Of a DNA stretch of 64,000 nucleotides, positions 1 to 64,000 are shown piece by piece. The notes under the pieces are model-generated. The model saw only the letters and a list, made by a program, of their open reading frames with translations, was not told the DNA's origin and did not search any database. The first letter of the stretch is position 1, and each line of letters begins with the position of its first letter. The stretch is taken from positions 326,762 through 390,761 of IMG/VR virus record IMGVR_UViG_3300020429_000529, one strand, 5' to 3'. A program made the translations under genes and the position numbers. Source of the DNA: a virus.

Positions 1-330
1 CTCGATAACGACTTCAACACGGCGGAAGCCATCGGAGTTGTCAACAAGTACCTGTTCGAAATCAGCAAAGAAGATTGGGAAGAGATCGAACGGGTCTTTG
101 GCCTTGATGGGATGTTCCCCAAGATTCAAGTCCGAGGCAATGTCGAGTATCGAGAGATGAGCGACGAGATGATCCATGTCGTTGAACCTCTGGTTGTTCT
201 GAGACACAAAGCTCGACAGGACAAGAACTTCGAGGAATCAGACCGGCTTCGGAGCAGAATCGCTGCCGAGGGCTTTGAGATCGAGGATCGATCGTTAGGA
301 CGATATTTGGTCCAGCCAATTCTCGGTTGA
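1..330 (+). CDS. cysS: cysteinyl-tRNA synthetase, C-terminal part (5' partial, continues upstream of window)
   Basis: Frame 1 is open from nt 1 and reads DNDFNTAEAIGV...SDRLRSRIAAEGFEIED, like the CysRS C-terminal DDFNTPEALAVLFDL / ADRLRDxLxxxGVxLED region. Confidence 0.55.
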   Translation, partial: LDNDFNTAEAIGVVNKYLFEISKEDWEEIERVFGLDGMFPKIQVRGNVEYREMSDEMIHVVEPLVVLRHKARQDKNFEESDRLRSRIAAEGFEIEDRSLGRYLVQPILG

Positions 331-387
331 GCCGCTTGCAGGTGAGCGGGATCTTGTCTACAATGGCCTCTCAACGGAGATCAAGCC

Positions 388-909
388 ATGGAAGTGACAG
401 GATATCAGCTTCGGGAGGCGCTCAAGCGCTGGCAACTCAAACTGGACACCTCTGCGAAGCAGTTCAAGGAGTCCCTGTACCAGTTCGATGAAGATCAAGG
501 CGCGCAGGGCGAGAACTTCAACCCTGCTGCTCTGAGCGAACAGTTTCAGACGGCTGATACCGCTATCGCTACGCTCGAAGCGGCGCAGCAGCGGTACAAT
601 CAGCAGGTCGAGGTCAACATCCTTGGCGAGAAGATGCCGCTTGCGGTCGCTATCAAGCGAGTCGGCGGCGCTGGACGCCTTGAGAAGATGTGGAGAGGCG
701 TTGCCTCGGACACGGGTCGAGATCGTTACTCGTATCGAGAGATGACGAGGGACAAGGATCAGATCCGGGCCAAGAGGACGATCAGCGTTCAGGACTCGAT
801 CAAGTTCGCAGACGAGGCCGCTCGCAAGGCTGGGGCGCTGCGCTCCGCCATTGCGACGGCAAACAACACGAAAGTTGACCTCTCTGAGGTCACCGACGAC
901 CTGCTGTAA
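388..909 (+). CDS. hypothetical protein
   Basis: 173-aa ORF, GGAGA 8 nt upstream of the ATG, no stronger overlapping ORF. Confidence 0.55.
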   Translation: MEVTGYQLREALKRWQLKLDTSAKQFKESLYQFDEDQGAQGENFNPAALSEQFQTADTAIATLEAAQQRYNQQVEVNILGEKMPLAVAIKRVGGAGRLEKMWRGVASDTGRDRYSYREMTRDKDQIRAKRTISVQDSIKFADEAARKAGALRSAIATANNTKVDLSEVTDDLL

Positions 910-1093
910 AAGGCGGCGTCGGCAGCGGGGGCTAATTCCGTTTGGCCCAGAGATGGGAAGGCCCGTTGGACAATGAGGATGCCAGGAAGCTCGCAGCTTG
1001 CCTGAATGGTCAGGGGCATTGACCCTACCCCAATGATGGCTACATTCTGGTTCCCTCATGTCAAGACAATGCTCGTAGCTGTTCCCCGCTGTA

Positions 1094-1162
1094 GAGGATG
1101 TAGCTTAACTGGTAGAGCGCCCAAATTAATGGGTTGTGCAGGTTCGAAGCCCGCCGTCCTCT
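1094..1162 (+). tRNA. tRNA-like gene, only 69 nt, anticodon loop appears to be 6 nt (AAUUAA); possibly degenerate
   Basis: Acceptor gaggatg/cgtcctc, D-stem gctt/gagc, T-arm gcaggTTCGAAGcccgc; 4-bp anticodon stem with a 6-nt loop. Confidence 0.4.
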
Positions 1163-1408
1163 TTTGAACATCAAGGACAACCGAGATCGACACAAAGAAC
1201 TGGTCCTCAAGAAATTCAGAGGTCCAGGTCTGACAGATGACGAGCAGAAGGAGTTGGTTGAGATCGAGACGGCGATCAGAGAAGCGGTCATGAAGGAGTT
1301 TCCGCCGCTCAAAGATGCCGAACAGAATCCCAATCAGACGGGCCACTGACAAAAATCTGTCCCTTCTGCGTGGAATCTTGGCCGATTTGGAAGAAAAAGA
1401 CGAAGAGA

Positions 1409-1439
1409 GGGAGGAAGTGACGCCGCAAGGCGGTATACT
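1409..1439 (+). repeat. conserved 31-nt element GGGAGGAAGTGACGCCGCAAGGCGGTATACT, copy 1
   Basis: 30/31 identity with 11180-11210; GGAGG plus a GCAA-loop hairpin plus TATACT; about 220 nt upstream of the terminator at 1658. Confidence 0.6.
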
Positions 1440-1657
1440 CACCCACCAAGAGCCGCGAGTTGCGGCGGAGATTGAAGCAATGATGTCAGTAAGGTCCAAA
1501 GCCAGAACCAACGTCAACCAGCGCAAGCAGGCATGGCGTCAGTTCGCGTATGCGGGTTTTGCAGCCCGTAATGCGAAGGGGCTTGGACCTCGCGGACCTC
1601 AACAGGAGATCGAGAACATCTGATCTTCTGAAGACAGGTCAAGCAGAGAGGATTCCA

Positions 1658-1686
1658 AGCCCCGAGCAGAAGCTCGGGGTTTTTTC
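1658..1686 (+). terminator. rho-independent terminator
   Basis: gccccgagcagaagctcgggg hairpin followed by TTTTTT. Confidence 0.7.
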
Positions 1687-1696
1687 GTGCAAATAT

Positions 1697-1769
1697 GGGG
1701 CTATAGCGTAACTGGTAACGCGTCTCGATGGCATTGAGAAGAGTAGGGGTTCGAGTCCCCTTAGCTCCA
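1697..1769 (+). tRNA. tRNA-Ala(GGC)
   Basis: Full cloverleaf, G3:U70 pair, anticodon loop aUGGCAu, T-loop TTCGAGT. Confidence 0.85.
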
Positions 1770-1812
1770 CTTATGAGAGTTCGCAAGTTCTCTCAAGAAC
1801 GTAGTTCGCTTC

Positions 1813-1836
1813 GTTCGACTTCTTTGACAAGTGAAT
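1813..1836 (+). promoter_or_regulatory. recurrent motif TTCGACTTCTTTGACAAGTGAATA (contains TTGACA), copy 1
   Basis: 23/24 identical to 11544-11567; related CTCTTTGAC(A/T)A motifs at 5246, 26157 and 34750; 10 nt upstream of tRNA-Phe. Confidence 0.4.
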
Positions 1837-1845
1837 ACCTGCTAT

Positions 1846-1918
1846 TGGGTCAGTAGCTCAGTTGGTAGAGCAGTGGATTGAAGATCCGCGTGTCGTTGGT
1901 TCGAATCCGACCTGGCCC
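1846..1918 (+). tRNA. tRNA-Phe(GAA)
   Basis: gggtcag/ctggccc acceptor, tagctcagttggtagagca D-arm, anticodon loop uUGAAGa. Confidence 0.85.
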
Positions 1919-1925
1919 ACTTTAT

Positions 1926-1998
1926 AGCCTCGTAGCATAATTGGTAATGCAGGAGCCTCTGAAGCTCTGTATTGGGGGTTCGAGTCCCTCCGAGGCTG
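1926..1998 (+). tRNA. tRNA-Gln(CUG)
   Basis: agcctcg/cgaggct acceptor, anticodon stem ggagc/gctct, loop cUCUGaa. Confidence 0.8.
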
Positions 1999-2091
1999 TT
2001 TGATCTGGCGTGGGAATAGACGACCGAAACAGGTAATGCTGAACTGGTCACCCTTTGCGTATGGGCGAGTAGTCCTGAGAGTCAGATCGTT

Positions 2092-2165
2092 ATCCCGGTA
2101 GCTCAACTGGACAGAGTACCTGACTACGAATCAGGCGGTTGGGGGTTCGAATCCCTCTCGGGATG
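2092..2165 (+). tRNA. tRNA-Arg(ACG)
   Basis: atcccgg/tcgggat acceptor, anticodon stem cctga/tcagg, loop cUACGaa, T-loop TTCGAAT. Confidence 0.8.
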
Positions 2166-2203
2166 TTAGGCAAAGGTCGAAGGTTCGATTCCTTCTGCAT
2201 CAT
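2166..2203 (+). other. tRNA 3' half fragment (anticodon-loop UUA + 3' anticodon stem ggcaa + T-arm + 3' acceptor), matches the 5' half at 2239-2272
   Basis: ggcaa pairs with ttgcc of the downstream 5' half; T-arm gaaggTTCGATTccttc; acceptor tgcatca. Confidence 0.45.
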
Positions 2204-2238
2204 CACGGATCCTGAGACTGTTCGCGCAAACAGTCAAG

Positions 2239-2272
2239 AGATGTATAGCTCAATGGTGGAGCATTGCCATTT
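2239..2272 (+). other. tRNA 5' half fragment (acceptor agatgta, D-arm, 5' anticodon stem ttgcc, loop AUUU)
   Basis: tagctcaatggtggagca D-arm; ends exactly where tRNA-Ala(CGC) begins. Confidence 0.45.
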
Positions 2273-2345
2273 GGGGACGCATGTTCCAACGGCGGCGAAC
2301 TTCCCTCGCAAGGAAGTTGGGAGGGTTCGATTCCCTTCGTCTCCA
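2273..2345 (+). tRNA. tRNA-Ala(CGC)
   Basis: ggggacg/cgtctcc acceptor with G3:U70, anticodon stem cttcc/ggaag with loop cUCGCaa, T-arm gagggTTCGATTccctt; weak G-U rich D-stem. Confidence 0.6.
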
Positions 2346-2351
2346 CTTTAC

Positions 2352-2424
2352 GGGGTCGTAGCTCAACTGGTAGAGCATCTGCTTTGCAAGCAGAGGGTTA
2401 GGGGTTCGAGTCCCCTCGATTCCA
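2352..2424 (+). tRNA. tRNA-Ala(UGC)
   Basis: ggggtcg/cgattcc acceptor with G3:U70, anticodon stem tctgc/gcaga, loop uUUGCaa. Confidence 0.8.
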
Positions 2425-2546
2425 CTTACGGTATTGCCAACACGCCATTGCAGGTCTTTCCATGGACTGCAAGAAAGAGGGCTGGTTCCCTGAACCAATA
2501 CAGTCATTTGTTGAAGGCCTCTTCAAATGACTCAATCAGGATTTTC

Positions 2547-2626
2547 GGGTAGGCTATCCTGGGAGAGACAAGCTGGCTGTAAACCAGTGGCATTTTGCTG
2601 AGCAGGTTCGAATCCTGTCCTACCCA
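2547..2626 (+). tRNA. tRNA-Tyr(GUA), class II with long variable arm
   Basis: gggtagg/cctaccc acceptor, anticodon arm gctgg-CUGUAAA-ccagt (loop identical to E. coli Tyr), T-arm gcaggTTCGAATcctgt; D-arm unusual. Confidence 0.6.
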
Positions 2627-2637
2627 CTTTCTTTGTT

Positions 2638-2722
2638 AGGCGATAATGGGCAGTAGGTTTGCCCCGAGGGGAGTCATGACCCCAGTGTCAAAACGAAACA
2701 GGTTCGATTCCTGTATTGCCTG
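2638..2722 (+). tRNA. tRNA-like gene, 85 nt, anticodon arm not resolvable (gggg-AGUCAUGA-cccc)
   Basis: aggcgat/attgcct acceptor, gggc/gccc D-stem, acaggTTCGATTcctgt T-arm. Confidence 0.4.
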
Positions 2723-2726
2723 CCTT

Positions 2727-2811
2727 GGGAGATGATCTTGCCGGGTGACTGTAAATCACTTGACTTGTATATGGCAAGTGGCGTCAAGGGGTTCGATTCC
2801 TCCATCTCTCA
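2727..2811 (+). tRNA. tRNA-Tyr(GUA)-like with a shortened D region (possible pseudogene)
   Basis: gggagat/atctctc acceptor, ggtga-CUGUAAA-tcact anticodon arm, long variable hairpin, T-arm aggggTTCGATTcctcc. Confidence 0.45.
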
Positions 2812-3110
2812 TTCGTTTGTTTCAGGAGGGGATGCAATGCTTGAGTTCAAGAAAACAGCAGAATGCTCCCTCAATCAGGAAGGCATCAATCAGGTCAAAC
2901 AACTCAGCACCGATATGATGCTGGGCAATGTAGTCGAACGAATCGTTCGTATCGGATCGCATGACTACAACCTGAAGAGGGAAGGAAACAAAGTCGTCGT
3001 CTATCGTATGAAGATGACTCTCGAACAGAACGACCGTAATGTTCATGGCATGAACAGGAGAAAGTAATGACTGCTCTACGAAAACACAAACCGACCTGCA
3101 AGACAACCTT

Positions 3111-3194
3111 GGGTCGGTGACTGAGAGGCCGAAAGTATCCGCCTTTTAAGCGGGCAGCGAAAGCTCATCGCGGGTTCGAATCCTGCCCGGCCCA
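3111..3194 (+). tRNA. class II-like tRNA with anticodon UUU; variable arm carries a GCGAAAGC hairpin
   Basis: gggtcgg/ccggccc acceptor, 3-bp D-stem with 11-nt loop, anticodon arm tccgc-CUUUUAA-gcggg, variable cagcgaaagctcatc, T-arm gcgggTTCGAATcctgc. Confidence 0.5.
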
Positions 3195-3201
3195 CTTCAC
3201 T

Positions 3202-3274
3202 GGGGGCGTAGCTCAGTTGGTAGAGCATCGGACTTTTAATCCGAGGCGCGCAGGTTCGAGTCCTGTCGCCCTCA
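3202..3274 (+). tRNA. tRNA-Lys(UUU)
   Basis: gggggcg/cgccctc acceptor, anticodon arm tcgga-CUUUUAA-tccga, canonical class I structure. Confidence 0.85.
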
Positions 3275-3278
3275 TTTA

Positions 3279-3351
3279 GGAACGATGGTGTAGTTGGTCT
3301 GCACGCTTGTCTGAAGAACAAGAGGTCACGGCTCGAAACCGTGTCGTTCCA
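3279..3351 (+). tRNA. tRNA-Phe(GAA), atypical T-loop CTCGAAA
   Basis: ggaacga/tcgttcc acceptor, anticodon arm cttgt-CUGAAGA-acaag. Confidence 0.7.
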
Positions 3352-3358
3352 TTTTCAT

Positions 3359-3430
3359 ACCTCGGTAGCTCAATTGGCAGAGCAGCAGACTCTTAATCTG
3401 TGGGTTGTGGGTTCGACTCCCTCCCGGGGT
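3359..3430 (+). tRNA. tRNA-Lys(CUU)
   Basis: acctcgg/ccggggt acceptor, tagctcaattggcagagca D-arm, anticodon arm gcaga-CUCUUAA-tctgt. Confidence 0.8.
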
Positions 3431-3437
3431 ACTTTGA

Positions 3438-3509
3438 CGGGTCCGAAGCATAGGAGGAGATGCACCTGGCTCTTAACCAGGAGAAGAGGGTTCGAATCCC
3501 TACGGACTC
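3438..3509 (+). tRNA. tRNA-Lys(CUU), second copy
   Basis: gggtccg/cggactc acceptor, anticodon arm cctgg-CUCUUAA-ccagg, T-loop TTCGAAT. Confidence 0.75.
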
Positions 3510-3600
3510 ATTTGAAACAGGTCGAAAGCAATCAGTTAACAAGTTCAAATCCTGTATTCCCCACTTCAACAACTCTTGGGGAATTGCCTATTGGAGGCAC
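3510..3600 (+). other. degenerate tRNA-like region (T-arm-like acaagTTCAAATcctgt + attcccc upstream of a GGGGAAT acceptor-like 5' piece)
   Basis: The pieces resemble tRNA parts in the wrong order; no complete cloverleaf found. Confidence 0.25.
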
Positions 3601-3628
3601 CTGAAAGCACCAACATACCTGTTTTGTT

Positions 3629-3702
3629 TCCTCAGTAGCTCAGTTGGTAGTAGCGAATGGCTGTTAACCATTAGGTCGCTGGTTCGAGCCCAGCCTGAGG
3701 AG
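3629..3702 (+). tRNA. tRNA-Asn(GUU)
   Basis: tcctcag/ctgagga acceptor, anticodon arm aatgg-CUGUUAA-ccatt, T-arm gctggTTCGAGCccagc. Confidence 0.85.
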
Positions 3703-3832
3703 TTTAGAGAACGAGTCGAAGAGGCTTCGGTTATCACTTTGATTTTGATTCAAAATGCCCAAAGCGCCTGCCTGTAAAGCAGGAAATGCTGGGGGTAAAA
3801 ACACCGATCTTCACCCCATATTCGTTCTTGTT

Positions 3833-3920
3833 TCTGAGGTAGCCGAGTGGTAGCAGGCGTCTGACTGTTAATCAGAAGGGAGTCACATCCCCGTCGTTGG
3901 TTCGAATCCAACCCTCAGAG
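3833..3920 (+). tRNA. Ser-like class II tRNA body with anticodon GUU (Asn codons)
   Basis: tctgagg/cctcaga acceptor, Ser-type D-arm gcc-gagtggtagca-ggc, anticodon arm tctga-CUGUUAA-tcaga, 19-nt variable arm, T-arm gttggTTCGAATccaac. Confidence 0.6.
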
Positions 3921-4042
3921 TTTTTGATCTACGAAAGGTCTTTCGTTCCGAGTATCTCACAAAATACGGAGGGCCTTGTCTTGAATGTCTGAATCCGTGA
4001 CTTGTGCTTCGCATCCGAAGCGCTAACGGAGAGGACAGAGAC

Positions 4043-5122
4043 ATGAAGAAGGTCACGGTCAAGCCAACGCTTGTAGCATCTGCTGGATACGCAAAACCAG
4101 TAAACGTTGGTCAGAATGACGATATATTGAGCGAAAAAGAACAGCAGATCAAGAATCTTGCTGATCGACTCATCGCCGCAGTTCCTTGCGCTTCATCGAA
4201 CTGGGCAGAGGACAACCCTCACCATATGGGCTACGGACTCAAGTCCGAGGGCGGCTGGATGAGGTTCATGCAAGGTCACATCTGGCGCTGCGTTAGCGAG
4301 CTTGGATACAGACGAGTCTTCTTCCATCTTCCGTTCGGCAAAACAACGGGTCAGTCTCCTTACGAAGTTCAGAAGCGAGCTTTTGAAGCTGAGTATGGGC
4401 AGCCTTACTCAGAATGGACAGACGAGCAGAAAGCCGTTCTCGAAGACATGGACCTCAAGAGATGGCATATGAGTATCGATCATATGCACGACCTCGAACG
4501 AACAGGTAACGAGTTTATCGCAACTGGCTTCTATGAGGCGCTCGATTGGATTCATGAACAGGATCCGGGCGTTGAGATCATCTGCTACATCGGTTCGTAT
4601 GATTCGGAAGACAAGGGTCGCATCGACAACGGCGAGTACGGCGCAGTCTTCTTTGATTGGTGGAGATCAGTTTATCCGTTGATCGATCGAGACTGGGTTT
4701 CGATCGTCTACGATGCTGCGGTCGGTAAAGAACCTGACCACATCAACGCAAGGCTTGCTCAGCTAACGCAAGACGCAAAGAACCGTCAGCCTGGACGCTT
4801 TGTAGGGGTTGAGGCTCGCATCCAGAAGGGTCGTCCTTGGCCGAACGATTTGGGTATGACATGCGTTGCTTGGGCGGCGACATGGAGACGACAGGCTCAT
4901 TCGGGGAACATTCCTCGGGAGTTCTTGACTGTTCCGCCGATCGTTGTTTACGACGGGCACGCAAAGAGTCAGGTCAACAACAGCTACAATGGCGACTGGT
5001 TCGCATACATGGCTGAAGACTTGGCGCAAAACTGTCAGATCGCTCCTTCTCCGCTTGGAGGCGAGTTTGCGACCCTGACAACGACAGAGGTAGCCGCCAG
5101 ATTGTTAGATCTGGTTTCGTAG
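4043..5122 (+). CDS. hypothetical protein, paralog family A (with 19743, 38401, 39861)
   Basis: GGAGAGGA RBS before the ATG at 4043; shares RVFFHLPFG / IICYIGSYD-type motifs with three other ORFs in the window. Confidence 0.65.
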   Translation: MKKVTVKPTLVASAGYAKPVNVGQNDDILSEKEQQIKNLADRLIAAVPCASSNWAEDNPHHMGYGLKSEGGWMRFMQGHIWRCVSELGYRRVFFHLPFGKTTGQSPYEVQKRAFEAEYGQPYSEWTDEQKAVLEDMDLKRWHMSIDHMHDLERTGNEFIATGFYEALDWIHEQDPGVEIICYIGSYDSEDKGRIDNGEYGAVFFDWWRSVYPLIDRDWVSIVYDAAVGKEPDHINARLAQLTQDAKNRQPGRFVGVEARIQKGRPWPNDLGMTCVAWAATWRRQAHSGNIPREFLTVPPIVVYDGHAKSQVNNSYNGDWFAYMAEDLAQNCQIAPSPLGGEFATLTTTEVAARLLDLVS

Positions 5123-5245
5123 GAGAATGACATGTTGTTTCACACTTGTTTACAGATGAAGGTGTGGGTTCGCCCATCTCTGGTCGATTGAGATCAAGTT
5201 TCTGCTTCATCCGAAAGCCTGGCCTCATGGAAACGGAACGCTTTA

Positions 5246-5258
5246 CTCTTTGACTAAG
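5246..5258 (+). promoter_or_regulatory. CTCTTTGACTAAG motif copy
   Basis: Variant of the recurring CTCTTTGACAAG motif, in a 260-nt noncoding stretch. Confidence 0.25.
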
Positions 5259-5388
5259 GGTAAATCTCCGCTCTGGTCTTATTGGATTGAAATCCATGTA
5301 GGACCGATTTGGCTCAAGATCTACAAGCGGACGCTGAAGATGTGGAAGCAAGATCAGGAGTCGATCAAGAGGGCCAAGAAAAAATCAT

Positions 5389-5460
5389 GACTCGGTAGCT
5401 CAGCGGTAGAGCGGTCGCCTGTTAAGCGACTTGTCGAGGGTTCGATCCCCTCCCGAGTCT
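5389..5460 (+). tRNA. tRNA-Asn(GUU), second copy
   Basis: gactcgg/ccgagtc acceptor, anticodon arm gtcgc-CUGUUAA-gcgac. Confidence 0.85.
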
Positions 5461-5487
5461 TTTTGCTTCCTTGGGAAGGGTTGCAGT

Positions 5488-5560
5488 GCGCCGATAGCTC
5501 AATTGGTAGAGTCCTGGATTCCAAATCCAGTTGTTGGGAGTTCGAATCTCTCTCGGCGTG
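5488..5560 (+). tRNA. tRNA-Trp(CCA)
   Basis: gcgccga/tcggcgt acceptor, anticodon arm ctgga-UUCCAAA-tccag. Confidence 0.85.
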
Positions 5561-5561
5561 T

Positions 5562-5632
5562 TGAGGAGTCGTCTAAAGGTAGGACGCTGGATTTTGGTTC
5601 CGGAGATGCTGGTTCGAGTCCAGCCTCCTCAG
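5562..5632 (+). tRNA. tRNA-Gln(UUG)
   Basis: tgaggag/ctcctca acceptor, anticodon arm ctgga-UUUUGGU-tccgg, T-arm gctggTTCGAGTccagc. Confidence 0.75.
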
Positions 5633-5637
5633 TTCTT

Positions 5638-5709
5638 TGAAAGGTCGTCTAATTGGTAGGACGCTGGGTTCTGATCCCGGAAATGCTGGTTCGAGTCCAG
5701 CCCTTTCAG
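5638..5709 (+). tRNA. tRNA-Gln(CUG)
   Basis: tgaaagg/cctttca acceptor, anticodon arm ctggg-UUCUGAU-cccgg. Confidence 0.8.
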
Positions 5710-5713
5710 TTTC

Positions 5714-5815
5714 GGTTACAACTTGCAGAGGTCTGGTACATCTGCGGCGCGTCGCGATTCCGTAAGCTCAGCGCGAGGGTCATTCGGCCCCTCAAGTCGG
5801 TTCGAATCCGAGACG
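5714..5815 (+). other. elongated tRNA-like element (acceptor ggttaca/cgtaacc, T-arm tcggTTCGAATccga) with about 30 extra nt
   Basis: Ends pair but the internal cloverleaf is not resolvable; possible intron-containing or decayed tRNA. Confidence 0.3.
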
Positions 5816-5861
5816 TAACCAAGCAGTATCGAGGGACGCTTCGATGTCTGCTTTTTGATTG

Positions 5862-5983
5862 CCCTGTGGCGGAATGGTAGACGCACGGAAGACATTCCGA
5901 TTCGCCGTTCGAGTCGGCAAAGTAGGCGGATGCGCTGAAATCAAAGGTAGAATGTAGGTTCGAATCCTACCAGGGCAACTTGT
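5862..5983 (+). other. elongated tRNA-like element with Leu-type D-arm (tggcggaatggtagacgc) and two T-arm-like hairpins
   Basis: Acceptor tgccctg/cagggca pairs across 122 nt; internal gccgTTCGAGTcggc and gtaggTTCGAATcctac. Confidence 0.3.
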
Positions 5984-5990
5984 TCGAGTA

Positions 5991-6067
5991 GCGGCGGAAG
6001 CTGCATTGGTTCAGCGGTCGGATTCCAAATCCGATGTCTATGTGGGGTTCGAGTCCTCCCCGTCGCG
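5991..6067 (+). tRNA. tRNA-Trp(CCA), second copy, 8-nt variable region
   Basis: gcggcgg/ccgtcgc acceptor, anticodon arm tcgga-UUCCAAA-tccga. Confidence 0.6.
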
Positions 6068-6074
6068 TTTTGTT

Positions 6075-6146
6075 TGCCCCATGGTGTAACTGGCAACACG
6101 ACTGATTCTGATTCAGTTATTCCTGGTTCAAATCCAGGTGGGGTAG
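6075..6146 (+). tRNA. tRNA-Gln(CUG)
   Basis: tgcccca/tggggta acceptor, anticodon arm actga-UUCUGAU-tcagt, T-arm cctggTTCAAATccagg. Confidence 0.8.
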
Positions 6147-6150
6147 TTTA

Positions 6151-6287
6151 GTCAACGTGGTGTAACTGGCAACACACTTAAACGCCTTTCGCCATACCAT
6201 ACCTGTCTCGGGATCCCCGACAGGTCGAAGGATGGAAGGTTAACCTCTTGCAAAGGAGAGCTTCAGGTTCGAATCCTGACGTTGGCA
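6151..6287 (+). tRNA. insert-containing tRNA-like gene (137 nt); anticodon arm atypical (ctct-UUGCAAAGG-agag)
   Basis: Acceptor gtcaacg/cgttggc, D-arm same as the tRNA at 6075, then an insert of about 65 nt sharing aacgcctttcgccataccata...gtcgaaggatggaaggttaac with 6291-6421, T-arm tcaggTTCGAATcctga. Confidence 0.45.
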
Positions 6288-6290
6288 TTT

Positions 6291-6421
6291 CTCAGCGTGG
6301 TGTAATGGTAGCACAGTAACAAACGCCTTTCGCCATACCATATTTCGTAAGAAGTCGAAGGATGGAAGGTTAACATTCCTCTGTAAAAGGAAAGGTTCGG
6401 GTTCGAATCCCGACGCTGGGT
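6291..6421 (+). tRNA. insert-containing tRNA-Tyr(GUA)-like gene (131 nt)
   Basis: Acceptor ctcagcg/cgctggg, D-arm, about 55-nt insert paralogous to the one in 6151-6287, anticodon arm ttcct-CUGUAAA-aggaa, T-arm tcgggTTCGAATcccga. Confidence 0.5.
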
Positions 6422-6425
6422 TTTT

Positions 6426-6537
6426 GGTGCCGCACGAGGAATGATCCCAGAAGCGCGCGATCCCAAGATGAAGGAGAGGCCTCTCTTGATTCGAGGGTGA
6501 TCATGGGATGGAGGTTCGATGCCTCCCGGCGCTGTTT
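6426..6537 (+). other. elongated tRNA-like element (acceptor ggtgccg/cggcgct, T-arm ggaggTTCGATGcctcc; possible anticodon loop UUGAUUC)
   Basis: 112 nt with an internal palindrome gagaggcctctc; structure only partly resolvable. Confidence 0.3.
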
Positions 6538-6540
6538 GAT

Positions 6541-6617
6541 AGTCCCGTAGCTCAGACTGGTTAGAGCGCTATCCCGACACGATAGGACATGCGGAGGTTC
6601 GAATCCTCTCGGGACTA
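6541..6617 (+). tRNA. tRNA-Val(GAC), unusual C33 and 7-nt variable loop
   Basis: agtcccg/cgggact acceptor, anticodon arm ctatc-CCGACAC-gatag. Confidence 0.6.
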
Positions 6618-6623
6618 TTTGTT

Positions 6624-6699
6624 ACCGCCAAGGTGTAATGGAATTATGCACGCTACCCTGCGAAGGTAGAGGCTCTTGGTTCGATTCCAAGTGGCGGTG
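6624..6699 (+). tRNA. tRNA-Arg(GCG)
   Basis: accgcca/tggcggt acceptor, anticodon arm ctacc-CUGCGAA-ggtag, T-arm cttggTTCGATTccaag. Confidence 0.75.
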
Positions 6700-6787
6700 T
6701 TCAAACCTGGAGTTAGCTAAACTCCCTCATCAAATGAGTACCGACAGTTTTGACCCGTATCCAATCGGGGAGGTCTGTCAGCTTTAT

Positions 6788-6861
6788 GGGCGGCTGGGAA
6801 AACTGGCTAATCCGCTTGTGTTACATACAAGAGACTCTCGGTTCGAGTCCGAGGCTGCCTA
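6788..6861 (+). tRNA. tRNA-Val(UAC)
   Basis: gggcggc/gctgcct acceptor, anticodon arm cttgt-GUUACAU-acaag, T-arm ctcggTTCGAGTccgag. Confidence 0.75.
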
Positions 6862-6882
6862 CTTTTGAAAGGAGGAGATGCA

Positions 6883-7041
6883 ATGGAACATCTCTATGAT
6901 CGGAACGGTCTCGTCTTCTGGACCGAAGATGAGATTCTCGCCAGAGAGGATATGGCGAGCCGTTTGAGTCGCACGGTCCAATCGAATCTGCGGGAGCAAA
7001 ACCCGGGTTTCGGTTCGCTCGGGTCGAGGCACCTCAGCTAA
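6883..7041 (+). CDS. small hypothetical protein (52 aa)
   Basis: AAGGAGGAG RBS 6 nt upstream of the ATG; below the ORF-track size cutoff. Confidence 0.4.
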   Translation: MEHLYDRNGLVFWTEDEILAREDMASRLSRTVQSNLREQNPGFGSLGSRHLS

Positions 7042-7124
7042 CCCCTCTTGATCGGATTAATCCGAACTACTCGGAAGATGACTACTTCCGAACAGATGAG
7101 TTAGCGCTTCGACCCGAGACCACC

Positions 7125-7550
7125 ATGGGCTCATACGCCTACGCTCGACACCTTCTGACTTCGCAGAAGAAGATCAGACTGCCGCTCGTCATCTGGCAGC
7201 ACGGTAAGAGCTTCCGCAGGGAGCAAGATCAAGTCACCAAGAACATGAGACTCAAGGAGTTCTATCAGCTTGAGTTTCAGATCATGTTTGCGCCGACCAC
7301 GGCAAACGACTACTCGATCAAGCTCATTCCTGCGATTCGGCGTATCATCGAGTTGTTCATCGGTCCCTGCCGAGTCGAGCCGTCCGACAGACTGCCCGAC
7401 TACGCAGAATGGACTCAAGACATTGTGAGAGAAGCGAACGACATGGAAGTCTGTTCAGTTTCTCTCCGTCACGACTTTGATCTTGCAAAGGTCTTGGAGG
7501 TGGCGATCGGAACTGATAGACTTGTTTACAACCACTTTGATTGGCTGTAA
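7125..7550 (+). CDS. class II aminoacyl-tRNA synthetase motif-2 fragment (GlyRS/HisRS-like), 141 aa
   Basis: GKSFRREQDQVTKNMRLKEFYQLEFQIMF resembles class IIa motif 2 (GKxFRNE...REFxQxExE); no in-frame ATG upstream. Confidence 0.45.
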   Translation: MGSYAYARHLLTSQKKIRLPLVIWQHGKSFRREQDQVTKNMRLKEFYQLEFQIMFAPTTANDYSIKLIPAIRRIIELFIGPCRVEPSDRLPDYAEWTQDIVREANDMEVCSVSLRHDFDLAKVLEVAIGTDRLVYNHFDWL

Positions 7551-7554
7551 GCTG

Positions 7555-7932
7555 GTGAAGATTTGCAGAGGAACCAACAGAATCGTCTTTCTTGTTTCTC
7601 GCTGGGCGATCAAAATCCCAGCGTTCATTCCTCATGGCTGGTCTTTGGGAATCTATGGCATTCTGGCATCGCTGCGAGAAGCCGGATCCTGGGAGGCCGT
7701 CTGCTGCGAAGGCGCTGCAAATGAGGACTGCAAGCCAATGCTTGTTCCTGTCCGTTGGAGCTTTGCGGGATTGATACTGGTTCAGCCCCGAGGTACAGAG
7801 GTATCAACGCAGGAATGGAATGATTGGGATGGCTTCGATAGAATGACAAAGTTCTGCGGAGACATCAAGCAGGAGAACACTGTTTGGTTGAACGGCAAAA
7901 TACGAGTATGCGACTATGGATCGGTCGCATAA
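7555..7932 (+). CDS. hypothetical protein with a protein-kinase-like catalytic-loop/DFG segment (GTG start)
   Basis: CGDIKQENTVWLNGKIRVCDYG resembles HGDLKPENILL...IKIxDFG; start chosen at the first in-frame GTG after the upstream stop. Confidence 0.35.
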   Translation: MKICRGTNRIVFLVSRWAIKIPAFIPHGWSLGIYGILASLREAGSWEAVCCEGAANEDCKPMLVPVRWSFAGLILVQPRGTEVSTQEWNDWDGFDRMTKFCGDIKQENTVWLNGKIRVCDYGSVA

Positions 7933-7935
7933 CTT

Positions 7936-8017
7936 GCGGGCGTAGTCTAACGGTAAGGCACTGGCCTTCGAAGCCAGCGGTGAAAATCCATTGGGGGTTC
8001 GAATCCCTCCGCCCGTG
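7936..8017 (+). tRNA. tRNA-Arg(UCG) with an enlarged 15-nt variable region
   Basis: gcgggcg/cgcccgt acceptor, anticodon arm ctggc-CUUCGAA-gccag, T-arm gggggTTCGAATccctc. Confidence 0.65.
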
Positions 8018-8031
8018 TTTAGGAGAATCAG

Positions 8032-8604
8032 ATGGCAACCATTGAAGACGGACGCTACATCGAAGCCCCTCAAACACTGCCCATTCGGGCGCTGATTGCT
8101 GACCATATCAGGACGGTCTTCCTGGCTGGCGGCATATCGGGCACCGAAGACTGGCAGATACATGCCGCTCAACGCTTCATCGATGAAAGCCGTCTGACGG
8201 TCATCAATCCTCGTCGTCCTGGCGGCTTGTCCAAGACAGGAGATGAAGCTGCTCGACAGATCCAATGGGAGTTTGAGTCTCTGCGGCATTCGCAGTTCGT
8301 TCTTTTCTGGTTCCCTCCTGAAACTGTCTGCCCCATCGCTCTCTTTGAGTTGGGGACATTCCTCGGAAGAGGTCGAAACTACCGCTTCGAGGGGAAGAGA
8401 CCGATCGACGGAGGAGAGGGATACAACGGCACTCCGTGGCCGTACATCTATGTCGGATGCCATCCAGACTACTCTCGTCGTTTCGATCTCGAACAGCAGA
8501 TTCCGCTGTACGATGAAAGAGTTACTCTCAGGTACGATCTTGATGAGGTCATCGATGCGATCATCGAGGACAGCAAGATTCTCGCCGAGAGACGAGATTC
8601 GTAA
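8032..8604 (+). CDS. nucleoside 2-deoxyribosyltransferase-like protein (tentative)
   Basis: AGGAGA RBS; VFLAGGISGTEDWQ...NPRRPGG pattern. Confidence 0.55.
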   Translation: MATIEDGRYIEAPQTLPIRALIADHIRTVFLAGGISGTEDWQIHAAQRFIDESRLTVINPRRPGGLSKTGDEAARQIQWEFESLRHSQFVLFWFPPETVCPIALFELGTFLGRGRNYRFEGKRPIDGGEGYNGTPWPYIYVGCHPDYSRRFDLEQQIPLYDERVTLRYDLDEVIDAIIEDSKILAERRDS

Positions 8605-8858
8605 TGGCAAAGAAAAAGGTCATCCATGTCAACCGTCAGTTCATTGCGATGAACGCCAAAGACGGAAGAAACCGACCTGTCTTCACGATCAAAGAAGGCG
8701 GCAAGGTTACTTACGCTCGCAACGTTGAGATCCTTGGGCCATGCAAGCTGCTTGGTACGGCGGATCAACTCAGTTGCGGCGCAAGAGCTTGGATCGAAAC
8801 AACATCAGACGTTGCTTTGGATGACCCGATGACTTTTGCCGAGGCAAAGGCATCGTAG
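8604..8858 (+). CDS. hypothetical protein
   Basis: ATG overlaps the upstream stop (TAATG); 84 aa, basic N-terminus. Confidence 0.5.
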   Translation: MAKKKVIHVNRQFIAMNAKDGRNRPVFTIKEGGKVTYARNVEILGPCKLLGTADQLSCGARAWIETTSDVALDDPMTFAEAKAS

Positions 8859-8866
8859 CAAACATT

Positions 8867-8957
8867 GCCCCCGTAGCTCAATTGGAAGAGCGGCCGGCTT
8901 CTATCCGGTTTAGACCAACTAAGGTCGAGGTTGAGGGTTCGAGTCCTTCCGGGGGTG
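8867..8957 (+). tRNA. tRNA-Arg(UCU)-like with class I D-arm and a 23-nt variable arm
   Basis: gcccccg/cgggggt acceptor, anticodon arm gccgg-CUUCUAU-ccggt, variable hairpin gacc...ggtc, T-arm gagggTTCGAGTccttc. Confidence 0.55.
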
Positions 8958-8976
8958 CTTTGAAAGGAGAGTCGCT

Positions 8977-9342
8977 ATGGGATGGGATATTGACCTGACT
9001 CGCAATGACGAGACCCTCGAAGTATCGCCTCATCAGACCGGCTCGATTCAGCAAGCCGAAATGATCGATGGCGTTTTGGTCGCCGTTGATCGATCGGAAG
9101 CGTCTTGCTGTATCACTTACAACTACTCGAAACTTTACGGCATGGTTGGTTTCTCGATGAGAGACCTGGATGGCAAGACCGCCAGCGAAACCGCCGAATC
9201 GCTCCGCTCCGCTGTCGAGAAGCTTGGCACGGACAAGTACGACGACTATTGGGCTCCGACGCCTGGTAACGCAGGAGCGGCGCTTCAGACGCTTCTGAGT
9301 TGGGCTGAAGAGCATCCTGATGGCGTTTGGAAAGTCACCTAA
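8977..9342 (+). CDS. hypothetical protein
   Basis: AAGGAGAG RBS; 121 aa. Confidence 0.55.
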   Translation: MGWDIDLTRNDETLEVSPHQTGSIQQAEMIDGVLVAVDRSEASCCITYNYSKLYGMVGFSMRDLDGKTASETAESLRSAVEKLGTDKYDDYWAPTPGNAGAALQTLLSWAEEHPDGVWKVT

Positions 9343-9352
9343 CAGGTGCCTC

Positions 9353-9368
9353 GTTTGTGATGTATAAT
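9353..9368 (+). promoter_or_regulatory. sigma70-like -10 (TGTATAAT) only 7 nt upstream of the ATG at 9376 (leaderless candidate)
   Basis: Perfect TATAAT at 9363-9368 immediately preceded by TG; weak -35. Confidence 0.4.
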
Positions 9369-9375
9369 CTCGCGC

Positions 9376-9807
9376 ATGAGTAACAAAACATCACGGCTAA
9401 AACGCGCCATCGAAAAAGGAGACGATTGGTCATGCGCCATTCGTCAAGTCATGCTGCCCCGAGACACGAACATGTACGGGACAGTCTTCGGCGGCATCAT
9501 TCTCAGCATGATTGACCAGGCCGCCCTTGTTGAGGCAAGGCTGCATGGCATCCACAAATGGGTGACCGCTTCTTTCGATCGAGTCGATTTCAAGTCGCCA
9601 ATTCGGGTCGGAGACACGGTTAGTCTTTACACTCGAACGGAAAAGCTTGGAACCTCAAGCGTGACTGTTGAGATCAGCGTAGAGGTTCATCGTTATGATT
9701 CAAACGCCATTCATGAGGTCACGAAGGCTGTTGTGACTATGGTTTCTGTTGGTCATGACGGACGACCGATCCCGTTTACCGAGCCATCGACGCTATTAGA
9801 ACAGTAG
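9376..9807 (+). CDS. acyl-CoA thioesterase (hotdog fold, YciA-like)
   Basis: PRDTNMYGTVFGGIILSMIDQAA matches the YciA-type DTNANGxIFGG motif. Confidence 0.75.
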   Translation: MSNKTSRLKRAIEKGDDWSCAIRQVMLPRDTNMYGTVFGGIILSMIDQAALVEARLHGIHKWVTASFDRVDFKSPIRVGDTVSLYTRTEKLGTSSVTVEISVEVHRYDSNAIHEVTKAVVTMVSVGHDGRPIPFTEPSTLLEQ

Positions 9808-9879
9808 GATGTCTTGAAGGACATTTGGCTTCAGGTATGAAAATGTGAAGTATCGCACGACATACTTGGAGTCAACAAA

Positions 9880-10194
9880 ATGAAGAAACTACTGGCATGT
9901 GTCGCAATCCTCGGTATGAACGCTGTTTCTCTCGGATTCGCCGCTCATTTTGCGGTGAATAGCGAGCTAAACGCCGCAGATGAACTGGTCCCGCTTGCTG
10001 ATCGCCGTCCCGCTGAACTAACATGGGAACATGTAGAAAGCGAAGACGGAGGCGTTCTTGCTTGGATCGAGACCGATGAAGATGGCGAGCGTCATCAATA
10101 CGAAACCCGTATTCCCGCTTCTGATCCCGAAGCAGATGAAAACATCAACGAATGGGACAAGCAGAATGCGGAAGATTGGAAGCCTGGCGAATAG
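9880..10194 (+). CDS. secreted acidic protein with signal peptide
   Basis: N-terminal MKKLLACVAILGMNAVSLGFAA signal-like segment. Confidence 0.55.
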   Translation: MKKLLACVAILGMNAVSLGFAAHFAVNSELNAADELVPLADRRPAELTWEHVESEDGGVLAWIETDEDGERHQYETRIPASDPEADENINEWDKQNAEDWKPGE

Positions 10195-10381
10195 GAGGTT
10201 GTCATATGTCGAGGCGTAACGCATAACAGAAACGTTTAGGGAGAACTATGAGTTCTACCTGCGTTTCAAGAATGATCTTTCCAGTCAAACTGGCTGGTAC
10301 AGCAAGGATCAGTACCCATACGATAAGGACGGGCACGATCCGATCGAAGTATTCGAGAGCATCGAAAGCAGAGGCAAGATT

Positions 10382-10690
10382 TTGCCCTGCAACGATGTAG
10401 AAACCCTCGTCAAAGCTCTCGATGGCAAACGGAGCATCAACCTTCATATCAAGATGTGGGCTGAAGGCATCGCCGAGGGCTCGTTCTTCAAGTGGGAGAT
10501 TCAAGAGTCGTTTCCATATCTGCCGAAGTGGGTATGGGAGAGCCTGAATAACCAGATCTGGAAGAAAGATCCAGACGGCAAGAGATTCGAGATGACGGGC
10601 TTTCTGTATCTCGAAAGATTGACAAGACCTGATGGACGAGAAGATCAAGCAACTCGGAGACACACTCGCAAGCCTCAAGACAGCGGGTGA
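10382..10690 (+). CDS. hypothetical protein (TTG start per ORF track)
   Basis: 102-aa ORF with no in-frame ATG upstream. Confidence 0.35.
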   Translation: MPCNDVETLVKALDGKRSINLHIKMWAEGIAEGSFFKWEIQESFPYLPKWVWESLNNQIWKKDPDGKRFEMTGFLYLERLTRPDGREDQATRRHTRKPQDSG

Positions 10691-10826
10691 GGCGAAGGCT
10701 GTCGGCGAGGCGCTGGCGGCTTCTCTTGGCGGGCACGAGCCTCCCTCAGCGGGAGGAGCGGTTCAGTCGAGTCCGAAGCCGTCGCCCACGCCGTTGGCCG
10801 CAGCAGCAAGCACAGAGACCCCGTAG
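10632..10826 (+). CDS. hypothetical small Ala/Pro-rich protein
   Basis: 64-aa ORF; its TAG stop is formed by U8-A9-G10 of the downstream tRNA. Confidence 0.3.
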   Translation: MDEKIKQLGDTLASLKTAGEAKAVGEALAASLGGHEPPSAGGAVQSSPKPSPTPLAAAASTETP

Positions 10827-10891
10827 CATAATATGGACAATGCATCTGCCTCCTAAGCAGACGATTAGAGGTTCGAATCCTCTCGGGGTCG
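10817..10891 (+). tRNA. tRNA-Arg(CCU)
   Basis: gaccccg/cggggtc acceptor, anticodon arm tctgc-CUCCUAA-gcaga, T-arm agaggTTCGAATcctct. Confidence 0.85.
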
Positions 10892-10914
10892 TTCAGAACA
10901 TAGCAGGTATTCAC

Positions 10915-11154
10915 ATGGAATCTCATTGCACAGGACCAAAGGTTTCTCAAATGTCTGACGAGGAAGCTCATGCAGTTCTCGCAGAGATGGACCTGCCGCC
11001 CAAGCGTATCGAATCGCTGACCGAATACAATCTCGGTTGGCTGAGGCGAAACGTCTGGATCAGAAACGGCAACCATCCTCGCTGCGCTGCGCTAATGATG
11101 TGGCTTCGGGAGAGGATGGCTGATTTTTCTGCCACTGACGGCGTGGAATCCTAA
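10915..11154 (+). CDS. hypothetical protein
   Basis: First ATG downstream of the tRNA within ORF 10687-11154, whose N-terminal part is a tRNA read-through artefact. Confidence 0.35.
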   Translation: MESHCTGPKVSQMSDEEAHAVLAEMDLPPKRIESLTEYNLGWLRRNVWIRNGNHPRCAALMMWLRERMADFSATDGVES

Positions 11155-11179
11155 GCATTTTCGAGATTTTCTTCCGATG

Positions 11180-11210
11180 AGGGAGGAAGTGACGCCGTAA
11201 GGCGGTATAC
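11180..11210 (+). repeat. conserved 31-nt element, copy 2 (GGGAGGAAGTGACGCCGTAAGGCGGTATACT)
   Basis: 30/31 identical to 1409-1439; about 210 nt upstream of the terminator at 11389. Confidence 0.6.
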
Positions 11211-11388
11211 TGAGGAACCGCAAGGGCGGAGATTGTACGAACCATGAAGACCATGACCTCAACAACCGGGCATATGACAACGACCCAAAGCGGCGGAAGC
11301 TGCGGCGGTACGTCGTCTTGCGCCATGGCTGGGTCTGGCCCTTCTGGTCCGTAATACTGCACGGACAAGCACGGAAGAGGATACCAGA

Positions 11389-11418
11389 GCCCCAGCCTAC
11401 GAAGGTTGGGGCTTTTTT
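11389..11418 (+). terminator. rho-independent terminator
   Basis: gccccagcctacgaaggttggggc hairpin followed by TTTTTT. Confidence 0.7.
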
Positions 11419-11434
11419 CATTGACAGACATTTT

Positions 11435-11518
11435 GAGGGTGAAGTCTATTCGGCATGACGCCTGCCTTCCAAGCAGGAGAGCGAAAGCTCATTGCGGGTT
11501 CGAATCCCGTCACCCTCT
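11435..11518 (+). tRNA. class II-like tRNA with anticodon UCC; variable arm carries a GCGAAAGC hairpin
   Basis: gagggtg/caccctc acceptor, 3-bp D-stem, anticodon arm cctgc-CUUCCAA-gcagg, variable agagcgaaagctcatt, T-arm gcgggTTCGAATcccgt. Confidence 0.55.
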
Positions 11519-11543
11519 TTAGACAAACCAGAAGACTTCGGTC

Positions 11544-11567
11544 TTCGACCTCTTTGACAAGTGAATA
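11544..11567 (+). promoter_or_regulatory. recurrent motif TTCGACCTCTTTGACAAGTGAATA, copy 2
   Basis: 23/24 identical to 1813-1836; immediately upstream of the RNase P RNA-like element. Confidence 0.4.
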
Positions 11568-11593
11568 GAGACGATTTGAAAGACTTCTCTTAA

Positions 11594-11841
11594 CGAGAGA
11601 AAGGCAGCCGATCCATCGCTCTATCCGCCCCTGCATTCTGCATGCGGACGAGAGGAAGGTCGGGGCACCACTGCTAACAAGGTAGGAGACGGACCTGCGC
11701 AATGCGGGCGAGTTGCTTGGACTACCGAGGGTGCAACCTCATGCAGGCTGAGCGGGTGAGCAGCGCTATGAAGCCGGGTCGAGGGCCATTAGAGAAATGA
11801 TGGAATAGAACAGAACCCCGCCTACGGGCACTTTTCTCTCG
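11594..11841 (+). ncRNA. rnpB: RNase P RNA (rnpB)-like element, reduced size (about 250 nt)
   Basis: gagaggaaggtcggggcacc resembles P4 5' strand GAGGAAAGUCCGGGCUCC; acagaaccccgcc resembles P4 3' strand ACAGAACCCGGCU; terminal P1-like pairing cgagagaaag/cttttctctcg; no ORF. Confidence 0.45.
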
Positions 11842-11846
11842 TTTTT

Positions 11847-11919
11847 GCAGGTATCGTATAGTTGGTTATTACATCACGTTGCCAACGTGAATACGTCGGT
11901 TCGAATCCGGCTACCTGCA
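11847..11919 (+). tRNA. tRNA-Gly(GCC)
   Basis: gcaggta/tacctgc acceptor, anticodon arm tcacg-UUGCCAA-cgtga, T-arm gtcggTTCGAATccggc. Confidence 0.8.
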
Positions 11920-11927
11920 TTTGATTC

Positions 11928-12260
11928 TTATCGATCGTGCAAATAGCGGAAATCTACAAGCTCCGCAAACGGAACCGTAAACTCTGTTTGGTTGTCTGTT
12001 AGATTCCCGCTCATTATTTGCGACGGATCGAATCGGTATTTTCCCAAGACTTCTTGAGGGTCTTCTGGATCATCAGATCCATGGGAGTAATACTCGATAA
12101 CGTAGTTTGGATCAAGACTCAAATATAGGCCTCCTGGCTTTCTGTGAACAGAGCCAGCCTGAAGAGGAAAGCCATCGAGCGTTTGCCCTTGTTCATTGAG
12201 GGTCATGACTCTGTAGCCTATATTCTGCTGCGATTGTTTGAGCAGTTTGTACCAGTTCAT
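11928..12260 (-). CDS. hypothetical protein
   Basis: 110-aa minus-strand ORF convergent with 12339-12614; no conflict with tRNAs. Confidence 0.4.
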   Translation of the reverse strand: MNWYKLLKQSQQNIGYRVMTLNEQGQTLDGFPLQAGSVHRKPGGLYLSLDPNYVIEYYSHGSDDPEDPQEVLGKYRFDPSQIMSGNLTDNQTEFTVPFAELVDFRYLHDR

Positions 12261-12338
12261 ATGTCTTTATATCGTCTTGGCCTGATGAATCCTTTCAGAG
12301 TGAACCTGAATGTTCGCAACGAAAGAAAGGAGAACATC

Positions 12339-12614
12339 ATGGTTAAGAGACGATTTGGCGTTGATTTCTACAGCGACGGAGGTGCGTTGACCCTCTCTCC
12401 TGGAGAGATCGGCGAGAACGAGTCCGGTTGGACCATTGTTGGAGAAGTTCATGAAGACTACTACGAATGGGTGAACTACTTTGAAGCCTCTCATCCTGAC
12501 TTCGGTTGGGTAAAGGGAGACTTCGAGGATGAGGTGAAAGCTTCATCCAAGAAGGCGTTCGACCATTTCTGGAAGCATCATGAACCTTCGGCTTGGGACT
12601 ATCAGGACATCTAA
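12339..12614 (+). CDS. hypothetical protein
   Basis: Internal ATG with a strong AAGGAGA RBS within ORF 12144-12614. Confidence 0.5.
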   Translation: MVKRRFGVDFYSDGGALTLSPGEIGENESGWTIVGEVHEDYYEWVNYFEASHPDFGWVKGDFEDEVKASSKKAFDHFWKHHEPSAWDYQDI

Positions 12615-12641
12615 CCAGCAGCCGCCTTCGGGCGGCCCTAT

Positions 12642-12712
12642 GCTCCCATGTTGTAGTGGTAGCCTCCTTTCTTGGTACGAAAGTGGCGTCGGTTCGATTC
12701 CGACTGGGAGCT
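12642..12712 (+). tRNA. tRNA-Thr(GGU)
   Basis: gctccca/tgggagc acceptor, anticodon arm ctttc-UUGGUAC-gaaag, T-arm gtcggTTCGATTccgac. Confidence 0.85.
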
Positions 12713-12729
12713 TTGTCGATAAGAGAAGC

Positions 12730-13101
12730 ATGGAACTCAACACAAACATCAAGAGAGGCAAAGTCTGGGGCAATACTTCTTGTCTCTTCGCAAAGAACAA
12801 TGTCGAACTGCATCGGATCGAGGCAAAGAAGGGCGGCTTCTGCTCCAAGCATTGTCACAGATCTAAGTTCAATATGTTCTTTGTCGAAAACGGCGCTCTC
12901 AAGATCACGATTTACCGTCCTGATGCTGGTCAAATCCTTGAAGATGAGACTATTATCAAGACTGGCGAATCAACGCTGGTCGAACCTGGTTTGTATCACA
13001 AGTTTGAGGCTCTTGAAGATTCGGTTGCCCTTGAGGTTTACTGGGTCGAGCTTGAACACGATGATATAGAGAGGGAGTCGGTTGGCGGCATGAAGCAGTA
13101 A
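12730..13101 (+). CDS. cupin domain protein
   Basis: First ATG after the tRNA; HRIEAKKGGFCSKHCH...LVEPGLYHKFEA cupin-like beta-barrel motifs. Confidence 0.55.
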   Translation: MELNTNIKRGKVWGNTSCLFAKNNVELHRIEAKKGGFCSKHCHRSKFNMFFVENGALKITIYRPDAGQILEDETIIKTGESTLVEPGLYHKFEALEDSVALEVYWVELEHDDIERESVGGMKQ

Positions 13102-13183
13102 GCCCATGTGTCTTCGAGCATGGTCGAAGCGTGAATAGTCGGGCGGGACGAGAGACCGTCGCCGTAAGCGTAAACGGCTTCTC

Positions 13184-13211
13184 TTCAATGTGAGGATGTT
13201 TGTGATACAAT
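13184..13211 (+). promoter_or_regulatory. promoter TTCAAT-16-TGaTACAAT (extended -10), ATG 6 nt downstream (leaderless candidate)
   Basis: -10 TACAAT at 13206-13211 preceded by TG at 13203-13204; start codon at 13218. Confidence 0.45.
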
Positions 13212-13217
13212 GCGATC

Positions 13218-14009
13218 ATGCCTCGCATCACAAGAGATTGGGCATACCTCGATAGCCTCTTCCAAGACCCGAGCGAAGAGTCGCAGAATCTCCTCATTGA
13301 GGAGTTCTTTGATTCTGCAGTTCAAATCGGGTTATCTCTTTATCCTCAACTAAGAAGGCGCGTTTCCAATGCTGCTGCCTTTGACAGAGATGAGGCAGTA
13401 TCTCTGGCTTTGACTTGTCTCGTAATAGAGATCAAGAAAAAGACTGGCATGTCTTCGGTTGAGTTTCATATGCGGCTAAAGTCGATGATTCGCTGCTACA
13501 TGCTGAGCTTTTGCGCTGACAACTGTAATGATTTCCCCTCAAGGGGCTATACTCATACAAAGCAGTATGTCGAGAAGGTCAATGAGGCGCACTTCAAGAG
13601 AAAGGGCGTCAAAGTAAGCTCAGACCAGTTGCTTTCAATCTGCGAAAAAGAAAGAAAGCTTCGGAAGTCTCACAGGAGAAAACTTCGGAAGAAGATACGA
13701 TCTCCGATTCCGGTTGTTGACAACTCGCTGCTGTCAATAATACAGCTTCCTCGTTTCTCGGCTTTTCAGGGATTACCTATCAAGCATAGCGGGTTCGATG
13801 AGGTTGATACTCAGGAGATTATCGACATCATCAAGGGAAAGCTCACAAAAAGAGAATGCATGGTCCTTGATATGAGGCTCAAGTATTCTTCAAACAAGAT
13901 GATAGCTGACGCTCTCGGGTTGACTCAATCGCCTGCTAATACGGTGATTGCTTTCGTCAAAAAGACAGCAGAGAGAGTTCTGAGAAGTCAGCATTTGATT
14001 CCGGCGTAG
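13218..14009 (+). CDS. putative transcription regulator / sigma-factor-like protein (C-terminal HTH)
   Basis: The C-terminus ECMVLDMRLKYSSNKMIADALGLTQSPANTV resembles sigma-70 region 4 / LuxR HTH. Confidence 0.55.
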   Translation: MPRITRDWAYLDSLFQDPSEESQNLLIEEFFDSAVQIGLSLYPQLRRRVSNAAAFDRDEAVSLALTCLVIEIKKKTGMSSVEFHMRLKSMIRCYMLSFCADNCNDFPSRGYTHTKQYVEKVNEAHFKRKGVKVSSDQLLSICEKERKLRKSHRRKLRKKIRSPIPVVDNSLLSIIQLPRFSAFQGLPIKHSGFDEVDTQEIIDIIKGKLTKRECMVLDMRLKYSSNKMIADALGLTQSPANTVIAFVKKTAERVLRSQHLIPA

Positions 14010-14072
14010 CTCAATTGGCAGAGCAGCGTACTCGTAATACGCAGGTTGCAGGTTCAACCCCTGTCGTCGGAT
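14000..14072 (+). tRNA. tRNA-Thr(CGU)
   Basis: tccggcg/cgtcgga acceptor, anticodon arm gcgta-CUCGUAA-tacgc, T-arm gcaggTTCAACCcctgt. Confidence 0.85.
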
Positions 14073-14075
14073 TTA

Positions 14076-14149
14076 TGCCTGCTTAGCTCAGTTGGTAGAG
14101 CATTGGTTTTGTAAACCAACGGTCGTCGGTTCGAGTCCGACAGTAGGCT
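14076..14149 (+). tRNA. tRNA-Thr(UGU)
   Basis: gcctgct/agtaggc acceptor, anticodon arm ttggt-UUUGUAA-accaa, T-arm gtcggTTCGAGTccgac. Confidence 0.85.
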
Positions 14150-14176
14150 TTGTTAGAGAAGTTGAAAGGACATACT

Positions 14177-14500
14177 ATGAAGCCATCTGATCTCCTTGAA
14201 TGCGCCTTTGAACAGAGGGGCCTGAGAGAAGAGGACTTGGTTCGAAAAGATTTGTTTGATAAGCAGATCTTCATGGGCGCAGGTCATCCATCAGATCCAA
14301 AACGCAACTTCAGCGGACAAGATGTTGCGCTACTTCATGCAAAAGTTGACCAGGTTTGTAGTTTGATATCTGGCTTACAGCAAGCTCCAAGGCCGGGCAC
14401 CGACGATAACTTCGAAGGATATGCTCAAGAGCTTGCAGACGGAGAAAAGGCCATCGATCTTGCCGTTCAAGATATTGTTCGGGCACTCAAGGGAAGCTGA
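14177..14500 (+). CDS. hypothetical protein
   Basis: ATG with AAAGGA RBS, downstream of the TTG start used by the ORF track. Confidence 0.5.
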   Translation: MKPSDLLECAFEQRGLREEDLVRKDLFDKQIFMGAGHPSDPKRNFSGQDVALLHAKVDQVCSLISGLQQAPRPGTDDNFEGYAQELADGEKAIDLAVQDIVRALKGS

Positions 14501-14501
14501 T

Positions 14502-15041
14502 ATGCTGAATGAAAACGATGACTGGTACGAGCAGATTCGTCTTCATTATGGGGATCGAACAGCCGAACGCTCAGGCGTTCCTCTGATCTCTCATATCGAC
14601 GAAGGACTGATCGTTCTTGGTCTGCTGGGCGCAACCGAGAGGGCCAAGAAAGCCTACTGCATCCATCCCGTGATGCAAGGCGACTCGGACCTTGTTGAAT
14701 GGTTCAGCGGCCCAGATTGGCTTGAGCGACTCTACGGCCCTGATAACAACGCCGAAGTCATTGTCCTCGCCATGGAATACCGTTCGGTTGCCAACGAGTA
14801 TCTTTCAACCCGAGAAATCGAAGACATCAGCGAGATTCGCTTGAGTCCGCTGAATGAAGTCAACATCATGTTGGCTGCTGACAAGATACAGAACAGGAAG
14901 GATTTCGAGAAATACCACAAGGGAACGCATCCTCGATCGGATGCTCTCGATCGGTACTTCAAGAACTGGTTGAGAAGGCTTGGTATCTCTGAAGAGAGGT
15001 ATGAAGTAATCTGCAAGGACATCAAACTTCGCACAGCATAA
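14502..15041 (+). CDS. hypothetical protein
   Basis: Internal ATG with AAGGGAAG RBS placed right after the upstream stop; 179 aa. Confidence 0.55.
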   Translation: MLNENDDWYEQIRLHYGDRTAERSGVPLISHIDEGLIVLGLLGATERAKKAYCIHPVMQGDSDLVEWFSGPDWLERLYGPDNNAEVIVLAMEYRSVANEYLSTREIEDISEIRLSPLNEVNIMLAADKIQNRKDFEKYHKGTHPRSDALDRYFKNWLRRLGISEERYEVICKDIKLRTA

Positions 15042-15053
15042 CAGGAAATAGCC

Positions 15054-15389
15054 ATGGAGCCTCATGTATTTGAAGCCGAGAAGCATCTTCGCAGACACGG
15101 CCTTAGCTACAGTCAGAACCTCTATGGCTATTCAGAGCGGTCGAACGCTTACCTCAATCTGTTGACGGCTCCGAGCCTGCAAGCCTCCAACTACAGGTCC
15201 AAGTTTGGGTACTACGATCGTTTGATCGTTACTCAGGGGACGATCGAGTTCGAGGACGGGAAGATCAAGAACGAAGTCGATTCGCTGAACTGCCGTGAAT
15301 CACTGAGCGCGCATCCACTGAACGCCGACTCAGTGAGAGACATAGCGGCAGTAGCCGAGGGGTCAGAGGTAGATCCCAAGGGCGGTTGA
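15054..15389 (+). CDS. hypothetical protein
   Basis: 111-aa ORF, weak RBS. Confidence 0.4.
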   Translation: MEPHVFEAEKHLRRHGLSYSQNLYGYSERSNAYLNLLTAPSLQASNYRSKFGYYDRLIVTQGTIEFEDGKIKNEVDSLNCRESLSAHPLNADSVRDIAAVAEGSEVDPKGG

Positions 15390-15683
15390 GGGGCGTCTCA
15401 TTCCTCTCAAACTTGTTCTCTCGCCATCATCTCTGTTGACCATCGTGTACGGCAGAGTTACTTGAAGGGTTGAGGCGTGCGTCATCTTTAGATGACGGGT
15501 GAGAGATTCTTTCACGCTGGTAGATAGGAACCTCTGCGCGTAGTCAATGCCAAAGCGCAAAGCTTCACAACCCAACTGATAAGCGACGGGCGTAAGACCG
15601 TCGCAAATGCCGAGCGAAGCGAGGCATGACAGGGCGCGCAGAAGCGCACTGAAGCGCGCAGGTGCGGGCCAAGAGCCAAACAT
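15363..15683 (-). CDS. hypothetical protein (low confidence)
   Basis: Minus ORF trimmed to an internal Met to avoid overlapping tRNA-Met; Ala/Leu/Arg-rich, possibly a GC-frame artefact. Confidence 0.25.
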   Translation of the reverse strand: MFGSWPAPARFSALLRALSCLASLGICDGLTPVAYQLGCEALRFGIDYAQRFLSTSVKESLTRHLKMTHASTLQVTLPYTMVNRDDGERTSLRGMRRPSTALGIYL

Positions 15684-15724
15684 GAAGTGGTTTGCAAAGT
15701 CTTCGAAGAGAAGTGGAAAACGAT

Positions 15725-15796
15725 TGCCGATATGGTGTAACAGGTAGCACAGCGCTCTCATAAGGCGTTAGTCCCAGTTCAAATCTGGGTATCGGT
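15725..15796 (+). tRNA. tRNA-Met(CAU) (initiator, elongator or Ile2-type not resolved)
   Basis: gccgata/tatcggt acceptor, anticodon arm gcgct-CUCAUAA-ggcgt, T-arm cccagTTCAAATctggg. Confidence 0.8.
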
Positions 15797-15798
15797 AT

Positions 15799-15873
15799 TG
15801 TGGCTGAAACCGAAGTGGCCGAGGTACTTGCCTGTGAAGCAAGTTATTAGCGGGTTCGAGTCCCGTCAGTCAC
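15799..15873 (+). tRNA. tRNA-His(GUG)-like (no encoded G-1; -1 is T)
   Basis: gtggctg/cagtcac acceptor, 3-bp D-stem with 11-nt loop, anticodon arm cttgc-CUGUGAA-gcaag. Confidence 0.65.
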
Positions 15874-15878
15874 CCTTT

Positions 15879-15950
15879 TAGGGCGGTAGTGTAATTGGCA
15901 ACACTACAGATTTTGATTCTGTCATTCTGGGTTCGAGTCCCGGTCGCCCT
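15879..15950 (+). tRNA. tRNA-Gln(UUG), second copy
   Basis: agggcgg/tcgccct acceptor, anticodon arm acaga-UUUUGAU-tctgt, T-arm ctgggTTCGAGTcccgg. Confidence 0.7.
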
Positions 15951-16230
15951 GTTAAAACCAAGAGACCCTGCTGCTCGTCAGCAACAGGGTCTTCAAACGG
16001 CGGGATGAACTCTACGGACCTTGGACACTATTAACCAGGCTGGTCGCCCCAAGGTCATGTTTCTCCTGCTTACGCAGGCAATCCCTTGGTTTGACGAAGG
16101 CTGCTTTCAAGCCTTCATGATCACTGCCTTCGGCCTTCACCGACTCCGTTGAGCAGCTTGGTCTGCTCTACCGTCCTGCTCCTTGGTACGGACGGCGCAC
16201 GTGGATTGTAGCAGATTTTGTTTCACCTGT

Positions 16231-16301
16231 TGGGGGTGTGATGTAATGGAAGCATCTGAGGCGTTGAACCTCGGCGCGGGAGTTCGATTCTCTCCGCCCC
16301 T
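16231..16301 (+). tRNA. tRNA, anticodon uncertain (loop CGUUGAA with G33; UUG if canonical)
   Basis: gggggtg/cgcccct acceptor, atgt/gcat D-stem, T-arm gggagTTCGATTctctc. Confidence 0.5.
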
Positions 16302-16324
16302 ATTTCTGACGAAGGAGACCCGAG

Positions 16325-17068
16325 ATGATAGACTTTGAACGAGGCGCAAAAGCCACAGGTACAAAGTTCTACTTTCTGACAGGCAACGATGCCCTCAGAG
16401 AGTTGCAACTCTGTATGAAGATGATCGAGTTTCATGCCGAACGAGGATACGAGCCGGTCATTCCGCCGTATCTCGTCAACAAGAAGACATGCGAGATGGC
16501 TGGTATCCTTCCTCGCTTCGAGGGAGACTTCTACGAGACGCAGGACGGGTTCGTTCTGATTCCGACCGCAGAAACGCCCCTCGTCGGTTTTCGCGCCAAC
16601 GAGATCATCCCCGAAGAAGAACTCCCGCTCAAGTATGTCGCCTTCTCGCCCTGTTTCCGCAGAGAGGCTGGCGCAGCGGGGAAGAAGGACAAGGGCCTCA
16701 AGAGGGTCCACCAGTTCCACAAGATCGAACTGTTCGTCATCTGCAAGCCCGAAGACTCGGAGCGGCTCCATGAGGAGATGACGGCTCAGGTCGAAGAGCT
16801 TCTTGATGAACTGGGCGTCGAGCATCGAAGGATCGAGCTTGACGAGAACGATCGTCCCCCAACGTCGGCCAAGACGTATGACATCGAGGTTCGAGCAGGA
16901 GAAGAATGGCTTGAAGTCTCTTCGATCTCGAACACGCTGGATCGGCAGGCAAAGCCCGCTCAGATCCGTTATCGGCCACGACCGCAGGCGAAACCCGTCA
17001 AGTGTCATATCTTGAACGGTTCGGGTGTCGCGCTGCCTCGGCTGACTCTTGCGATGTTGGGTGGATGA
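16325..17068 (+). CDS. seryl-tRNA synthetase catalytic core (class II), lacking the N-terminal tRNA-binding arm
   Basis: GAAGGAGAC RBS; GTKFYFLTG...GYEPVIPPYLV, FSPCFRREAGAAGKKDKGLKRVHQFHKIELF (motif 2) and the GSG motif region; the ORF starts about 25 nt after a tRNA. Confidence 0.75.
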   Translation: MIDFERGAKATGTKFYFLTGNDALRELQLCMKMIEFHAERGYEPVIPPYLVNKKTCEMAGILPRFEGDFYETQDGFVLIPTAETPLVGFRANEIIPEEELPLKYVAFSPCFRREAGAAGKKDKGLKRVHQFHKIELFVICKPEDSERLHEEMTAQVEELLDELGVEHRRIELDENDRPPTSAKTYDIEVRAGEEWLEVSSISNTLDRQAKPAQIRYRPRPQAKPVKCHILNGSGVALPRLTLAMLGG

Positions 17069-17098
17069 ATGGCAAGATCAGGGCCAGGTGGCCGATAC

Positions 17099-17170
17099 GC
17101 TCCCTAAGCATAGTAGGAGATGCACTCGCCTCGTAAGCGAGAGAAACCAGTTCGAATCTGGTAGGGAGCT
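17099..17170 (+). tRNA. tRNA-Thr(CGU), second copy
   Basis: gctccct/agggagc acceptor, anticodon arm ctcgc-CUCGUAA-gcgag. Confidence 0.8.
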
Positions 17171-17174
17171 TTCT

Positions 17175-17375
17175 ATGGCGCGCAAACTTACAATCGCAGA
17201 GGCGAAAGAGATCGTGCCAGAAAGCGAGATCATGGGCAAGCTTCCTTTGTTCCCTCTCAAGAAGGGCGGAGGCAAGCTCACAGAAGAAGAACTTGACAAT
17301 CTGATCGAGCATGTTTGGATCTCGGTCGCTGAAGAAAAGCTGGCAAAACAGCAGAATACAAATGGGAAGAATTGA
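17175..17375 (+). CDS. hypothetical small protein
   Basis: ATG just after the tRNA 3' end (whose sequence supplies a GGGAG RBS); 66 aa. Confidence 0.45.
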   Translation: MARKLTIAEAKEIVPESEIMGKLPLFPLKKGGGKLTEEELDNLIEHVWISVAEEKLAKQQNTNGKN

Positions 17376-17712
17376 TTCCACACTCGACTTCGAGATAGCA
17401 AATGTCTGGATCTCTCTTCATGAGGTGGTCGGCGACATTGCTTACGAAGAAAACGCCGATAAGAGAAAGAACCTGTTCGACAAGTATCTTTACCTGGATC
17501 GGCGTCTGCATCTGATGATGTGTGCCCTTAAGGACGGATGGGAAAAGTTCTCGTTCGAGAGGATGCACGAAGAGCGAAAGAACCTTTGCGCCGCAGACTA
17601 CTGGCGGTTCAAGGAGCTTTGGGATTTGCCGATGCCCGAAATCTTCAAGAGACATGAAGAGAAGCGGGTTGCGGAGATAGAGAAGAGAAGGAAGGGCGGC
17701 GAACATTGGTGA
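17362..17712 (+). CDS. hypothetical protein
   Basis: ATG...TGA overlap with the upstream gene; C-terminus overlaps tRNA-Ser by about 23 nt. Confidence 0.4.
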   Translation: MGRIDSTLDFEIANVWISLHEVVGDIAYEENADKRKNLFDKYLYLDRRLHLMMCALKDGWEKFSFERMHEERKNLCAADYWRFKELWDLPMPEIFKRHEEKRVAEIEKRRKGGEHW

Positions 17713-17780
17713 GTCGCATCCGCTTGGAAAGCGGACGGTCCTCGCGAGAGGGCCTGAGGGTTCGATTCCCTTCCCTTCCG
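17690..17780 (+). tRNA. tRNA-Ser(GGA)
   Basis: ggaaggg/cccttcc acceptor, anticodon arm tccgc-UUGGAAA-gcgga, 20-nt variable arm, T-arm gagggTTCGATTccctt. Confidence 0.8.
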
Positions 17781-17796
17781 CTTTGATAGAGATTCC

Positions 17797-18129
17797 ATGC
17801 CCAAGCAAACTTACATAACTCCAAAGTGTTGTAAGGAGGCAGACAACAACGCAGTTGTTCTCTCGGGCAGGGAATGGGAGTCAGACGAAGACGCCGTAAG
17901 CATCAAGCCGAAATGGGTTGTCCCTGTTTTCAAGGGAGAGTATTACGGGTTGATGGAGGTAAGCTTCTGTCCGTTTTGCGGCAAAGACCTGCCTGATGTA
18001 GAACTTGATCCGACAATTGATTCGAGCAAGATCTACAAGTTTGACGATGACTACTGCGGGAACTGCGGCGAGCGAAACAGGACATGCTCTTGTTTGCAAC
18101 CCGAGTTTCGATGGAAACCGATTGGATAG
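17797..18129 (+). CDS. Cys-rich (zinc-binding?) hypothetical protein
   Basis: CPFCG...CGNCG...CSC motifs; the stop codon is the tRNA's U8-A9-G10. Confidence 0.5.
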   Translation: MPKQTYITPKCCKEADNNAVVLSGREWESDEDAVSIKPKWVVPVFKGEYYGLMEVSFCPFCGKDLPDVELDPTIDSSKIYKFDDDYCGNCGERNRTCSCLQPEFRWKPIG

Positions 18130-18217
18130 GAGGCAACTGATGGTTCGTTGCATCTGCCTGCTAAGCAGACGTGCCCTGTAAACCAGGGCACCGAGGGTTC
18201 GAGTCCCTTCCTATCCG
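18124..18217 (+). tRNA. tRNA-Ser(GCU)
   Basis: ggatagg/cctatcc acceptor, anticodon arm tctgc-CUGCUAA-gcaga, long variable arm gtgccctgtaaaccagggcac. Confidence 0.8.
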
Positions 18218-18333
18218 CTTTGATTTACCTGTTGGGCATATCGCTTGGATTCTTGGCGTTAGCTGTCGTGATTTACGCCATCGTTAGCGCCATGTCTGGC
18301 CGATATGCAAGCAGCGTACCAGAGGGAGAAGTC

Positions 18334-18534
18334 ATGTCAGAAGATCAGAACACTCCGAAAGAGTTCGAACTGTACCGAGACAACGATGGAGAGTTCCGTT
18401 GGAGGCTTCGAGCCCGAAACGGTCGAGTCATCGCTTCCTCGGGAGAAGGCTACAAGAACAAGGCTGACGCCGAACATGCGATCGGCCTGGTCAAGAACGC
18501 TTCAGCAGCAACAGTAGTAGAGGATCTGACATGA
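18334..18534 (+). CDS. DUF1508/YegP-like protein
   Basis: GAGGGAGAAG RBS; FELYRDNDGEFRWRLRARNGRVIASSGEGYKNKADAEHAI matches the YegP repeat; an upstream in-frame TM-like segment would require a non-ATG start. Confidence 0.55.
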   Translation: MSEDQNTPKEFELYRDNDGEFRWRLRARNGRVIASSGEGYKNKADAEHAIGLVKNASAATVVEDLT

Positions 18535-18734
18535 ACAACGACATCACAAGAGATGAAAACGGCGAACCTGTTGTATACGAAGGCGACATGGTTTCCAAGC
18601 CTGTCGAGGGATCAAAGGGCCGAGCCTTTACGATGGAAGATGCCATCAAGTATCTCAACAGACCGAGAGGCACTCGTAAGAATGCCATAGAGAACAAGCG
18701 CCGCTACAAGCAGCGCCCTAAGAAGTCTCGATAA
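18531..18734 (+). CDS. hypothetical basic protein
   Basis: ATGA overlap with the upstream stop; 67 aa. Confidence 0.5.
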   Translation: MNNDITRDENGEPVVYEGDMVSKPVEGSKGRAFTMEDAIKYLNRPRGTRKNAIENKRRYKQRPKKSR

Positions 18735-18737
18735 CAT

Positions 18738-18822
18738 TTGGATGGGCCAACATTGGCGTGTGAAGCTGTCTTGAAAACAGTCATGGGTTCATAGCCCTTG
18801 AGGGTTCGACTCCCTCCCCATC
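18738..18822 (+). tRNA. tRNA-Ser(UGA)
   Basis: ggatggg/cccatcc acceptor, anticodon arm gctgt-CUUGAAA-acagt, long variable arm. Confidence 0.8.
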
Positions 18823-18860
18823 CGCTTATATTGAAAACCCGCTCTAATCGGAGGATGCGT

Positions 18861-19250
18861 ATGAAGTCTCTCAAGTATCTCTCGCCAGAAAAACGCGCCA
18901 TCAAGATCAGTAACGGAGCCTTTCGAGGGCTCACAGTTGACCTGGAAGCCTTCCCAAACAGCAGCTTCCAAGACGATCTCCAAGAAGGCAAATGCTCTGA
19001 AGTCTCCTTGGTCTTCCTAAGACCAGACATTCAGAAAGACGACGAGGGATACGTCACGGTCCCGATCGACAGAGAGACGCAGCGAGCCTACAACCGAGCG
19101 GCTCAGACAAGAGCAGATGTCTGCGGAAGATGCAGGCACAAAACAAAGGGCCTGATCGAAGCCTACAAGTTCGATCGCAAGACGGGCGAGTTCGTAGAGA
19201 GTACGAGCGCAACCCCTTACTCCGAGAGACCATTTCTTCTGGTCGCATGA
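18861..19250 (+). CDS. hypothetical protein
   Basis: First ATG with a GGAGGA RBS after the tRNA, within ORF 18798-19250. Confidence 0.5.
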   Translation: MKSLKYLSPEKRAIKISNGAFRGLTVDLEAFPNSSFQDDLQEGKCSEVSLVFLRPDIQKDDEGYVTVPIDRETQRAYNRAAQTRADVCGRCRHKTKGLIEAYKFDRKTGEFVESTSATPYSERPFLLVA

Positions 19251-19579
19251 AGATCTACTGCGACATCGATGGAACGCTCACAGATGAGCCGTTCAAGAAA
19301 TGGGGCAAGCCCAAGCAGGAGCGGATCGATAAGCTGAAGCAGCTTATCCAAGAAGGCCATCAGGTCATTCTTTGGTCGGGCGGAGGAACGAGATATGCCC
19401 GACAGTTTGCCAAGAAGTATGGCATCAGGGCGACGGCTGCTGTTGGTAAGCCAGATGTCATCATTGATGACAACCCCAAGATCCGCCCAACGAAGAGAAC
19501 GACATATCTGTCTCCCGAGCAGTTTGAATCGCAGGACATCGATTCGGGAGACAGATGGATAGATCACATTGGAAGGTAG
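19247..19579 (+). CDS. HAD-superfamily hydrolase-like protein
   Basis: ATGA overlap; MKIYCDIDGTLTD...ILWSGGG...GKPDVIIDDN. Confidence 0.65.
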   Translation: MKIYCDIDGTLTDEPFKKWGKPKQERIDKLKQLIQEGHQVILWSGGGTRYARQFAKKYGIRATAAVGKPDVIIDDNPKIRPTKRTTYLSPEQFESQDIDSGDRWIDHIGR

Positions 19580-19664
19580 GCGACTGCCGGTTCGTCGCAC
19601 CTGTTTCGAAAACAGACGTGCCCTGTAGCCCAGGGCACCGGGGGTTCGACTCCCCCACCTTCCG
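19571..19664 (+). tRNA. tRNA-Ser(CGA)
   Basis: ggaaggt/accttcc acceptor, anticodon arm ctgt-UUCGAAA-acag, long variable arm gtgccctgtagcccagggcac. Confidence 0.75.
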
Positions 19665-19742
19665 CTTTCTGAGAAGGATTTTATCGAAACCTGAAGTATA
19701 GATTGTCCTCGCAGTTCAAATCCGCTGCGATTTGGAGGATAG

Positions 19743-20705
19743 ATGCTTGGGGAAAATGTTCGAAAGATTCCTTTCCACCCTATACCTACAAACCCCATCG
19801 CAACAAACGCCAACACCAAAAACCTGTTCGATAGCGATCCGACAGCCGAGAAAAAGCCAACCCTTAGAAAGACAACAGAAGGCAAACAGCCCTTTGTTGC
19901 GTATTGGCTCATCGGAGGAGCCTCAAACAATGCCAGCCTGAGGCGCATTGGTTGGGGAGTCGCAACAAGAGGTTGGAACGAGTTCATACAAGAGAAAATC
20001 GTTCCTCAAATTCAGGTCGGAGTTCGCAGATTCCATCTTCACAACCCATTTGGCCTTGACGCATCAGGCCCTATGCCAGCCGATCAATACATCAAAGCTG
20101 TTGAGCAGGGACTTGATCTTGTCTATGGCAACTTTGTTGAAGCGTGGAAGCCAATCGCCGACAATCCGAACTTTGAAGTTACAGCCTACCTTGGCAAGTT
20201 GCCTGATTCGGCTATCTTCAATGAACTGATCGGGTTGAAAGATTCATCAGGCTGGATGAAGAGACTGACCGAATCATATCAGGCTGTCATGGAAGCGGGA
20301 ATGTCTATTGGCTTTGACGCTATGGCAATTGCAGAAGACAGCGATGAATCGTATCTCGCTTACGACTTGATTGACAAGCTTTGTCAGCTAACGGGTCGCA
20401 GAACGTACATCGAGGCGACTCCGAAGAAGAGAGATGAGCATCTGACGGGCAGAAACATCTTTGTCATTGATAGCACATGGAGAACTCGCCTGACTCTCCC
20501 CGCTTTTGCGCATGACGAGGATCTATCAGGCGAGATCGTAAGACTTGCTGTCAAGCCGAGATCAGAAACAAGGACTACGCTTGAGTGGTGTCTTGGTATC
20601 GGAGAAGAGATTCTTGCCGATGGTCACACCTTCTGCCCCTCTCAAGGGTGGCAGCTTTCGATGGATGAGTTGGCGCATCTGCTTCGGATGTTGAGGATTC
20701 TTTAG
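19743..20705 (+). CDS. hypothetical protein, paralog family A
   Basis: GGAGGA RBS; RRFHLHNPFGLDASGPM / VTAYLGKLPD motifs shared with 4043, 38401 and 39861. Confidence 0.7.
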   Translation: MLGENVRKIPFHPIPTNPIATNANTKNLFDSDPTAEKKPTLRKTTEGKQPFVAYWLIGGASNNASLRRIGWGVATRGWNEFIQEKIVPQIQVGVRRFHLHNPFGLDASGPMPADQYIKAVEQGLDLVYGNFVEAWKPIADNPNFEVTAYLGKLPDSAIFNELIGLKDSSGWMKRLTESYQAVMEAGMSIGFDAMAIAEDSDESYLAYDLIDKLCQLTGRRTYIEATPKKRDEHLTGRNIFVIDSTWRTRLTLPAFAHDEDLSGEIVRLAVKPRSETRTTLEWCLGIGEEILADGHTFCPSQGWQLSMDELAHLLRMLRIL

Positions 20706-21046
20706 TCAAGGTCAGGCCAAGTTTGAAACGGCAAATCATGTTCGGTGCGAAGTTCGTTGATCCAGTCTCTATGAGTGCCGGTGATTCGCCAGAACTTGCG
20801 TAGCTGAGCATCTTGCGATGCGTCTTTTTCTGTGTTGTCTACAATGGCATCGAGCGTTTGTTGCATGAGGGCCATGTCGGTACGAAGATCAGCCGCATCA
20901 TCGTTGAGGTCGTTGATTCTGGTGAGGGACCATGTAAAGAGTCCGCTGAGAATGAGAATAAGCAGCCCGAGCAAGGACTGGATGACTTGATCTGGTTTCA
21001 TTGCCATTTGAGAGACGCCTCCGTATGAGTTATTGGGATCACTCAT
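20702..21046 (-). CDS. hypothetical membrane/coiled-coil protein
   Basis: 114-aa minus ORF with one hydrophobic segment; weak RBS. Confidence 0.4.
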   Translation of the reverse strand: MSDPNNSYGGVSQMAMKPDQVIQSLLGLLILILSGLFTWSLTRINDLNDDAADLRTDMALMQQTLDAIVDNTEKDASQDAQLRKFWRITGTHRDWINELRTEHDLPFQTWPDLD

Positions 21047-21081
21047 ACTTGGGCAGGAAAACTGAGAATCCCTTCTGATAA

Positions 21082-21106
21082 GGCCGGGTGCCCGAGCGGT
21101 TAGGGG
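21082..21106 (+). other. tRNA 5' fragment (acceptor ggccggg + Tyr-type D-arm cccgagcggttagggg)
   Basis: Acceptor strand pairs with the 3' fragment at 21974-21980 (cccggtc); no anticodon or T-arm follows. Confidence 0.45.
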
Positions 21107-21181
21107 TTGGATGAAGGAATGATAGTCAACTAATCGAATACCTATAAATCGTCGATATACACGATAGATAGGAGTTCGATT

Positions 21182-21859
21182 ATGAGACAGAAAACCAAGG
21201 AGCGAAGTCAGGCTATCGATCTTCGCAAGCAGGGTAAATCGCTATCAGAGATTCAAGAAAAGCTTGGCGTTGCTCGCAGCACCGTTAGCGTTTGGGTTAG
21301 AGATGTTGAGCTTTCTGATGAACAGAGAAACAGGCTCGATAGCAGAAAACCAGCAAAGCCCGAGGCTTTTTATCAGCAAAGATCTGAAGCATATAGAGCC
21401 AAGCGACAAGAGTATCAACAGCGAGGTAGGGATCTTGCTCGCAAATTTGCATCTGATCGATTGTTCATAGCAGGATGCATGCTTTATTGGGCAGAAGGGT
21501 CAAAGGCAAAGAACTCCGTCATATTCTGTAACTCAGATGCAGACATGATGAGAATGTTCATTCGGTTTCTCTTGAAATACTTCGATGTCACAAAACATGA
21601 CATTCGAGCAAGATGCAACTTCTATACGGATATTCATTCTCAGGATGAGGTAGAGTCTTATTGGCAATCGAACCTTTCATTGCCTGAAAGTTCTTTCACC
21701 AAAAGCGTTGTTGATTACAACAATCGATACAGCAAGAGACAGGGCAAGCTTGAGTACGGAACCTGTTCAATTTCAATACATAGTACCGAGCTTGTTCAGA
21801 TTATCTTTGGTTCTATTTCTGAGATCGCTGAAATAGAAGGCGAGAAATGGTTAGACTGA
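21182..21859 (+). CDS. HTH + LAGLIDADG-like homing endonuclease (tentative)
   Basis: N-terminal helix-turn-helix (SLSEIQEKLGVARSTVSVW); IAGCMLYWAEGSK resembles a single LAGLIDADG motif; lies between the two tRNA fragments. Confidence 0.45.
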   Translation: MRQKTKERSQAIDLRKQGKSLSEIQEKLGVARSTVSVWVRDVELSDEQRNRLDSRKPAKPEAFYQQRSEAYRAKRQEYQQRGRDLARKFASDRLFIAGCMLYWAEGSKAKNSVIFCNSDADMMRMFIRFLLKYFDVTKHDIRARCNFYTDIHSQDEVESYWQSNLSLPESSFTKSVVDYNNRYSKRQGKLEYGTCSISIHSTELVQIIFGSISEIAEIEGEKWLD

Positions 21860-21860
21860 T

Positions 21861-21945
21861 GCCCGTATGGCCGAGTGGCGAAGGCGGCGGATTGCAAATC
21901 CGCTGAGGCTTGACCTCCACGTTGGTTCGAATCCAACTGCGGGCT
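21861..21945 (+). tRNA. Ser-like class II tRNA body with anticodon GCA (Cys codons)
   Basis: gcccgta/tgcgggc acceptor, Ser-type D-arm ggccgagtggcgaaggc, anticodon arm gcgga-UUGCAAA-tccgc, 17-nt variable arm, T-arm gttggTTCGAATccaac. Confidence 0.6.
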
Positions 21946-21981
21946 TTGAAGACTACGAGGGTTCGAATCCCTCCCCGGTCT
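21946..21981 (+). other. tRNA 3' fragment (T-arm gagggTTCGAATccctc + acceptor cccggtc)
   Basis: Pairs with the 5' fragment at 21082; no anticodon arm upstream. Confidence 0.45.
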
Positions 21982-21988
21982 TTTGAAT

Positions 21989-22062
21989 GGCCTCTGGTCC
22001 GCTTGGAGCGGGACTCGGTTGCAACCCGAGTTGAATATCTGGTTCGAATCCAGCAGGGGTCT
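21989..22062 (+). tRNA. tRNA-Cys(GCA)
   Basis: ggcctct/aggggtc acceptor, anticodon arm ctcgg-UUGCAAC-ccgag, T-loop TTCGAAT. Confidence 0.7.
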
Positions 22063-22064
22063 TT

Positions 22065-22340
22065 ATGAGCGAAGTTCCAGAAGAATATCGTATCTCGCCT
22101 GAAAAGGCGGAAGAGATGGTCGATGACGCCATCCGAGAGGGCGACCTTGAGGGCTTTTACGAGGCAGTTTGCCCATGCGGAGAGATTTGCGGCATGCATT
22201 TTCACTCTGTCATTGGCGGCGAGCCTCCGAAGCCGAGCAAATACATCGCTTGCCCTTCTTGTCATCGGGTAGGCTTCAAGGATGGCATCGAGTGGAAGTA
22301 TGTCCCTCCGATCTTGGAGCAGGACGATGAGGTTGCATGA
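22065..22340 (+). CDS. Cys-rich hypothetical protein
   Basis: CPCGEICGMH...CPSCH motifs; starts 3 nt after tRNA-Cys. Confidence 0.5.
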   Translation: MSEVPEEYRISPEKAEEMVDDAIREGDLEGFYEAVCPCGEICGMHFHSVIGGEPPKPSKYIACPSCHRVGFKDGIEWKYVPPILEQDDEVA

Positions 22341-22615
22341 ACAGCGTCATCTACGAGACCTCTGAGGGCTACAGGACGCACGTTGGCATTCAGGACGGCA
22401 CAGAGTATGGCGGTCCCTTTCCGACGCTCACAGAGGCTCAGGACGACTGCTGGAAGACAGAGAAGATCATGAACGGAAACGACATCGACGTTGATGCGAT
22501 TCCGATTATGCGCGGGTCTCTTGGAGATAAAGGCCCCGACAGAATCCCGGGAGAACTGTCGGACGCCAAACGAGAGGGTTCGAATCCCTTGACCCGCTTT
22601 ATGAGACCGATTTGA
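22337..22615 (+). CDS. hypothetical protein (3' end contains a tRNA-like T-arm/acceptor sequence)
   Basis: ATGA overlap; the C-terminal EGSNPLTRF is coded by gagggTTCGAATcccttgacccgc, which pairs with gcgggtc at 22512. Confidence 0.3.
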   Translation: MNSVIYETSEGYRTHVGIQDGTEYGGPFPTLTEAQDDCWKTEKIMNGNDIDVDAIPIMRGSLGDKGPDRIPGELSDAKREGSNPLTRFMRPI

Positions 22616-22616
22616 T

Positions 22617-22688
22617 GTGGGTGTAGCTCAGCGGTAGAGCGCCAGCTTGCCAAGTTGGATGTCGAGGGTTCAAATCCCTTTACCCACT
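22617..22688 (+). tRNA. tRNA-Gly(GCC), second copy
   Basis: gtgggtg/tacccac acceptor, anticodon arm ccagc-UUGCCAA-gttgg, T-arm gagggTTCAAATccctt. Confidence 0.8.
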
Positions 22689-22692
22689 TTTC

Positions 22693-23091
22693 ATGGACAA
22701 ATGCGAATGTCAAGAACCTGATGCTTGCTACTATCCTGCAATCAACGAGGATGGTTGGAAGTGTTTGAACTGCATGAAAACCTTGGGTTTTCGACCAGAC
22801 CTTGATCGAGAGTTCATTCACGAGAAGGTCGAGGGCATCATGCAGGATATGCAGATGTCTAAGCTTGCATACTTCTCAAACAGTACCGAAGGGCATATGA
22901 TCGCAGCGCAGGTTGCGAGCGAATGTTCTCGTCAGAATCTCTACGATCAGGCGACGATCATTCTTGAGATCATGCGGGTCATTCAGCCAGATAAATCCCT
23001 GTTTTGGCAGTCAAAGGCCTCTGGCGCTATGGCGGAAACTTTAGATGTTGCAAAACGGGAGGAAGTTTGCGCTGATTGGTGGGAGAACTGA
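22693..23091 (+). CDS. hypothetical Cys-rich protein
   Basis: 132 aa; CECQEPDACYYP...CLNC. Confidence 0.55.
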   Translation: MDKCECQEPDACYYPAINEDGWKCLNCMKTLGFRPDLDREFIHEKVEGIMQDMQMSKLAYFSNSTEGHMIAAQVASECSRQNLYDQATIILEIMRVIQPDKSLFWQSKASGAMAETLDVAKREEVCADWWEN

Positions 23092-23118
23092 TTAGCCCTC
23101 AAAATAAGGAGCTAATCA

Positions 23119-23907
23119 ATGAGAGTATCAAATGGATTAGTAGTCCTGTTCGATGAAAACGGACAGGACATCGGCGGCGTTGGAGATCCAATGAATCTCA
23201 CGCCCTCTGGTTCGGCCTTTCTAACGGACGGTCCCGCCACCAAAGTCATCAGCGCTTGTAAGGCGACGAATGAGGTTACGATCGAGGCTTGGGCCACTCC
23301 GGTAAACCTGACTGACTCTGGCCCCGCTCGTATCATCACGTTGTCCAAAGATGCAGGCGCTCGAAACTTCACGATAGGTCAAGAAGCAACCGTTTATGAA
23401 TGGCGTCTGCGAACGCAGGATACGCAGTCTAACGGACAGCCGTATGTAGAGCTTGGAGCCGTTCGTCTTCAGACTCAGCATCTCGTGTTGGTCAACGACA
23501 ACAATGCAAATGTCATTCTGTACGTTGATGGTCAAGAGATTCATCGAGAGATTCGTCCCGGCGGTCTTTCAACATGGGACAATAGTTACCGACTGGCGAT
23601 AGGCGATGAGATTTCTCGCGACAGACCTTGGGCGGGCACGTTTCATCTCGGAGGCGTTTACAACAGAGCGCTGACTGAGGCTGAAGTTCAGCAGAACTTT
23701 GCTGCGGGGCCCGATGGCGAACAAGAACCGCCCGAGCCGCCAGAGCCGCCTCATGACTATCTGGTACAGAATGTTGGAGCAGAGTGTTCTCTTTACATGC
23801 CGTCGTCAGCCAGCGGCGCAAGACGTAGAACGGCAAAAGGAAGAACCTACCCGGCGTATGCTGATAGCTGTATCTATTCGTATGGGACGCTATACGGAAG
23901 ATCGTAA
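23119..23907 (+). CDS. LamG/concanavalin A-like lectin domain protein
   Basis: AAGGAG RBS; LVLVNDNNANVILYVDGQEI...WAGTFHLGGVYNRALTEAEVQQNF is a LamG-type signature. Confidence 0.7.
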   Translation: MRVSNGLVVLFDENGQDIGGVGDPMNLTPSGSAFLTDGPATKVISACKATNEVTIEAWATPVNLTDSGPARIITLSKDAGARNFTIGQEATVYEWRLRTQDTQSNGQPYVELGAVRLQTQHLVLVNDNNANVILYVDGQEIHREIRPGGLSTWDNSYRLAIGDEISRDRPWAGTFHLGGVYNRALTEAEVQQNFAAGPDGEQEPPEPPEPPHDYLVQNVGAECSLYMPSSASGARRRTAKGRTYPAYADSCIYSYGTLYGRS

Positions 23908-23942
23908 AGGATTCGGGCTTTACTGCTTTGTATAGAGAGCGA

Positions 23943-24101
23943 TGAAGATCGCTGTCACTCTACAACTTCAGGCTTGCATCGAGTTCGCTCACGAAGACGA
24001 ATACTCAGAGACCCTGTTCCACATGATACAGCATCTTGAGGAACACGGGTTTTCTGTTAATATCGTTTCCGAAGAGAAGGTCGAGTCTCAGGACTCGTAA
24101 C
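23943..24101 (+). CDS. small hypothetical protein (52 aa)
   Basis: Short ORF in an otherwise noncoding gap; weak RBS. Confidence 0.25.
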
Positions 24102-24297
24102 TCCCTGCTTGCAATCTGAGACTGCAATTCAGGCATTGCTGACCGCTATCGGTCTTTTCTCTATTCTACCAGAATAGTTTCAGAAAAAAGACGAGGATGT
24201 ATCCTTGTCGCCCTGAATAGGTTGGATGGTAACTCGCTGGTAGCGTGCATATCCATTCGGCCAAAGAAGCAACATATGCTTTTCAGGGAGATCGTAC

Positions 24298-25320
24298 ATG
24301 GCTAATCCATCATTCGATCAAATTTCTGCGCTTCTGCAGAACATCAGTATACTGTCAGGAACATCGTCGTCGCTTCATTCTGAGCTTTCATCCATAGCTT
24401 CGGAACTTAAAGGGCGAGAAGATAGTCGTCAGCCTCGTATCGGAAAACCATACAAGTCAGACATTGATTTGACGAGCGCTATTGAGAAGGCCCAATCGTT
24501 GCTAATCGAATCTGGTAGTCTTAGTAGCAACTTTGTAGATCTCATCAAGATCATTCAAGATAGGCCTGATGAGCCAGTAGTTTCAGGTTGGACACTTGAA
24601 CCGTCAACAAGAGTTTGGATGTCGGTCAACATGCCGTTGTATTACGGGGACCGACCGGGCTTTCCGTTGCTCAGAGAGCATATCGATCTTGCGAACCAAC
24701 TGAATGCAGGTTTGTTGCTCAACAATCTGTATGGGCAAAGAACTGGTCATCATTACGATGCGGGGTGGCCCGAGAGCAAGATCGAAGAGATCGAAGCCGA
24801 GTTTTCTCGGTACTCTGGCGCAGCAATACAGCTTTACTTGTGCATCAAAGAACGTCTCGAAGACGGATCGCTGATTGACGTAGATGATGATCGAGTAAGG
24901 GATCACTGGATCCCGTTGGTTGAGCAGCTACGGGGCTGGATAGGAGAGGAGCCCGCTATCGATATTGGAATCGATGTTGGTTCTGCGAATCCTTCGAGAT
25001 GGAAAGATGTGCATGAGAGATTGCTTGCTCCGAACGGTGTCATGAGAACTGTTCTTGAGGCATCTGTAAGAGACAGCAACGGATTGCCTGCTCTCGACGT
25101 TCCTCAAGAGTTCCTTCATCAGCACATATTGGCGAGATGGGGTTCCGTTGATCCGTTGCCAACTCTTGAGACGCCTGGTTCGGTATTGCTGTGGATGACG
25201 AATCATGCATGGCAGAATGAGGCCAACAAGCAGGGCGTCATCGAGCAGTCTTGGGAAAAGGGATATGCTCTTGCTCTCGAAGCGGAAGATCTTGAGCAGT
25301 TCTCTCACCTGTTGATTTGA
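24298..25320 (+). CDS. hypothetical protein
   Basis: GGGAGA RBS; 340 aa. Confidence 0.65.
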   Translation: MANPSFDQISALLQNISILSGTSSSLHSELSSIASELKGREDSRQPRIGKPYKSDIDLTSAIEKAQSLLIESGSLSSNFVDLIKIIQDRPDEPVVSGWTLEPSTRVWMSVNMPLYYGDRPGFPLLREHIDLANQLNAGLLLNNLYGQRTGHHYDAGWPESKIEEIEAEFSRYSGAAIQLYLCIKERLEDGSLIDVDDDRVRDHWIPLVEQLRGWIGEEPAIDIGIDVGSANPSRWKDVHERLLAPNGVMRTVLEASVRDSNGLPALDVPQEFLHQHILARWGSVDPLPTLETPGSVLLWMTNHAWQNEANKQGVIEQSWEKGYALALEAEDLEQFSHLLI

Positions 25321-25411
25321 GTTTCGGAGCCTCAAGGCGGAAACCTTTGGGCTCCATTGCGGTGTATTGGTAGATGCCAGGTGGCTTTTCTGCCGATACA
25401 ATGCGCATCGA

Positions 25412-25482
25412 GCGAGATTGATGTAGTGGTAACATGCCTGCCTTCCAAGCAGATCTCAGGGGTTCGAGTCCCCTATCTCGCA
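25412..25482 (+). tRNA. tRNA-Gly(UCC)
   Basis: gcgagat/atctcgc acceptor, anticodon arm ctgc-CUUCCAA-gcag, T-arm aggggTTCGAGTcccct. Confidence 0.75.
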
Positions 25483-25484
25483 TT

Positions 25485-25904
25485 ATGACAAAACCAATGA
25501 AATGCATCATCTGCGAAAAAGAACTGGAACCAGTTTCAGAGACTTCTCATATGCAGCCTTACGGAGGGGGAGAGGTCAAGGTCTCTTTCCACTATGGGAG
25601 CCGTTTCGATTGGCTCGGATCTCAGAGAGGAATCGAAGACCCCAACGCTCCCGTTCAACCTGATCCTATCGCAAAGATCTTCGGCAAGAAGAGCGACAAG
25701 ATGGTTCGGGTTATATCCGAAGAGCATCCGGGCACAACCGAGCCTGTTGATGGCGCTCTCAATCATGAGAAGCGGGCCATTCAACTGACAAGCTGCTCTC
25801 ACATCTACGGCGTCATGTGCGATGACTGTTTCGAGGCGAAGGCTCATCTTTTCCAGGGTTTCGTCAGACCGCCAACTCCCAAACTCAAGTTGACCGTCGA
25901 ATGA
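25485..25904 (+). CDS. hypothetical Cys-containing protein
   Basis: First ATG after the tRNA within ORF 25434-25904. Confidence 0.45.
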   Translation: MTKPMKCIICEKELEPVSETSHMQPYGGGEVKVSFHYGSRFDWLGSQRGIEDPNAPVQPDPIAKIFGKKSDKMVRVISEEHPGTTEPVDGALNHEKRAIQLTSCSHIYGVMCDDCFEAKAHLFQGFVRPPTPKLKLTVE

Positions 25905-26050
25905 CAGAAGAACAGCTACATGACAAGATCAAAGAATGGCATAACTCCAATTCAGAGTTGACCATTTATGAGTATCTTGGTTGGACCCGAGAAGAGTATG
26001 CTCGTTGGATAGAAACCTGCGAGATGCCAGATCGTATTACGCCTCCTTAG
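25901..26050 (+). CDS. small hypothetical protein (49 aa)
   Basis: ATGA overlap with the upstream stop; its TAG stop is the tRNA's U8-A9-G10. Confidence 0.35.
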   Translation: MTEEQLHDKIKEWHNSNSELTIYEYLGWTREEYARWIETCEMPDRITPP

Positions 26051-26111
26051 TGTCAACGCAGCACGCTCCCCTTGTAAGGAAGTAGTGTCGGTTCAAGTCC
26101 GGCAGGAGGCT
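26041..26111 (+). tRNA. tRNA, anticodon tentatively UGU (loop CUUGUAA; anticodon stem has a mismatch)
   Basis: gcctcct/aggaggc acceptor, T-arm gtcggTTCAAGTccggc. Confidence 0.55.
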
Positions 26112-26130
26112 TTTACAAATCGTCTCTATT

Positions 26131-26157
26131 CACGAAAAAGGCCCCCTTTCGGGGCCT
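26131..26157 (-). terminator. rho-independent terminator for the minus-strand gene 26182-26391
   Basis: ggccccctttcggggcc hairpin with an A-run on the + strand (U-run on the - strand). Confidence 0.6.
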
Positions 26158-26181
26158 TACTTCTTTGACAAGTTACTGTCG

Positions 26182-26391
26182 TTAGTCGATGTCGTGAACG
26201 TTGCGGACTGTCAGGCATTGCCAGACAAAGCTGCTACGTTCTTGGGTGTAGGGGCTATCCCCAAACTCCTTGAGCGCATCGTTGTGGGCGTTGATAACGA
26301 TTGCTGAACCAGCAATACAGACGCCGATACCGAGAAAGAAACCAACCAGACCCCCAATGAATCGGGGGCTCTCCTTGCTGCTCTGGGCCAT
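26182..26391 (-). CDS. small membrane protein
   Basis: AGGAGAT RBS on the minus strand; hydrophobic core GGLVGFFLGIGVCIAGSAIVI. Confidence 0.55.
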   Translation of the reverse strand: MAQSSKESPRFIGGLVGFFLGIGVCIAGSAIVINAHNDALKEFGDSPYTQERSSFVWQCLTVRNVHDID

Positions 26392-26572
26392 GTATGTATC
26401 TCCTGTCTAAGGCTTGAAGCTCACTTGCCTCAGGGATTCGATCTCTTCTCTCGCTTTCCTTCTGATTACCAGGAAACTCTTGGAGATTTTAGGGAGGAGG
26501 ATTGAAGCTGAGACTGCATGTAATACACAGAGCCGAAAGAGTTCAACTCAACAGCTATTAGGAGAGAGAATC

Positions 26573-26872
26573 ATGCCTCAGTGCGTAAAATTCCCAAGTC
26601 AGGAAGGCAAGCCAACAACGCTTCCAGGAAACTTTGAAACCTACCTGAGTGCGGATGGCCGCAATGCTTGGATGGAATACATTCGAGACAAGGTAGAATG
26701 GGGATCCTGGCGTCAGGCAGAGCAGAAGCTCTATGCCATTCAGCTTCGCCAGAACGGAACAAACACAGACCTTGCTTCGGCATTCCTCGCCCGCGAGCGT
26801 CCTTTCCGCAGAGCGGAAGAGGATATGTTTGATCTTGCGAAGGCATGGGTCGCCGCAGGTCCGATTGAATAA
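26573..26872 (+). CDS. hypothetical protein
   Basis: Internal ATG with TAGGAGAGAGAA RBS in ORF 26414-26872. Confidence 0.5.
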   Translation: MPQCVKFPSQEGKPTTLPGNFETYLSADGRNAWMEYIRDKVEWGSWRQAEQKLYAIQLRQNGTNTDLASAFLARERPFRRAEEDMFDLAKAWVAAGPIE

Positions 26873-26984
26873 CGCTTCGCGTTGTCTGCGCCAACTGGTA
26901 CTTGGCCCCCGCTGTCCATTCTGACCGAGTGGACAGCGGTTTTCATTCCGGTGCATCGAGACGATAGTAGAATAGGTATGAATC

Positions 26985-27212
26985 ATGATGCGCCCAAGTT
27001 GGACAGCACAGACAGACGAAGCGCGGTTTCTATTTTCGCGCGCAGAACGAATCATCGAGGACTCTCGAATCGATGAGTTCGTTGGTCCAGCATTGTCCGA
27101 CGAGGAGATTGAGTTAGCGCACAAGGCCATTCGGATGCTCGCTCAAGCGAGATTGATCGAAGCCAATCACCGACACAGATGCAGACGAGAAAGCGATGAC
27201 GCGAGCGACTGA
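26985..27212 (+). CDS. hypothetical protein
   Basis: 75-aa ORF. Confidence 0.4.
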   Translation: MMRPSWTAQTDEARFLFSRAERIIEDSRIDEFVGPALSDEEIELAHKAIRMLAQARLIEANHRHRCRRESDDASD

Positions 27213-27972
27213 TCTGATCTATGGGAACTACAAAGTTCTCTCGCCTGAAAACCAAGTCATGTTCAGGTGCAACAAGAAGCGATACAACTGGTATCTGCAA
27301 AGAGGTCTGGCCGAGGAGATCGGGGACAAGACTATCCGTCTGACGTTCACTCCGAACGGCGGAGGTTACGCCAAGAACTCGTTCTACACGCAGGACCGAG
27401 AGAATCGTTGCGTGATCTGCGGGACGAGAGAATCCCTAACCAGGCACCATGTTGTTCCTCATTGCTATCGCAAGCACTTCCCGGAAGATCTCAAGCGCAA
27501 TAACTTTCATGACATCTTGCCTGTTTGTCTTGATTGCCATGAAGAATACGAGAGCAACTATTCGCTTCAGATGCGCAAGCGTTTGGAGAAGAAGTATGAT
27601 GCGCCGTTGCAGGGCAGGGGCTACACCGAAGCGGATGATGACTATCTGCATGCTATCCGTTTGGCTGGATGCTTGATCGATTATGGAGATCGCATACCAG
27701 AAAAGCGACAAGAAGAGATGAGAGAGATCATCCGAGGCGCTACAGGCAAGGAAGTTGACGAACGTCTTCTGATTGAGTTGGCAAATGACAAAGTGAAGAA
27801 GCTCTCACGAAGCGAGCATTTCTGTTCGCATGGCGAGCTTGTTATGGATCAGGTCGAAGATATTCAATCATTCGTGGAGGAATGGCGGCTCGATTTTCTG
27901 GAGAATATGGAGCCGAAGTACCTTCCGAAAGGCTGGAAGGTCGATATGCCTGTAGACCATCACCTTGTATGA
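27196..27972 (+). CDS. HNH endonuclease domain protein
   Basis: CVICGTRESLTRHHVVPHCYRKHF...CLDCHEEYE is an HNH/zinc-finger nuclease signature. Confidence 0.6.
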   Translation: MTRATDLIYGNYKVLSPENQVMFRCNKKRYNWYLQRGLAEEIGDKTIRLTFTPNGGGYAKNSFYTQDRENRCVICGTRESLTRHHVVPHCYRKHFPEDLKRNNFHDILPVCLDCHEEYESNYSLQMRKRLEKKYDAPLQGRGYTEADDDYLHAIRLAGCLIDYGDRIPEKRQEEMREIIRGATGKEVDERLLIELANDKVKKLSRSEHFCSHGELVMDQVEDIQSFVEEWRLDFLENMEPKYLPKGWKVDMPVDHHLV

Positions 27973-29468
27973 CGAACATCGACTACAAAGATGACGAGCT
28001 ATTCGAAAGCTCTTTCATGTTCTCCAAGATTGGCAAGTGTCTTGTCTCTCTTGAGGGACGTTTTCTCAAGGTAAATCCTGCGCTCTGTTCTATTCTCGGG
28101 TATTCTGAGAAAGAACTGCTTTCGATTACGTTTCAAGAGATCACGCATCCAGACGATCTTGACATAGATGTAAAGCAGGTAAAAAGATGTATAGCAGGAG
28201 AGATATCAACTTATTCTCTTGACAAGAGATACATCAAGAAGAATGGCAAGGTCGTTTGGGCTGAGTTGAATGTTGCAATCACGAAGAGTCCGTCACGGGA
28301 TGACTTCTTTATCGTTGAAGTTGTCAACATTCAAGACAGAAAGACTCAAGAGAAGCTGCTTCTCAAGCATGAGGCATCTCTAAGAGACTACAGAGATAGG
28401 TTGGAGATTGCGCTTGATGCAAGTCAGATAGGTATTTGGCGATGGTATCCCGAAGAGGACAAGCTCGAATGGGATGACCGTATGTTTGAGATCTTTGGAG
28501 TTGAACGAAATGAGTTCACTGGTAAAGTTAATGATTGGCGTCTGACTGTTATCGAAGAAGACAGAGCCAAAGCGTTTTCGTATGTATTGGAAAGCGTACA
28601 GAAGGGTTTGCCATTCGAGACCGAGTTTCGTATCTATCGCAAAGGCGAGGTTCGCTATATCGCTGCCTATGGCCTTCATGACATAGACAGCACGGGCGAA
28701 GTAATCAGCATGATCGGCGCAAACTACGATATTACTGATCTGCGAATCGCTGAACAAAACCTGATACGATCAAACGTAGAACTTGAGAAGTTTGCGTATG
28801 CTGCCTCTCATGATCTCAAAGAACCGCTTCGGACAATCGGCGGTTTTGCTACGTTGTTGAACAGCAATCATAGGGAGAAGCTTGATGAGCAAGGACAGAA
28901 GTTCCTTGACTTCATTCTGCAAGGCTGTCAGAAGATGCAGTCTCTCATTGATAGTCTGTTGAACTACTCGAAGGTTGATAGGAGGCTTACTGAAGGTTTC
29001 CAAGAAGTCGATATGAGGGCAAAAGCAAAGAAGGCTTGCGAGTACCTGATTGCAAAGATTAGCGAGGTTGATGCAGATGTTGTTTGGGAGGAAGATCTAC
29101 CTGTTGTTTGGGCTCATCCCGATCTCATGCTACAAGTTGTTTTGAACCTTGTTCACAACGCTCTCAAGTTCCGTCATCCTGATCGCAAATGCAAGATCAG
29201 CATCAACTGGGAAGATTTGGGGCACTTGTACCGATTCAATATCACAGACAATGGGATCGGCATCGAAGAAGAGTATCAGGAGCAGATTTTCAGCCTGTTC
29301 CAAAGGCTTCATGACAGGTCTATGGAGGGATCAGGTATGGGGCTTGCTCTTTGCAAGAAGATCATAGGAAGCTTCGGCGGTCAGATATGGGTCGAATCCG
29401 AATACGGGAAGGGTTCGAAGTTTAGCTTCACGATTCCAAAGGGGAGGGGAGAAAATGAGGGTAGCTGA
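27969..29468 (+). CDS. PAS-domain sensor histidine kinase
   Basis: ATGA overlap; PAS repeats, H-box HDLKEPLRTIGGFATLL, HATPase_c region with GSGMGLALCKKI. Confidence 0.8.
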   Translation: MTNIDYKDDELFESSFMFSKIGKCLVSLEGRFLKVNPALCSILGYSEKELLSITFQEITHPDDLDIDVKQVKRCIAGEISTYSLDKRYIKKNGKVVWAELNVAITKSPSRDDFFIVEVVNIQDRKTQEKLLLKHEASLRDYRDRLEIALDASQIGIWRWYPEEDKLEWDDRMFEIFGVERNEFTGKVNDWRLTVIEEDRAKAFSYVLESVQKGLPFETEFRIYRKGEVRYIAAYGLHDIDSTGEVISMIGANYDITDLRIAEQNLIRSNVELEKFAYAASHDLKEPLRTIGGFATLLNSNHREKLDEQGQKFLDFILQGCQKMQSLIDSLLNYSKVDRRLTEGFQEVDMRAKAKKACEYLIAKISEVDADVVWEEDLPVVWAHPDLMLQVVLNLVHNALKFRHPDRKCKISINWEDLGHLYRFNITDNGIGIEEEYQEQIFSLFQRLHDRSMEGSGMGLALCKKIIGSFGGQIWVESEYGKGSKFSFTIPKGRGENEGS

Positions 29469-29889
29469 GATTCTCCTTGTTGAAGACAACCCTGCAGACA
29501 TTGAGCTTACAAAAGAAGCTCTGTTCGCTGAACGTTTTCAAGTCAACTTGCATGTCGTTACAGATGGCGTTGAGGCTATACGCTTTCTAAACAGAGAAGG
29601 AGAGTATGCTCACGCCATTCGGCCTGACATCATTTTTCTGGATCTCAATCTCCCTAAGAAAGACGGCAGGGAGGTACTTTCTGACATAAAATCGAACGAT
29701 AAGTTCAAGAGTATACCCATTGTTGTGCTTACAACTTCTGACAATGCCAGCGATGTCAATGATAGCTACCAGAAATACGCAAACTGCTACATACAGAAGC
29801 CCATGGACTTTGTGGCCTTCAGAAGAGCCATACAATCCACAAAGAGTTTCTGGTTTACAGTTGTAAAGCTACCAGAGGGAGGAGGATGA
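29455..29889 (+). CDS. response regulator receiver protein (CheY-like, single domain)
   Basis: ILLVEDNPADIELTKEA...IIFLDLNLPKKDG...KSIPIVVLTTS. Confidence 0.8.
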   Translation: MRVAEILLVEDNPADIELTKEALFAERFQVNLHVVTDGVEAIRFLNREGEYAHAIRPDIIFLDLNLPKKDGREVLSDIKSNDKFKSIPIVVLTTSDNASDVNDSYQKYANCYIQKPMDFVAFRRAIQSTKSFWFTVVKLPEGGG

Positions 29890-30311
29890 TGGAAACAGTC
29901 AAGATCTTGCTGATAGATGATGACATCGCCTTCTGCGAACTGTTCAAAGCAAATCTTTCGCAGTTTGACTCTGGCGTGGAAGTCGAACTATCGGTTGCAT
30001 CAACCGCCGATGATCCGCTTGTAGATGCCAATAATCAGGACATTTACCTTGTTGATCACAGATTCTATGGAAGGCCCATGGCTCCTGAGATCGTCAAGAG
30101 GATCAAGAGGAATGGAGAGGGCAGGATATTCGTCATCTCGAAGTTTGGAGATTTCGATCTGCTCAAAGAGCTTCTAAACCTCGGCATTAGTGGATTCATC
30201 GATAAGGACGAGATAGACTACGCAGAGTTTTTGAAGTTCTGTGAGAGCATTTCTCAGACCAAGACTTCGCTTGAAGCGATTACGATGAAGTTGAACAGAC
30301 TCGGAGATTGA
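29886..30311 (+). CDS. receiver-like domain protein
   Basis: ATGA overlap; KILLIDDDIAFCELF...IYLVDHRF divergent receiver fold. Confidence 0.55.
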   Translation: MMETVKILLIDDDIAFCELFKANLSQFDSGVEVELSVASTADDPLVDANNQDIYLVDHRFYGRPMAPEIVKRIKRNGEGRIFVISKFGDFDLLKELLNLGISGFIDKDEIDYAEFLKFCESISQTKTSLEAITMKLNRLGD

Positions 30312-30372
30312 GTCATGAGTATTGAAAGGCTGGTTCCCTTGTAGTTAGTCCATAACTGCAAGGAGAATCAGA

Positions 30373-30714
30373 ATGAACAGAGCAGAACGTCGCAGAAGAA
30401 CCCGTAAGGTTCAACTCCGTCGATACCGGCTCATCCGTTACAGAAATGATACGGACGGTCACTACTCTTGGAGAGGGGAGTGGCAAGAGCCTATGTGGTG
30501 GTTCGACCACGAGAAAGATTTCGGACAGCTTCGCAACGACCAGAACTCAGATTATGCCTGTTGGTTCAAGGCTCATGAGAGAGATCTCTGGGCAATGGGC
30601 AAGCGAGTCAAGGCTATTCGTGCCAACCTGGATTTTGCAGAGGCGCTCGAAGAGCAGGGCTTCACTCATAAGTTGAGGATGAGTATTTACGCAGGCACCG
30701 GCCTTTGGGATTAG
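30373..30714 (+). CDS. hypothetical protein
   Basis: AAGGAGAA RBS; 113 aa, basic N-terminus. Confidence 0.6.
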   Translation: MNRAERRRRTRKVQLRRYRLIRYRNDTDGHYSWRGEWQEPMWWFDHEKDFGQLRNDQNSDYACWFKAHERDLWAMGKRVKAIRANLDFAEALEEQGFTHKLRMSIYAGTGLWD

Positions 30715-30796
30715 CAGGTGCAGGCGTTTCTGCGTACAATATAGGTGCGCCGCTGTATCGGACAGCGACCGATGAAACATCTGACGGAGATCGCCC

Positions 30797-33544
30797 ATGC
30801 AAGGTCACGATGACAGCGGAAGGGGCGGAACTCGCGGGGATCTACTGATCCCTCCGGGCTCGTATGCCTATTTCCAGTCAACGCAGAACGGTTCGATTTC
30901 GACGAAAGTCGGACCAACCAATGTCCCCTCGTCGGGTAACGAAAACCCGATCAAGTTCGATCCTCAATCGAGGAGATTCACTTCCTGTACGCCAGACCAG
31001 GCGATGCAGACAACAATTCGCGCAGGCGAGAATGATTACATCATCCTCGAAAATCCCTGTCTTCAGGGCGGCGAACTCGTCTTCCCCGGCACCAACAAAG
31101 ACAAGCTGCCCGAAAACGGCTTGGAGATGGGACGGCGAGTTGTTGTTCATGGACCTGTCTCTTTCGCGCTGTGGCCGGGCCAAGTCGCAACGGTTGTCGA
31201 GGGCCACGCTCTTCGGACCAACGAATACCTCGAACTGCGGGTCTACGACGCCGAAGCTGCGAAGAAGAACTGGTCCGAGGCCTCGGTAGTCGCTGCCTCG
31301 GCAACGACCGATACGGGAGGACAGGGCGGAGGACAGGGCGGTTCAGGCGGGGAGGATGACCAAAACGCTGGCTCTGCGGACGCTACTTCTGCTGACAAGG
31401 CTGGCGCTGCGGTGGTAAGCGGAGAAGTTCCTGACCTTAGAGTCGGTCAGCGGCTCATCATCAAGGGCACGGATGTCAGCTTCTACATGCCTCCGAGCGG
31501 TATCCAGGTTGTTTCCAGCGATGGAGACCGAACCTATGTTCGCAGCGCTGTCTCTCTCGAACTGCTCGAATACACGATCCTTGTTGATGAGTCGGGCGAC
31601 AAGCGATTCGTCCAAGGCCCTGCCGTTGTCTTCCCCGAGCCCACGGAGACTTTCTTCACGAAGAACGACACTCGGAAGTTCCGAGCGATCGAGCTTCAGG
31701 AGCAGGCTGGTCTTCATCTGAAGGCGCTCAAGGATTTCACCGACGAGGGAGGCAAGCAGCGCAAGGCTGGCGATGAATACTTCGTCACGGGCAAGGAACG
31801 ACCCATCTACTACCCGAGAGAAGAGGAAGCGATCGTTCCTTACGCCGAGGGCGAGCGAGTCCACTATGCCGTTGCGGTTCCCAAGGGAGAGGGCCGCTAT
31901 GTCATGGAGAAGGACTCGGGCGAGATCGATACTCGTACCGGACCCGAGATGCTTCTCTGCGACCCGACCGATGAAGTCATCGTTCGCAGGATCCTGACCG
32001 ATCGACAGTGCGAAGATTGGTATCCCGGCAACGATGCCGCTCGACGCTATAACGCCAGTCTGCGATCGATTCAGGAAGCTGCTGGTTCTGCTCGGAGCGA
32101 TGTTGTTTCCGATTCGGTCACTCGGAGAGCGGCAACTAAGGGCGTCAGTTCGTTGAGGTCTATCGCTCGTCGGGGCGAGGGCCTTGAGTCGCTGGCGTAT
32201 GCCGCTGCGGGCGAAGAATCCTTTGGGGCTGCGGAAGAGGCGGGTTCTGCCGTTCTCGAAGAGTTCGAGCGTAGGGGGAACTTCACTCAGCCCAAGAGTA
32301 TTACGCTCGACACCAAGTTCGAGGGCGTGCCGACGATCGAGCTTTGGACCGGCTACGCCGTTATGGTCGTCAACAAGAGCGGCGACCGTCGCATCGAGGT
32401 TGGTCCGACCACTCTTCTTCTCGACTACGACGAATCGTTGGAGATCATGGAGCTTTCGACCGGCAAGCCCAAGTCTACCGACACTCTGCTGCGAACCGTT
32501 TACCTCCGAGTTCAGAACAACAAGGTCTCGGATGTCATCGAAGTCGAGACAAGCGATCATGTTCGAGTCAAGGTCAAGGTTTCGTTCCGAGTCAACTTCG
32601 CTGAGAGCAACCCGAACAACGCTGAAGACAAGACTGACTACAAGACCCGTTGGTTCGCTACCGAGAACTATGTCAAGCTGCTCTGCGACCATGTTCGTTC
32701 TGTTCTCAAGGGCGAGGTCAAGAAGCACTCGATCTCGGAGTTCTACGCCACGGCGACGGCGACGATTCGAGATATCCTTCTCGGCAAGAGAGCGGAAGGA
32801 ACGGGTCGTCCTGGTATGTTCTTCGACGAGAACGGCATGCACGTCGTTGATGTCGAAGTTCTCGCCACCGACATCGAAGATCGAGAGATCAGCGCTTTAC
32901 TGATCGGCGCTCAGCGAGAAGCTGTCGAATCCAACATCAAGGTCGCTGCTGCCAAGCGTCAGCTTGAAACGACGACCAGCATGGAGGATATGGCTCGTCA
33001 AGAGGCCACGGCTCGCGAAGCGACGAAGAAGCATGCTCATGATCTGCAACTCGCTGAGTTCCAGCGAGATCTCACTCGTTCGCTCGATCGGATCAGGTCC
33101 GAACTCGAAACCCATCAATCGAACAAGGAAGTCATCGAGGCTCGCATCGCCAACGGCGACATCGAGGCTCAGGCGGAGCTTGTTCGCGAGAAGGCTCGAC
33201 ACGACCAGTTGATCGAGCAGAAGAAGGCGGAGCAGGAAATCGAACTCGCCAAGCTCAAGGCCGAGGTCGATGCTGTCAAGGAACGCTTCGGCGCTCTCGA
33301 CGACAGCAACCTGCCCGAGATGTTGGCGGTTCTCAGCAGAGAGGACATGCTGACTCGTATCGCTACGGCCTCGTCTTGGCAGACTGTCATCGGCGGTCAG
33401 AGCCTCGACGACGCTCTCGGCGGTATCTTCGGACCTGACTCGCCTGTCGCCAAGATGCTCGCCACGCTCAAGGCTGGCTCCTCGATCGCTCCTGCGGTCA
33501 TCGGCAGCAGTCGAACGGCGGCAAGGGCTGGCAGCGAGGACTGA
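30797..33544 (+). CDS. major vault protein (MVP) homolog
   Basis: 915 aa. The N-terminal LLIPPGSYAYFQSTQNGSISTKVGPTNVP matches the MVP repeat VIRIPPYHYIHVLDQN...VEVGPKTYI; there are several further MVP-type repeats; an SPFH/shoulder-like segment RTVYLRVQNNKVSDVIEVETSDHVRVKVKVSFRVNF; and a long C-terminal coiled coil like the cap helix. Confidence 0.8.
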   Translation: MQGHDDSGRGGTRGDLLIPPGSYAYFQSTQNGSISTKVGPTNVPSSGNENPIKFDPQSRRFTSCTPDQAMQTTIRAGENDYIILENPCLQGGELVFPGTNKDKLPENGLEMGRRVVVHGPVSFALWPGQVATVVEGHALRTNEYLELRVYDAEAAKKNWSEASVVAASATTDTGGQGGGQGGSGGEDDQNAGSADATSADKAGAAVVSGEVPDLRVGQRLIIKGTDVSFYMPPSGIQVVSSDGDRTYVRSAVSLELLEYTILVDESGDKRFVQGPAVVFPEPTETFFTKNDTRKFRAIELQEQAGLHLKALKDFTDEGGKQRKAGDEYFVTGKERPIYYPREEEAIVPYAEGERVHYAVAVPKGEGRYVMEKDSGEIDTRTGPEMLLCDPTDEVIVRRILTDRQCEDWYPGNDAARRYNASLRSIQEAAGSARSDVVSDSVTRRAATKGVSSLRSIARRGEGLESLAYAAAGEESFGAAEEAGSAVLEEFERRGNFTQPKSITLDTKFEGVPTIELWTGYAVMVVNKSGDRRIEVGPTTLLLDYDESLEIMELSTGKPKSTDTLLRTVYLRVQNNKVSDVIEVETSDHVRVKVKVSFRVNFAESNPNNAEDKTDYKTRWFATENYVKLLCDHVRSVLKGEVKKHSISEFYATATATIRDILLGKRAEGTGRPGMFFDENGMHVVDVEVLATDIEDREISALLIGAQREAVESNIKVAAAKRQLETTTSMEDMARQEATAREATKKHAHDLQLAEFQRDLTRSLDRIRSELETHQSNKEVIEARIANGDIEAQAELVREKARHDQLIEQKKAEQEIELAKLKAEVDAVKERFGALDDSNLPEMLAVLSREDMLTRIATASSWQTVIGGQSLDDALGGIFGPDSPVAKMLATLKAGSSIAPAVIGSSRTAARAGSED

Positions 33545-33575
33545 CCCACTCCGAGAGCCTTGTCTCTCCTCTACG

Positions 33576-33606
33576 CCCCTCGGGGATTCGTTCCCGAGGG
33601 GTTTTC
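33576..33606 (+). terminator. rho-independent terminator after the MVP gene
   Basis: cccctcggggattcgttcccgagggg hairpin followed by TTTT. Confidence 0.65.
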
Positions 33607-33622
33607 TTTCGCGGGCACGGCA

Positions 33623-33650
33623 TTGCCGGTGAAAGACTGAATGGTATAAT
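33623..33650 (+). promoter_or_regulatory. promoter TTGCCG-16-TGgTATAAT (extended -10)
   Basis: Perfect TATAAT at 33645-33650 preceded by TG; about 125 nt upstream of the ATG at 33775. Confidence 0.5.
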
Positions 33651-33774
33651 GGGCTTCGGTCGATAAGACCGCAGACAACTGAAGATTCCCAGGAGCGGTT
33701 CCTGGAAACTCCAACCGGCTGAAAACAAACCTGATAGGCGGTTAGCCGGTACGCCTACTGTAGGAGGTACATCA

Positions 33775-34596
33775 ATGATGTATACCGCTCATTTTGTGTG
33801 CGCCATCAAAGTCGATGGCAAGACGATGCGAGAGTTCAATTCTGAGGGCAGCAAGGATATTTACCTGCCCTTCGGTTCTGATTACTCGCTCTACCTTAAG
33901 AACATGGATTCGCGCCGAGCCGTTGTATCGATCTCGATCGATGGCGAGGATGTCCTTGACGGCACTCAGATCGTCATCGATGGTAACGACTCCATGGAAC
34001 TTGAAGGCTTCCTGAACTCGTCGTCTAACCTTGTCAAGAACAAGTTCAGGTTCATCGAGAAAAGCGACAAGGTTCGAGAGCATCGGGGCGAGGAGCCTGA
34101 GGATGGTCTGATTCGGGTTGAGTTCCAGTTCGAGGAGCCTGCTCCTCCGCCTCCTCCCGTTACTCCTTGGCCTCGTCGCAGAGATCGCTACCCTGATGAT
34201 CGCCCTTGGCGTCCTGATGGGCCGTACTTTGCTTCTCATACCAAGGGTATCGATGGGGCTCCGCAGTCGAGCATCCTTCGAGGCGTTGGCGGATCGAGCG
34301 AGGTTTCTGTTCAGTCGTTCAACTGTACGCATACGCCCTGCTCGCATACTCCCGTCAATGATGAGGGTATTACGGTTGCGGGCGCTCAGACGCATCAGAA
34401 GTTCGGCACGACCTGGGTTCGTCGTCTCGATCCTCAGAAGCATGTCATGGTCTTCAAGCTGCGAGGCGAGACCGGACAGCAGAAGCCTGTTTCTCGTCCT
34501 GTGACGGCTCGGAGAAAGGTCAAGTGTCCGACCTGCGGCACGCCGAGTCGTTCTGACGCTCGCTTCTGCGGCGAATGCGCTACGGCGCTCGTCTAA
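33775..34596 (+). CDS. hypothetical protein with Pro-rich linker and C-terminal zinc ribbon
   Basis: GTAGGAGG RBS; C-terminal KCPTCGTPSRSDARFCGECA. Confidence 0.7.
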   Translation: MMYTAHFVCAIKVDGKTMREFNSEGSKDIYLPFGSDYSLYLKNMDSRRAVVSISIDGEDVLDGTQIVIDGNDSMELEGFLNSSSNLVKNKFRFIEKSDKVREHRGEEPEDGLIRVEFQFEEPAPPPPPVTPWPRRRDRYPDDRPWRPDGPYFASHTKGIDGAPQSSILRGVGGSSEVSVQSFNCTHTPCSHTPVNDEGITVAGAQTHQKFGTTWVRRLDPQKHVMVFKLRGETGQQKPVSRPVTARRKVKCPTCGTPSRSDARFCGECATALV

Positions 34597-34604
34597 GGCA
34601 CTAA

Positions 34605-34640
34605 CCCTCTCAGGGGGCGCGAAAAAATCGCCCCTGAGGG
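34605..34640 (+). terminator. strong hairpin (13-bp stem) without a clear U-tract; terminator-like or regulatory
   Basis: ccctctcagggggcg...cgcccctgaggg inverted repeat just after the stop at 34596. Confidence 0.35.
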
Positions 34641-34749
34641 CTTGCAGGTGAATCGGAAAGGGCCTATACTCCGTGGACCTCTGGCGGACTAAGGCCGAAA
34701 AAGCCGACCACTGACAGAGGAATCGTCCTGACTACGCATGTATAGGGAC

Positions 34750-34761
34750 AAGCCTCTTTGA
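34750..34761 (+). promoter_or_regulatory. CTCTTTGACAAC motif copy immediately upstream of the tmRNA 5' end
   Basis: Related to the motif copies at 1817, 11548 and 26157. Confidence 0.3.
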
Positions 34762-34767
34762 CAACCT

Positions 34768-35118
34768 GGGGGTGATATGGAATCGACCGAATGATGTAGG
34801 TTGATGATCGCGAGTCGGGGATGCATGCTCAGGCCCCGTTATCAAGGTATGCACAAATTAGTTGCCAACAGCAACACCCTCCGCATGGCTGCTTAATCAG
34901 CCTGCTCGCAACCCGAAGACACCGATATTCGGGAAGCGAAAGACCATCGGGTTAGGCATCGTCTTCAACGCCTGAGGATTCGATGACCGAAACTAAAAGG
35001 GCTGCTCCGAAGGTCATGCTGTCGCTGGCAGGACTGAGGCTAAGATAAATCAGCGAATACACTCGTAGAGGTCTCTGCTGACCCATTCGACACCGGGGTT
35101 CGAGTCCCCGCACCTCCA
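34768..35118 (+). ncRNA. ssrA: tmRNA (ssrA), tag reading frame ANSNTLRMAA*
   Basis: The 5' end GGGGGUGAUAUGGAAUCGACCG resembles the tmRNA consensus GGGGCUGAUUCUGGAUUCGACGGG. The 3' end ccgggguucgaguccccgcaccucca pairs with the 5' acceptor with G3:U70. The internal ORF gcc aac agc aac acc ctc cgc atg gct gct taa gives the tag. Confidence 0.8.
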
Positions 35119-35126
35119 CTTCAGAA

Positions 35127-35151
35127 AGGCCCGCCGCAAGGCGGGTTTTTC
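35127..35151 (+). terminator. rho-independent terminator (GCAA tetraloop) after the tmRNA; shared with the convergent minus gene
   Basis: gcccgccgcaaggcggg hairpin followed by TTTTT. Confidence 0.7.
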
Positions 35152-35654
35152 TATGCGCCCTGCTCATTGAGCCAAGCATCGTGCCTGGCTTGTATTGCCT
35201 CGCAAGCAGCATCGGCTCTCTTCTGCGCCTGCTCTCGACCCTCAGGGCCTTGGTAGATCTTCGAATCAGGAGCGTTCTCAATAGAGAACGTGTTTGATCC
35301 GTCGATGGGGAAACGAGAAGGCCCATCGGGGCCGAGCATGGTGGGAATGCCATCAGCGATACGCATGCCAGTTTCAGCAGCAACCTGCTCCGCTACTTCT
35401 CTCTTGTCTGCGGGGATTGAAATGACAAACCATGTCATCTCTTCCCATTTGATCTGAAAGAACTGGAACTCATCGTTGTCAGGCGTGCCTGGTACAAAGT
35501 TTTCGTACTCAAGCTTCATGCAGAACCAGTTTACGCATGGTCTGTTCGCCATGACAATGATATTGAACCGATTTTCGCTGTTGCAGAACTCGGTGATTTC
35601 AGCGAGCGTTGTCGGTTGAAACTGAACAGGCGAATCTTCAGGTACAGAAACCAT
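35151..35654 (-). CDS. hypothetical protein
   Basis: Start set at an internal Met with AGGAGA RBS; the longer ORF-track version would overlap the AAA+ gene by 106 nt. Confidence 0.6.
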   Translation of the reverse strand: MVSVPEDSPVQFQPTTLAEITEFCNSENRFNIIVMANRPCVNWFCMKLEYENFVPGTPDNDEFQFFQIKWEEMTWFVISIPADKREVAEQVAAETGMRIADGIPTMLGPDGPSRFPIDGSNTFSIENAPDSKIYQGPEGREQAQKRADAACEAIQARHDAWLNEQGA

Positions 35655-35661
35655 GGTATCT

Positions 35662-35700
35662 CCTAAGAGGAAAAAAGGCCGCCCGCCGCAGAACGACGGA
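35662..35700 (-). terminator. putative terminator downstream of the AAA+ gene (minus strand)
   Basis: GC-rich imperfect hairpin followed by TTTTTT on the minus strand. Confidence 0.35.
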
Positions 35701-35733
35701 CGGCCCGGGTATGCCCGGCAATGCCGGAGCAGA

Positions 35734-37407
35734 TCAGGAGGTAGCATCGTCGGCGGTGGTTCCAGCGCCGACAAGCGTATCCTTGCTACCCGCAGTGACT
35801 TCCTTGACGACCACCTCGACCTGATCGGGGTGGATGCCAAGTTCCTTGACGGCGGCTTCGGCTCGCTCGGCCATTTCCTTCTGAGCCTCCTCAGAGGAAA
35901 GGGGTCCGCTGCCGTCCTGAGTCATGGCAAGACCGACCTTGCCAGCGATGAGCCCCATGATGGGCGGAGGAATGATGCCTCCGAGGGGCGAGCGAGCGGC
36001 GATGACCGAACCGATGCCAGCGCCGAGCGAAGCCAGTCCGACTTCCATGGCCGAAGGACCATCGCCCTTCGCGCCATCCATCAGGTCGAGGTGAGGCTTC
36101 ATGCCGTCGAAGGCATCTCGCAGATGCTTCGCATTGACATTGCCCTCGATCTCGTCGTACTCTTCGAGAGCGATGAGCTTGGCTCGCTCGACGCACTCTC
36201 GAATCGTCGCAGGGATCTGCCCCTGCAGAGCCTCGGCAGCAGCATCGATATCGATGTTCTCGGTCAGCAGGGAGCCGCCGTACTGCTTGATGAGGCGAGC
36301 CGCAGCCGCCTGGTCCGGCGGTTCGATCGGAACGACCGCATCGAGACGACCGGGACGGACCATCGCCTTGTTGATCTGCTCGGGATGGTTGGTCGAGACA
36401 ACGGTGATGATCTCGCTGTTCTTGAACTCAACGCCATCGATCGTGTTGAGGATCTTGTTGAGTTCGTCGGTGCGGCCCTGGTTCGTCGCCTTGTCAACAT
36501 CTTCGGCGAAGATGACGCAGGGAGCGTACAGCTTGGCGTAGCGGAGAGCAAGCGCCAGATCGTTGACATCTTCCAGGTACAGGAAGGTCCAGCCGTTGTC
36601 CACGCACTTGCGAGCGGTGACCTTGGCCGTCAGCGTCTTGCCGCAGCCGTATGGACCCTTGAGCAGAACGCCTCGCTTGAGCGGAATGCGAGCCTTGCGG
36701 CAGCGATCCGTATGCTCGATCGGCGTGAAGAGGCCCTGGCGGATCAGCTTCTCTGCCATCTCGGGCAGAATAAGCTGGTTGACATCGGTGTCGTCGGTGT
36801 CCATGAACTCGGGGGAATCGATGTTCGGGTCGAACGCTCGATCCTCTCGGATCCAGTCGAACTTGACGCGGATGGCCTTGCCCTTGTAGATCGAATGCTC
36901 GCGGAGCATCTGCTGTGTCAGCAGACCGATGTGCTGCGCCTCGGCTTCATCCTTTTTCTTGATGTTGCCAGAGATGACGAAGGCAGGATCAGCCTTTTTG
37001 CGGTGCGGAATGTCGGTTTCGAACATGCCGTCGATGCCCGGAACCTTGAACGAGCCCCACGGAACCTGCATGCGGTCCTCGTCCCTGGGGCCTGTGGGGA
37101 CGGTGATGAGGACCGGCGGACTCCCAGAGTCGAAGAAGTGCTTCGGCGGAGTACGAGTTCCGATCGAATGGCCGTAGCGTTCGAGCAAAGCTCGCTGCAT
37201 AGCGACAGCGCCGTCGAGAGGGAAGCAGGGAATCTCGTGGCTGACGCCGACCATCGTCTCCTGCTCTTCCTGGATCATGTAGAGCGCATCAATTGCTTCT
37301 TGCGTCTCCATTTTCCGAGGTTGATTGGGAAGAACGATCTTCGACCCGTGATGCGCGAGCGCAACACTCTTGAACGGATTCTTCTTTTCCTTTGGCATAG
37401 TGGACAT
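35734..37407 (-). CDS. AAA+ ATPase (single AAA domain, CDC48/FtsH-type fold)
   Basis: Walker A GPYGCGKT, Walker B CVIFAEDVD, sensor and arginine finger region ...VSTNHPEQINKAMVRPGRLD. Confidence 0.8.
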   Translation of the reverse strand: MSTMPKEKKNPFKSVALAHHGSKIVLPNQPRKMETQEAIDALYMIQEEQETMVGVSHEIPCFPLDGAVAMQRALLERYGHSIGTRTPPKHFFDSGSPPVLITVPTGPRDEDRMQVPWGSFKVPGIDGMFETDIPHRKKADPAFVISGNIKKKDEAEAQHIGLLTQQMLREHSIYKGKAIRVKFDWIREDRAFDPNIDSPEFMDTDDTDVNQLILPEMAEKLIRQGLFTPIEHTDRCRKARIPLKRGVLLKGPYGCGKTLTAKVTARKCVDNGWTFLYLEDVNDLALALRYAKLYAPCVIFAEDVDKATNQGRTDELNKILNTIDGVEFKNSEIITVVSTNHPEQINKAMVRPGRLDAVVPIEPPDQAAAARLIKQYGGSLLTENIDIDAAAEALQGQIPATIRECVERAKLIALEEYDEIEGNVNAKHLRDAFDGMKPHLDLMDGAKGDGPSAMEVGLASLGAGIGSVIAARSPLGGIIPPPIMGLIAGKVGLAMTQDGSGPLSSEEAQKEMAERAEAAVKELGIHPDQVEVVVKEVTAGSKDTLVGAGTTADDATS

Positions 37408-37577
37408 ACCCTTAGTCGTTCCCGAGGTTTCTTGCTTCGATCCGTTCGAAGCGATCTGCCTCGCTGATTACTGAATGTCATTATGGCGGTTTCGCTGTCA
37501 CCTGCAAGTCGAGAAACAAGGTGCAAGGAGAATCCTTTACAATAGGCTTCGTAAACGAAAGATCGGAGACAGGTGAA

Positions 37578-38048
37578 ATGGATCGAGAGAGCGTTCTGAA
37601 TCTACCCGATGATGAGAAGCGAGAGAAGCTTTATGACGGGGCAGGAGCGGTCGAGGGCAGCTTTCTGGCAGAACTGTTTGATGCCAAAGGCGAAAGAGTT
37701 TATCTCTATGACATTTACGGGTATGAACACTCGACTATTTATGTTTCTCGACAGAAGGTATCGCAAGCGGAGCTAAACGATCTGCTTGCAGGATTCTATC
37801 TTGACCAGAACAAGGCTCGCAAGTTCGATCAAGAATGGGAGAAACAGCCTCGTATTGAAGCGCTTTATGAGGCTCAGAACTTTGACGAGATATACCGCCT
37901 CAAGGAAGTAGAAGGCGTTGATGCGGAGCGGGACAGAATCGAAGGCGTTGATCTGCCCGAGCGTTTGTTCGCAGAGTTTGGCATGTTGCGGATCTCTTGC
38001 GAGCAGAAGATTTTCGAAGACGATTTCAGGTTGAGAAACTATGCTTGA
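37578..38048 (+). CDS. hypothetical protein
   Basis: ATG with GGAGACAGG RBS; the ORF-track version starts earlier at GTG. Confidence 0.5.
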   Translation: MDRESVLNLPDDEKREKLYDGAGAVEGSFLAELFDAKGERVYLYDIYGYEHSTIYVSRQKVSQAELNDLLAGFYLDQNKARKFDQEWEKQPRIEALYEAQNFDEIYRLKEVEGVDAERDRIEGVDLPERLFAEFGMLRISCEQKIFEDDFRLRNYA

Positions 38049-38289
38049 ATGGTTTAGTGCTGATACGCTGTCTTGGGCGTCTGCGGTCGTTCTGATTGTG
38101 GCATATATCCTTGTAGGGCAGCGCAAGAGTTACGGATGGGGTATCAACTTGATCGGTAGCGGCGGCTTCGTTGCGACCGGCATTTGGATCGAGAACTACG
38201 GTATCTCTTTCTTCAACGCATTCATGATGCTCGTATCTGCATTCAACTGGTGGCTTTGGTCTCGGCCAAAATCTCCTGAGAAAACCTGA
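38041..38289 (+). CDS. small membrane protein (2-3 TM helices)
   Basis: Overlaps the upstream stop; hydrophobic segments WASAVVLIVAYILV and FNAFMMLVSAFNWWLW. Confidence 0.5.
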   Translation: MLEWFSADTLSWASAVVLIVAYILVGQRKSYGWGINLIGSGGFVATGIWIENYGISFFNAFMMLVSAFNWWLWSRPKSPEKT

Positions 38290-38400
38290 CTCAAATCTCC
38301 TACGGCGATTTTCTAACCCCAAAGAGGGTATTCGCATGAGGGGGCGTAGTAGCTTCTATAGCCCCTTTGGCGCATAATCGCCGTATAGGAGAACACAGAC

Positions 38401-39780
38401 ATGGAAAGGGTAACAAACCTGAGCAGACGCTCGGGCGGTATCGCTCCGCCAACTTCTAAAGTTCCTTCCAAAACCCTACAAGCGGCTACTTCACCGTTCT
38501 CCGCGAAACTCACAGAAGTCGATGCAGATAAGATTGTCAAGCCCATCGATGTCAAGCCCGTTGATCCGCCGGTAAGCGTTCTGCCGCCAGGCGGAACTCT
38601 GGTCATTCAGCTTCTTCTGAAGTTTGGCTTCGAGCAGGCTAAGGCATATGCTCTGGTCAAGGAACTCGGAACAGATGACCCAGAACTTTGGCGCGCAGAG
38701 TTCGAGGTCATGGGTCTCGACGAGAAGCTTTACATTGCTATTCGGGACTTGCTGAACGAGATCAACGACACCAACCCGGTCGATCCCACCGATCATCCAG
38801 ACTTTACCTACGCCCACTTCGTTGACAACTTCTACTCGATGTGGTTGACGGGCGCAAGCGGCAATCTTGATCTGTATGGCATGGGATGGGGTATCCCAAC
38901 AAGAGGGTACAGCAACTTCTTTGATACCTACATCGCTGAAAGTATTGAGAAGGGAGTCAAGAAGACGCATATCCACCTTCCTCATGGAACCTCGGGCGGG
39001 CCGATGCAGTTTGACATGCTCCTTGAGGCGCAGGATTCAGGAAAGACCTTCGCATACGAAGGGTTCTATGAGAATCTTGAGTCTGTTTACCAGAATCATC
39101 CAGATCACAGATTCTTGCTCTACTTTGGTTCAATTCGTCTTGATGCGTACTTCAAGGATGCGCTAACCGATGGAAGAGCAAGAGACTGGTTCAAGCGAGC
39201 AGTAGACAGTATTGCTCCCGCTCTTGCGGCTCGTAATGTTGACATTGGTTTCGATGCCCCAATGGGAGCCCCTGCTACTTACGATCAAGAGGGACCAGTT
39301 CTTCAGTTTATTCGAACGGTTCGAGCCCTAAAGAAGACGCAGGGTTGCGAAGTCTATGTTGAACCTCGACAGCACTTCGACGCTCCGATGTGGCATGACT
39401 TCAATGTCTTGAGTATTGAATCATTCTGGAATCGGTCGAACCCCGATCGTTATGCTGATTCTGCTCGTTGGGCCATCCGTAATCAGGATATTCGCGCCAA
39501 GGTTATCCGCATGGAGGCAAGTCGCCCTCCTGTTGATAGCAACAATCGTCCTCTTGATTGGAGAGCATATATCCCGCAAAGAATCACCAATGTCATGATT
39601 GATAATCAAGACGGACAGTTCCCATACCAGTATTCTCATGGACTGGTGAGAAGCATGATCTTCCCTGATGGTAGCACTGGCGCAACCTACGGACCTCTTG
39701 CGGAAAACATGAGAGAGATCTACGACGAAACTATTGCATACGCTCAGAGCGTCGGTTCTTTGTCAACCGCTTCAGGCTGA
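38401..39780 (+). CDS. hypothetical protein, paralog family A
   Basis: TAGGAGAACA RBS; KTHIHLPHGTSGGPM / FLLYFGSIRLD motifs. Confidence 0.75.
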   Translation: MERVTNLSRRSGGIAPPTSKVPSKTLQAATSPFSAKLTEVDADKIVKPIDVKPVDPPVSVLPPGGTLVIQLLLKFGFEQAKAYALVKELGTDDPELWRAEFEVMGLDEKLYIAIRDLLNEINDTNPVDPTDHPDFTYAHFVDNFYSMWLTGASGNLDLYGMGWGIPTRGYSNFFDTYIAESIEKGVKKTHIHLPHGTSGGPMQFDMLLEAQDSGKTFAYEGFYENLESVYQNHPDHRFLLYFGSIRLDAYFKDALTDGRARDWFKRAVDSIAPALAARNVDIGFDAPMGAPATYDQEGPVLQFIRTVRALKKTQGCEVYVEPRQHFDAPMWHDFNVLSIESFWNRSNPDRYADSARWAIRNQDIRAKVIRMEASRPPVDSNNRPLDWRAYIPQRITNVMIDNQDGQFPYQYSHGLVRSMIFPDGSTGATYGPLAENMREIYDETIAYAQSVGSLSTASG

Positions 39781-39810
39781 TAGTCCAAGACATCAAGACC
39801 GTCTACAAAA

Positions 39811-39839
39811 GTAGCCCCGAAATGGGGGCTACTTCTTTA
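39811..39839 (+). terminator. bidirectional rho-independent terminator
   Basis: gtagccccgaaatgggggctac hairpin flanked by an A-run upstream and a T-run downstream, between convergent genes. Confidence 0.7.
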
Positions 39840-39860
39840 ATCAGGTTCGTCTGCAAGAGC

Positions 39861-49053: not shown

Positions 49054-49980
49054 ATGTTCAATTGGACAAAGCCGTTTATCGGTCTGGTATTTGTCTTGTT
49101 GTCGGGTTGTTCGACAATGCAGGCATCGGATCGGCAGCAAACATCAACTGAGCGATACGCAATCCGAACCAGGATTATCGTTGAAGAAATGGGCGATCGT
49201 TCTGCTCGGTCCTATGGCGACATCGTTCGAGACATTGAAAGAACCGAGCAGATCTATAACGGACTTGGAATGGAGTTCATTGTCGTTGAGATGGCGCTCG
49301 CTCGACCGAATCAAGAGTGGTATGCCTACGCAGCGCAAGATGCAGCGAAGTACGAAGACACGCTGAGTATCTACTACACTTTTTGGCGTCCTGCGACAGG
49401 TCGATCGATGTCTCCGATTATTGGCATGGGATCGTTACCATTTGGCACGCCTTCTCTTGGCGTTTTCATTTATGGCCCCGCCATGGATAACAACTCACTG
49501 GCCCATGAGATCGGGCACTACTTCGGTCTACTTCACACATTTGAGGGCGGAATCAACGGAGACTTCGTGAATGATACGCAATCCCGAGAAGAGTATGCCG
49601 ATCAGAATGGAGAAGAAGCAGATTACTACAGGTATGGAAATGTGATGAACTATCACTACCCGAACCTGTTGCCTTCAGTAACGGCAGGGCAAGAGGAAAG
49701 GATGCGATTCTATCTCGGAAAGCATCGTAAGAATCACGTTCTTGCCGATAGTGAAATCAGGCAAAAGCCGCAGCAATCCCCTGAGATTGTGATAATCTTT
49801 GAAGAAGCGGAGTCAGATGATGTCAAAGAAGATACGGATTTGGACAATCGGGTCGGAGACAAAGCCAGCATCGGAGGAGGACGTTCAGGACTTCGAGAGC
49901 CGACTGAAAGAGGCGTTCAAGACGCCTTCACCAGACGGTTCTTTCGATGTGACTGTTCCCTATCCTGTTCATCTGACTGA
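49054..49980 (+). CDS. zinc metallopeptidase (M43/pappalysin-like HExxHxxGxxH) lipoprotein
   Basis: CGAGGAGG RBS; signal peptide + lipobox LLSGC; AHEIGHYFGLLHTF zinc-binding motif. Confidence 0.75.
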   Translation: MFNWTKPFIGLVFVLLSGCSTMQASDRQQTSTERYAIRTRIIVEEMGDRSARSYGDIVRDIERTEQIYNGLGMEFIVVEMALARPNQEWYAYAAQDAAKYEDTLSIYYTFWRPATGRSMSPIIGMGSLPFGTPSLGVFIYGPAMDNNSLAHEIGHYFGLLHTFEGGINGDFVNDTQSREEYADQNGEEADYYRYGNVMNYHYPNLLPSVTAGQEERMRFYLGKHRKNHVLADSEIRQKPQQSPEIVIIFEEAESDDVKEDTDLDNRVGDKASIGGGRSGLREPTERGVQDAFTRRFFRCDCSLSCSSD

Positions 49981-50206
49981 GGCATCGTCAGATGTTTTCT
50001 GCTCAGGTTCGTTTGATATAACAGGCGATTTGTCGAACACAACAAACGCCATGATCTCTTATGGATCAGTCAGCATGAACGGTTCGGGAGCGGGTACTTG
50101 GACAACCAACTCGGGCGCACCAGGTGGCATCTTCATCAGCGGTATACAGCAGGTTGTTGAAGACAAGAAGGATGAGCCCGAAGATCCAAGGATGAGACCT
50201 CTGTGA
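49817..50206 (+). CDS. hypothetical protein (overlaps the protease 3' end in another frame)
   Basis: ATGATG with AAGCGGAG RBS; the 164-nt overlap makes this uncertain. Confidence 0.3.
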   Translation: MMSKKIRIWTIGSETKPASEEDVQDFESRLKEAFKTPSPDGSFDVTVPYPVHLTEASSDVFCSGSFDITGDLSNTTNAMISYGSVSMNGSGAGTWTTNSGAPGGIFISGIQQVVEDKKDEPEDPRMRPL

Positions 50207-50517
50207 TTCCGGATCCAGTTCTTCCAATCTTCGATCAACCATTGATTCCTCAGCTTGAGTTCGTTGAACTTCCGCCGAGAGAATGGCAACTGCCCAAAGA
50301 AGGCGAATGGGCCAGGTTCCTCTTTCCTCATGCAGGACAAGACGATCCTCAAAGAGAAGTTGTCGGAAAGATACTCAAGTATCAATGGATAGGCTCAACA
50401 AGCATGGGCGTTGTCCGTATGTTCTTTCGCGAACAAAACACAACCCACTACCAGTTGACTGTTGTCAATCCGGCAGACGGCTATGAGCGAGTTTCTGCAC
50501 CTGAGGAGGACGTATGA
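50203..50517 (+). CDS. hypothetical protein
   Basis: ATGA overlap; 104 aa. Confidence 0.45.
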   Translation: MIPDPVLPIFDQPLIPQLEFVELPPREWQLPKEGEWARFLFPHAGQDDPQREVVGKILKYQWIGSTSMGVVRMFFREQNTTHYQLTVVNPADGYERVSAPEEDV

Positions 50518-50822
50518 GCGCGGTACAATGTCAGACGAATGGACAGCCCTATACTCCAACAGCGGACGAGTTGCTTGCAAGACGAATCGCAAGTGAGCGA
50601 GTTCGGGTCGTTGATGGCAAGGGAGTCTATGGCGTCTATATTCTCAACAAGAACCACGGCGAAGCTGAATGGCAAGAAGTAGCAACGTACAAGTATGGCG
50701 ATGCAGCAGATGATTTGGAGATTGAGCTACGGCAGACGATCAAGGAAGCCGTGTTTGATACTCTGACAGAGATGAGAAATGGGAATACGAATCAAGAAGG
50801 CGCTGGTTTGGGCTCTGCCTGA
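50514..50822 (+). CDS. hypothetical protein
   Basis: ATGA overlap; 102 aa. Confidence 0.45.
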   Translation: MSAVQCQTNGQPYTPTADELLARRIASERVRVVDGKGVYGVYILNKNHGEAEWQEVATYKYGDAADDLEIELRQTIKEAVFDTLTEMRNGNTNQEGAGLGSA

Positions 50823-51567
50823 TGTTCAGGTTGAAAATCTGCGCATCGTTGATCCTCGATTCAGCGAGAGCTTTCTCGCGGACGAACAAAGCAACGACGA
50901 TCGCCACGAATGGAGAAATCGAGCAACCTTTGCTCAGTTCCTTGACTGGTTGAAGAGCAACAAGGACGAAGCGGTAGCGGTTCTTGGTTCTCAGGATCCC
51001 AGCAAGTTTGGACACAGCGCTCAGATCTCGTTCATCCTTCATAGTCATGGTAAAGATGGACCTGTTGAAAGAACAGCAAACGATTTCATCTTTGAGCCTG
51101 TCTATGATACGGAGTTCGGTATCCCAGAAGTCTTCGGCTTCGTTGCCGGTCTTGAGAAGAACTACATCCGAAGAGACGACACTCTCGATTACTACACTGA
51201 GGCGAAGTTTACGCCCAAGCATGAATCTCCGCCAAACTGGATCGATTGGCAACCATGCGGCATCTATCCCTGGTTAGGGATGGTTCATATGCCGATTGGC
51301 GAACAACCGGCGTTCGCAAATGAAGAGCAAGGTCGAGACTGGCAAATGCTAATGCCTGCCGAGTATCAGATGATGGTCGGCGAGTTTGCTGAAAAGCACA
51401 GCCCCTCCATGGGGTACGAAATTGCTGAATACCTGAAAATCCATTATCGCCCCATTATCCCGCCTGCGATCGTCCTTTGGACGCATTGGCTCGGCGATCG
51501 ACTATGGGCTGATTGGAACTCTACAGTCAACCAGCTACGACCTGCTATGTATACCTATTGGAGTTAG
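50779..51567 (+). CDS. hypothetical protein
   Basis: 262 aa; overlaps the upstream gene by 44 nt. Confidence 0.5.
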   Translation: MGIRIKKALVWALPDVQVENLRIVDPRFSESFLADEQSNDDRHEWRNRATFAQFLDWLKSNKDEAVAVLGSQDPSKFGHSAQISFILHSHGKDGPVERTANDFIFEPVYDTEFGIPEVFGFVAGLEKNYIRRDDTLDYYTEAKFTPKHESPPNWIDWQPCGIYPWLGMVHMPIGEQPAFANEEQGRDWQMLMPAEYQMMVGEFAEKHSPSMGYEIAEYLKIHYRPIIPPAIVLWTHWLGDRLWADWNSTVNQLRPAMYTYWS

Positions 51568-51786
51568 CGCTGACAGAAGTTAGAAACATCAGGATTTGTA
51601 AGCTTCCATACCAGAAGCATCCGTTCGTTCACGGAGAACGAAACGGCAAAGATGTCTGGTTATTGGATGATGGAACGTGGACAGAAGAAGACGGACATCC
51701 AAGAGCGTCGATACCTCTCTATGCAGATACCGATCTAATGCCTCGCTCTACAAGTTCTACACGAGAAAAAGAGGAATGAAAGACTC

Positions 51787-52419
51787 ATGGATTATTTTAC
51801 CGCAGACCCGCATTTCGGGCACGCAAACATCATCAAGTTTTTGAATCGCCCATTCGCCTCGGTTGAGGAAATGGACGCAACGATTCTTGAGAACATCAAC
51901 AAGCAAGTAGGAGTCGATGACCGATTGTTTGTCATCGGAGATTTCTGCTGGCACAACAGACAAAACGAGTACCTGAATCGGTTGACTTGTCGGAACGTTG
52001 TTCTGATTCGAGGCAATCACGATTTCAAGGGCAACTACGATCTCCGCAAGAGCCACAAGATACAGGGCTATGAACAGTTTGCGGGCGTCTATGACCATTA
52101 CGAACTCAAAGTAACGGTCAAGGGGCAGCCGCAGTTCATTGTCATGTATCATTACCCGACTCTTGAATGGAACCGTTGGCATCATGGAAGCTGGCATCTC
52201 TTTGGTCATGTTCATGGCAAGCGATGTGGAGACTTCGAGAATGAGCTTGCGATCGATGCCGGCGTTGATGTTCATGACTTCAAGCCGCTCAGCGTCAATG
52301 ACGTTGCGAGAATCATGTCTGAGAAAGACTGGGAGAGTCCGAAGGTTCGGTGGGCCAAGTCGAACGATCTTTGGGTCAAAGACGGCGAGGTCGAGAACCG
52401 AGCGATGACTGATCGATAA
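51787..52419 (+). CDS. metallophosphoesterase (calcineurin-like)
   Basis: AGAGGAA RBS; FTADPHFGH...VIGDFCWHN...GNHD...GHVH motifs. Confidence 0.8.
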   Translation: MDYFTADPHFGHANIIKFLNRPFASVEEMDATILENINKQVGVDDRLFVIGDFCWHNRQNEYLNRLTCRNVVLIRGNHDFKGNYDLRKSHKIQGYEQFAGVYDHYELKVTVKGQPQFIVMYHYPTLEWNRWHHGSWHLFGHVHGKRCGDFENELAIDAGVDVHDFKPLSVNDVARIMSEKDWESPKVRWAKSNDLWVKDGEVENRAMTDR

Positions 52420-52535
52420 TCGCTGTTTGCGGGCACCTCCCGATTGCTGGTGACGCTTGAATAGGCTATCATGAGTCTGCGGATAAATCGCGCAGATTCA
52501 TGTTTTACCTGCGCACTTGACAAGGCGATACTCAG

Positions 52536-52826
52536 ATGAGGGAAACGATTGTTGTCAGCGGCGAACCTGATGCAGAGCAGAAGCGCTGTTACGATTGTTT
52601 CTACATGCGAGGGGCCTGTTCTTGGTGGTGCAAAAACGAAGAAGCCATCAAGTTCAGAGGAACCAGAATCCCTGGAGTGAGGGAATGCAAGTTCTGGAAA
52701 CCGGCTCGAAAAGTGTCTGATCTCAGCATGGGCGAACGGTTAGCCTTCCATCTTGACGTACTTGGGCTTGGTTTTGTGCCACTGACGATCGAAGCGTCGG
52801 AGCAAACAGAGACAACGCCTCAATAG
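52536..52826 (+). CDS. Cys-rich hypothetical protein
   Basis: 96 aa with CYDCFYMRGACSWWC; its TAG stop is the U8-A9-G10 of the suppressor tRNA. Confidence 0.4.
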   Translation: MRETIVVSGEPDAEQKRCYDCFYMRGACSWWCKNEEAIKFRGTRIPGVRECKFWKPARKVSDLSMGERLAFHLDVLGLGFVPLTIEASEQTETTPQ

Positions 52827-52888
52827 CTCAATTGGCAGAGCAGCGGGCTCTAACCCCGCGGTTGGGGGTTCAAGTCCCCCTTGAGGCA
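52817..52888 (+). tRNA. amber suppressor tRNA (anticodon CUA, reads UAG)
   Basis: gcctcaa/ttgaggc acceptor, D-arm tagctcaattggcagagca (same as tRNA-Lys(CUU) at 3359), anticodon arm gcggg-CUCUAAC-cccgc, T-arm gggggTTCAAGTccccc. Confidence 0.8.
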
Positions 52889-52892
52889 TTCG

Positions 52893-53060
52893 ATGAAGAA
52901 GACAGTTGTCAAAGTCGAAGTTGAGATCTGCTACGATCCTGATGCAGATGCTCCGATTGAGTTCGAAAACGAACGAGACATCGTGGAGCATTTCGCTTCT
53001 TGCGTCATCGGCAATGATTTTGCGTCAGTTTCAATTCTCTACGAGGGCGAGGAGTTTTAG
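52893..53060 (+). CDS. small hypothetical protein (55 aa)
   Basis: ATG 5 nt after the tRNA; acidic sequence that reads better than the overlapping ORF-track ORF 52906-53151. Confidence 0.4.
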   Translation: MKKTVVKVEVEICYDPDADAPIEFENERDIVEHFASCVIGNDFASVSILYEGEEF

Positions 53061-53062
53061 TT

Positions 53063-53419
53063 ATGGGCTTCAGCTATTCAGTTTACTGCGGACCTGCGAT
53101 CGTCATTCTCGACAATGGCGAAAAAGGGCCGAGTTGGTACGATGTCTCTGAAGCTACAGATGAACGCCTGTCTGAAAGCAGGATTGAAATCCGCAAAGAC
53201 AACGAGCCTCGCTACTTCATCCCGAACATCGGAGGCTACGGGAAAGACATCGACCCGAGAGAAAACACCGATGTCTCTGTCGTTGAGATCGATAAGATCG
53301 AAAAAGACATCAACAAGTTCGAATCAGAGTTCAGCGCTGATATCGAGAAGGTCAAGAGCATGTTCCCAGGAGAAGGTCGGGTCGCCATCAAGTGGGTGAT
53401 CCTCAGTGATGCGAGATGA
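53063..53419 (+). CDS. hypothetical protein
   Basis: GAGGAG RBS; 118 aa. Confidence 0.55.
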   Translation: MGFSYSVYCGPAIVILDNGEKGPSWYDVSEATDERLSESRIEIRKDNEPRYFIPNIGGYGKDIDPRENTDVSVVEIDKIEKDINKFESEFSADIEKVKSMFPGEGRVAIKWVILSDAR

Positions 53420-53826
53420 CATACGACCCGACCCAACCTGCGGACATCCATAATCCTCTGCCTCAGTCGCAATGGCCGATCAGAGAGGGGAAGGCGGTTG
53501 TTTGTATCGATCCTCGTTCGGATGATCGACTGACTATTGTTGACGAGGCAAAAGTCAGGTTCTACAATCCTGCAACGCATGGCAGTATGGTGGTTACAAA
53601 GGGTAGGCCCTTTTTTACCATTGAGTTTGGTGGAACTGCTCAGGTTGTTGACGCCAACAATGTCTTTCCTGACAACCAGACAGGTCGCAAGCAGTTGTTG
53701 AGCCGCCGAGCCCATTTGCTGAGAGATCTCGCCCAGAGGAAGCGAGAGGCTGCGCAGCGCATGCTGGATAGGGCGGACGAGTTGGACAGAGAAGCAATCC
53801 TCAATGAGAAATCGAGCCGAGCATGA
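53416..53826 (+). CDS. hypothetical protein
   Basis: ATGA overlap; 136 aa. Confidence 0.5.
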   Translation: MTYDPTQPADIHNPLPQSQWPIREGKAVVCIDPRSDDRLTIVDEAKVRFYNPATHGSMVVTKGRPFFTIEFGGTAQVVDANNVFPDNQTGRKQLLSRRAHLLRDLAQRKREAAQRMLDRADELDREAILNEKSSRA

Positions 53827-54233
53827 GCGACCAGATCAACTTCCGTATGCCTCGCGTCTTTGTTGGAGGCCCTTGGACCAAACCTGATCCTTTGGCGAAT
53901 GTCAATGCAACGCTCAAGTTGCGATCCGATATTCAAGCCGCAGGCACGGTCCATACGGTTTGCTCGATGTGCGATACCTTCCTTTGGGGGACGGTCTACC
54001 CGAGCAACTACGAAGAGCAAACGATGTTCTGCTTGCATGAACTGGCAAGCTGCGACATCGCCGTTTTCCGTCGAGGCGAATCTTCGGGTAGGGATCGAGA
54101 GATTCAGATCTGCAACGACCTCGGTATTCCAGTTTTCTGGGAGGGCGAACTGCGGGGCTTTTGGGATCTGGTCAAGGAGTACCAGAACGGCGAGAAGACG
54201 CCCAAGTGGGCAATGCAACTGCAAAGGGTCTAA
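53823..54233 (+). CDS. hypothetical protein (possible nucleoside 2-deoxyribosyltransferase-like fold)
   Basis: ATGA overlap; PRVFVGGPW...DIAVFRRGESSGRDREI. Confidence 0.45.
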   Translation: MSDQINFRMPRVFVGGPWTKPDPLANVNATLKLRSDIQAAGTVHTVCSMCDTFLWGTVYPSNYEEQTMFCLHELASCDIAVFRRGESSGRDREIQICNDLGIPVFWEGELRGFWDLVKEYQNGEKTPKWAMQLQRV

Positions 54234-54236
54234 ACG

Positions 54237-54920
54237 ATGGGAGCCACAGCCGTAGCCAGTTCGAACGATGTCAAGAGCGTCATGGTCGGAAAGAACATGG
54301 CTCCTGTTGGCGTGGCTCCGTCCATTGTCCTCGAAGACCCCAAGTACGCCCGCAACGTTTCGCAGATCGTCCGTCTGGCGTCTGGATATGACATCAATCA
54401 GGTCTTTTTCACGGGCAATCGAGTCAGCTTGACAGACCCGACAAAGAACCTTGATGGGCGAAGCGGTTCTCGCACGAAGAAGGGAGCGGGCAAGGCTCGT
54501 TTGCCTCGCGAGGAGCGGATGAAGGGTTATCAGAAGGTTGACATCTGTCATCATGACAGGCCCTTTGATTGTTTCTCATCAGGTATTCCTGTCATTGGCA
54601 TCGAGCTTCGAGAAGGCGCTCTGCCTCTGCATCAGTTTGAGCATCCCGAAGAAGCCATCTATGTCTTTGGACCCGAAGACGGCAGCATCAATCGACTGTC
54701 TCGACAGGTTCATCAGTTTGTCGTTATCCCGGTTGCGCATTGTTTGAATCTTGCCACAGCGGTTTCGACAATTCTTTGGGATCGCAAGCGTCAGCTTATC
54801 GAGCGAGGTTTGCTACCTGATCTTACGATGGATGAACTGCTTGTTGGAGACCGAGCAAGTCTTCGCATGCAGGACTTTGAGTCTGATGACATGCTGTTTG
54901 ATGGAGGGGGCAAGCGTTGA
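54237..54920 (+). CDS. SpoU/TrmH-family RNA 2'-O-methyltransferase (SPOUT)
   Basis: YVFGPEDGSINRLSRQVHQFVVIPVAHCLNLATAVSTILWD matches the SpoU C-terminal knot motifs. Confidence 0.7.
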   Translation: MGATAVASSNDVKSVMVGKNMAPVGVAPSIVLEDPKYARNVSQIVRLASGYDINQVFFTGNRVSLTDPTKNLDGRSGSRTKKGAGKARLPREERMKGYQKVDICHHDRPFDCFSSGIPVIGIELREGALPLHQFEHPEEAIYVFGPEDGSINRLSRQVHQFVVIPVAHCLNLATAVSTILWDRKRQLIERGLLPDLTMDELLVGDRASLRMQDFESDDMLFDGGGKR

Positions 54921-55633
54921 TTCTACATCTGGTACGACATGGAGAGTCGCAAGCCAATACGGGAGAAATCCCTCATGGCAGTATCGGCGACCACAAGGTT
55001 CCCCTGACCGAGAAGGGCAAACAGCAGGCTCGTTTCCGAGGCGCTGCGCTTCGAGATGCTGGTTTTGGTCTTGACGAAGATTACCTGATCTATTGTTCTC
55101 CGTATCGTCGGGCGAGAGAAACTCTTGCCTGCATACTTGAAGGTAACGGGATTGCCGATGCTTCGAAGGTCACGGTCTACGAAGATCCTCGACTACGAGA
55201 AGTTGACCATGGCTATAGCGATGTAGCAGCGCAAGATGCGATGCGCGCTGAACATGGTTGGTTCTATTATCGATTCAAGGAAGGCGAATCGCCTGCTGAT
55301 TGTTTCGATCGTTGCTGCACGTTCCTTGAGAGTCTAAAACGTCAGGTCTATCGTAAGTTTCCTCCTGTTCCGGCAAGTTTGCGTTTGAGTCTTAGCGGCC
55401 CCGATCGTCCTCGGCGAGTCCTGATTGTCTCTCATGGGCTTACGCTTCGGTGCTTTGTTACTCGCTACATGCACTTGACTGTTGAACAGTTCGAGACTTT
55501 GGCAAACCCGCATAACTGCGATCTGATTACTATTACTCCTCATGAAGGAATGAAAGACCCGCAGTTTATAAGCGGTCGATGGGGTATTGAAGGTCTTCGA
55601 TTTAGGGGCTCTTCGAACAGGAGCGAAGCATGA
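54917..55633 (+). CDS. histidine phosphatase (phosphoglycerate mutase family)
   Basis: TTGA-overlap TTG start; LVRHGESQAN...SPYRRARET...IVSHG motifs. Confidence 0.8.
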   Translation: MILHLVRHGESQANTGEIPHGSIGDHKVPLTEKGKQQARFRGAALRDAGFGLDEDYLIYCSPYRRARETLACILEGNGIADASKVTVYEDPRLREVDHGYSDVAAQDAMRAEHGWFYYRFKEGESPADCFDRCCTFLESLKRQVYRKFPPVPASLRLSLSGPDRPRRVLIVSHGLTLRCFVTRYMHLTVEQFETLANPHNCDLITITPHEGMKDPQFISGRWGIEGLRFRGSSNRSEA

Positions 55634-56028
55634 AGCTCTTTGTCCCTCCTCTTAAGACCGAACTCAAGCTAACGTCTGCATGGACGTTTGACCTGCATCA
55701 CGAACATCGCAACAAGAAGATGTTCGAATTCATGAACCTCGATTACACTAACCCTTGGCAATGGAGAAGGGGGCATGACGATCGTTGGGGTCGTTTGCCT
55801 GATCCTGTTTCTATCAAGTTGCCGAAGGGTACTGTTCTGGTTGTTGATCGAATCTACATTCGTCAGCAAGCGGAGGACTTCGACAGCATCACGTTCCGAA
55901 TCAAGAGTTTTCCGGGCAAATCTCCGAGCGGCAAGAAGACTGCTCGTTTCTGGGCAAAGCTCGATGACTGTAATGGTATAAACGTTCAAGTTCTTACCGG
56001 CGAAGAATCGCCCAAGGAGAAGGTATAA
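55630..56028 (+). CDS. hypothetical protein
   Basis: ATGA overlap; 132 aa. Confidence 0.5.
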   Translation: MKLFVPPLKTELKLTSAWTFDLHHEHRNKKMFEFMNLDYTNPWQWRRGHDDRWGRLPDPVSIKLPKGTVLVVDRIYIRQQAEDFDSITFRIKSFPGKSPSGKKTARFWAKLDDCNGINVQVLTGEESPKEKV

Positions 56029-56032
56029 GCCC

Positions 56033-56323
56033 ATGAAAATTCAAGCCGCTAATGCCAAGACTCTTCTTGACCTGCAAACAGAGAAGAGTGTTGTAGAGGG
56101 CTATGTCAAGAAGCTGCAAGAGCTTCTTGATTCTGATGGAGAGTTCTCTATCTGCGTCAGACACGACAGATACTACGGCAGCGAGCGCGATTGCAGTTTT
56201 GACCACTACAACTACGGCATGACATTCCCGAGAGAATCTCGCTTCATTCAGCCTATGATCGAACACTGGAAGGCAAAGCTTCGGGAGGTCGAACAGAAGA
56301 TTGATCGATTGGCGGTGGTTTGA
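56033..56323 (+). CDS. hypothetical protein
   Basis: 96 aa. Confidence 0.5.
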   Translation: MKIQAANAKTLLDLQTEKSVVEGYVKKLQELLDSDGEFSICVRHDRYYGSERDCSFDHYNYGMTFPRESRFIQPMIEHWKAKLREVEQKIDRLAVV

Positions 56324-56916
56324 TGGCGGTCTTGACTGAACAACGGCTCAAGGAGCTTCGTCTGGTTTCTAATCGAGTTGTACGAGCGAAGGACTTTGCT
56401 CGTACAGCCCATCAGGGGCAGACAAGAGATGACGGCGCGGAATACTTCTCTCATCCGTCGAGAGTTGTTGATCGAGTTCGAGGTTACTCGGGCGACGAGA
56501 ACACCATCTGCGCCGCATGGTTGCATGATACGATCGAGGATTGCGAGGGCGTTACTTCGGAGATGCTGCAGGATCTCTTCGGTTCTCAGGTTACGAGCAT
56601 CGTTGAAGAACTGACGCTCCCTGAGATTCCTTCTAAGATCAGTCCTCCTCATCGGTGGCAATACAAGACGGATCTGCTCGTCAAAAAGGCAGGCACGATG
56701 TCTAATGAGGCGAAGCTGGTCAAGATTTGCGACCGCATTGACAACTTGAATTCTGCGATGACGGATTGGAAGCCCCGTCGTCTTGTCCGTTACGCTATTC
56801 AGGGCTGCAAGATGCTGGAAGCTATGCGCCCTCTCGATCCGATGCATCAGCAAGCTGCAAACGACCTGCTCTTTCTGATCGCTCAGATCTTGATCGAAAA
56901 CCAACAGTCCTCGTAG
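56323..56916 (+). CDS. HD-domain phosphohydrolase (RelA/SpoT-type HD)
   Basis: ARTAHQGQTRDDGAEYFSHPSRVV...AAWLHDTIED motifs; its TAG stop is the tRNA's U8-A9-G10. Confidence 0.7.
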   Translation: MAVLTEQRLKELRLVSNRVVRAKDFARTAHQGQTRDDGAEYFSHPSRVVDRVRGYSGDENTICAAWLHDTIEDCEGVTSEMLQDLFGSQVTSIVEELTLPEIPSKISPPHRWQYKTDLLVKKAGTMSNEAKLVKICDRIDNLNSAMTDWKPRRLVRYAIQGCKMLEAMRPLDPMHQQAANDLLFLIAQILIENQQSS

Positions 56917-56982
56917 CTCAGTATGGCCAGAGCCGCCGACTCTAAATCGGTGTGAGCGCGGGTTCGAGTCCCGCCGAGGACG
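56907..56982 (+). tRNA. amber suppressor tRNA (anticodon CUA), second copy with a different body
   Basis: gtcctcg/cgaggac acceptor, D-stem gctc/gagc, anticodon arm gccga-CUCUAAA-tcggt, T-arm gcgggTTCGAGTcccgc. Confidence 0.75.
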
Positions 56983-56998
56983 TTCATGGAGGAACAAC

Positions 56999-57508
56999 AT
57001 GCTGTCTGTTTTGGCTGAACTTGAAGATGAGACTTTGCCTCGTTTGTTGATGGACCCGAACTGGTCAAGTCTCGATATCAATCATGAAAACCCTCGGGTA
57101 GAGAGGGTTTGGCGACAGTGGGGCGATTATCGCATTTGTCTGCATCGTATTCATCAATGCGCTGAAGACGAGGCTCATTTCCATCCTCATCCTTGGCCGT
57201 CCGCTATGCGGATTATCTCCGGTCATTACGAGATGGGTATCGGTTATTCCGAAACCGATCAGCCTCCTCCATGCGCTGCTGTCGTTCGAGGTTCGGACGG
57301 CATGACATACGAGATGACTGACCCGAATGGATGGCATTATGTCCGTCCTTTGAGCCGAGAGGTTATCTCGCTGATGATTACCGGCAAAAGATGGGGTCGA
57401 ACGGATCTGCTCAAGCCGCAGGGTCTCAAGCCTCTGTCGGAAGATCGATTGCATGAGATCATCGATATCTTTGCTCGGATCTATGTCAGCGAGGATATGA
57501 TGGAGTGA
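56999..57508 (+). CDS. hypothetical protein
   Basis: TGGAGGAAC RBS; 169 aa. Confidence 0.55.
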   Translation: MLSVLAELEDETLPRLLMDPNWSSLDINHENPRVERVWRQWGDYRICLHRIHQCAEDEAHFHPHPWPSAMRIISGHYEMGIGYSETDQPPPCAAVVRGSDGMTYEMTDPNGWHYVRPLSREVISLMITGKRWGRTDLLKPQGLKPLSEDRLHEIIDIFARIYVSEDMME

Positions 57509-57518
57509 CGGGAGCCTT

Positions 57519-57911
57519 ATGGATGACCTGCCAGATCTTGTTGCTAATCGCTATTCGGAAGGAGAGATCCAGGCTTTCCTGTGGTTCTTGTTTGGCTGTC
57601 TCATCCTCGTTATCGTTGCGTATGTCATAGCCGCTTTCATTAGAGCGTCTACCGAGAGTCCTTTTCAGTTTCTCGTTCGACCGATCAAGAAGACCAGACT
57701 AAGAAGAGTCAGCGAAGACGAACTCAAGAGACCGTTTACAGCAGGAACAAGGAAGAGCATTCGTTCGGTTGTCTGGGGATTCATTAAGCAGGTTTGGCCT
57801 CGGCGTCAAAAGAAATCGCGCCGACCGAAGAAGATCAGCAAGACAGAGTATCCTCGTTGCATAAACCAATCGTTTCCAGAAGAGAAAAGGGCAGATGATG
57901 ACAGGTCATGA
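57519..57911 (+). CDS. membrane protein (one TM helix, basic C-terminus)
   Basis: FLWFLFGCLILVIVAYVIAAFI. Confidence 0.45.
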   Translation: MDDLPDLVANRYSEGEIQAFLWFLFGCLILVIVAYVIAAFIRASTESPFQFLVRPIKKTRLRRVSEDELKRPFTAGTRKSIRSVVWGFIKQVWPRRQKKSRRPKKISKTEYPRCINQSFPEEKRADDDRS

Positions 57912-58455
57912 AGAAGGCACAAGGGTTGTGGCTGTTAGAAACGGCAACAAGGATGCGGTCTATATTTTCGGGTACGGTACTTATGTTGGCAATCGCCGAC
58001 TCCCTCCTGAAATGCCTTCTATCTTCGGGACCAATGAAGAGTCCATGCGCAAGATCATGACGCAGGAATATCTCGGCAAGCCAAAGCAAAGCATCTCTGA
58101 GATACTTGATCGTTCCAGGATGACCGAACCTGCTCATATCGCTGAATATGATGCGGCGATCGAGAGAGAAGAAACAGAAAAGGCCGCAGGCACGTTTGTC
58201 TACAGCGAGAAAGATATCGAGACCATGATTGATAGGTCTCGTCGAAACCCCTGCATCGAACTGGACAGCGGAGAGATTGTTTGGGGCTGCGAATGCTGGT
58301 GGGGTCCAGAAGAGGATTTCAAGAAGTCCATCGGCGACAAGCCTGTTGAAGTGGTCAGTTTGCAGGATTTCCGCCGTGAAGTTAGAGAAGCTGCCGCAAC
58401 CAGGCAACTCGAACCAGAGCAGGATGACGATCAGCAACCGAAAACCGAATCCTGA
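57895..58455 (+). CDS. hypothetical protein
   Basis: 186 aa; start overlaps the upstream gene end. Confidence 0.5.
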   Translation: MMTGHEEGTRVVAVRNGNKDAVYIFGYGTYVGNRRLPPEMPSIFGTNEESMRKIMTQEYLGKPKQSISEILDRSRMTEPAHIAEYDAAIEREETEKAAGTFVYSEKDIETMIDRSRRNPCIELDSGEIVWGCECWWGPEEDFKKSIGDKPVEVVSLQDFRREVREAAATRQLEPEQDDDQQPKTES

Positions 58456-58549
58456 AATCTGTCTTGCCACTGACGCTCCGAGCGCTACAGTAAGAGCATG
58501 TAGGCTATAAGCCTTTTGTGTTCCGAGACATAGATGAAGGAGAGATACG

Positions 58550-64000: not shown

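Follow-up and report, generated by a model that had tools for sequence, protein, structure and literature searches.

The 64,000-nucleotide stretch of DNA analyzed here (the window) probably belongs to a huge phage of about 0.5 Mb and carries its tRNA island, in which a miniaturised, probably catalytic RNase P RNA is embedded. The rnpB-like RNA at 11594 is the unusual part of the region and was undersold by the original prediction, which listed it among other translation genes. It matches the Rfam family RF00010 with 55.5 bits (E 1.2e-14), end to end over model positions 1-367; because the gathering threshold of this family is 100, the RNA is missed by routine annotation. Its parts, with helices checked base by base, and a hairpin upstream of it (last line) are:

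11594..11841 (+): miniature RNase P RNA, 248 nt (RF00010)
11594-11604/11831-11841, plus 11607-09/11827-29 (+): P1
11612-17/11799-804 (+): P2
11619-28/11644-52 (+): P3
11652-66 (+): CR-I
11657-65/11816-23 (+): P4 pseudoknot
11666-69/11730-33 (+): P5
11670-11729 (+): specificity-domain remnant, 60 nt
11737-40/11781-84 (+): P15
11746-49/11772-75 (+): P16
11751-54/11764-67 (+): P17
11777-79 (+): L15 GGU
11789-99 (+): J15/2
11810-24 (+): CR-V
11386..11415 (+): strong terminator-like hairpin, 13-bp stem and T run

The core helices are all free of mismatches, and P4 shows two deviations from the consensus on each strand that compensate one another. Judged from its sequence, the RNA retains its catalytic domain in full (P1-P5, P15-P17, CR-I/IV/V, L15 GGU and the P4 bulged U), while P18 is absent. 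The hairpin lies just upstream of a tRNA-Gly / RNase P RNA / tRNA-Gly module, in which a UUUUU separates the RNA from the tRNA-Gly at 11847. Shuffling its sequence does not worsen the minimum free energy of the RNA (z = 0.02).

The same miniature architecture occurs in tRNA arrays of the IMG/VR contigs L011 (171 kb, 71.7 bits) and L033 (203 kb, 84.9 bits), on the metagenome contigs L014, L016, L020, L022, L023, L026 and others, and in the cultured Microbacterium phage A3Wally (72 bits), where it occupies an unannotated interval with a tRNA-Pro gene flush on either side. The window RNA scores only 19 bits against a model of the A3Wally-type subfamily. In an alignment of 13 miniature RNAs that a covariance model had fitted to the structure, 95.9% of cells are paired, compared with 75.1% in shuffles, none of 500 shuffles reaching the observed pairing; in this structure-fitted alignment both sides change in 31 of the 48 pairs, and the covariation score is 0.486 versus 0.05-0.07 when the 3' partners are slid. 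Among 15 RNAs there are four distinct P4 sequences, all paired, and the bulged U of P4, GAGGAA, ACAGAA and L15 GGU are invariant in all 15, as are J5/15 and a J18/2-like segment. We found no paper in the literature describing a phage-encoded RNase P RNA.

Full-size RNase P RNAs are also present in tRNA arrays, on 25 other viral contigs. An RF00010 RNA of 155-280 bits, often flush with tRNAs, was found in 15 of the 16 full-size IMG/VR loci scanned with Rfam, and 25 of 54 larger-spacing pattern matches lie inside same-strand tRNA arrays (ARAGORN). Supply of the ribozyme by phages is thus recurrent, and the miniature form looks like the reduced end of the phage-supplied RNase P RNAs. With type A RNase P RNA (RF00010, E. 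coli M1 RNA) the miniature RNAs share P1-P5, the P4 pseudoknot with its bulged U, CR-I, a CR-IV-like element, CR-V, J5/15, P15-P17 and L15 GGU. They differ in length (204-262 nt versus about 350-400 nt), in having 48-85 nt in place of P7-P14 with CR-II/CR-III, in lacking P18, in scoring below the RF00010 gathering score, and in being encoded by phages inside tRNA arrays, whereas type A is a lone chromosomal gene. Catalytic activity is reported for type T (Pyrobaculum and relatives; Lai et al. 2010 as cited in PMC7191817), which has lost nearly all of the specificity domain and so sets a precedent that an RNase P RNA can work in such a form. Type T is encoded on archaeal chromosomes and is the sole RNase P RNA of its cell; the phage RNAs, in contrast, derive from bacterial type A, their best Rfam family being RF00010 and not an archaeal family, and would act beside the host enzyme.

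The tRNA genes around the RNA were called with ARAGORN and Rfam RF00005. ARAGORN finds 44 in 1093-26111, 44 of 44 on the + strand, and one more, at 15800-15874, comes from Rfam and was assigned by eye to tRNA-His GUG. Of the earlier estimate of about 55 tRNA genes, all on the + strand, the strand stands but the count does not (45 in 1094-26111). The layout is as claimed, with 24 tRNAs packed at 1.1-6.9 kb and 21 interleaved with small ORFs out to 26.1 kb:

1094..3920 (+): block A, 15 tRNAs (ARAGORN; RF00005 33-73 bits; long-arm sequences inspected)
1094-1162 (+): tRNA with 6-nt anticodon loop, isotype not assigned
1697-1769 (+): tRNA-Ala GGC
1847-1919 (+): tRNA-Phe
1926-1998 (+): tRNA-Gln CTG
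2092-2165 (+): tRNA-Arg ACG
2273-2345 (+): tRNA-Ala CGC
2352-2424 (+): tRNA-Ala TGC
2547-2627 (+): tRNA-Tyr
3111-3194 (+): tRNA-Lys TTT, long variable arm
3202-3274 (+): tRNA-Lys TTT
3279-3351 (+): tRNA-Phe
3359-3431 (+): tRNA-Lys CTT
3439-3510 (+): tRNA-Lys CTT
3629-3702 (+): tRNA-Asn
3833-3920 (+): tRNA-Asn, long variable arm
5389..6861 (+): block B, 9 tRNAs (ARAGORN, Rfam)
5389-5460 (+): tRNA-Asn
5488-5560 (+): tRNA-Trp
5562-5632 (+): tRNA-Gln TTG
5638-5709 (+): tRNA-Gln CTG
5991-6067 (+): tRNA-Trp
6075-6146 (+): tRNA-Gln CTG
6541-6617 (+): tRNA-Val GAC
6624-6699 (+): tRNA-Arg GCG
6788-6861 (+): tRNA-Val TAC
7936..26111 (+): interleaved set, 21 tRNAs and small ORFs (ARAGORN, Rfam)
7936-8017 (+): tRNA-Arg TCG, long arm
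8867-8957 (+): tRNA-Arg TCT, long arm
10817-10891 (+): tRNA-Arg CCT
11435-11518 (+): tRNA-Gly TCC, long arm
11847-11919 (+): tRNA-Gly GCC
12642-12712 (+): tRNA-Thr GGT
14000-14072 (+): tRNA-Thr CGT
14077-14149 (+): tRNA-Thr TGT
15726-15797 (+): tRNA-Met/CAT
15800-15874 (+): tRNA-His GTG (Rfam, anticodon by eye)
15880-15951 (+): tRNA-Gln TTG
17099-17170 (+): tRNA-Thr CGT
17690-17780 (+): tRNA-Ser GGA
18124-18217 (+): tRNA-Ser GCT
18740-18825 (+): tRNA-Ser TGA
19571-19665 (+): tRNA-Ser CGA
21861-21945 (+): tRNA-Cys, long arm
21989-22062 (+): tRNA-Cys
22617-22688 (+): tRNA-Gly GCC
25412-25482 (+): tRNA-Gly TCC
26041-26111 (+): tRNA-Thr TGT
52817..52888 (+): tRNA-CUA, amber suppressor type (ARAGORN; RF00005 69.4 bits)
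56907..56982 (+): second tRNA-CUA (ARAGORN, Rfam)

The 45 tRNAs of the array serve 15 amino acids, and ARAGORN and Rfam agree with the earlier reading that Leu, Ile, Pro, Asp and Glu tRNAs are not present; the two tRNA-CUA genes beyond the array had not been reported. Further candidates under relaxed settings (2638-2724, 16231-16303, 6368-6413 and three 'intron' calls) were marginal or partial only and are not counted. A U-rich trailer follows all 47 tRNAs, U occupies position -1 in 34 of them, and CCA is encoded in none (0/47). The usual pairing partner of L15 GGU is a 3' CCA encoded in the tRNA gene; its absence from the window tRNA genes counts against a catalytic reading. Termination of CDSs at the TAG formed by U8-A9-G10 of the next tRNA, originally said of many, is true for 5 and thus for several; a further 3 run into the start of a tRNA, and another 5 lie directly next to one, at a distance of up to 8 nt. 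TAG stands at positions 8-10 in 23 of the 47 tRNAs, so any ORF entering in that frame terminates there. The tRNAs, the tmRNA, the tRNA-CUA genes, the aaRS-derived proteins and the RNA-modifying enzymes are all encoded on one strand.

The island may be transcribed as long mRNA-tRNA precursors, in which tRNA 5' ends would be cut by RNase P, U at -1 being favoured, and 3' ends would be made by an RNase Z-type cut and CCA addition, a route suggested by the fact that no gene encodes CCA and all have a U-rich trailer. Processing of the flanking tRNAs would free the miniature RNA, which could then pair with host RnpA and so enlarge the catalytic RNase P pool available for the many phage pre-tRNAs, perhaps checking substrates less strictly. 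Such release, pairing and added capacity form the most likely mechanism that can be read from the sequence. The RNA would then be a 5'-end counterpart of the theta ribozymes found at tRNA 3' ends of some phages. Theta (HDV-like) ribozymes are phage-encoded, lie directly beside phage tRNA genes and are proposed to process tRNA precursors; their phages also carry suppressor tRNAs, and RNase P is treated as a host enzyme (Kienbeck et al. 2024, PMC10879173). The window RNA is alike in being phage-encoded beside phage tRNA genes, in a phage with suppressor tRNAs. Theta ribozymes, however, are small and self-cleaving and act in cis on the 3' trailer, whereas the phage RNase P RNA would act in trans at the 5' end.

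The RNA could instead be non-catalytic, a decoy or regulator that titrates host RnpA, or else a toxin or other factor that binds RNase P RNA; its effect would be to throttle host tRNA maturation or to neutralise a defence. With the specificity domain and P18 the RNA lacks parts that help in substrate recognition and folding, which is in line with this. Bacterial RNase P RNAs without the specificity domain are poor catalysts unless protein or high salt is present, a point against the catalytic reading. The P2-P3-P4 region, which contacts RnpA, is retained, and a phage RnpA was not found, either by Pfam in the window or by tblastn of E. coli RnpA against the phage collection, where a dozen records matched, most of them host-like or contaminant and none of them A3Wally or LR7565xx. 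A decoy does not need an intact catalytic core, yet the core elements do not vary among the 15 RNAs, divergent as these are, compensatory changes keep P4 paired, and in other phage arrays this position is taken by RNase P RNAs of full size that look complete. We therefore regard a decoy as unlikely.

The window corresponds to positions 273,022-337,021 of a metagenomic contig of 498,610 bp; assemblies of this genome longer than 200 kb were obtained from 11 sample blocks. Full-length matches to phage-only PHROG families were obtained for several window proteins (phrog_10440, 9e-106; phrog_16140, 6e-69; phrog_21276, 6e-53; phrog_11575, 4e-46), and in tblastn against the phage collection the tested proteins match only jumbo or huge phages (XacN1, Xoo-sp13, CM1/RAS14, LR756500-LR756511). 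IMG/VR contigs of 171-463 kb have tRNA arrays in which proteins associated with the window's array recur. Together these matches support the original view of the region as translation machinery carried by a huge phage or a large mobile element.

That the 498.6-kb contig is not phage, being a megaplasmid-like element or a bacterial chromosome segment with a tRNA array, we consider quite unlikely. Arrays of this kind are known in some cyanobacteria, mycobacteria and Firmicutes. In the 84 kb that were read, none of the genes codes for a capsid, terminase or tail protein, and there are cell-like genes (a PAS histidine kinase with two response regulators, a porin, PEP-CTERM-type tails, sigma factors, flotillin and PRPP synthetase). 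Similar translation genes occur on some large putative plasmids (Al-Shayeb et al., PMC7162821). Against this stand the phage-only PHROG and tblastn matches, the array genes common to IMG/VR viral contigs, the placement of nearly all genes on the same strand, the numerous small ORFans, and a redundant tRNA set that lacks five amino acids, intolerable as the sole set of a free-living cell. Nor were rRNA or ribosomal-protein genes, or housekeeping synteny, seen in the 84 kb.

Among known phages, the window resembles GenBank LR756500-LR756511, which appear to be the huge phages of Al-Shayeb et al. 2020 (PMC7162821). Those phages have genomes of several hundred kb, large tRNA complements, tmRNA and aaRS genes, in all of which the window's genome is alike; RNase P has 0 occurrences in that paper. 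The window's MVP-like protein and a 258-aa protein (27196-27972) have homologues only in LR756500-LR756511 (identity 34-40%). LR756502 and LR756511 carry divergent RNase P-like RNAs, the most similar to the window's, with Rfam scores of only 14-32 bits and, unlike the window's, outside a tRNA array (0-1 tRNA within 6 kb). Xanthomonas phage XacN1 (384,670 bp), which has a very large tRNA complement, shares the 14502-15041 (56% identity) and 33775-34596 proteins with the window and is unmatched by blastn with the window RNase P RNA or the L033 miniature RNA as queries.

It is very improbable that the element is a functionless pseudogene, a decaying remnant of a host rnpB hitch-hiking with captured tRNA genes. 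Decay would fit its score under the Rfam threshold, the large internal deletions that set it apart from type A, and the proneness of tRNA arrays to recombination (the A3Wally array is interspersed with homing endonucleases). But identical deletions and the same retained helices recur in unrelated contigs, decay would leave unpaired changes instead of compensatory change in 31 of 48 pairs with 95.9% paired cells, and where the near-identical RNAs of L011, L026 and A3Wally differ in P1 and P2, the substitutions are paired.

In addition to the putative catalytic RNase P RNA, the probable phage island and its surroundings encode other translation functions, of which those originally proposed, apart from the PTH2-like gene, were identified, and two further proteins (6883-7041 and 14502-15041):

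1..330 (+): 3' end of cysS
6883..7041 (+): 52-aa ORF accompanying the GlyRS-like fragment (45% identical ORFs in L042, L054)
7125..7550 (+): class II aaRS fragment, 141 aa, GlyRS-like core, motif 2 region
14502..15041 (+): 179-aa phage-only-family protein (phrog_21276, 5.6e-53)
16325..17068 (+): truncated SerRS, 247-aa catalytic core without N-terminal tRNA-binding arm
34768-35121 (+): tmRNA (ssrA; ARAGORN; RF00023 119 bits, gathering score 47)
54237..54920 (+): SpoU-type RNA methyltransferase (PF00588, 2e-9)
56323..56916 (+): HD_4 (RelA/SpoT-type HD) phosphohydrolase (PF13328, 2.8e-15; phrog_990, 3.6e-28)

No PTH2-like gene was detected in the window's predicted ORFs at E<=0.01 or in ten small ORFs re-scanned at E<=1. 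The tmRNA, CysRS, arm-less SerRS, GlyRS-like fragment, SpoU and HD proteins may keep or redirect translation during infection. The tmRNA tag peptide is ANSNTLRMAA. The cysS end belongs to a full-length CysRS gene of 478 aa that starts upstream of the window (L003:8507-9943, its end mapping to window position 330) and carries PF01406 (tRNA-synt_1e). The SerRS core (PF00587, 6.5e-26; phrog_16140, 5.6e-69, profile positions 148-397 of 426) aligns to residues ~149-400 of solved SerRS (E 1e-55) and lies ~0.6 kb upstream of the first of four tRNA-Ser genes, with a tRNA-Thr and two small ORFs between. The 14502-15041 protein has its best tblastn matches in the jumbo phages XacN1, CM1/RAS14 and Xoo-sp13. 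The GlyRS-like fragment matches PF00587 below the curated cutoff (E 5e-5) and, as its best PDB match, glycine-tRNA ligase residues 194-313 (E 4e-4). Its homologues, 59-61% identical over the whole length, lie in tRNA arrays of IMG/VR L042 (463 kb) and L054 (171 kb), each with a counterpart of the 52-aa ORF directly upstream; we therefore reject debris as an explanation and regard the fragment as a conserved small protein. The HD_4 gene, upstream of the second tRNA-CUA, ends at the U8-A9-G10 TAG of that tRNA.

The RNase P RNA that lies in the tRNA array of the window is a miniature form of 248 nt at 11594-11841. The original prediction of an rnpB-like RNA at 11594 is borne out by a match to the bacterial class A model (RF00010) at 11599-11840, which spans model positions 1-367 end to end with 55.5 bits and E 1.2e-14 when E-value thresholds are used; at the Rfam gathering threshold (100 bits) this model gives no match at that position. 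In the alignment, the 110 model positions of the specificity domain (P7-P14, CR-II and CR-III) correspond to about 25 nt and the 23 of P18 to 1 nt, so that neither P18 nor a specificity domain of the usual kind is present. A base-by-base check recovers P1, P2, an extended P3, P4, P5, P15, P16 and P17, all without mismatch, with 60 nt between the P5 strands, and the CR-I, J15/2, CR-V, J5/15 and L15 GGU segments are all retained. The P4 pseudoknot between CR-I and CR-V contains eight standard pairs (11657-65/11816-23) and a bulged U, and CR-I (GAGGAAGGUCGGGGC) and CR-V (ACAGAACCCCGCCUA) each carry two non-consensus positions that pair with one another. Since the minimum free energy of the RNA is unremarkable (z = 0.02), the case for it rests on the covariance model and on its relatives.

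Relatives were sought with a pattern search for CR-I and CR-V at a spacing of 125-187 nt, the normal spacing being about 250-280 nt. IMG/VR contains two matches at the miniature spacing:

L011, a 171-kb IMG/VR contig: 221-nt RNA, 71.7 bits, in an array of 10 tRNAs, with a tRNA-Arg gene flush on either side
L033, a 203-kb IMG/VR contig: RNA of 84.9 bits, with 29 tRNAs in 7.5 kb and a tmRNA

The metagenome scan gave 16 matches; in eight cases the short contig that carries the match also carries tRNA genes, up to 14 in 2.3 kb (L023) and 20 in 5.3 kb (L026). A blastn search of GenBank phages identified a further miniature RNA (72 bits in Rfam) in A3Wally (MZ150783.1), a Microbacterium phage in culture; it occupies an unannotated gap at record positions about 93,855-94,065 and is flush with tRNA-Pro genes 162 and 163 on its two sides. 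Two genes for HNH endonucleases and one for endonuclease VII interrupt the A3Wally array (locus L034, record 88859-99061), after which come genes for an RNA ligase and an ADP-ribosyltransferase. The miniature forms other than that of the window score 50-85 bits against RF00010. Partial blastn matches to the window RNA were also found in the huge phages LR756502 and LR756511; these RNAs lie outside tRNA arrays, and on their Rfam scores of 32 and 14 bits and their P4 pairing, identified by eye and by script, they count as no more than probable members of the family. In contrast to the archaeal type T RNA, the window RNA and seven other miniature RNAs fit the bacterial RF00010 best, not the archaeal models, and the sole RNaseP_arch match is a weak one (32 bits) to the LR756502 RNA.

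Pattern matches without tRNA neighbours, 13 of the 21 in metagenomes and genomes (L012, L015, L017-L019, L021, L025, L028-L032 and others), were set aside. With their runs of N or CR-II-like motifs they look like cellular rnpB genes with masked or missing parts, and they serve as contrasts only. One of them, L031:2051-2252 in a Candidatus Shapirobacteria MAG (JAUWLS010000009.1), is an RNase P RNA-like sequence of about 200 nt with no tRNAs near it and 56 bits to R1, a covariance model of the A3Wally type. Its very short specificity domain retains CR-II/CR-III-like motifs, and the sequence may be a cellular RNase P RNA in reduced form, from a CPR bacterium.

The structure of the miniature RNAs was examined for compensatory change. 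R1, built from a hand-derived A3Wally-type structure, was substituted for a MAFFT alignment that was structurally inadequate; 13 array-associated RNAs were aligned to it, and pairs were counted with P4 added.

Base pairing among the 13 array-associated RNAs aligned to R1
Cells in a standard pair: 95.9%, a value inflated because the alignment was fitted to the structure; shuffles 75.1%, 0 of 500 as high
Pairs changed on both sides: 31 of 48, a number not explained by the fitting; shuffles 19.8
Covariation score: 0.486; 0.05-0.07 with the 3' partners slid

Changes on both sides of a pair occur in every helix from P1 to P17. Four versions of the P4 sequence exist among 15 RNAs, all of them paired save for one A-A, and in the LR756502 and LR756511 RNAs four to five of the eight P4 pairs depart from the consensus in both partners. 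The bulged U, GAGGAA, ACAGAA and the GGU of L15 are invariant in all 15. The RNA thus has the architecture and the conservation of an RNase P catalytic domain, and it is co-oriented with tRNA genes, often flush with them.

Larger copies occupy the same kind of site. At larger spacings, the same CR-I/CR-V pattern is found in 54 additional IMG/VR contigs, and in 25 of these the RNA is within a same-strand tRNA array (3-17 tRNAs per 1.5 kb, the nearest usually 16-45 nt off), including contigs of 463, 456, 369, 205, 190, 171, 170 and 162 kb. Rfam places RF00010 above its gathering threshold in 15 of the 16 array loci scanned, with 155-280 bits and lengths of 288-375 nt. The full-size RNAs frequently adjoin a tRNA directly at each end, as in the IMG/VR contig L056 (tRNA 727-800, RNase P RNA 800-1149, tRNA 1151-1224). 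Most of the remaining matches are on short tRNA-free contigs and look like host rnpB genes at prophage or contig edges. The array-embedded full-size copies indicate that an RNase P RNA gene inside a tRNA array is recurrent among large phages, and the window RNA stands at the small end of the size series. On balance we lean towards the view that large phages encode their own RNase P ribozyme in tRNA arrays, ranging from full length down to near-catalytic-domain forms of about 205-260 nt that include the window RNA and that of A3Wally.

Two observations count against a ribozyme. Bacterial RNAs reduced to the catalytic domain are weak catalysts in vitro. Also, the GGU of L15 normally reads an encoded CCA, which is absent from the tRNAs in most of the arrays with a miniature RNA; the metagenome contig L023 is an exception, with CCA in 14 of 14. 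The miniature RNA could instead act as a decoy for RnpA, a reading against which the invariant catalytic nucleotides and the compensatory changes both speak; they speak also against a gene that is decaying into a pseudogene. As a ribozyme, the RNA would be transcribed within the array precursor and released as the neighbouring tRNAs are processed; in the window, a cut at tRNA-Gly 11847 would leave it with a UUUUU tail. It would then bind host RnpA and add RNase P activity for phage pre-tRNAs. The host protein is proposed as the partner because no phage rnpA was found, either by Pfam in the window or by tblastn against the phage collection, where the dozen records matched are mostly host-like or contaminant and none is A3Wally or a huge-phage record of the LR7565xx series. 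Loss of the specificity domain may relax T-loop checking, and the archaeal type T RNA, reported to be catalytically active (Lai et al. 2010, as cited in PMC7191817), shows that such a reduced form can be active. If active, the phage RNAs would be the first virus-encoded RNase P and a natural minimal RNase P RNA of the bacterial type, and phages would take charge not just of the supply of tRNAs but also of their 5' maturation. The miniature form may also be viewed as a natural experiment in paring down bacterial RNase P RNA, with no P18 and a stand-in of 48-85 nt for the specificity domain, and the reduction bears on how substrate recognition and catalysis are split between the two domains. A3Wally grows on Microbacterium foliorum and is cultured and genetically tractable, so that direct testing is possible.

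RNase P is a universal and essential ribozyme, and its supply by the host during phage infection is assumed. A phage-borne copy would extend the control of translation by huge phages to the 5' processing of tRNAs. No description of a phage-encoded RNase P RNA was found in the literature searched, in which subscription journals are thinly covered, so that an earlier mention is possible. RNase P is unmentioned in the huge-phage paper (PMC7162821), in a 224-genome comparison of jumbo phages and in a 2026 jumbo-phage review, and the words phage, virus and viral do not occur in the rnpB-finder paper (PMC7191817). The nearest concept is the theta ribozyme at the 3' ends of phage tRNAs, described in PMC10879173, where RNase P is regarded as an enzyme of the host. 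The miniature RNA is best described as a bacterial-type RNase P RNA of reduced architecture in a new genomic home and below the curated family threshold; since they score below the Rfam threshold, such forms are invisible to routine annotation.

The genome that carries the window is very probably that of a huge phage, as judged from its gene content and size. Exact-protein matches place the window at 273,022-337,021 of a 498,610-bp ENA contig (NODE_1289088_length_498610, sample ERZ17089788), a length beyond the 200 kb that defines huge or jumbo phage genomes, and the same genome was assembled at more than 200 kb in 11 sample blocks. Several window proteins have full-length matches, with E-values of 1e-45 to 1e-105, to PHROG profiles of phage-only families:

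35734-37398 (-), AAA ATPase: phrog_10440, E 9e-106
16325-17068, SerRS core: phrog_16140, E 6e-69
14502-15041: phrog_21276, E 6e-53
61782-62384: phrog_11575, E 4e-46
51787-52419: phrog_547, E 2e-45

In tblastn searches of 50,697 phage records, the window proteins tested match jumbo or huge phages only: the products of 14502-15041 and 33775-34596 match XacN1, Xoo-sp13 and CM1/RAS14, and that of 27196-27972 matches LR756502, LR756511 and LR756504. Array genes are also common to the window and IMG/VR contigs, and megablast found no near-identical DNA in the phage collection. The 10-kb flanks encode a sigma factor, a flotillin, UvdE, a HisRS-like fragment, a second sigma factor and a PRPP synthetase. 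Pfam and PHROG searches of essentially all window ORFs and of the flanks (84 kb together) detected no capsid, portal, terminase or tail genes, so that a megaplasmid-like element keeps a small probability. The original prediction, of a huge phage or large mobile element and not a piece of bacterial chromosome, agrees with the absence of ribosomal or core metabolic synteny from the 84 kb, where the neighbours are ORFans and phage-family proteins; unlike bacterial chromosomal tRNA arrays, that of the window has no housekeeping neighbours. Dozens of tRNAs, a tmRNA and aminoacyl-tRNA synthetase genes are shared with the huge phages of PMC7162821, and the toolkit is a further example of the type already described there.

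ARAGORN identifies 46 tRNA genes and one tmRNA in the whole window, all on the + strand. Most of the tRNA calls hold up against covariance models, with 42 tRNAs and the tmRNA supported at Rfam gathering thresholds; Rfam also gives an extra tRNA at 15800-15874 that is absent from the ARAGORN output and was read by eye as tRNA-His from its anticodon loop, CUGUGAA. About 55 tRNA genes had been claimed for 1094-26111; ARAGORN and Rfam together give 45 (15 in 1094-3920, nine in 5389-6861 and 21 among small ORFs in 7936-26111), and relaxed settings yield only marginal or partial tRNA-like matches. The 45 comprise Ala 3, Phe 2, Gln 5, Arg 5, Tyr 1, Lys 4, Asn 3, Trp 2, Val 2, Gly 4, Thr 5, CAU 1, His 1, Ser 4 and Cys 2, plus one with a six-base anticodon loop; as predicted, isoacceptors for Leu, Ile, Pro, Asp and Glu are missing. 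The genes did not arise by recent duplication, the top pairwise identity being 82% and most pairs falling at 63-79%. CCA is encoded in none of the 47 tRNA genes of the window, a U-rich trailer (TTT, CTT, TTA, TTC or TTG) follows all 47, and 34 have U at position -1. The tRNA-like gene with the six-base loop, listed below, is an oddity of the frameshift or ochre type unless it is defective.

1094-1162: tRNA-like gene with anticodon loop AAUUAA, 42 bits; ARAGORN reports a two-base 'anticodon'

Long, hairpin-forming variable arms are present on six tRNAs (Lys 3111-3194, Asn 3833-3920, Arg 7936-8017 and 8867-8957, Gly 11435-11518, and Cys 21861-21945), and in two or three cases the loop of the arm is of the GAAA type. 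Bacterial tRNAs with such arms are normally those for Leu, Ser and Tyr only. The long-arm Lys, Asn, Gly and Cys tRNAs each have an isoacceptor of normal length elsewhere in the array. Introns were ruled out as the source of the added bases, which form the variable arms, and the intron mode of ARAGORN gave implausible calls only. The predicted tmRNA is confirmed by a score of 119 bits against an RF00023 gathering score of 47, and its tag reads ANSNTLRMAA; Pfam found no SmpB gene in the window.

Many CDSs had been said to terminate at the TAG formed by U8-A9-G10 of the next tRNA. The exact junction is real at five CDSs (10632-10826, 13218-14009, 25901-26050, 52536-52826 and 56323-56916), a number that falls short of 'many'. 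Three more CDSs overlap the 5' end of a tRNA (17362-17712, 17797-18129 and 19247-19579), and another five stop within 8 nt of one. Since half of the tRNAs have TAG at positions 8-10, the exact stop position is not special; the tight packing of CDSs and tRNAs is genuine and argues for co-transcription. Promoters of the sigma-70 type are not enriched in the array (10 found, 12.2 expected), and terminator-like hairpins occur at about twice the expected frequency, the strongest on the + strand being:

11386-11415 (+): terminator-like hairpin directly before the module of tRNA-Gly, RNase P RNA and tRNA-Gly

It is a speculation that at least eight CDSs, those with their ends inside tRNAs, would lose their stop codon when RNase P cleaves. 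In the same speculative vein, the resulting non-stop mRNAs would be targets for the phage tmRNA, which would couple the tmRNA to the processing of its own precursor.

Most of the proteins predicted for the toolkit were recovered. The cysS 3' end is the final 330 nt of a full-length CysRS gene at the window start, Pfam places the SpoU methyltransferase at 54237-54920 and the HD hydrolase (HD_4) at 56323-56916, and the PTH2-like gene was not found among the window ORFs by Pfam or in a re-scan. The truncated SerRS at 16325-17068 is a catalytic core; its alignment with solved SerRSs covers their residues about 149-400 (E 1e-55), and it has no N-terminal tRNA-binding (coiled-coil) arm. This arm is the part that binds the long variable arm of tRNA-Ser, and because it is absent the protein is probably unable to charge tRNA alone; pairing with subunits of the host SerRS is one possible role, and a different function is another. 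Its gene is about 0.6 kb upstream of the first of four tRNA-Ser genes, with one tRNA-Thr and two small ORFs between. The class II synthetase fragment is encoded at 7125-7550 (141 aa) and is closest to GlyRS residues 194-313. Debris was ruled out for this fragment by homologues that are 59-61% identical over the full length, inside the tRNA arrays of the IMG/VR contigs L042 (463 kb) and L054 (171 kb). A 52-aa ORF precedes it in the window and in both contigs, and the two form a conserved two-gene module (window 6883-7550, L042:2736-3428, L054:1623-2315); in each of the three genomes this lies within 0.6-4 kb of the gene for the RNase P RNA.

Outside the main array, the window contains a pair of tRNA-CUA genes, both called by ARAGORN and Rfam:

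52817-52888 (+): tRNA-CUA, amber suppressor type
56907-56982 (+): second tRNA-CUA

They are unlike the window tRNA-Gln, have G1-C72 and are closest to tRNA-Lys (72-74%). No evidence of TAG recoding was found within the window, TAG being the stop of 19 of the 96 predicted genes and no long ORF of the window being rescued by TAG read-through; late genes with recoded TAG in other parts of the contig may be what the tRNA-CUA genes serve.

Other genes in the window include a 915-aa homologue of the major vault protein at 30797-33544 (+), with an MVP shoulder (1.7e-25) and Vault repeats, and a WGR+PARP protein at 44635-46278 (+), 11 kb away. MVP and vPARP are the eukaryotic vault pairing. In the phage collection, tblastn finds the MVP homologue only in LR756500, LR756501 and LR756503, at 36-38% identity; a protein-pattern search found no MVP relatives in IMG/VR, and vaults are unmentioned in two jumbo-phage overviews. 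Five ORFans of about 300-460 aa (4043-5122, 19743-20705, 24298-25320 and 38401-39780 on the + strand, and 39861-40754 on the - strand) have no Pfam, PHROG or phage tblastn match and share the motifs WG..TRG and HLP.G..GPM; by these motifs they look like members of a single paralogous family scattered over the region. Finally, several cell-like genes (27969-30311, 41200-42423, 58550-59329 and 62394-62684) encode a PAS histidine kinase together with two response regulators, a protein like phosphate porins and two proteins with PEP-CTERM-type C-terminal tails, which hint at a Gram-negative host with an exosortase.

Follow-up and report, generated by a model that had tools for sequence, protein, structure and literature searches.

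The 64,000-nt window analyzed here (positions 326,762 to 390,761 of IMG/VR record IMGVR_UViG_3300020429_000529) belongs to a ~499-kb marine replicon of the viral, huge-phage type, which houses an array of 46 tRNA genes enclosing two paralogous units of ~280 nt. Both units, the sub-arrays that follow them, and the terminator that ends the array lie on the + strand. We chose the sub-array limits ourselves, such that each runs to the next unit or to the final terminator. Sub-array 1 (1697 to 10891) contains 26 tRNA genes, for Ala (three), Phe (two), Gln (four), Arg (five), Tyr, Lys (four), Asn (three), Trp (two), and Val (two), with ORFs scattered among them; several odd tRNA-like elements, which we weighed against the attenuator reading developed below, also lie within it. 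It opens with tRNA-Ala(GGC) (1697 to 1770), which has no space for a promoter of its own because it begins only 10 nt past the T-tract of unit 1. Sub-array 2 (11435 to 26111) opens with tRNA-Gly(UCC) (11435 to 11518), 16 nt past the T-tract of unit 2, and carries tRNA genes for Gly (four), Thr (five), Met, His (15800 to 15874), Gln, Ser (four), and Cys (two), along with a mini RNase P RNA and ORFs in between. The array ends in a strong terminator (26138 to 26173; AAGGCCCC-ctttc-GGGGCCTT), directly after which lies a diverged boxA-like copy (ACTTCTTTGACAAGT).

Two paralogous units and their shared 31-mer

Each unit comprises, in order, a 31-mer, a small hairpin, a Shine-Dalgarno (SD) sequence, a short ORF, an antiterminator, a terminator, a tRNA gene 10 to 16 nt further on, and a boxB/boxA element. 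The window holds exactly two copies of the 31-mer, GGGAGGAAGTGACGCCG(C/T)AAGGCGGTATACT, each on the + strand (1409 to 1439 and 11181 to 11211). The preliminary description correctly gave the copies as 30/31 identical and was off by one in the position of the second. No match arose in 100 dinucleotide shuffles, and the 31-mer ranks third among the longest exact repeats once tRNAs are masked. The homology of the units is nevertheless wider than the 31-mer and forms a mosaic of five conserved islands across about 480 nt, of which the 31-mer is the most conserved. A 17-mer island (TCTTTGACAAGTGAATA) is located after the first downstream tRNA, and block (a) (GCGTGGAATC; 1368 to 1377 in unit 1, about 31 nt 5' of the 31-mer, and 11141 to 11150 in unit 2) is conserved between the units and falls in a different reading frame in each. 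It may be an upstream site for a promoter or a regulator. Two homologous protein genes sharing a conserved stretch do not account for the 31-mer, since the unit 2 frame through it stops at TAA and the flanking ORFs are unrelated.

Conservation around the 31-mer extends over 33 nt (1407 to 1439, GAGGGAGGAAGTGACGCCGCAAGGCGGTATACT, in unit 1; 11179 to 11211 in unit 2). It holds a GC palindrome, CGCC-N4-GGCG in unit 1, and a TATACT hexamer 40 nt (unit 1) or 32 nt (unit 2) before the ATG. The sole mismatch between the copies is the N position of a GNRA loop, which is GCAA in unit 1 and GTAA in unit 2; in strain L019 the unit 2 loop is GCAA. The small hairpin and SD follow at 1452 to 1474 in unit 1 (GCCGC-gagtt-GCGGC, then the SD in GGCGGAGATTG) and at 11218 to 11235 in unit 2 (CCGC-aagg-GCGG and GGCGGAGATTG). 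Both leader ORFs have their own genome-typical SD, GGAG(A/T), with GGAG 9 to 12 nt before the ATG; the GGAGAT of unit 1 is typical for confident genes of this genome. The GGAGG inside the 31-mer was thereby ruled out as their ribosome binding site.

The 31-mer is probably a promoter or operator common to both leaders, with TATACT as the putative -10 hexamer, and this role is the weakest step of the attenuator explanation. We consider it possible, if somewhat doubtful, that the 31-mer is instead an RNA element within a longer transcript started further upstream, made up of a GNRA-capped hairpin and an SD-like GGGAGGA and containing no promoter. Such an element might signal RNA processing or stability, serve as a ribosome standby site, or bind a regulator such as a CsrA-type protein; there are GGA motifs in it, and CsrA is encoded by a relative. 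This would fit with the lone substitution between copies, which preserves the GNRA loop (GCAA/GUAA), and with the absence of a recognizable -35 element (GAGGAA, 2/6). Read-through from upstream is also plausible, with no terminator between the 31-mer and the upstream tRNA/ORF and a sigma70-like site at 1019 to 1046. However, at -7.9 kcal/mol (z = -1.6) the RNA hairpin is weak, it shows no covariation, and all 33 positions are kept, which suggests recognition of sequence more than of structure. TATACT also has the position of bona fide -10 elements in analogous units of other phages, where sigma70-type promoters lie 19 to 81 nt upstream of the leader ATGs, and in one of these (L036) the palindrome recurs in the promoter spacer (CCGCC..GGCGGTAT). 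A start right after TATACT would place the second hairpin at the mRNA 5' end in both units.

Leader peptides and the downstream tRNA genes

The unit 1 leader ORF (1480 to 1623) encodes 47 aa (MMSVRSKARTNVNQRKQAWRQFAYAGFAARNAKGLGPRGPQQEIENI), as described previously, and that of unit 2 (11244 to 11354) encodes 36 aa (MKTMTSTTGHMTTTQSGGSCGGTSSCAMAGSGPSGP), not 35. The two peptides are unrelated despite nearly identical flanks, and each resembles a "sampler" of the tRNAs downstream of it: peptide 1 is enriched in A/R/Q/N/K/F/V/W/Y and samples the Ala/Phe/Gln/Arg/Tyr/Lys/Asn/Trp/Val tRNAs, and peptide 2 is enriched in G/T/S/C/M/H/Q and samples the Gly/Thr/Met/His/Gln/Ser/Cys tRNAs. This mirroring was spotted post hoc, and both peptides are the extreme among 745 ORFs for residues in their tRNA set. 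For peptide 1, 31/47 residues belong to the downstream set (background, 0.42), a fraction that none of the 745 ORFs equals. For peptide 2, the count was 30/36 (background, 0.27; binomial P = 2e-12) before His was added and is now 31/36. His10 had been the only mismatch among codons 3 to 26, and it is explained by the tRNA at 15800 to 15874, which was identified afterwards as tRNA-His and so provided an unplanned test. Peptide composition correlates with tRNA gene counts (Pearson r = 0.73 for peptide 1 and 0.95 for peptide 2), compared with -0.11 and -0.36 for the swapped peptide/sub-array pairs. At the codon level, 17/18 of the anticodon species downstream of unit 1 and 13/13 of those downstream of unit 2 find a cognate codon in their leader. 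This coverage was matched by 1% of null windows for unit 1 and 0.1% (46/47,462) for unit 2, and no null window reached both that coverage and 31 cognate codons.

Comparison with strain L019 showed that the two strains differ most in the segment that codes for the peptide. Every difference in unit 1 falls within 1473 to 1576 (the ribosome binding site spacer and sensor zone), including a 3-nt deletion that removes one codon and keeps the frame, and there are 0 differences in the 133 nt before (1340 to 1472) or the ~270 nt after; the background divergence is 3.5%. RNA flanks and promoter elements are invariant.

The good SD and ATG of both ORFs, the terminators after them, and the survival of the frame could also be expected of stand-alone small-protein genes that have their own promoter and terminator and sit in the tRNA array by chance. 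Their products might be, for example, a basic protein of 47 aa and a RiPP-like peptide of 36 aa rich in Cys and Gly; in its Gly/Ser/Cys-rich tail, the latter bears a superficial resemblance to azole-type RiPP precursors. We regard this reading as highly unlikely. Among 1.84 billion protein representatives, none is a homologue of the 47-aa peptide, neither peptide matched a Pfam or NCBIfam family, and modification or partner genes are absent nearby. About half of the substitutions between strains are nonsynonymous, and they are gathered in the peptide; the lack of relatedness of the two peptides between near-identical flanks also speaks against this reading. The match to the tRNAs, the antiterminators, the tRNA 10 to 16 nt past each terminator, and the recurrence of such units with unrelated peptides in other phages would all be left unexplained.

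Competing RNA structures and antitermination elements

Canonical intrinsic terminators lie about 220 nt after each 31-mer, as the preliminary description held: at 1657 to 1686 in unit 1 (AAGCCCCGAGC-agaa-GCTCGGGGTT and then a T-tract; -19.6 kcal/mol) and at 11386 to 11418 in unit 2 (a 13-bp stem and T-tract; -22.4 kcal/mol). Apart from the final one, the array has no other strong terminators on the + strand. Each competes with an antiterminator hairpin anchored in the ORF and enclosing its stop codon. In unit 1 (1572 to 1667), the 5' strand (1572 to 1594) lies within the ORF, and the 3' strand (1645 to 1667) contains the conserved block (d) (AGAGGATTCCA) and overlaps the terminator 5' arm, with the stop codon (1621 to 1623) between them. 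The duplex has a predicted energy of -29.0 kcal/mol compared with -16.4 +/- 2.6 for shuffles (0/1000 reach it), and the hairpin -46.8 kcal/mol. In unit 2 (11326 to 11398), the strands are at 11326 to 11345, within the ORF, and 11374 to 11398, which contains block (d) (AGAGGATACCA) and the terminator 5' arm, and the enclosed stop codon is at 11352 to 11354. Here the duplex is at -27.4 kcal/mol compared with -19.9 +/- 3.1 for shuffles (1.2% reach it) and the hairpin at -37.1 kcal/mol.

In a stall simulation, read-through was predicted with the ribosomal A-site at codons 1 to 29 of unit 1 and 1 to 24 of unit 2. tRNA-matched residues make up 79% and 96% of these zones, respectively, versus 44% and 67% of the rest. 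With the full terminator included, equilibrium minimum free energies favor the unit 2 terminator at every ribosome position, so the attenuator argument rests on kinetic reasoning. The antiterminators are far more stable than the terminators, and read-through would therefore be the default, with termination needing tight coupling of transcription and translation.

Beyond the first tRNA of each sub-array lies a boxB-like hairpin with an rrn-type boxA, at 1800 to 1837 in unit 1 (block (e), TTCGACTTCTTTGACAAGTGAATA; 10 nt before tRNA-Phe) and at 11531 to 11567 in unit 2 (GAAGAC-ttcg-GTCTTC and GACCTCTTTGACAAGTGAATA). Block (e) was verified against the rrn boxA of the Escherichia coli rrnB leader (PMC3177189, PMC7665894); the boxA core is CTTCTTTGACAA here and TGCTCTTTAACAA in rrnB. 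Many IMG/VR contigs carry the block (e) 16-mer within tRNA arrays.

Relative to shuffles, the two units have more stable folds (z = -5.7 and -3.7), and their conserved 5' and 3' ends flank a variable middle, as might be expected if they were paralogous noncoding sRNAs, each about 250 nt long, conserved at the 5' end, and closed by a terminator, with incidental ORFs. Small stable RNAs of unknown function are also encoded in the T4 tRNA cluster. This interpretation seems very improbable to us, as the antiterminator and terminator pair explains the structural signal, canonical SD and ATG are conserved in position in both units, the codon-to-tRNA correspondence is limited to the ORF frame, and the indel between strains keeps that frame. 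A terminated sRNA 10 to 16 nt ahead of a promoterless tRNA would, moreover, silence that tRNA. No Rfam family scored above threshold for the units, and the only non-tRNA hint on unit 1 was a weak match to Leu_leader, an attenuator.

Recurrence in other phages and a proposed mechanism

Small ORFs that mirror the downstream tRNAs were found in four further tRNA arrays of huge phages from IMG/VR, each unrelated in sequence to the leaders above and matched to its own set of amino acids. The leader in L103 (MNNKIVHQVIWHVI..) precedes Trp/Val/His/Ile/Met tRNAs, that in L131 (..LFTTTSTTTLSLTWLSRSYLS..) Leu/Ser/Trp/Phe/Tyr/Thr tRNAs, and that in L088 (..YQWKSNNSFA..) Asn/Phe/Trp/Tyr/Gln/Ser/Ala tRNAs, while the leader in L036 is rich in Ala/Thr/Asp/Met and precedes Ala/Cys/Asp/Thr/Met tRNAs. 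Codon coverage in the four arrays is 6/6, 12/12, 8/9, and 8/9; over the whole peptide, the enrichment in L088 is marginal (P = 0.045). The terminator/antiterminator geometry is present in 3/4, with significant antiterminators (L103, P = 0.007; L088, P = 0.004; L131, P < 0.001) and 26 to 29 nt from the stop codon to the start of the terminator 5' arm, and L036 is without a canonical terminator.

The array itself is dynamic, with insertions of HNH and PD-(D/E)XK genes, gains and losses of tRNAs between strains, and a shuffled order in a 77%-identity relative, in which no such units were found within the 21 kb compared. In L019, an HNH endonuclease gene is inserted between the unit 2 terminator and the tRNA, which, like the lack of units in the relative, speaks against the attenuator reading. 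Given this turnover and the unrelated cargo between the islands, the islands might be remnants of a segmental duplication or scars of array-shuffling recombination, with terminators that close upstream operons and with ORFs of coincidental composition. This is extremely unlikely, as such remnants would not remain 97 to 100% identical while the intervening DNA diverged beyond recognition, nor would they be strain invariant against the 3.5% background. Coincidence is itself very unlikely given the mirroring statistics and the four other arrays, different in sequence, in which the pattern was replicated.

The preliminary description proposed two paralogous units, each about 250 nt long, closed by a terminator, and bearing a translatable small ORF, and this stands. 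Its suggestion of sRNAs or stand-alone small-protein genes is unlikely because of the lack of homologues and families, the variable coding part, the tracking of tRNAs, and the ORF-anchored antiterminators. The last three are features of leader-peptide transcription attenuators. Considering the anatomy of the units, the codon/tRNA mirroring, the competing structures, the recurrence in arrays of other phages, and the pattern of substitutions between strains, we think it quite likely that each unit is a ribosome-mediated (leader-peptide) attenuator of transcription, which senses the supply of tRNAs and controls entry into a tRNA sub-array. We infer that the transcript would start just 3' of the 31-mer, with TATACT as the -10 element and the remainder as promoter or operator. 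The leader mRNA would open with the small hairpin and SD, and a ribosome would then translate the short ORF, nearly all of whose first ~24 to 29 codons are ones read by tRNA species encoded downstream. Should any of these tRNAs be scarce, the ribosome would lag in the matched zone, leaving the ORF 3' segment free to pair with the terminator 5' arm as the antiterminator, and polymerase would enter the tRNA genes. With all of them plentiful, the ribosome would invade the antiterminator, which has the stop codon inside it, and the terminator would form and halt transcription 10 to 16 nt short of the first tRNA. Any polymerase reading through would then reach boxB/boxA and presumably be made Rho resistant by host Nus factors, and such modified complexes may be able to traverse the 9 to 15 kb of largely untranslated array. 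Attenuation of this kind would amount to negative feedback, in which tRNA supply is topped up on demand when short. We found no description in the literature of such attenuators on phage tRNA arrays. It counts against this reading that, compared with classical leaders, those described here are longer (36 and 47 aa) and would sense 7 to 9 amino acids rather than 1 to 3.

Putative leader units within a dense tRNA array

All 46 tRNA genes of the window, and its tmRNA, are on the + strand, and the tRNAs at positions 1093-26111 are packed into a single dense array. Contigs of ~499-502 kb with the same or almost the same DNA occur in marine assemblies, including those of Tara Oceans, and IMG/VR has viral contigs of 437-494 kb that bear related arrays. 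Among the products of the replicon are sigma factors, CysRS, synthetase fragments, a PARP, a two-component system, and a homologue of the major vault protein, and one array protein has its nearest cellular homologues in Phycisphaerae; given this gene content and these homologues, we regard the replicon as a huge phage-type element, perhaps one of Planctomycetota. Contigs carrying the window's proteins were mostly 99.9-100% identical and were therefore uninformative. An exact DNA pattern search for relatives returned nothing from viral contigs or GTDB genomes and only three chance matches from JGI metagenomes, two of them in Lon-protease-like coding sequence. No relatives of the 359-aa array protein were found in IMG/VR or GTDB, and where more distant relatives have homologues of the 173-aa gene that precedes the array, these are not adjacent to tRNA arrays. 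The CysRS gene lies directly upstream of the array (locus L012). Two short array ORFs (7125-7550 and 16325-17068) carry a class-II aminoacyl-tRNA synthetase core (tRNA-synt_2b, the Gly/His/Pro/Ser/Thr type), and the stronger of the two matches (E=3e-27) falls in the sub-array with Gly, His, Ser, and Thr tRNAs. Cargo unusual for a viral-type replicon is found at 30797-33544, 44620-46278, and 27882-29468, comprising the major vault protein homologue (Vault repeats and shoulder domain), a WGR-PARP, and a PAS histidine kinase with two response regulators.

The preliminary description had drawn attention to a 31-nt element (the 31-mer), which we recovered exactly twice in the window, both times on the + strand (1409-1439 and 11181-11211), in copies that are 30/31 identical. 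Shuffles of the window gave no matches to it, and it ranks among the three longest exact repeats in the window once tRNAs are masked. Full-length alignment of the two surrounding units of ~280 nt, here called unit 1 and unit 2, revealed a mosaic repeat in which the 31-mer is the best-conserved island. The islands are block (a), GCGTGGAATC, ~31 nt upstream of the 31-mer; block (b), 33 nt that include the 31-mer; block (c), GGCGGAGATTG, directly before each ATG; block (d), AGAGGATWCCA, which runs into each terminator; and block (e), a hairpin followed by TTCGACYTCTTTGACAAGTGAATA, located after the first downstream tRNA. Between the islands the cargo is unrelated: upstream ORFs, small ORFs, and tRNAs all differ between the units. 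The 31-mer is noncoding, and so not the conserved part of two homologous protein genes, the counter-explanation raised at the outset: the frame that unit 1 keeps open is closed in unit 2 by a TAA stop arising from a C-to-T change. In unit 1, block (a) (1368-1377) resembles the reverse complement of the GATTCCA of block (d) (1650-1657); in unit 2 the complementarity between block (a) (11141-11150) and block (d) (11379-11386) is imperfect, with one mismatch. This could reflect a long-range pairing that closes the whole unit, or coincidence. A third unit upstream of the window, considered as a source of the missing Leu, Ile, Pro, Glu, and Asp tRNAs, was discarded because the array begins inside the window.

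Confident genes of this genome have a Shine-Dalgarno (SD) sequence, GGAG(A/T), 6-10 nt before the ATG. Block (c) is identical to it, and GGAG lies 9-12 nt ahead of the ATG in both units. Each unit thus has a properly signalled small ORF, one of 47 aa at 1480-1623 (peptide 1) and one of 36 aa at 11244-11354 (peptide 2), the latter missed entirely by gene callers. The elements had been proposed to mark paralogous sRNAs or small-protein genes, and both readings now appear unlikely. A stand-alone small-protein family is disfavored because the 47-aa peptide had no homologues among 1.84 billion representatives, neither peptide matched Pfam or NCBIfam, and changes between strains are partly missense. 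The sRNA reading is disfavored because no Rfam family scored above threshold, an SD-preceded ORF is present, and the middle of each unit is its most variable segment.

Strain variation was assessed against L019, a 502-kb contig from a sister strain whose overall divergence from the window is 3.5% of aligned positions. Within unit 1, all differences fall within 1473-1576, which is the ribosome-binding-site (RBS) spacer and the sensor part of the ORF; they consist of four synonymous changes, three missense changes, one clean single-codon deletion, and one RBS-spacer change. The 133 nt upstream, which include the 31-mer, show no change, nor does the stretch that starts with the antiterminator, takes in the terminator and the tRNA, and ends with block (e). 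Unit 2 of L019 has a GCAA loop in its 31-mer, one RBS-spacer change, one missense change, one terminator-loop change, and an HNH homing-endonuclease gene inserted after the T-tract. The pattern fits a leader peptide whose exact sequence is less important than its reading frame and the RNA switch flanking it. Members of the protein cluster of the ORF containing leader 1 showed no sequence variation. The HNH gene of L019 lies between the unit 2 terminator and tRNA-Gly, and a PD-(D/E)XK gene lies in the tRNA sub-array after unit 1; the L019 insertions compared with the window were 17791-18321 and 7610-8023 of that contig. Mobile endonucleases have a hotspot in this array, and the tRNA calls for L019 lack four that are made in the window.

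Codon content of the leader ORFs and the predicted RNA switch

The 26 tRNAs between units 1 and 2 (sub-array 1, 1697-10891) serve Ala, Phe, Gln, Arg, Tyr, Lys, Asn, Trp, and Val, and those following unit 2 (sub-array 2, 11435-26111) serve Gly, Thr, Met, His, Gln, Ser, and Cys. Each peptide mirrors its own downstream set, with 31 of the 47 residues of peptide 1 in the set (background 0.42) and 31 of 36 in peptide 2 (background 0.27, for the set before His was added). Among 745 ORFs of at least 30 aa, no other reaches either peptide's level of in-set residues. Residue counts correlate with tRNA gene counts (Pearson r of 0.73 for peptide 1 and 0.95 for peptide 2), and the correlation is lost when the sets are swapped (-0.11 and -0.36). 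At the codon level, a cognate codon is present for 17/18 downstream anticodon species in peptide 1 and for 13/13 in peptide 2. Only 1% and 0.1% of null windows, respectively, matched this anticodon coverage, and for both peptides none of them also attained 31 cognate codons. The only mismatch among codons 3-26 of peptide 2 was initially His10; after it had been noted, an Rfam-only tRNA at 15800-15874 was identified as tRNA-His(GUG), an unplanned test that supports the mirroring idea. This tRNA has an extra 5' G and an unusual D-arm and was missed by ARAGORN and found by Rfam (45 bits).

Intrinsic terminators lie at 1657-1686 in unit 1 and 11386-11418 in unit 2, and the first tRNA begins 10 nt and 16 nt past the T-tract, respectively, which leaves no room for a promoter. 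The array has just one further strong + strand terminator, located at 26138-26158 directly behind the last tRNA. In both units, the 5' arm of the terminator together with block (d) can pair with a segment in the last third of the ORF. In unit 1, 1572-1594 pairs with 1645-1667 at -29.0 kcal/mol, against -16.4 ± 2.6 kcal/mol in shuffled controls, 0/1000 of which attain the observed value; in unit 2, 11326-11345 pairs with 11374-11398 at -27.4 kcal/mol, against -19.9 ± 3.1 kcal/mol, a value attained by 1.2% of shuffles. The resulting antiterminator hairpins are predicted at -46.8 and -37.1 kcal/mol in units 1 and 2, compared with -19.6 and -22.4 kcal/mol for the terminator hairpins, and the stop codon lies inside the antiterminator hairpin in both. 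Equilibrium minimum-free-energy folding with a masked ribosome was dropped as a criterion for switching because the terminator always wins in unit 2 and no switch appears; as the equilibrium run with a complete terminator is uninformative for that unit, we used a kinetic criterion, asking by folding simulation whether the terminator 5' arm is already sequestered when its 3' arm emerges. Simulated read-through occurred with A-site codons 1-29 in unit 1 and 1-24 in unit 2, and ribosomes beyond these positions gave termination. The tRNA-matched residues make up 79% and 96% of the read-through zones of units 1 and 2, versus 44% and 67% of the remaining ORF. We consider it likely that the units are leader-peptide transcription attenuators gating the tRNA sub-arrays; translation, ribosome stalling, read-through, the transcription start site, and Nus loading are features that we infer from sequence.

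A scan of IMG/VR with a boxA-like 16-mer of block (e), CTTTGACAAGTGAATA, returned many chance matches along with tRNA arrays on huge-phage contigs, and four of these other arrays carry an SD-preceded small ORF that mirrors the downstream tRNAs. At L103, where the RBS is GGCGGAG, the ORF MNNKIVHQVIWHVITFRGKGC precedes tRNAs for Trp, Trp, Val, His, Ile, Ile, Val, Met, and Met, with 10/21 residues in the set (binomial P = 0.002) and 6/6 anticodon species sampled. The L131 ORF (MNRLFTTTSTTTLSLTWLSRSYLS...) precedes tRNAs for Leu, Ser, Trp, Phe, Tyr, and Thr (21/33 in-set; P = 6e-5; 12/12 species), and that of L088 (MLRYQWKSNNSFAPP...) precedes tRNAs for Asn, Phe, Trp, Tyr, Gln, Ser, and Ala (11/22 in-set; P = 0.045, with 9/10 in the core; 8/9 species). 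At L036, the ORF (MKATFTTRTHTATTM...AATAAAA) is followed by tRNAs for Ala (three), Cys, Asp (two), Thr (three), and Met (25/40 in-set; P = 6e-8; 8/9 species). Ribosome-binding sites are likewise present in analogous units other than that of L103. Strong terminators are found in L103, L088, and L131, with 5' arms that pair with the 3' end of the ORF (p = 0.007, 0.004, and <0.001, respectively); the stop codon again lies within the hairpin, and the terminator arm begins 26-29 nt past the stop. No canonical terminator was found at L036. The antiterminator thus beats shuffles in 5/5 units having terminators (0/1000, 1.2%, 0.7%, 0.4%, and 0/1000 attaining the observed value), and the six units together sample 64/67 downstream anticodon species. 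Since the sequences are unrelated and the amino-acid sets differ, the units represent a design that recurs, rather than one ancestral sequence held in common. On L043, a low-GC viral contig of 73 kb, a small ORF (MVCRKNGYSM...), terminator, and boxA occur as two tandem copies at 8746 and 9641, ahead of tRNAs for Ile, Cys, Thr ...; this locus ends after three tRNAs.

The analogous units also bear on the function of the 31-mer. Each has a sigma70-type promoter-like sequence ahead of its ORF: TTGACA-16-TATCCT in L131, TTGACT-17-TAGAGT in L103, TTGACT-17-TATAGT in L088, and TTGACA-16-TATAAA in L036, with the ATG lying 28, 19, 81, and 24 nt, respectively, after the -10 hexamer. The 31-mer ends in TATACT, a 5/6 match to the -10 consensus, 40 and 32 nt before the ATGs of units 1 and 2 and so in the same zone, and its CGCCgcaaGGCGGTAT is resembled by the promoter spacer of L036 (CCGCCcGGCGGTAT). 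If transcription started 6-8 nt after TATACT, a second small hairpin would form the extreme 5' end of both mRNAs. No -35 hexamer was found 16-18 bp upstream, the best candidate being GAGGAA (2/6), so that a promoter here would need an activator or another sigma factor; sigma-like proteins are encoded on the replicon. On balance, we lean toward the 31-mer being the promoter/operator of the leader transcript, possibly one needing an activator or a phage sigma factor. The main rival, that it is a transcribed RNA element, appears less likely. The sole difference between the copies falls at the N position of a GNRA loop, which favors that rival; against it, the hairpin is weak as RNA (-7.9 kcal/mol; z about -1.6) and shows no covariation. 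Block (a) and the 31-mer were also compared with sigma54 and ECF-type sites, and these readings were set aside because the spacings, judged by eye, do not fit.

A boxA-like site and other RNAs of the array

The core of block (e), CTCTTTGACAA, is identical at 10/11 positions to CTCTTTAACAA of the E. coli rrnB leader, and the differing boxA position accepts either purine (PMC3177189). In the rrnB leader, a boxB hairpin is followed by acTGCTCTTTAACAATTTATCA. Hairpins precede all three boxA copies in the window, those of copies 1 and 2 being weak (-8.4 and -8.7 kcal/mol) and not beyond shuffles. The operon in which block (e) lies is long, untranslated, and made up of many RNAs, with block (e) close to its 5' end; boxA-dependent Nus complexes shield long untranslated transcripts (rRNA, CRISPR arrays) from Rho (PMC7665894). 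Block (e) matches an rrn-type boxA antitermination site, putatively bound by NusB-NusE. As in rrn operons and CRISPR arrays (PMC7665894), the boxA core comes early in a long untranslated operon, here behind a candidate boxB hairpin. Unlike in those systems, the setting of block (e) is a phage tRNA array, where it follows a putative attenuator and in some cases the first 1-3 tRNAs as well, and, unlike in E. coli, its conserved sequence continues 3' of boxA (AGTGAATAG). A boxA past the attenuator would allow read-through polymerases to cross the 9- to 15-kb array while leaving the attenuation decision undisturbed. Block (e) had also been considered as a sigma70 promoter, in which case the tRNA would start at the -10 position, and as a T7/SP6-like phage promoter; both readings were dropped after the boxA match was verified. 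The boxA-like copies in the window lie at 1821-1837, 11551-11567, and 26159-26173. The 16-mer is present exactly in tRNA arrays of many viral contigs of 50-494 kb (L033, L036, L043, L088, L089, L091, L103, and L131), in most cases 8-52 nt ahead of a tRNA and in many immediately behind a terminator.

Other RNAs are encoded in and around the array. The segment 11599-11840 (+) matches bacterial type-A RNase P RNA (Rfam RF00010) end to end, over model positions 1-367, with a score of 55.5 bits (E about 1e-14 to 1e-16) that is under the gathering score of 100. It is only 242 nt long, keeps the catalytic-core blocks GAGGAAgGUCgGGGC ... ACAGAACCCcGC, and has nearly lost the specificity domain (25 nt versus 110 in the model). 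Copies are found in L019 (18454-18695) and, at 222 nt, in a relative of 77% identity (L016 16524-16745), making this segment a candidate miniature virus-encoded RNase P RNA conserved across diverged relatives. We found no report of a phage-encoded RNase P RNA in the literature. A full-length tmRNA (119 bits; tag peptide ANSNTLRMAA) lies at 34768-35121.

Upstream of unit 1, the array opens with a tRNA-like gene at 1093-1163 that has a 6-nt anticodon loop, AAUUAA (ARAGORN anticodon 'tt'), and is kept in L019 (6528-6598) and L016 (451-523). T-arm-like GGTTCGAnTCC motifs with acceptor-like stems, uncalled by standard tools, occur at ~2727-2810, 5860-5979, 6151-6421, 6445-6540, 16231-16302, 21945-21990, and 22511-22601. 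The first is a probable class-II tRNA-Tyr(GUA), 6151-6421 is a tandem pair of ~135-nt repeats, 16231-16302 is a Gln(UUG)-like tRNA with G33, 21945-21990 is an acceptor/T-arm minihelix, and other uncalled sites have large inserts; these sites could be tRNAs that are degenerate, split, or interrupted by introns, or else tRNA-like RNAs of another kind. Lengths of 84-92 nt are seen in several tRNAs for class-I amino acids (Lys, Asn, Arg, Gly, Cys), at 3111-3195, 3832-3921, 7935-8018, 8867-8958, 11435-11518, and 21861-21945. The 84-nt tRNA-Gly(UCC) has an extra hairpin, GAGC-gaaa-GCTC, in its variable region, and the L019 version is of normal length, 74 nt. Outside the main array, two tRNAs with CUA anticodons (52817-52888 and 56907-56982; amber suppressors, called 'Pyl' by ARAGORN) hint at TAG recoding in part of the genome. 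Finally, GTTTGTGAT(GT)ATAAT at 9339-9375 and GTTTGTGATACAAT at ~13190-13217 each lie 6-7 nt before the ATG of a gene, encoding a 4HBT thioesterase (9376) and a sigma/LuxR-like protein (13218), respectively; these sites look like extended -10 promoters that would yield leaderless mRNAs.

Relation to known regulatory systems

Why phages carry tRNA genes, and how these are expressed, is an old question; among the explanations put forward are compensation for codon usage, replacement of host tRNAs that have been degraded, and escape from anticodon nucleases. It seems reasonably probable that huge phages of this group gauge the supply of each tRNA through sampler leaders, open the matching sub-array only when that supply is limiting, and then load Nus factors at boxA, in what would be a general and modular feedback. 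Such leaders would hold one codon or a few per downstream anticodon and would be rewritten whenever the content of the array changes; the feedback might help to meet codon demand or work against host defences that deplete or cleave tRNAs. If the units work as proposed, the phage itself lists, codon by codon, the tRNAs that it treats as limiting, and tRNA expression would follow demand instead of being constitutive. Small ORFs that precede terminators in tRNA arrays should then be annotated as leaders, not as hypothetical proteins, and the boxA sites and the miniature RNase P RNA appear to be part of the same viral tRNA-production module.

Dense same-strand tRNA arrays with tmRNA, synthetase fragments, and homing endonucleases are known from viral genomes (PMC7162821, PMC4758250). 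The T4 tRNA region is a known phage tRNA cluster with co-encoded small RNAs. In the literature, we found no description of leader-peptide feedback on phage tRNA arrays, nor of boxA or RNase P RNA inside them. An attenuator-like, Phe-rich leader ahead of E. coli pheU/pheV was considered as a precedent and rejected, since both genes in K-12 have plain promoters and no leader ORF. As proposed, the units would resemble T-box riboswitches in sensing tRNA status, in having an antiterminator/terminator switch, and in preceding translation-related genes. T-boxes, unlike the units, bind uncharged tRNA directly via a specifier codon and act without translation; the sensor here would be a translated ORF, and neither unit has a T-box match in Rfam even at E<=10.

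The closer likeness is to the trpL, hisL, leuL, thrL, ilvL, pheL, and pheM leaders, which also have a short SD-preceded ORF rich in 'regulatory' codons, an antiterminator overlapping the 3' part of the ORF and the terminator 5' arm, and an intrinsic terminator directly before the regulated genes. No similarity to known leaders was detected, Rfam giving just a weak Leu_leader match. A 1:2 'pause/anti-antiterminator' hairpin is not evident, which makes read-through the apparent default state. To our knowledge, all described leader-peptide attenuators regulate amino-acid biosynthesis or aminoacyl-tRNA synthetase genes. Multi-amino-acid leaders are known (thr, ilv), and the product of pheST likewise belongs to the translation apparatus. 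Unlike classical attenuators, including those of pheA and pheST, the units occur in huge phages and precede tRNA genes instead of genes for biosynthetic enzymes or synthetases, and, unlike the classical runs of 1-3 amino acids, their leaders sample 5-9, covering nearly every downstream anticodon species. The proposed units would thereby extend classical attenuation to a new regulated class, tRNAs, with leader peptides that integrate 5-9 amino acids.

Follow-up and report, generated by a model that had tools for sequence, protein, structure and literature searches.

The tRNA array and the Arg–Ala interval

The viral DNA analysed here, a stretch of 64,000 nucleotides that we refer to as the window, contains a very large tRNA array with all of its genes on one strand. 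ARAGORN finds 46 tRNA genes and a tmRNA in the window, and 42 of the window tRNAs pass the Rfam gathering threshold. The array is carried by a Tara Oceans metagenome contig of about 498.6 kb, which also encodes a major-vault-protein homologue, a PARP/WGR protein, a flotillin, a PAS histidine kinase and a porin, as well as CysRS and class II aminoacyl-tRNA synthetase fragments. Among cellular organisms, Phycisphaerae provide the closest homologues of a neighbouring protein; no relatives of this protein were retrieved from IMG/VR, and a blastn search with window positions 1600–4000 returned no related genome among the GenBank phages, only generic tRNA similarity. Short repeats such as GGTTCGAATCC are common to tRNA arrays, and several short contigs of the collection end within this one.

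A 107-nt element occupies the whole interval between the genes for tRNA-Arg(ACG) and tRNA-Ala(CGC) and is made up of the parts of a tRNA in an unusual order (Table 1). It directly abuts G2165, the discriminator of tRNA-Arg(ACG), and runs up to G2273, which as the +1 nucleotide gives tRNA-Ala(CGC) its G3:U70 pair. The original prediction had placed the two breakpoints exactly at the end of tRNA-Arg and at the start of tRNA-Ala, and the Rfam boundaries of both genes agree with it. The 3′ half terminates in ...TGCATCAT, before any CCA, and is connected to the 5′ half by a spacer predicted to fold into a 7-bp hairpin (GACTGTT-CGCGCA-AACAGTC at 2216–2235). The similarity of this spacer to the trailer that follows tRNA-Ala(GGC) (1771–1800) is weak, non-diagnostic and too slight to use. 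In the 5′ half, A26 sits between the D-arm and the TTGCC strand. Joining position 2272 to position 2166 reads ...GGAGCATTGCCATTT/TTAGGCAAAGGTCG..., where the solidus marks the join. A scan for promoters and terminators around the element gave nothing decisive. Two tRNA-Lys(UUU) and two tRNA-Lys(CUU) genes, all called by ARAGORN, lie 0.9–1.3 kb downstream, and orphan T-arm/acceptor pieces occur elsewhere in the window, for example at 21946–21988.

Table 1 Parts of the permuted element (2166–2272) and its flanking tRNA genes, in window coordinates
Feature	Position	Strand	Basis
tRNA-Arg(ACG), upstream neighbour	2092–2165	+	Rfam RF00005, 60.2 bits; ARAGORN 2091–2166
UUA, composite-loop positions 36–38 or (UU) generic TT trailer of tRNA-Arg	2166–2168	+	Trailer counts
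GGCAA, anticodon-stem 3′ strand	2169–2173	+	Perfect complement of TTGCC 2264–2268
AGGTC, variable loop	2174–2178	+	ARAGORN cloverleaf of the joined sequence
T-arm, GAAGG-TTCGATT-CCTTC	2179–2195	+	Canonical G53 T54 T55 C56 A58 C61; aligned to YrlA T-arm columns
TGCATCA, acceptor 3′ strand, and discriminator T2203	2196–2203	+	ARAGORN cloverleaf; CACGG follows, no TT trailer
35-nt spacer closing the acceptor stem	2204–2238	+	Folds; too short for an ORF
AGATGTA, acceptor 5′ strand	2239–2245	+	Pairs 6/7 with 2196–2202; A1.A72 mismatch, T6.G67 wobble
D-arm, GCTC-AATGGTG-GAGC	2248–2262	+	Preceded by T8 A9 at 2246–2247; aligned to YrlA D-arm columns
TTGCC, anticodon-stem 5′ strand	2264–2268	+	Complement of GGCAA
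AUUU, composite-loop positions 32–35 or T-rich leader of tRNA-Ala	2269–2272	+	Leader counts
tRNA-Ala(CGC), downstream neighbour	2273–2345	+	Rfam RF00005, 32.9 bits

Two cognate halves of one tRNA

Read along the strand, the element presents a tRNA 3′ half (2166–2203) upstream of a 5′ half (2239–2272), just as had been described from the sequence. The complementarity of the anticodon-stem strands ttgcc and ggcaa, claimed to be perfect, holds with 5/5 Watson–Crick pairs, and so does the proposed 6/7 pairing of the acceptor strands, which comprises five Watson–Crick pairs and one G–U pair and leaves an A1.A72 mismatch. When the 5′ half is joined to the 3′ half, the resulting 72-mer is called as tRNA-Lys(ttt) by ARAGORN and its minimum free energy (MFE) fold is a cloverleaf of −21.2 kcal/mol; in the native order ARAGORN makes no call for the element. 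All canonical tertiary positions are intact in the joined body, namely U8, A14, G18 and G19, G53, T54, T55, C56, A58 and C61, together with U33. As a control for chance, we paired halves taken from different window tRNAs in 1980 ordered combinations: 6/7 acceptor pairing arose in 82 of them and 5/5 anticodon-stem pairing in 68, and none of the 1980 unrelated pairs combined the two. Circularising the inter-tRNA gaps of the window and of three related loci (L017, L011 and L018) yielded a junction-spanning tRNA from the Arg–Ala gap only.

An array of this kind could in principle deceive the observer through mis-assembly of repetitive tRNA sequence or through the chance juxtaposition of two unrelated tRNA fragments, and the short repeats and the contigs that break inside the array lend such an artefact some plausibility. 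Against it stands the 265-nt segment from 2086 to 2350, which is 100% identical across five independently assembled contigs from different Tara samples and thereby excludes mis-assembly; the stations behind these contigs include SAMEA2622901 and SAMEA2622936. Neither half recurs elsewhere in the window, and complementarity as good as that observed is absent from the 1980 unrelated tRNA pairs. An artefact has a vanishingly small probability in our judgement, and this reading is effectively refuted: the sequences at 2166–2203 and 2239–2272 are cognate halves of one tRNA in swapped order.

Decoding signatures of the composite

Several features set the composite apart from the tRNAs around it. In the window tRNAs with a three-base anticodon, position 37 is invariably a purine (45/45; 42 A and 3 G), and the composite loop AUUUUUA has a U there, which the original prediction had rightly singled out as atypical. 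A32 is shared with only one of 45 window tRNAs, and the acceptor stem, fully paired (7/7) in 44 of 45, reaches 6/7 in the composite with its A1.A72 mismatch. A TT no more than 3 nt behind the discriminator is present in all 42 Rfam tRNAs; in 32 it follows the discriminator directly, and in five the trailer starts in TTA. T2203, the element's own discriminator, is followed by CACGG and has no TT trailer. On the other side of the genes, 31 of the 42 tRNA leaders end in T and four end in TTT.

Because a TT trailer follows every tRNA here, UU after tRNA-Arg is expected whatever comes next, and by the same rule both the UUU anticodon and the exact 7-nt loop are insecure. The truly tRNA-derived part may start at A2168, and UUU and the 7-nt loop may owe something to the T-rich spacer. 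The composite loop AUUU+UUA with U33 is therefore present in the sequence as had been pointed out, while the exactness of its fit loses some of its value as evidence. The identity tRNA-Lys(UUU) fares similarly in that ARAGORN does make the call and the label is insecure, given the UU trailer and a body that resembles Lys, Arg, Thr and Ala tRNAs alike. Compared with 140 tRNAs, the best matches of the joined sequence all lie at about 65% identity across these same acceptors, and an assignment of the isoacceptor by similarity is uninformative. A search of IMG/VR with the anticodon-arm pattern expected of a contiguous parent returned three matches, all of them Ala or Arg tRNAs of unrelated phages; the stem is consequently not diagnostic of Lys. 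Since four Lys tRNA genes lie nearby, there is no decoding need for the element. Judged by these signatures, a working tRNA-Lys gene is not supported.

The locus in related genomes

The closest relative, the 502-kb sister contig L017, encodes a neighbouring protein that is 98% identical and shares DNA blocks of about 97–99% identity with the window. The alignment of the two breaks at position 2125, inside the anticodon loop of tRNA-Arg, and picks up again at 2271. In L017 the tRNA-Arg sequence ends in ...CGGGATG and is followed by TTTTTGATT and then by GGGGACG of tRNA-Ala, leaving a gap of 9 nt in which there is no trace of either half; tRNA-Ala(CGC) itself is 100% identical between the two genomes. 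The original prediction had called for a comparison with relatives, which might have revealed an ordinary tRNA-Lys at this site. No contiguous tRNA-Lys is found there, and the sister genome simply does without the element, which thus appears as a presence/absence polymorphism between near-identical genomes.

The same comparison offers a glimpse of how the array is remodelled. The tRNA-Arg of L017 is split after U33 by a PDDEXK_5 ORF and a complete replacement tRNA-Arg(ACG), behind which the old 3′ remnant has decayed, and HNH-like ORFs interrupt its tRNA-Val and tRNA-Gly genes, duplicating the 5′ portion of each. These three endonuclease-split tRNA genes leave orphan 5′ halves and 3′ remnants, and insertions and deletions of whole tRNAs also distinguish the window from L017. 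Seen from these alignments, putative tRNA-targeting homing endonucleases reshuffle the array, and orphan halves are a regular by-product of their activity. The L017 allele may have lost the element by co-conversion as the endonuclease cassette homed into tRNA-Arg. None of the three L017 endonucleases has a match in the window (tblastn), and neither the 35-nt spacer of the element nor its surroundings contain an adjoining endonuclease ORF or a remnant of one.

Beyond the sister genome the trail is soon lost. In L011 and L018, with neighbouring proteins 77% and 69% identical, the arrays are ordered differently and hold no match to the element. An exact pattern of the 3′ half has no match in IMG/VR, and patterns of the 3′ and 5′ halves have none in the JGI metagenomes and GTDB genomes. 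A parent gene or a tandem pair was found neither in the window and the related loci nor in the public collections searched.

Resemblance to known permuted tRNAs

Circularly permuted tRNA genes were reportedly described by Soma and colleagues in 2007 and in later work in Cyanidioschyzon merolae, in some green algae and in the archaeon Thermofilum pendens. Like these, the element has its 3′ half upstream, both halves on one strand, a short spacer linking the acceptor ends and a cloverleaf fold when joined. The termini of the algal and archaeal permuted tRNAs form a bulge–helix–bulge, and the RNAs are circularised by splicing endonuclease and ligase. Here, in contrast, no bulge–helix–bulge is present and complete tRNAs flank the element; read directly from the sequence, pairing ends at the 5-bp anticodon stem and leaves UUA and AUUU unpaired. 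The algal and archaeal genes are also conserved and often provide the sole copy of an isoacceptor, whereas the element is strain-specific, redundant and carries U37.

A second point of reference is the bacterial Y RNA YrlA (Rfam RF02553), whose tRNA-like domain follows the same strand order as the element: stem, T-arm, closed acceptor stem, D-arm, stem (PMC4201824). RNase P cuts Mycobacterium smegmatis YrlA, which has a 7-bp acceptor stem, and CCA is added to it (PMC4201824); the acceptor stem of the element, likewise of 7 bp, could be a substrate of RNase P as well. The element departs from YrlA in that an insert of 37 nt takes the place of a 2-nt loop, in keeping the 5-bp anticodon stem and loop residues of a tRNA, and in lacking both a Ro-binding terminal stem and a Ro60/TROVE gene within 4 kb; for YrlA RNAs such a gene, located on the same strand and no more than about 4 kb away, is characteristic (PMC4201824).

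A further comparison is with an engineered circularly permuted tRNA-Leu(UAG) that was used as a nicked-tRNA mimic: its transcript starts and ends in the anticodon loop, a loop closes the acceptor end, the fold resembles that of a nicked tRNA, and an RNA ligase is able to seal the RNA (PMC10159003). This tRNA, unlike our element, is synthetic; its acceptor end is closed by a tetraloop instead of a 35-nt spacer, and its ribozyme-made ends are 5′-OH and 2′,3′-cyclic phosphate (PMC10159003), where RNase Z and RNase P would be expected to leave 5′-phosphate and 3′-OH on the element. The tRNA fragments left by endonucleases in L017 share other properties with the element: they are orphan pieces beside intact tRNAs, their breakpoints fall in the anticodon loop or the D-arm, and they are present or absent between near-identical genomes. 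Their order, however, is old 5′ half, endonuclease ORF, new tRNA and old 3′ remnant, which is not permuted, and the element has no accompanying endonuclease ORF.

Origin and possible roles of the element

We consider it probable that the 107-nt segment is a recent, non-decoding permuted tRNA pseudogene, a recombination relic without selected function. It would represent the point at which two copies of a single tRNA gene once stood in tandem, comprising the 3′ half of copy 1, the spacer and the 5′ half of copy 2, with both segment ends falling within anticodon-loop DNA, and would have been captured where a short T-rich sequence separates tRNA-Arg(ACG) from tRNA-Ala(CGC). The route of capture we infer; possibly both copies were cleaved, the fragment between the cuts was excised and illegitimate joining followed. 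Since all genes of the array share one strand, co-transcription of the segment with them is probable, and 3′ cleavage after G2165 together with RNase P cleavage before G2273 would free an RNA of 107 nt. This RNA can fold as a tRNA body with its anticodon loop open and its acceptor end closed, and the designed permuted fold, at −26.3 kcal/mol, lies no more than 2.8 kcal/mol from the MFE. Such an RNA would in our view not serve decoding, most likely has no selected function, and is probably transcribed and trimmed passively.

The relic reading draws on halves that are cognate, on a sequence that is real and on its absence from L017, on a composite that fails the signatures of nearly all window tRNAs (U37, A32, CAC after the discriminator and A1.A72), and on a highly dynamic array in which the composite is redundant with four Lys tRNA genes. 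It also draws on a second case. A simple scanner applied to ten array loci with about 255 tRNA genes, including those of four cultured phages, picked up another orphan cognate pair arranged as 3′ half, 10 nt and 5′ half, amid tRNA debris in an unrelated IMG/VR phage (L021, 7106–7180). This amounts to two orphan cognate permuted pairs per about 255 tRNA genes scanned; the scanner also returned two false positives, both at real tandem junctions. Permuted pairs thus recur, if rarely, as would be expected if array turnover produced them as a side effect. Other observations count against a relic. The body is undamaged and keeps all canonical tertiary positions, which implies that it either arose very recently or is under selection; neither a parent gene nor a tandem pair came to light in the loci and collections searched, and no endonuclease ORF adjoins the element. 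The element also fills the gap without surplus nucleotides and with a loop of exactly 7 nt, as a random insertion would do only sometimes.

It is precisely this fit that speaks for a genuine circularly permuted tRNA-Lys(UUU) gene matured by ligation, since the processing sites of the neighbours would yield exactly a 7-nt loop with U33 and UUU. An RNase Z-type cut after the Arg discriminator would create a 5′-phosphate at U2166 and RNase P cleavage before G2273 a 3′-OH at U2272; these ends would form a nick in the anticodon loop of the folded RNA to be sealed by an Rnl1/Rnl2-type RNA ligase, after which RNase P and a 3′ nuclease would remove the 35-nt spacer and CCA would be added. The ends left by RNase P and RNase Z (3′-OH and 5′-phosphate) are the substrates that ATP-dependent RNA ligases need, and this end chemistry suits the proposed route. 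The joined cloverleaf is the MFE fold with every nucleotide for tertiary interactions in place, and an RNA_ligase (PF09414) protein is encoded inside the tRNA array of L011. The 64-kb window, on the other hand, has no RNA ligase homologue (tblastn with a relative's RNA ligase), and the universal trailer accounts for the UU of the loop. To our knowledge, known permuted tRNA genes mature by way of the bulge–helix–bulge splicing endonuclease, an enzyme that bacteria do not have. Together with U37 against 45/45 purines, the rare A32, a discriminator without the TT trailer seen in 42/42 tRNAs, the A1.A72 mismatch, the redundancy with four nearby Lys genes, and the absence from the sister genome and from the other collections searched, these points make a ligation-matured tRNA-Lys gene highly improbable. 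The original prediction had left the choice between a permuted gene and a rearrangement relic; its permuted geometry stands and the relic is favoured, the working gene not being supported.

A role other than decoding can also be envisaged. The 107-nt RNA freed by the processing of its neighbours might be a functional tRNA-mimic ncRNA, either a YrlA-like domain or a 'pre-nicked tRNA', that imitates the product of a host anticodon nuclease or acts as a decoy for it, or that is bound by RNA-repair sensors or ligases, without having to take part in decoding. What favours this idea is, besides the YrlA-like arrangement of T-arm, closed acceptor stem and D-arm within a terminal stem and the precedent of M. 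smegmatis YrlA processing, the fact that RtcB seals an engineered circularly permuted tRNA, which behaves like a nicked one (PMC10159003); such an RNA can hence fold and be ligated, which is a precedent for feasibility and not for function here. At 3511–3627, 1.3 kb downstream, there is a second permuted tRNA-like element that is conserved and has a terminal stem like that of Y RNAs; it has no YrlA match in Rfam. In the distant relative L031 a gene for a TROVE/Ro60-family protein adjoins the syntenic CysRS gene; in the relatives, including the region beside this TROVE gene, Rfam finds tRNAs only. Positions 23–85 of RF02553, which make up its tRNA-like domain, align to 2171–2266 with 29.7 bits and E = 6e-5 in a permissive cmscan of a 161-nt stretch alone, which is far below the Rfam gathering score of 69 and comparable to the spurious YrlA matches of 22–25 bits that tandem tRNA junctions yield, an artefact that the YrlA authors also note (PMC4201824). 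Only 5 bp close the ends of the element, its flanks being tRNAs, so that a Ro-binding terminal stem is missing. No TROVE gene was found among the predicted or scanned genes from 6 kb upstream of the window to position 64000 (about 70 kb), and none of the best 120 TROVE relatives listed lies on this genome's contigs; the absence of the element from L017 weighs against a mimic as well. The GNCGAAN0-1G motif does occur at 2176–2183 (GUCGAAGG), spanning the variable loop and the T-stem, and was rejected as evidence for a Y RNA because it is common, with 73 copies on the + strand. On these comparisons we would place the element outside the YrlA and bacterial Y RNA family, and a functional mimic seems doubtful to us. 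A natural bacterial-type permuted tRNA of a phage or megaplasmid, with ends set by RNase Z behind Arg and by RNase P in front of Ala and either sealed into a Lys-like tRNA or acting unsealed as a mimic of an anticodon-nuclease product, is likewise quite improbable. Altogether, a functional permuted tRNA or nicked-tRNA mimic is possible and unlikely, and the recombination relic remains the explanation that we prefer.

Biological significance

We know of no permuted tRNA gene from a system of this kind, and literature searches found none, although bacteria and phages do possess YrlA, whose tRNA-like domain is permuted (PMC4201824). If the element is only a relic, it would offer a clean snapshot of the origin of a permuted tRNA gene, in which a tandem-pair junction has come to lie between two processing sites, and would document how fast homing endonucleases aimed at tRNA genes reshuffle giant tRNA arrays. 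An RNA that is put to use would be without precedent outside eukaryotes and archaea, as a permuted tRNA or as a natural nicked-tRNA mimic. It would mature without a splicing endonuclease and would be directly relevant to the conflict in which phage tRNA arrays face the anticodon nucleases of their hosts. A mimic that acts unsealed, if this were true, could blunt tRNA-targeting defence or engage RNA-repair sensors.

Permuted and extended tRNA-like elements

Apart from the main permuted pair, the window holds a second permuted tRNA-like element (see table), in which the T-arm is degenerate, the D-arm is present and a 14-nt loop closes the acceptor stem. The two ends of the element pair in a 9-bp terminal stem interrupted by internal loops, with GUCGAAAG placed 11 nt in from the 5' end. 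Taken overall, this architecture is Y-RNA/YrlA-like, and the sister genome (L017) keeps the element at 94%; searches against Rfam returned no match between it and YrlA, a bacterial Y RNA family. The terminal stem is homologous to an extra arm of ~60 nt (AAACGCCTTTCGCCATACCATA...GTCGAAGGATGGAAGGTTAAC) found in two tRNA-like genes of the window. These carry acceptor, D-arm and T-arm, and the extra arm sits after the D-arm, ahead of an anticodon-like hairpin. A relative with 69% neighbouring-protein identity (L018) retains the arm, and neither ARAGORN nor Rfam at gathering score calls these genes or their copies in relatives.

Locations of tRNA-related features and vault-related genes
Feature	Window	Other loci
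Second permuted tRNA-like element	3511-3627	L017 9474-9590
tRNA-like genes with extra arm	6151-6291, 6297-6425	L017 11947-12225; L018 ~350-480
T-arm + acceptor pieces or oddly built tRNA-like elements	2638-2724, 2729-2813, 5714-5820, 5858-5980, 6430-6535, 16282 region, 21946-21988, 22510-22600	
Orphan cognate pair, permuted order		L021 (IMGVR_UViG_3300020201_000458) 7106-7180
Endonuclease-split tRNA genes (Arg-ACG, Val-GAC, Gly-UCC)		L017 7559-8101, 12363-12891, 17384-18341
TT trailer, examples	1770-1773, 2166-2167, 3511-3513	
33-nt repeat GGGAGGAAGTGACGCCGYAAGGCGGTATACT, two copies	1407-1439, 11179-11211	
Hairpin and T-run after first repeat	1668-1693, preceding tRNA-Ala at 1697	
Hairpin and T-run after second repeat	~11385-11419, preceding tRNA-Gly at 11435	
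CTTTGACAAGTGAATA motif	~1819-1834, ~11556-11571	
tRNA-like gene, 6-nt anticodon loop	1093-1163	L017 6528-6598; L011 451-523
Long tRNAs (84-92 nt)	3111-3195, 3832-3921, 7935-8018, 8867-8958, 11435-11518, 21861-21945	
Amber-reading tRNAs (CUA anticodon), two	52817-52888, 56907-56982	
tmRNA (tag ANSNTLRMAA)	34768-35119	
Major vault protein homologue	30797-33544	
PARP/WGR protein	44620-46278	
TROVE (Ro60/TEP1-family) protein, 637 aa		L031 3035-4948

Fragments, split genes and array signatures

Further T-arm and acceptor pieces or oddly built elements are scattered through the window, none of them called by ARAGORN, and most retain the TT trailer. Part of this set may be unusual tRNAs; others are orphan fragments, such as the piece at 21946-21988, which is flanked by two tRNA-Cys genes. 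An orphan cognate pair in permuted order also occurs in an unrelated phage tRNA array (L021), where the 3' half, 10 nt and the 5' half follow one another with 7/7 acceptor pairing; tRNA debris lies around the pair, and a foreign T-arm comes after it. Endonuclease ORFs, one PDDEXK_5 and two paralogues of HNH-like type, interrupt three tRNA genes of the sister genome. Every one of these ORFs is accompanied by a replacement for the tRNA, either whole or limited to the 5' part; the endonuclease-free alleles are found in the window.

All 42 Rfam-defined tRNAs of the array lack an encoded CCA and carry a TT that lies no more than 3 nt past the discriminator, either directly after it (32/42) or following a single C (10/42). 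This strict trailer is presumably a 3'-processing signal. Each copy of the 33-nt repeat is followed ~200-260 nt downstream by a strong hairpin and T-run with a tRNA directly next, and the two tRNAs concerned share the CTTTGACAAGTGAATA motif on their downstream sides.

Unusual decoding components and vault-related genes

One tRNA-like gene has a 6-nt anticodon loop (AATTAA), to which ARAGORN assigns a two-base 'tt' anticodon, and is kept among relatives down to 77% neighbouring-protein identity. Six tRNAs whose anticodons are those of Lys, Asn, Arg, Gly or Cys owe their length to long insertions resembling a variable arm, which is unusual for these isoacceptors. The two amber-reading tRNAs and the tmRNA hint that stop codons are reassigned or suppressed in this element.

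The TROVE gene of a distant relative of the clade (L031) adjoins the syntenic CysRS gene. No TROVE gene was seen in the window's own genome from 6 kb upstream of the window to the window end, and none of the best 120 TROVE relatives listed lies on its contigs. Taken jointly, the major vault protein homologue and PARP/WGR protein of the window and the TROVE protein of the distant relative recall the parts list of the vault particle.

Follow-up and report, generated by a model that had tools for sequence, protein, structure and literature searches.

Two tandem tRNA-derived genes with a conserved insert, possibly a fifth arm

The window analyzed here, the whole 64,000-nt stretch of viral DNA under study, carries two tRNA-derived genes, termed elements A and B, which lie head to tail on the plus strand within an array of tRNA genes. 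They are preceded by a tRNA-Gln gene (6074 to 6147) and followed by an odd element (6426 to 6533), with spacers of 3 to 5 nt. A direct check of coordinates and sequences bears out the preliminary description of the locus, in which A and B were taken to be paralogous and to have kept their normal acceptor, D, and T arms. Each element has a 4-bp D stem, GG in the D loop, a T loop of sequence TTCGAAT, and a 4-nt variable loop, and each contains a large insert between nucleotide 26 and the anticodon stem. The inserts measure 59 to 68 nt rather than the 55 to 65 nt first given.

Element A (6151 to 6287) spans 137 nt, including discriminator A at position 6287, and combines a cloverleaf body with an extra arm and a non-canonical anticodon arm. 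Its acceptor strands (6151 to 6157 and 6280 to 6286) pair at seven of seven positions. The D arm, GTGT-AACTGGCA-ACAC (6160 to 6175), is identical to that of the adjacent tRNA-Gln at 6074 and is followed by A26 at 6176. The 68-nt insert (6177 to 6244) starts directly thereafter, and its architecture is based on the minimum free energy (MFE) fold, the RNAalifold consensus, and pair counts. It contains a conserved 5' block, AACGCCTTTCGCCATACCATA (6181 to 6201), which provides the 5' strand of helix P1 and the 5' side of an internal loop; a variable 22-nt distal hairpin P2, CCTGTCTCGGGATCCCCGACAG (6202 to 6223); and a conserved 3' block, GTCGAAGGATGGAAGGTTAAC (6224 to 6244), which completes both the internal loop and P1 on their 3' side. 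The insert is followed by the equivalent of an anticodon arm, CTCTT-GCAA-AGGAG (6245 to 6258), and by the T arm TCAGG-TTCGAAT-CCTGA (6263 to 6279) with the 3' acceptor strand CGTTGGC (ending at 6286). Element A had been presented as a tRNA gene, but it is not a normal one, since in its most stable fold a GCAA tetraloop of the GNRA type caps the 5-bp stem in place of a 7-nt loop. Read from the sequence, TTGCAAA corresponds to a tRNA-Cys anticodon loop only in a weaker, mismatched stem register.

Element B (6291 to 6421) spans 131 nt, including discriminator T at position 6421, and combines the extra arm with a Tyr-type anticodon loop. Its acceptor strands (6291 to 6297 and 6414 to 6420) are likewise fully paired (7/7), and the D arm GTGT-AATGGTA-GCAC (6300 to 6314) precedes A26 at 6315. 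The insert, 59 nt plus one A (6316 to 6374), has the same architecture as in A, with a 5' block (6322 to 6342) and a 3' block (6354 to 6374) identical to those of A and an 11-nt distal hairpin between them, TTTC-GTAA-GAA (6343 to 6353), which is capped by a GNRA tetraloop. The anticodon arm TTCCT-CTGTAAA-AGGAA (6376 to 6392) has anticodon GUA, U33, and A37, and is followed by the T arm TCGGG-TTCGAAT-CCCGA (6397 to 6413) and the 3' acceptor strand CGCTGGG (ending at 6420). The two 21-mer blocks, which had been noted earlier, each occur exactly twice in the window, at 6181 and 6322 and at 6224 and 6354, respectively. Allowing up to three mismatches yielded no further copies in the window, where shuffled sequences predict zero.

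Genomic setting of the tRNA array

The window belongs to a metagenomic contig of 498,610 bp (ENA ERZ17089788), and the genome is represented in samples from Tara Oceans stations (ERZ17089788, ERR1726858, and ERZ25074452). Independent assemblies measure 498,618 and 502,461 bp and, in a sister lineage, 486,961 bp, which suggests a complete replicon of approximately 0.5 Mb. ARAGORN predicts 47 tRNAs in the window, most of them within 1 to 26 kb, together with a tmRNA. Among the many small open reading frames (ORFs) that lie between the tRNA genes are aminoacyl-tRNA synthetase fragments, a homologue of the major vault protein, and a PARP. A mini RNase P RNA (11599 to 11840) is likewise encoded within the array and has counterparts in the sister phage (L143) and in a related phage contig (L172). 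A phage CysRS gene is located directly upstream of the array. Long variable arms are present on Lys, Asn, Arg, Gly, and Cys tRNAs of the array, of which the tRNA-Arg(UCU) arm is kept in the sister phage with a compensatory change. The SerRS encoded in the island consists of a catalytic core without the tRNA-binding arm.

Only one of the ten window proteins tested matches a PHROG. When the region from 27000 to 47000 was queried against GenBank phages by megablast, zero matches were retrieved, and blastn matches to GenBank phages were confined to ordinary tRNA parts. We infer that this marine element belongs to the phages from relatives of the stand-alone SerRS core on contigs with a phage portal gene and on a 532-kb IMG/VR contig, and from the HNH, RNA ligase, and RNase H genes of the sister-lineage array. 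ORF 24298-25320 is an ORFan. Homologues of ORF 4004-5122, with 46 to 53% identity, reside in the arginine operon region of Phycisphaerales genomes, which suggests Phycisphaerales as the host lineage; the approximately 0.5-Mb element probably infects Phycisphaerae.

The array is highly dynamic. In a close strain, L147, the odd elements at 5714 and 5860 are deleted or replaced, and an HNH-type ORF has been inserted beside tRNA-Val. The elongated tRNA-like elements that had been noted near A and B do exist, at 5714 to 5819, 5860 to 5977, and 6426 to 6533, but the similarity of these and other odd elements to the inserts is not significant, and they do not form one family with A and B. Similarly, the split tRNA at 21082 is real and is broken after the D arm: its 5' acceptor strand and D arm start at 21082, its T arm and 3' acceptor strand lie at 21957 to 21980, and the acceptor strands are complementary at seven of seven positions. 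However, the intervening ORF, which had been taken for a homing endonuclease gene, has only an N-terminal HTH/IS630-like match and no recognized homing endonuclease domain.

A third family member in a related phage

Relatives of the phage were collected by walking from the neighboring protein encoded by ORF 4004-5122. A structural scan of the related phage contig L172, whose copy of this protein is 69% identical, identified a third member, element C (L172:355-476), with an insert at the identical site. Its 5' part reads GCCTGTG TG ATGT AATGGTA GCAT G and is followed by the insert, CTAAACGTCTTCTGCCGAACCTTA CTCTTCGGAG TCGATGGATGGAAGGTTA, and by the 3' part TCTCT ATGCACA AGAGG TTGT TCAGG TTCGAAT CCTGA CGCAGGC T. 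Element C is solitary, with no tandem partner, and is located between two small ORFs approximately 440 nt upstream of a tRNA cluster. Across the three elements, the insert spans 52 to 68 nt, and a 7-bp acceptor stem, a D arm with GG, and a TTCRA T loop, all canonical tRNA features, are present in each.

None of the three is called by ARAGORN at full length. The Rfam tRNA model (RF00005) recognizes full-length B only in part (28.8 bits over model positions 9 to 63; gathering score, 29), and its match to full-length A is also partial (17 bits). When the insert is removed in silico, ARAGORN returns tRNA-Tyr(gta) for B and tRNA-Cys(gca), with U73 present, for C, both of 71 to 72 nt, and for A a tRNA with an abnormal, 6-nt anticodon loop. 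The Tyr-type loop originally ascribed to B is thereby confirmed. The 7-nt anticodon loops of B (CUGUAAA) and C (AUGCACA) share U33, but B has A37 and C has C37.

The close strain L147 carries both A and B. Their sole substitution relative to the window changes GUAA to GCAA in the distal tetraloop of B, at the N position of GNRA, while most other aligned array segments differ by 1.6 to 7.6%. In the sister phage L143 (77% protein identity), a tRNA array is present, but the syntenic 21 kb contain no family member; the five further contigs with ORF 4004-5122 relatives are bacterial Phycisphaerales chromosomes or similar. Searching 273 kb of collected loci with R1, a covariance model built on the insert, recovered A, B, and C alone, and the neighborhoods of SerRS-core relatives contain no family member. 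Scans with exact and degenerate insert cores gave only chance matches in IMG/VR, none of them in a tRNA-like context. The same was true of one scan of the GTDB genomes and one scan of JGI metagenome contigs, the latter with a pattern too strict to catch C. In the data covered here, the family comprises three members in two phage lineages.

Structure and conservation of the insert

From its base outward, the insert is predicted to form a short closing helix rich in A and U, the 10-bp helix P1, in which one A is bulged, an internal loop of 7x4 nt, and the distal hairpin P2. Single-sequence MFE predictions and RNAalifold on four distinct sequences give matching folds. In P1, GCCUUUCG-CC pairs with GG-A-UGGAAGGU, the A being bulged. 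The internal loop reads AUACCAU/CGAA in A and B and GAACCUU/CGAU in C, the base of P2 consists of an A-U pair followed by C-G or U-G, and a closing helix UAA/UUA is possible around the entire insert. Within P1 and the P2 base, all alignment cells (48/48) hold standard pairs, and sliding the partner strand lowers the pairing to 25 to 56%. The three substitutions in P1 are all exchanges of C and U opposite G; since no P1 pair changes on both sides, support for this helix is moderate, and single-sequence fold z-scores are modest (-1.4 to -2.0). The strongest structural evidence for the fold is P2, which is unrelated in sequence between members and is nevertheless always a hairpin, with loops AUC, GUAA or GCAA, and UUCG. 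A competing pairing, CCUU(U)CG with CGAAGG, was discarded as it is broken in C.

The arm is also conserved in sequence. The blocks of A and B are identical at 42 of 42 positions (P of about 5e-5 at the rate of the tRNA body), which upholds the claim of a shared insert and speaks against the alternative, mentioned in the preliminary description, that the inserts are unrelated. The 3' blocks of A and C agree at 19 of 21 positions. By contrast, the insert borders vary (A|CUU, A|GUA, and G|CUA), although the interior is nearly invariant. Judged from these comparisons, constraint on the arm acts at the level of sequence and exceeds that on the tRNA body.

Gene conversion between the tandem copies could be a partial cause of the identity between the blocks of A and B. 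This is unlikely because conversion must then have left untouched both the hairpin that separates the blocks and the adjacent arms, and it cannot account for element C.

Selection on the cloverleaf body

The tRNA bodies of A and B are identical at 45 of 57 positions (79%, or 21% divergence). Among their 21 cloverleaf pairs, four are changed on both sides (1:72, 5:68, 27:43, and 51:63), two are changed on one side in a compatible manner, and none is broken. All 21 pairs also remain paired across A, B, and C; as read from the sequences, C adds double changes at 4:69, 10:25, 28:42, and 29:41. With C as the outgroup, the double change at 5:68 falls on the A lineage. The compensatory changes and the lack of any broken pair despite this divergence argue that A, B, and C are not decaying pseudogenes, and decay of the arms, an alternative that had been considered from the outset, does not fit with these changes. 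At the level of sequence, the three elements are selected tRNA-derived RNAs, with selection acting on both cloverleaf and arm.

These data also bear on the proposal that the elements are non-functional, i.e., that a selfish or accidental insertion entered a tRNA that was then duplicated, with the copies now decaying and the blocks being identical through recent conversion. Such a history would suit the dynamic array, in which the 5714 and 5860 elements were lost or replaced and an HNH-type ORF was gained in L147, as well as the defective anticodon arm of A and the missing family in the sampled region of the sister phage. However, it is hard to reconcile with zero broken pairs out of 21 and four double compensatory changes at 21% body divergence, or with a conserved core kept at the same site in L172, where identity of the flanking protein has dropped to 69%. 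Recent conversion should also have homogenized the hairpin between the blocks and the neighboring tRNA arms, and A and B are better conserved between strains than most other array segments. We therefore regard a non-functional origin as improbable.

Candidate identities of the insert

An Rfam search of the insert, as recommended in the preliminary description, was carried out with a 281-nt query at E values of up to 10 and returned no family, including group I and II introns, small ribozymes, and riboswitches. For the group I intron model (RF00028), no match was obtained at the gathering score or at an E value of 10 or below. Small self-cleaving ribozyme families likewise gave none at that threshold on queries of 281 and 1,601 nt, and inspection revealed no hammerhead, twister, twister-sister, pistol, hatchet, hairpin, or HDV-like core and no CUGAUGA/GAAA motif.

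Several other candidates were considered and rejected. A weak match to U6atac (17.9 bits; gathering score, 33) lacks the AGC triad and was judged to be due to chance. Assignment to the class II tRNAs fails because the large arm sits 5' of the anticodon-type arm, which is followed by a normal 4-nt variable loop. No fitting signatures of an integron attC site, a MITE, or an IS200/605-type end were seen by inspection. Complementarity of the blocks to the window, the tmRNA, and the mini RNase P RNA does not exceed that of shuffled sequences, and nothing notable points to a promoter or terminator role.

The proposal that the insert is a new small ribozyme or aptamer housed in the tRNA body, with the conserved strands as its active core, draws on its layout, as two near-invariant strands around a variable, tetraloop-capped hairpin are typical of such RNAs. 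A possible alternative pseudoknot between CCAU and AUGG can be read from the sequence, and theta ribozymes adjoin phage tRNAs (bioRxiv 10.1101/2023.06.13.544163). Against this stand the Rfam result for ribozymes and riboswitches, the lack of any known ribozyme signature on inspection, and a strand order that does not fit HDV. With three members only, there is moreover no covariation to back a tertiary fold, and we give this proposal a low probability.

A circularly permuted RNA of the YrlA type was also weighed. It would start at the 3' block of A, continue over the T arm of A and the D arm of B, and end at the 5' block of B, and its two blocks would pair in trans. Its starting points are weak matches to the Rfam YrlA model (RF02553), with 17.3 bits over the A/B junction and 22 bits nearby, and the identity of the blocks, which would let the 3' block of A pair with the 5' block of B. 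These scores are far below the gathering score of 69, and YrlA was rejected as an identity. In addition, the double changes at 1:72 and 5:68 maintain pairing inside A and inside B, the acceptor formed between A 3' and B 5' would have only six of seven pairs, two of them wobbles, and C has no tandem partner. Such a permuted RNA is thus very hard to sustain.

The main rival interpretation holds that the insert is an intervening sequence removed after transcription, representing a new intron class for bacteria and phages. In the proposed excision, the closing helix would join the borders, and a phage or host endonuclease together with an RNA ligase, or the RNA itself, would remove the insert, so that B would yield tRNA-Tyr(GUA), C would yield tRNA-Cys(GCA), and A would yield a Cys-like RNA. 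Consistent with this scheme, excision in silico leaves canonical 71- to 72-nt tRNAs for B and C, U33-G34-N35-A36 is conserved in the loops of all three elements, and C combines GCA with U73, which we take to be the known tRNA-Cys identity set. The location of the phage CysRS gene just 5' of the array, the RNA ligase gene (PF09414) inside the array of the sister phage, and the interruption of another window tRNA (21082) after its D arm would also suit it.

The insert nonetheless departs from the established intron types. At 52 to 68 nt, it is too short for a self-splicing intron, being far below the size of group I and II introns, of which there is no signal. On inspection, a bulge-helix-bulge or its relaxed form (HBh') was rejected for A and B, as the bases just past the 5' border offer no complement to the CUCU (A) or UUCC (B) that follows the 3' border. 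Scanning approximately 50 ORFs of the window and its array (64 kb of about 500 kb) against Pfam identified no domain of a splicing endonuclease, RtcB, or a ligase. Furthermore, variable borders around a near-invariant interior are the reverse of what protein-spliced introns display, and the product of A would lack a normal anticodon arm. Taken together, removal as an intron is possible but doubtful. That the insert belongs to a previously unrecognized kind of intervening sequence, either a minimal self-processing RNA or the substrate of a dedicated phage splicing activity, which yields tRNA-Tyr and tRNA-Cys, seems unlikely to us.

A retained fifth arm as the favored interpretation

We tentatively favor the reading that the insert is not removed but stays, as a sequence-specific fifth arm, on a tRNA body cut from the array, and consider it plausible, although short of an even chance. 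In this scenario, A, B, and C would be transcribed within the densely packed tRNA array. The intact acceptor stem, T arm, and D arm would allow them to be released as tRNAs are, presumably by RNase P, for which the array has its own mini RNase P RNA available. The 52- to 68-nt segment after nucleotide 26 would then stay in the mature RNA as a fifth arm, and its nearly invariant, purine-rich 3' strand, GUCGA-GGAUGGAAGGUUA, together with the conserved internal loop, may be the site at which a partner, either protein or RNA, docks in a sequence-specific manner. The arm is predicted to exit the core at the junction used by the long variable arm of class II tRNAs, so the L-shaped body, together with the anticodon loop in B and C, could stay usable. 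On this reading, the elements would be arm-tagged, phage-private tRNAs or tRNA-like RNAs.

Retention is favored over removal because the interior is nearly invariant and the borders are not, because stable tetraloops cap the distal hairpins, a trait of lasting structural RNAs, and because the array is rich in extra-armed tRNAs. Against it stand the small size of the family, its absence from the syntenic 21 kb of L143, and the one-sided changes and modest z-scores behind P1. In addition, without the insert, B and C become textbook cloverleaves of 71 to 72 nt, as an intron would leave them. We know of no natural tRNA with an arm at 26/27, and tolerance of such an arm by EF-Tu and the ribosome can only be inferred. 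The variable arm of engineered tRNAs is known to tolerate aptamer hairpins (PMC7590224).

Significance

The insertion site had been described as non-canonical for tRNA introns, and it is indeed one that no known bacterial or phage tRNA intron uses. To our knowledge, the arms of bacterial and phage tRNAs number four or five and occupy fixed positions, their introns are self-splicing and located in the anticodon loop, and neither an arm nor an intron after nucleotide 26 is known in any of them. In the literature, we found no description of an arm or intron at 26/27 in phage tRNAs. A structured, selected segment at this position would therefore represent either a tRNA intron of a new kind or a new build of tRNA-like RNA. 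As an intron, it would have no precedent in kind or position except in archaea and eukaryotes, the site itself being otherwise reported only for protein-spliced archaeal introns. As a new build, it may mean that the tRNA body acts as a scaffold for processing or stability, or that the RNA is a phage-private tRNA with a docking arm, which would be relevant to the engineering of tRNAs and to the arms race surrounding defenses that target them. More generally, the arm-decorated tRNAs, the SerRS core, and the mini RNase P RNA suggest that tRNA maturation and charging are partly private to this phage.

Comparison with known systems

Class II tRNAs, archaeal and group I tRNA introns, theta ribozymes, and YrlA each fail at least one tested defining feature when compared to A, B, and C. 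Class II tRNAs (Leu, Ser, and bacterial Tyr), and likewise the allo-tRNAs and other novel cloverleaf tRNAs (PMC5389517), are five-armed, with an additional helix that emerges at the D/anticodon junction and is tolerated in translation. Their strand order, D arm-arm-arm-T arm, is also that of A, B, and C, which in this respect correspond to class II tRNAs whose large and small arms have been swapped. However, the class II arm is located at 44 to 48 and measures approximately 13 to 20 nt, whereas the arm described here is located at 26/27, measures 52 to 68 nt, and is near-invariant, with a conserved internal loop.

Among introns, those of archaeal tRNAs are similar to the insert in being short and in occurring outside the anticodon loop, including in the region of the D arm and anticodon stem. 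At such non-canonical sites, they form a bulge-helix-bulge that is cut by EndA (PMC4090602). The insert differs in having no bulge-helix-bulge, in the conservation of its interior rather than its borders, and in its bacterial-type setting, with a tmRNA and an RNase P RNA. The established tRNA introns of bacteria are group I introns, which have sequence-conserved cores. These reside in the anticodon loop, exceed 200 nt, and contain a P1-P9 core, in contrast to a segment of 52 to 68 nt at 26/27 that matches no Rfam family.

Theta ribozymes, which are minimal HDV-like ribozymes found next to phage tRNAs (bioRxiv 10.1101/2023.06.13.544163), resemble the insert as small structured RNAs of about 50 to 60 nt that are linked to phage tRNA genes. 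They are positioned 3' of the tRNA and form an HDV double pseudoknot, whereas the insert lies inside the tRNA and fits no HDV-type model in Rfam. YrlA shares the principle of a tRNA-like module joined to another helical domain, which in that case binds the protein Rsr, but it is permuted and has its ends in the non-tRNA stem, unlike A, B, and C.

The nearest natural precedent is provided by the stable RNAs rnaC and rnaD of phage T4 (species 1 and 2), which lie beside tRNA-Arg and, at 139 and 119 nt, are similar in size to A and B. Their function is still unknown. As with A and B, their genes adjoin those of tRNAs head to tail within a phage tRNA cluster, separated by a few bases, and the 3' end of rnaC consists of a T arm resembling that of a tRNA, CCGGG-UUCGAAU-CCCGG, and part of an acceptor strand. 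The T4 tRNA cluster also contains a homing endonuclease. Elements A, B, and C share no sequence similarity with these RNAs and differ from them in joining a complete cloverleaf to one discrete arm.

A miniature RNase P RNA in the tRNA array

The tRNA array of the window harbors a miniature bacterial-type RNase P RNA (11599-11840, + strand), which abuts a tRNA gene. Copies are also encoded by the sister phage (contig L143, 16524-16745) and by a related phage (contig L172, 691-913), placing this RNA, with a length of 222 to 242 nt, in all three phage lineages sampled. The signatures of the catalytic domain are retained (GAGGAAGGUCGGGGC ... ACAGAACCCCGC), and approximately 110 model positions within the specificity domain are reduced to 25 nt. 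Matches to the RNase P RNA model score 55 to 65 bits (E values of 1e-14 to 1e-18), which is below the Rfam gathering score of 100. No paper connecting RNase P RNA to huge or jumbo phages was found in a literature search.

Unusual tRNAs and tRNA-like elements

Long variable arms are normally limited to the tRNAs for Leu and Ser and to bacterial tRNA-Tyr. In the window, they were observed on tRNAs for Lys, Asn, Arg (two), Gly, and Cys (3111-3195, 3832-3921, 7935-8018, 8867-8958, 11435-11518, and 21861-21945), which often adjoin an isoacceptor of normal length. The variable arm of Arg-UCU is retained in the sister phage, with a compensatory change, and that of Arg-UCG is missing from the orthologue there.

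Further tRNA-like elements that were missed by ARAGORN are located at 2638-2721, 2727-2810, 5714-5819, 5860-5977, 6426-6533, 16232-16301, and 22512-22597. These elements possess an acceptor stem and a T arm, with D or anticodon arms that are unusual or absent. For example, the element at 5860 possesses both an "anticodon arm" capped by a GACA tetraloop and an extra region of 55 nt, and the element at 2727 displays a second CUGUAAA loop. In a close strain (contig L147), deletion or replacement has removed the elements at 5714 and 5860. In addition, the anticodon loop of a tRNA-like gene at 1093-1163 comprises 6 nt, and the gene call gives its anticodon as the two bases "tt"; a gene with a similar call occurs in the sister phage, but its sequence is unlike this one. 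Also encoded by the sister phage are a tRNA whose anticodon loop spans 21 nt (14410-14498; ARAGORN "ggaa"; Rfam tRNA, 54 bits) and a 142-nt element whose only tRNA arms are an acceptor stem and a T arm (7538-7679). Distant from the main array of the window, two tRNAs with the anticodon CUA (52817-52888 and 56907-56982), labeled Pyl by ARAGORN, are amber suppressors.

Aminoacyl-tRNA synthetase fragments

A protein of 247 amino acids (16325-17068, + strand) constitutes a stand-alone SerRS catalytic core, aligning to residues ~150 to 400 of SerRS structures (E value of 1e-55). It is devoid of the N-terminal coiled-coil, the part that binds the variable arm of tRNA-Ser. The family of this core is large, with more than 7,000 matches at an E value of <1e-40, and includes members on phage contigs; its proteins measure 245 to 260 amino acids, as do nearly all of the best 120 matches. 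A class II core-like fragment resembling GlyRS and HisRS (7125-7550, + strand; 141 amino acids) lies 700 nt downstream of B, the second of the tandem tRNA-derived genes (6291-6421). This fragment is conserved in the sister phage and is smaller than a complete catalytic domain.

Split tRNA and an apparent homing footprint

One tRNA gene is split after the D arm (21082-21110 and 21957-21981). Its acceptor halves are complementary at 7 of 7 positions, and no anticodon arm is evident. Between the halves lie an ORF of 225 amino acids (21182-21859) with an HTH/IS630-like N terminus and the complete tRNA-Cys (21861-21945). In the close strain, an inserted ORF with Cys-rich, HNH-like motifs (L147, 12340-12900; corresponding to window position ~6540) adjoins tRNA-Val and is preceded by a duplicate of the 26-nt 5' part of this tRNA. 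Together, the insertion and duplication resemble a trace left by homing-endonuclease traffic within the array.

Vault protein and PARP homologues

The window also encodes a major vault protein (MVP) homologue of 915 amino acids with Vault repeats and a shoulder domain (30797-33544) and, at a distance of 11 kb in this phage-like genome, a protein with a PARP catalytic domain and a WGR domain (44620-46278). Any connection of these two genes to the odd tRNA-like RNAs is pure speculation. The vault particles of eukaryotes are composed of MVP, a PARP, and small RNAs.
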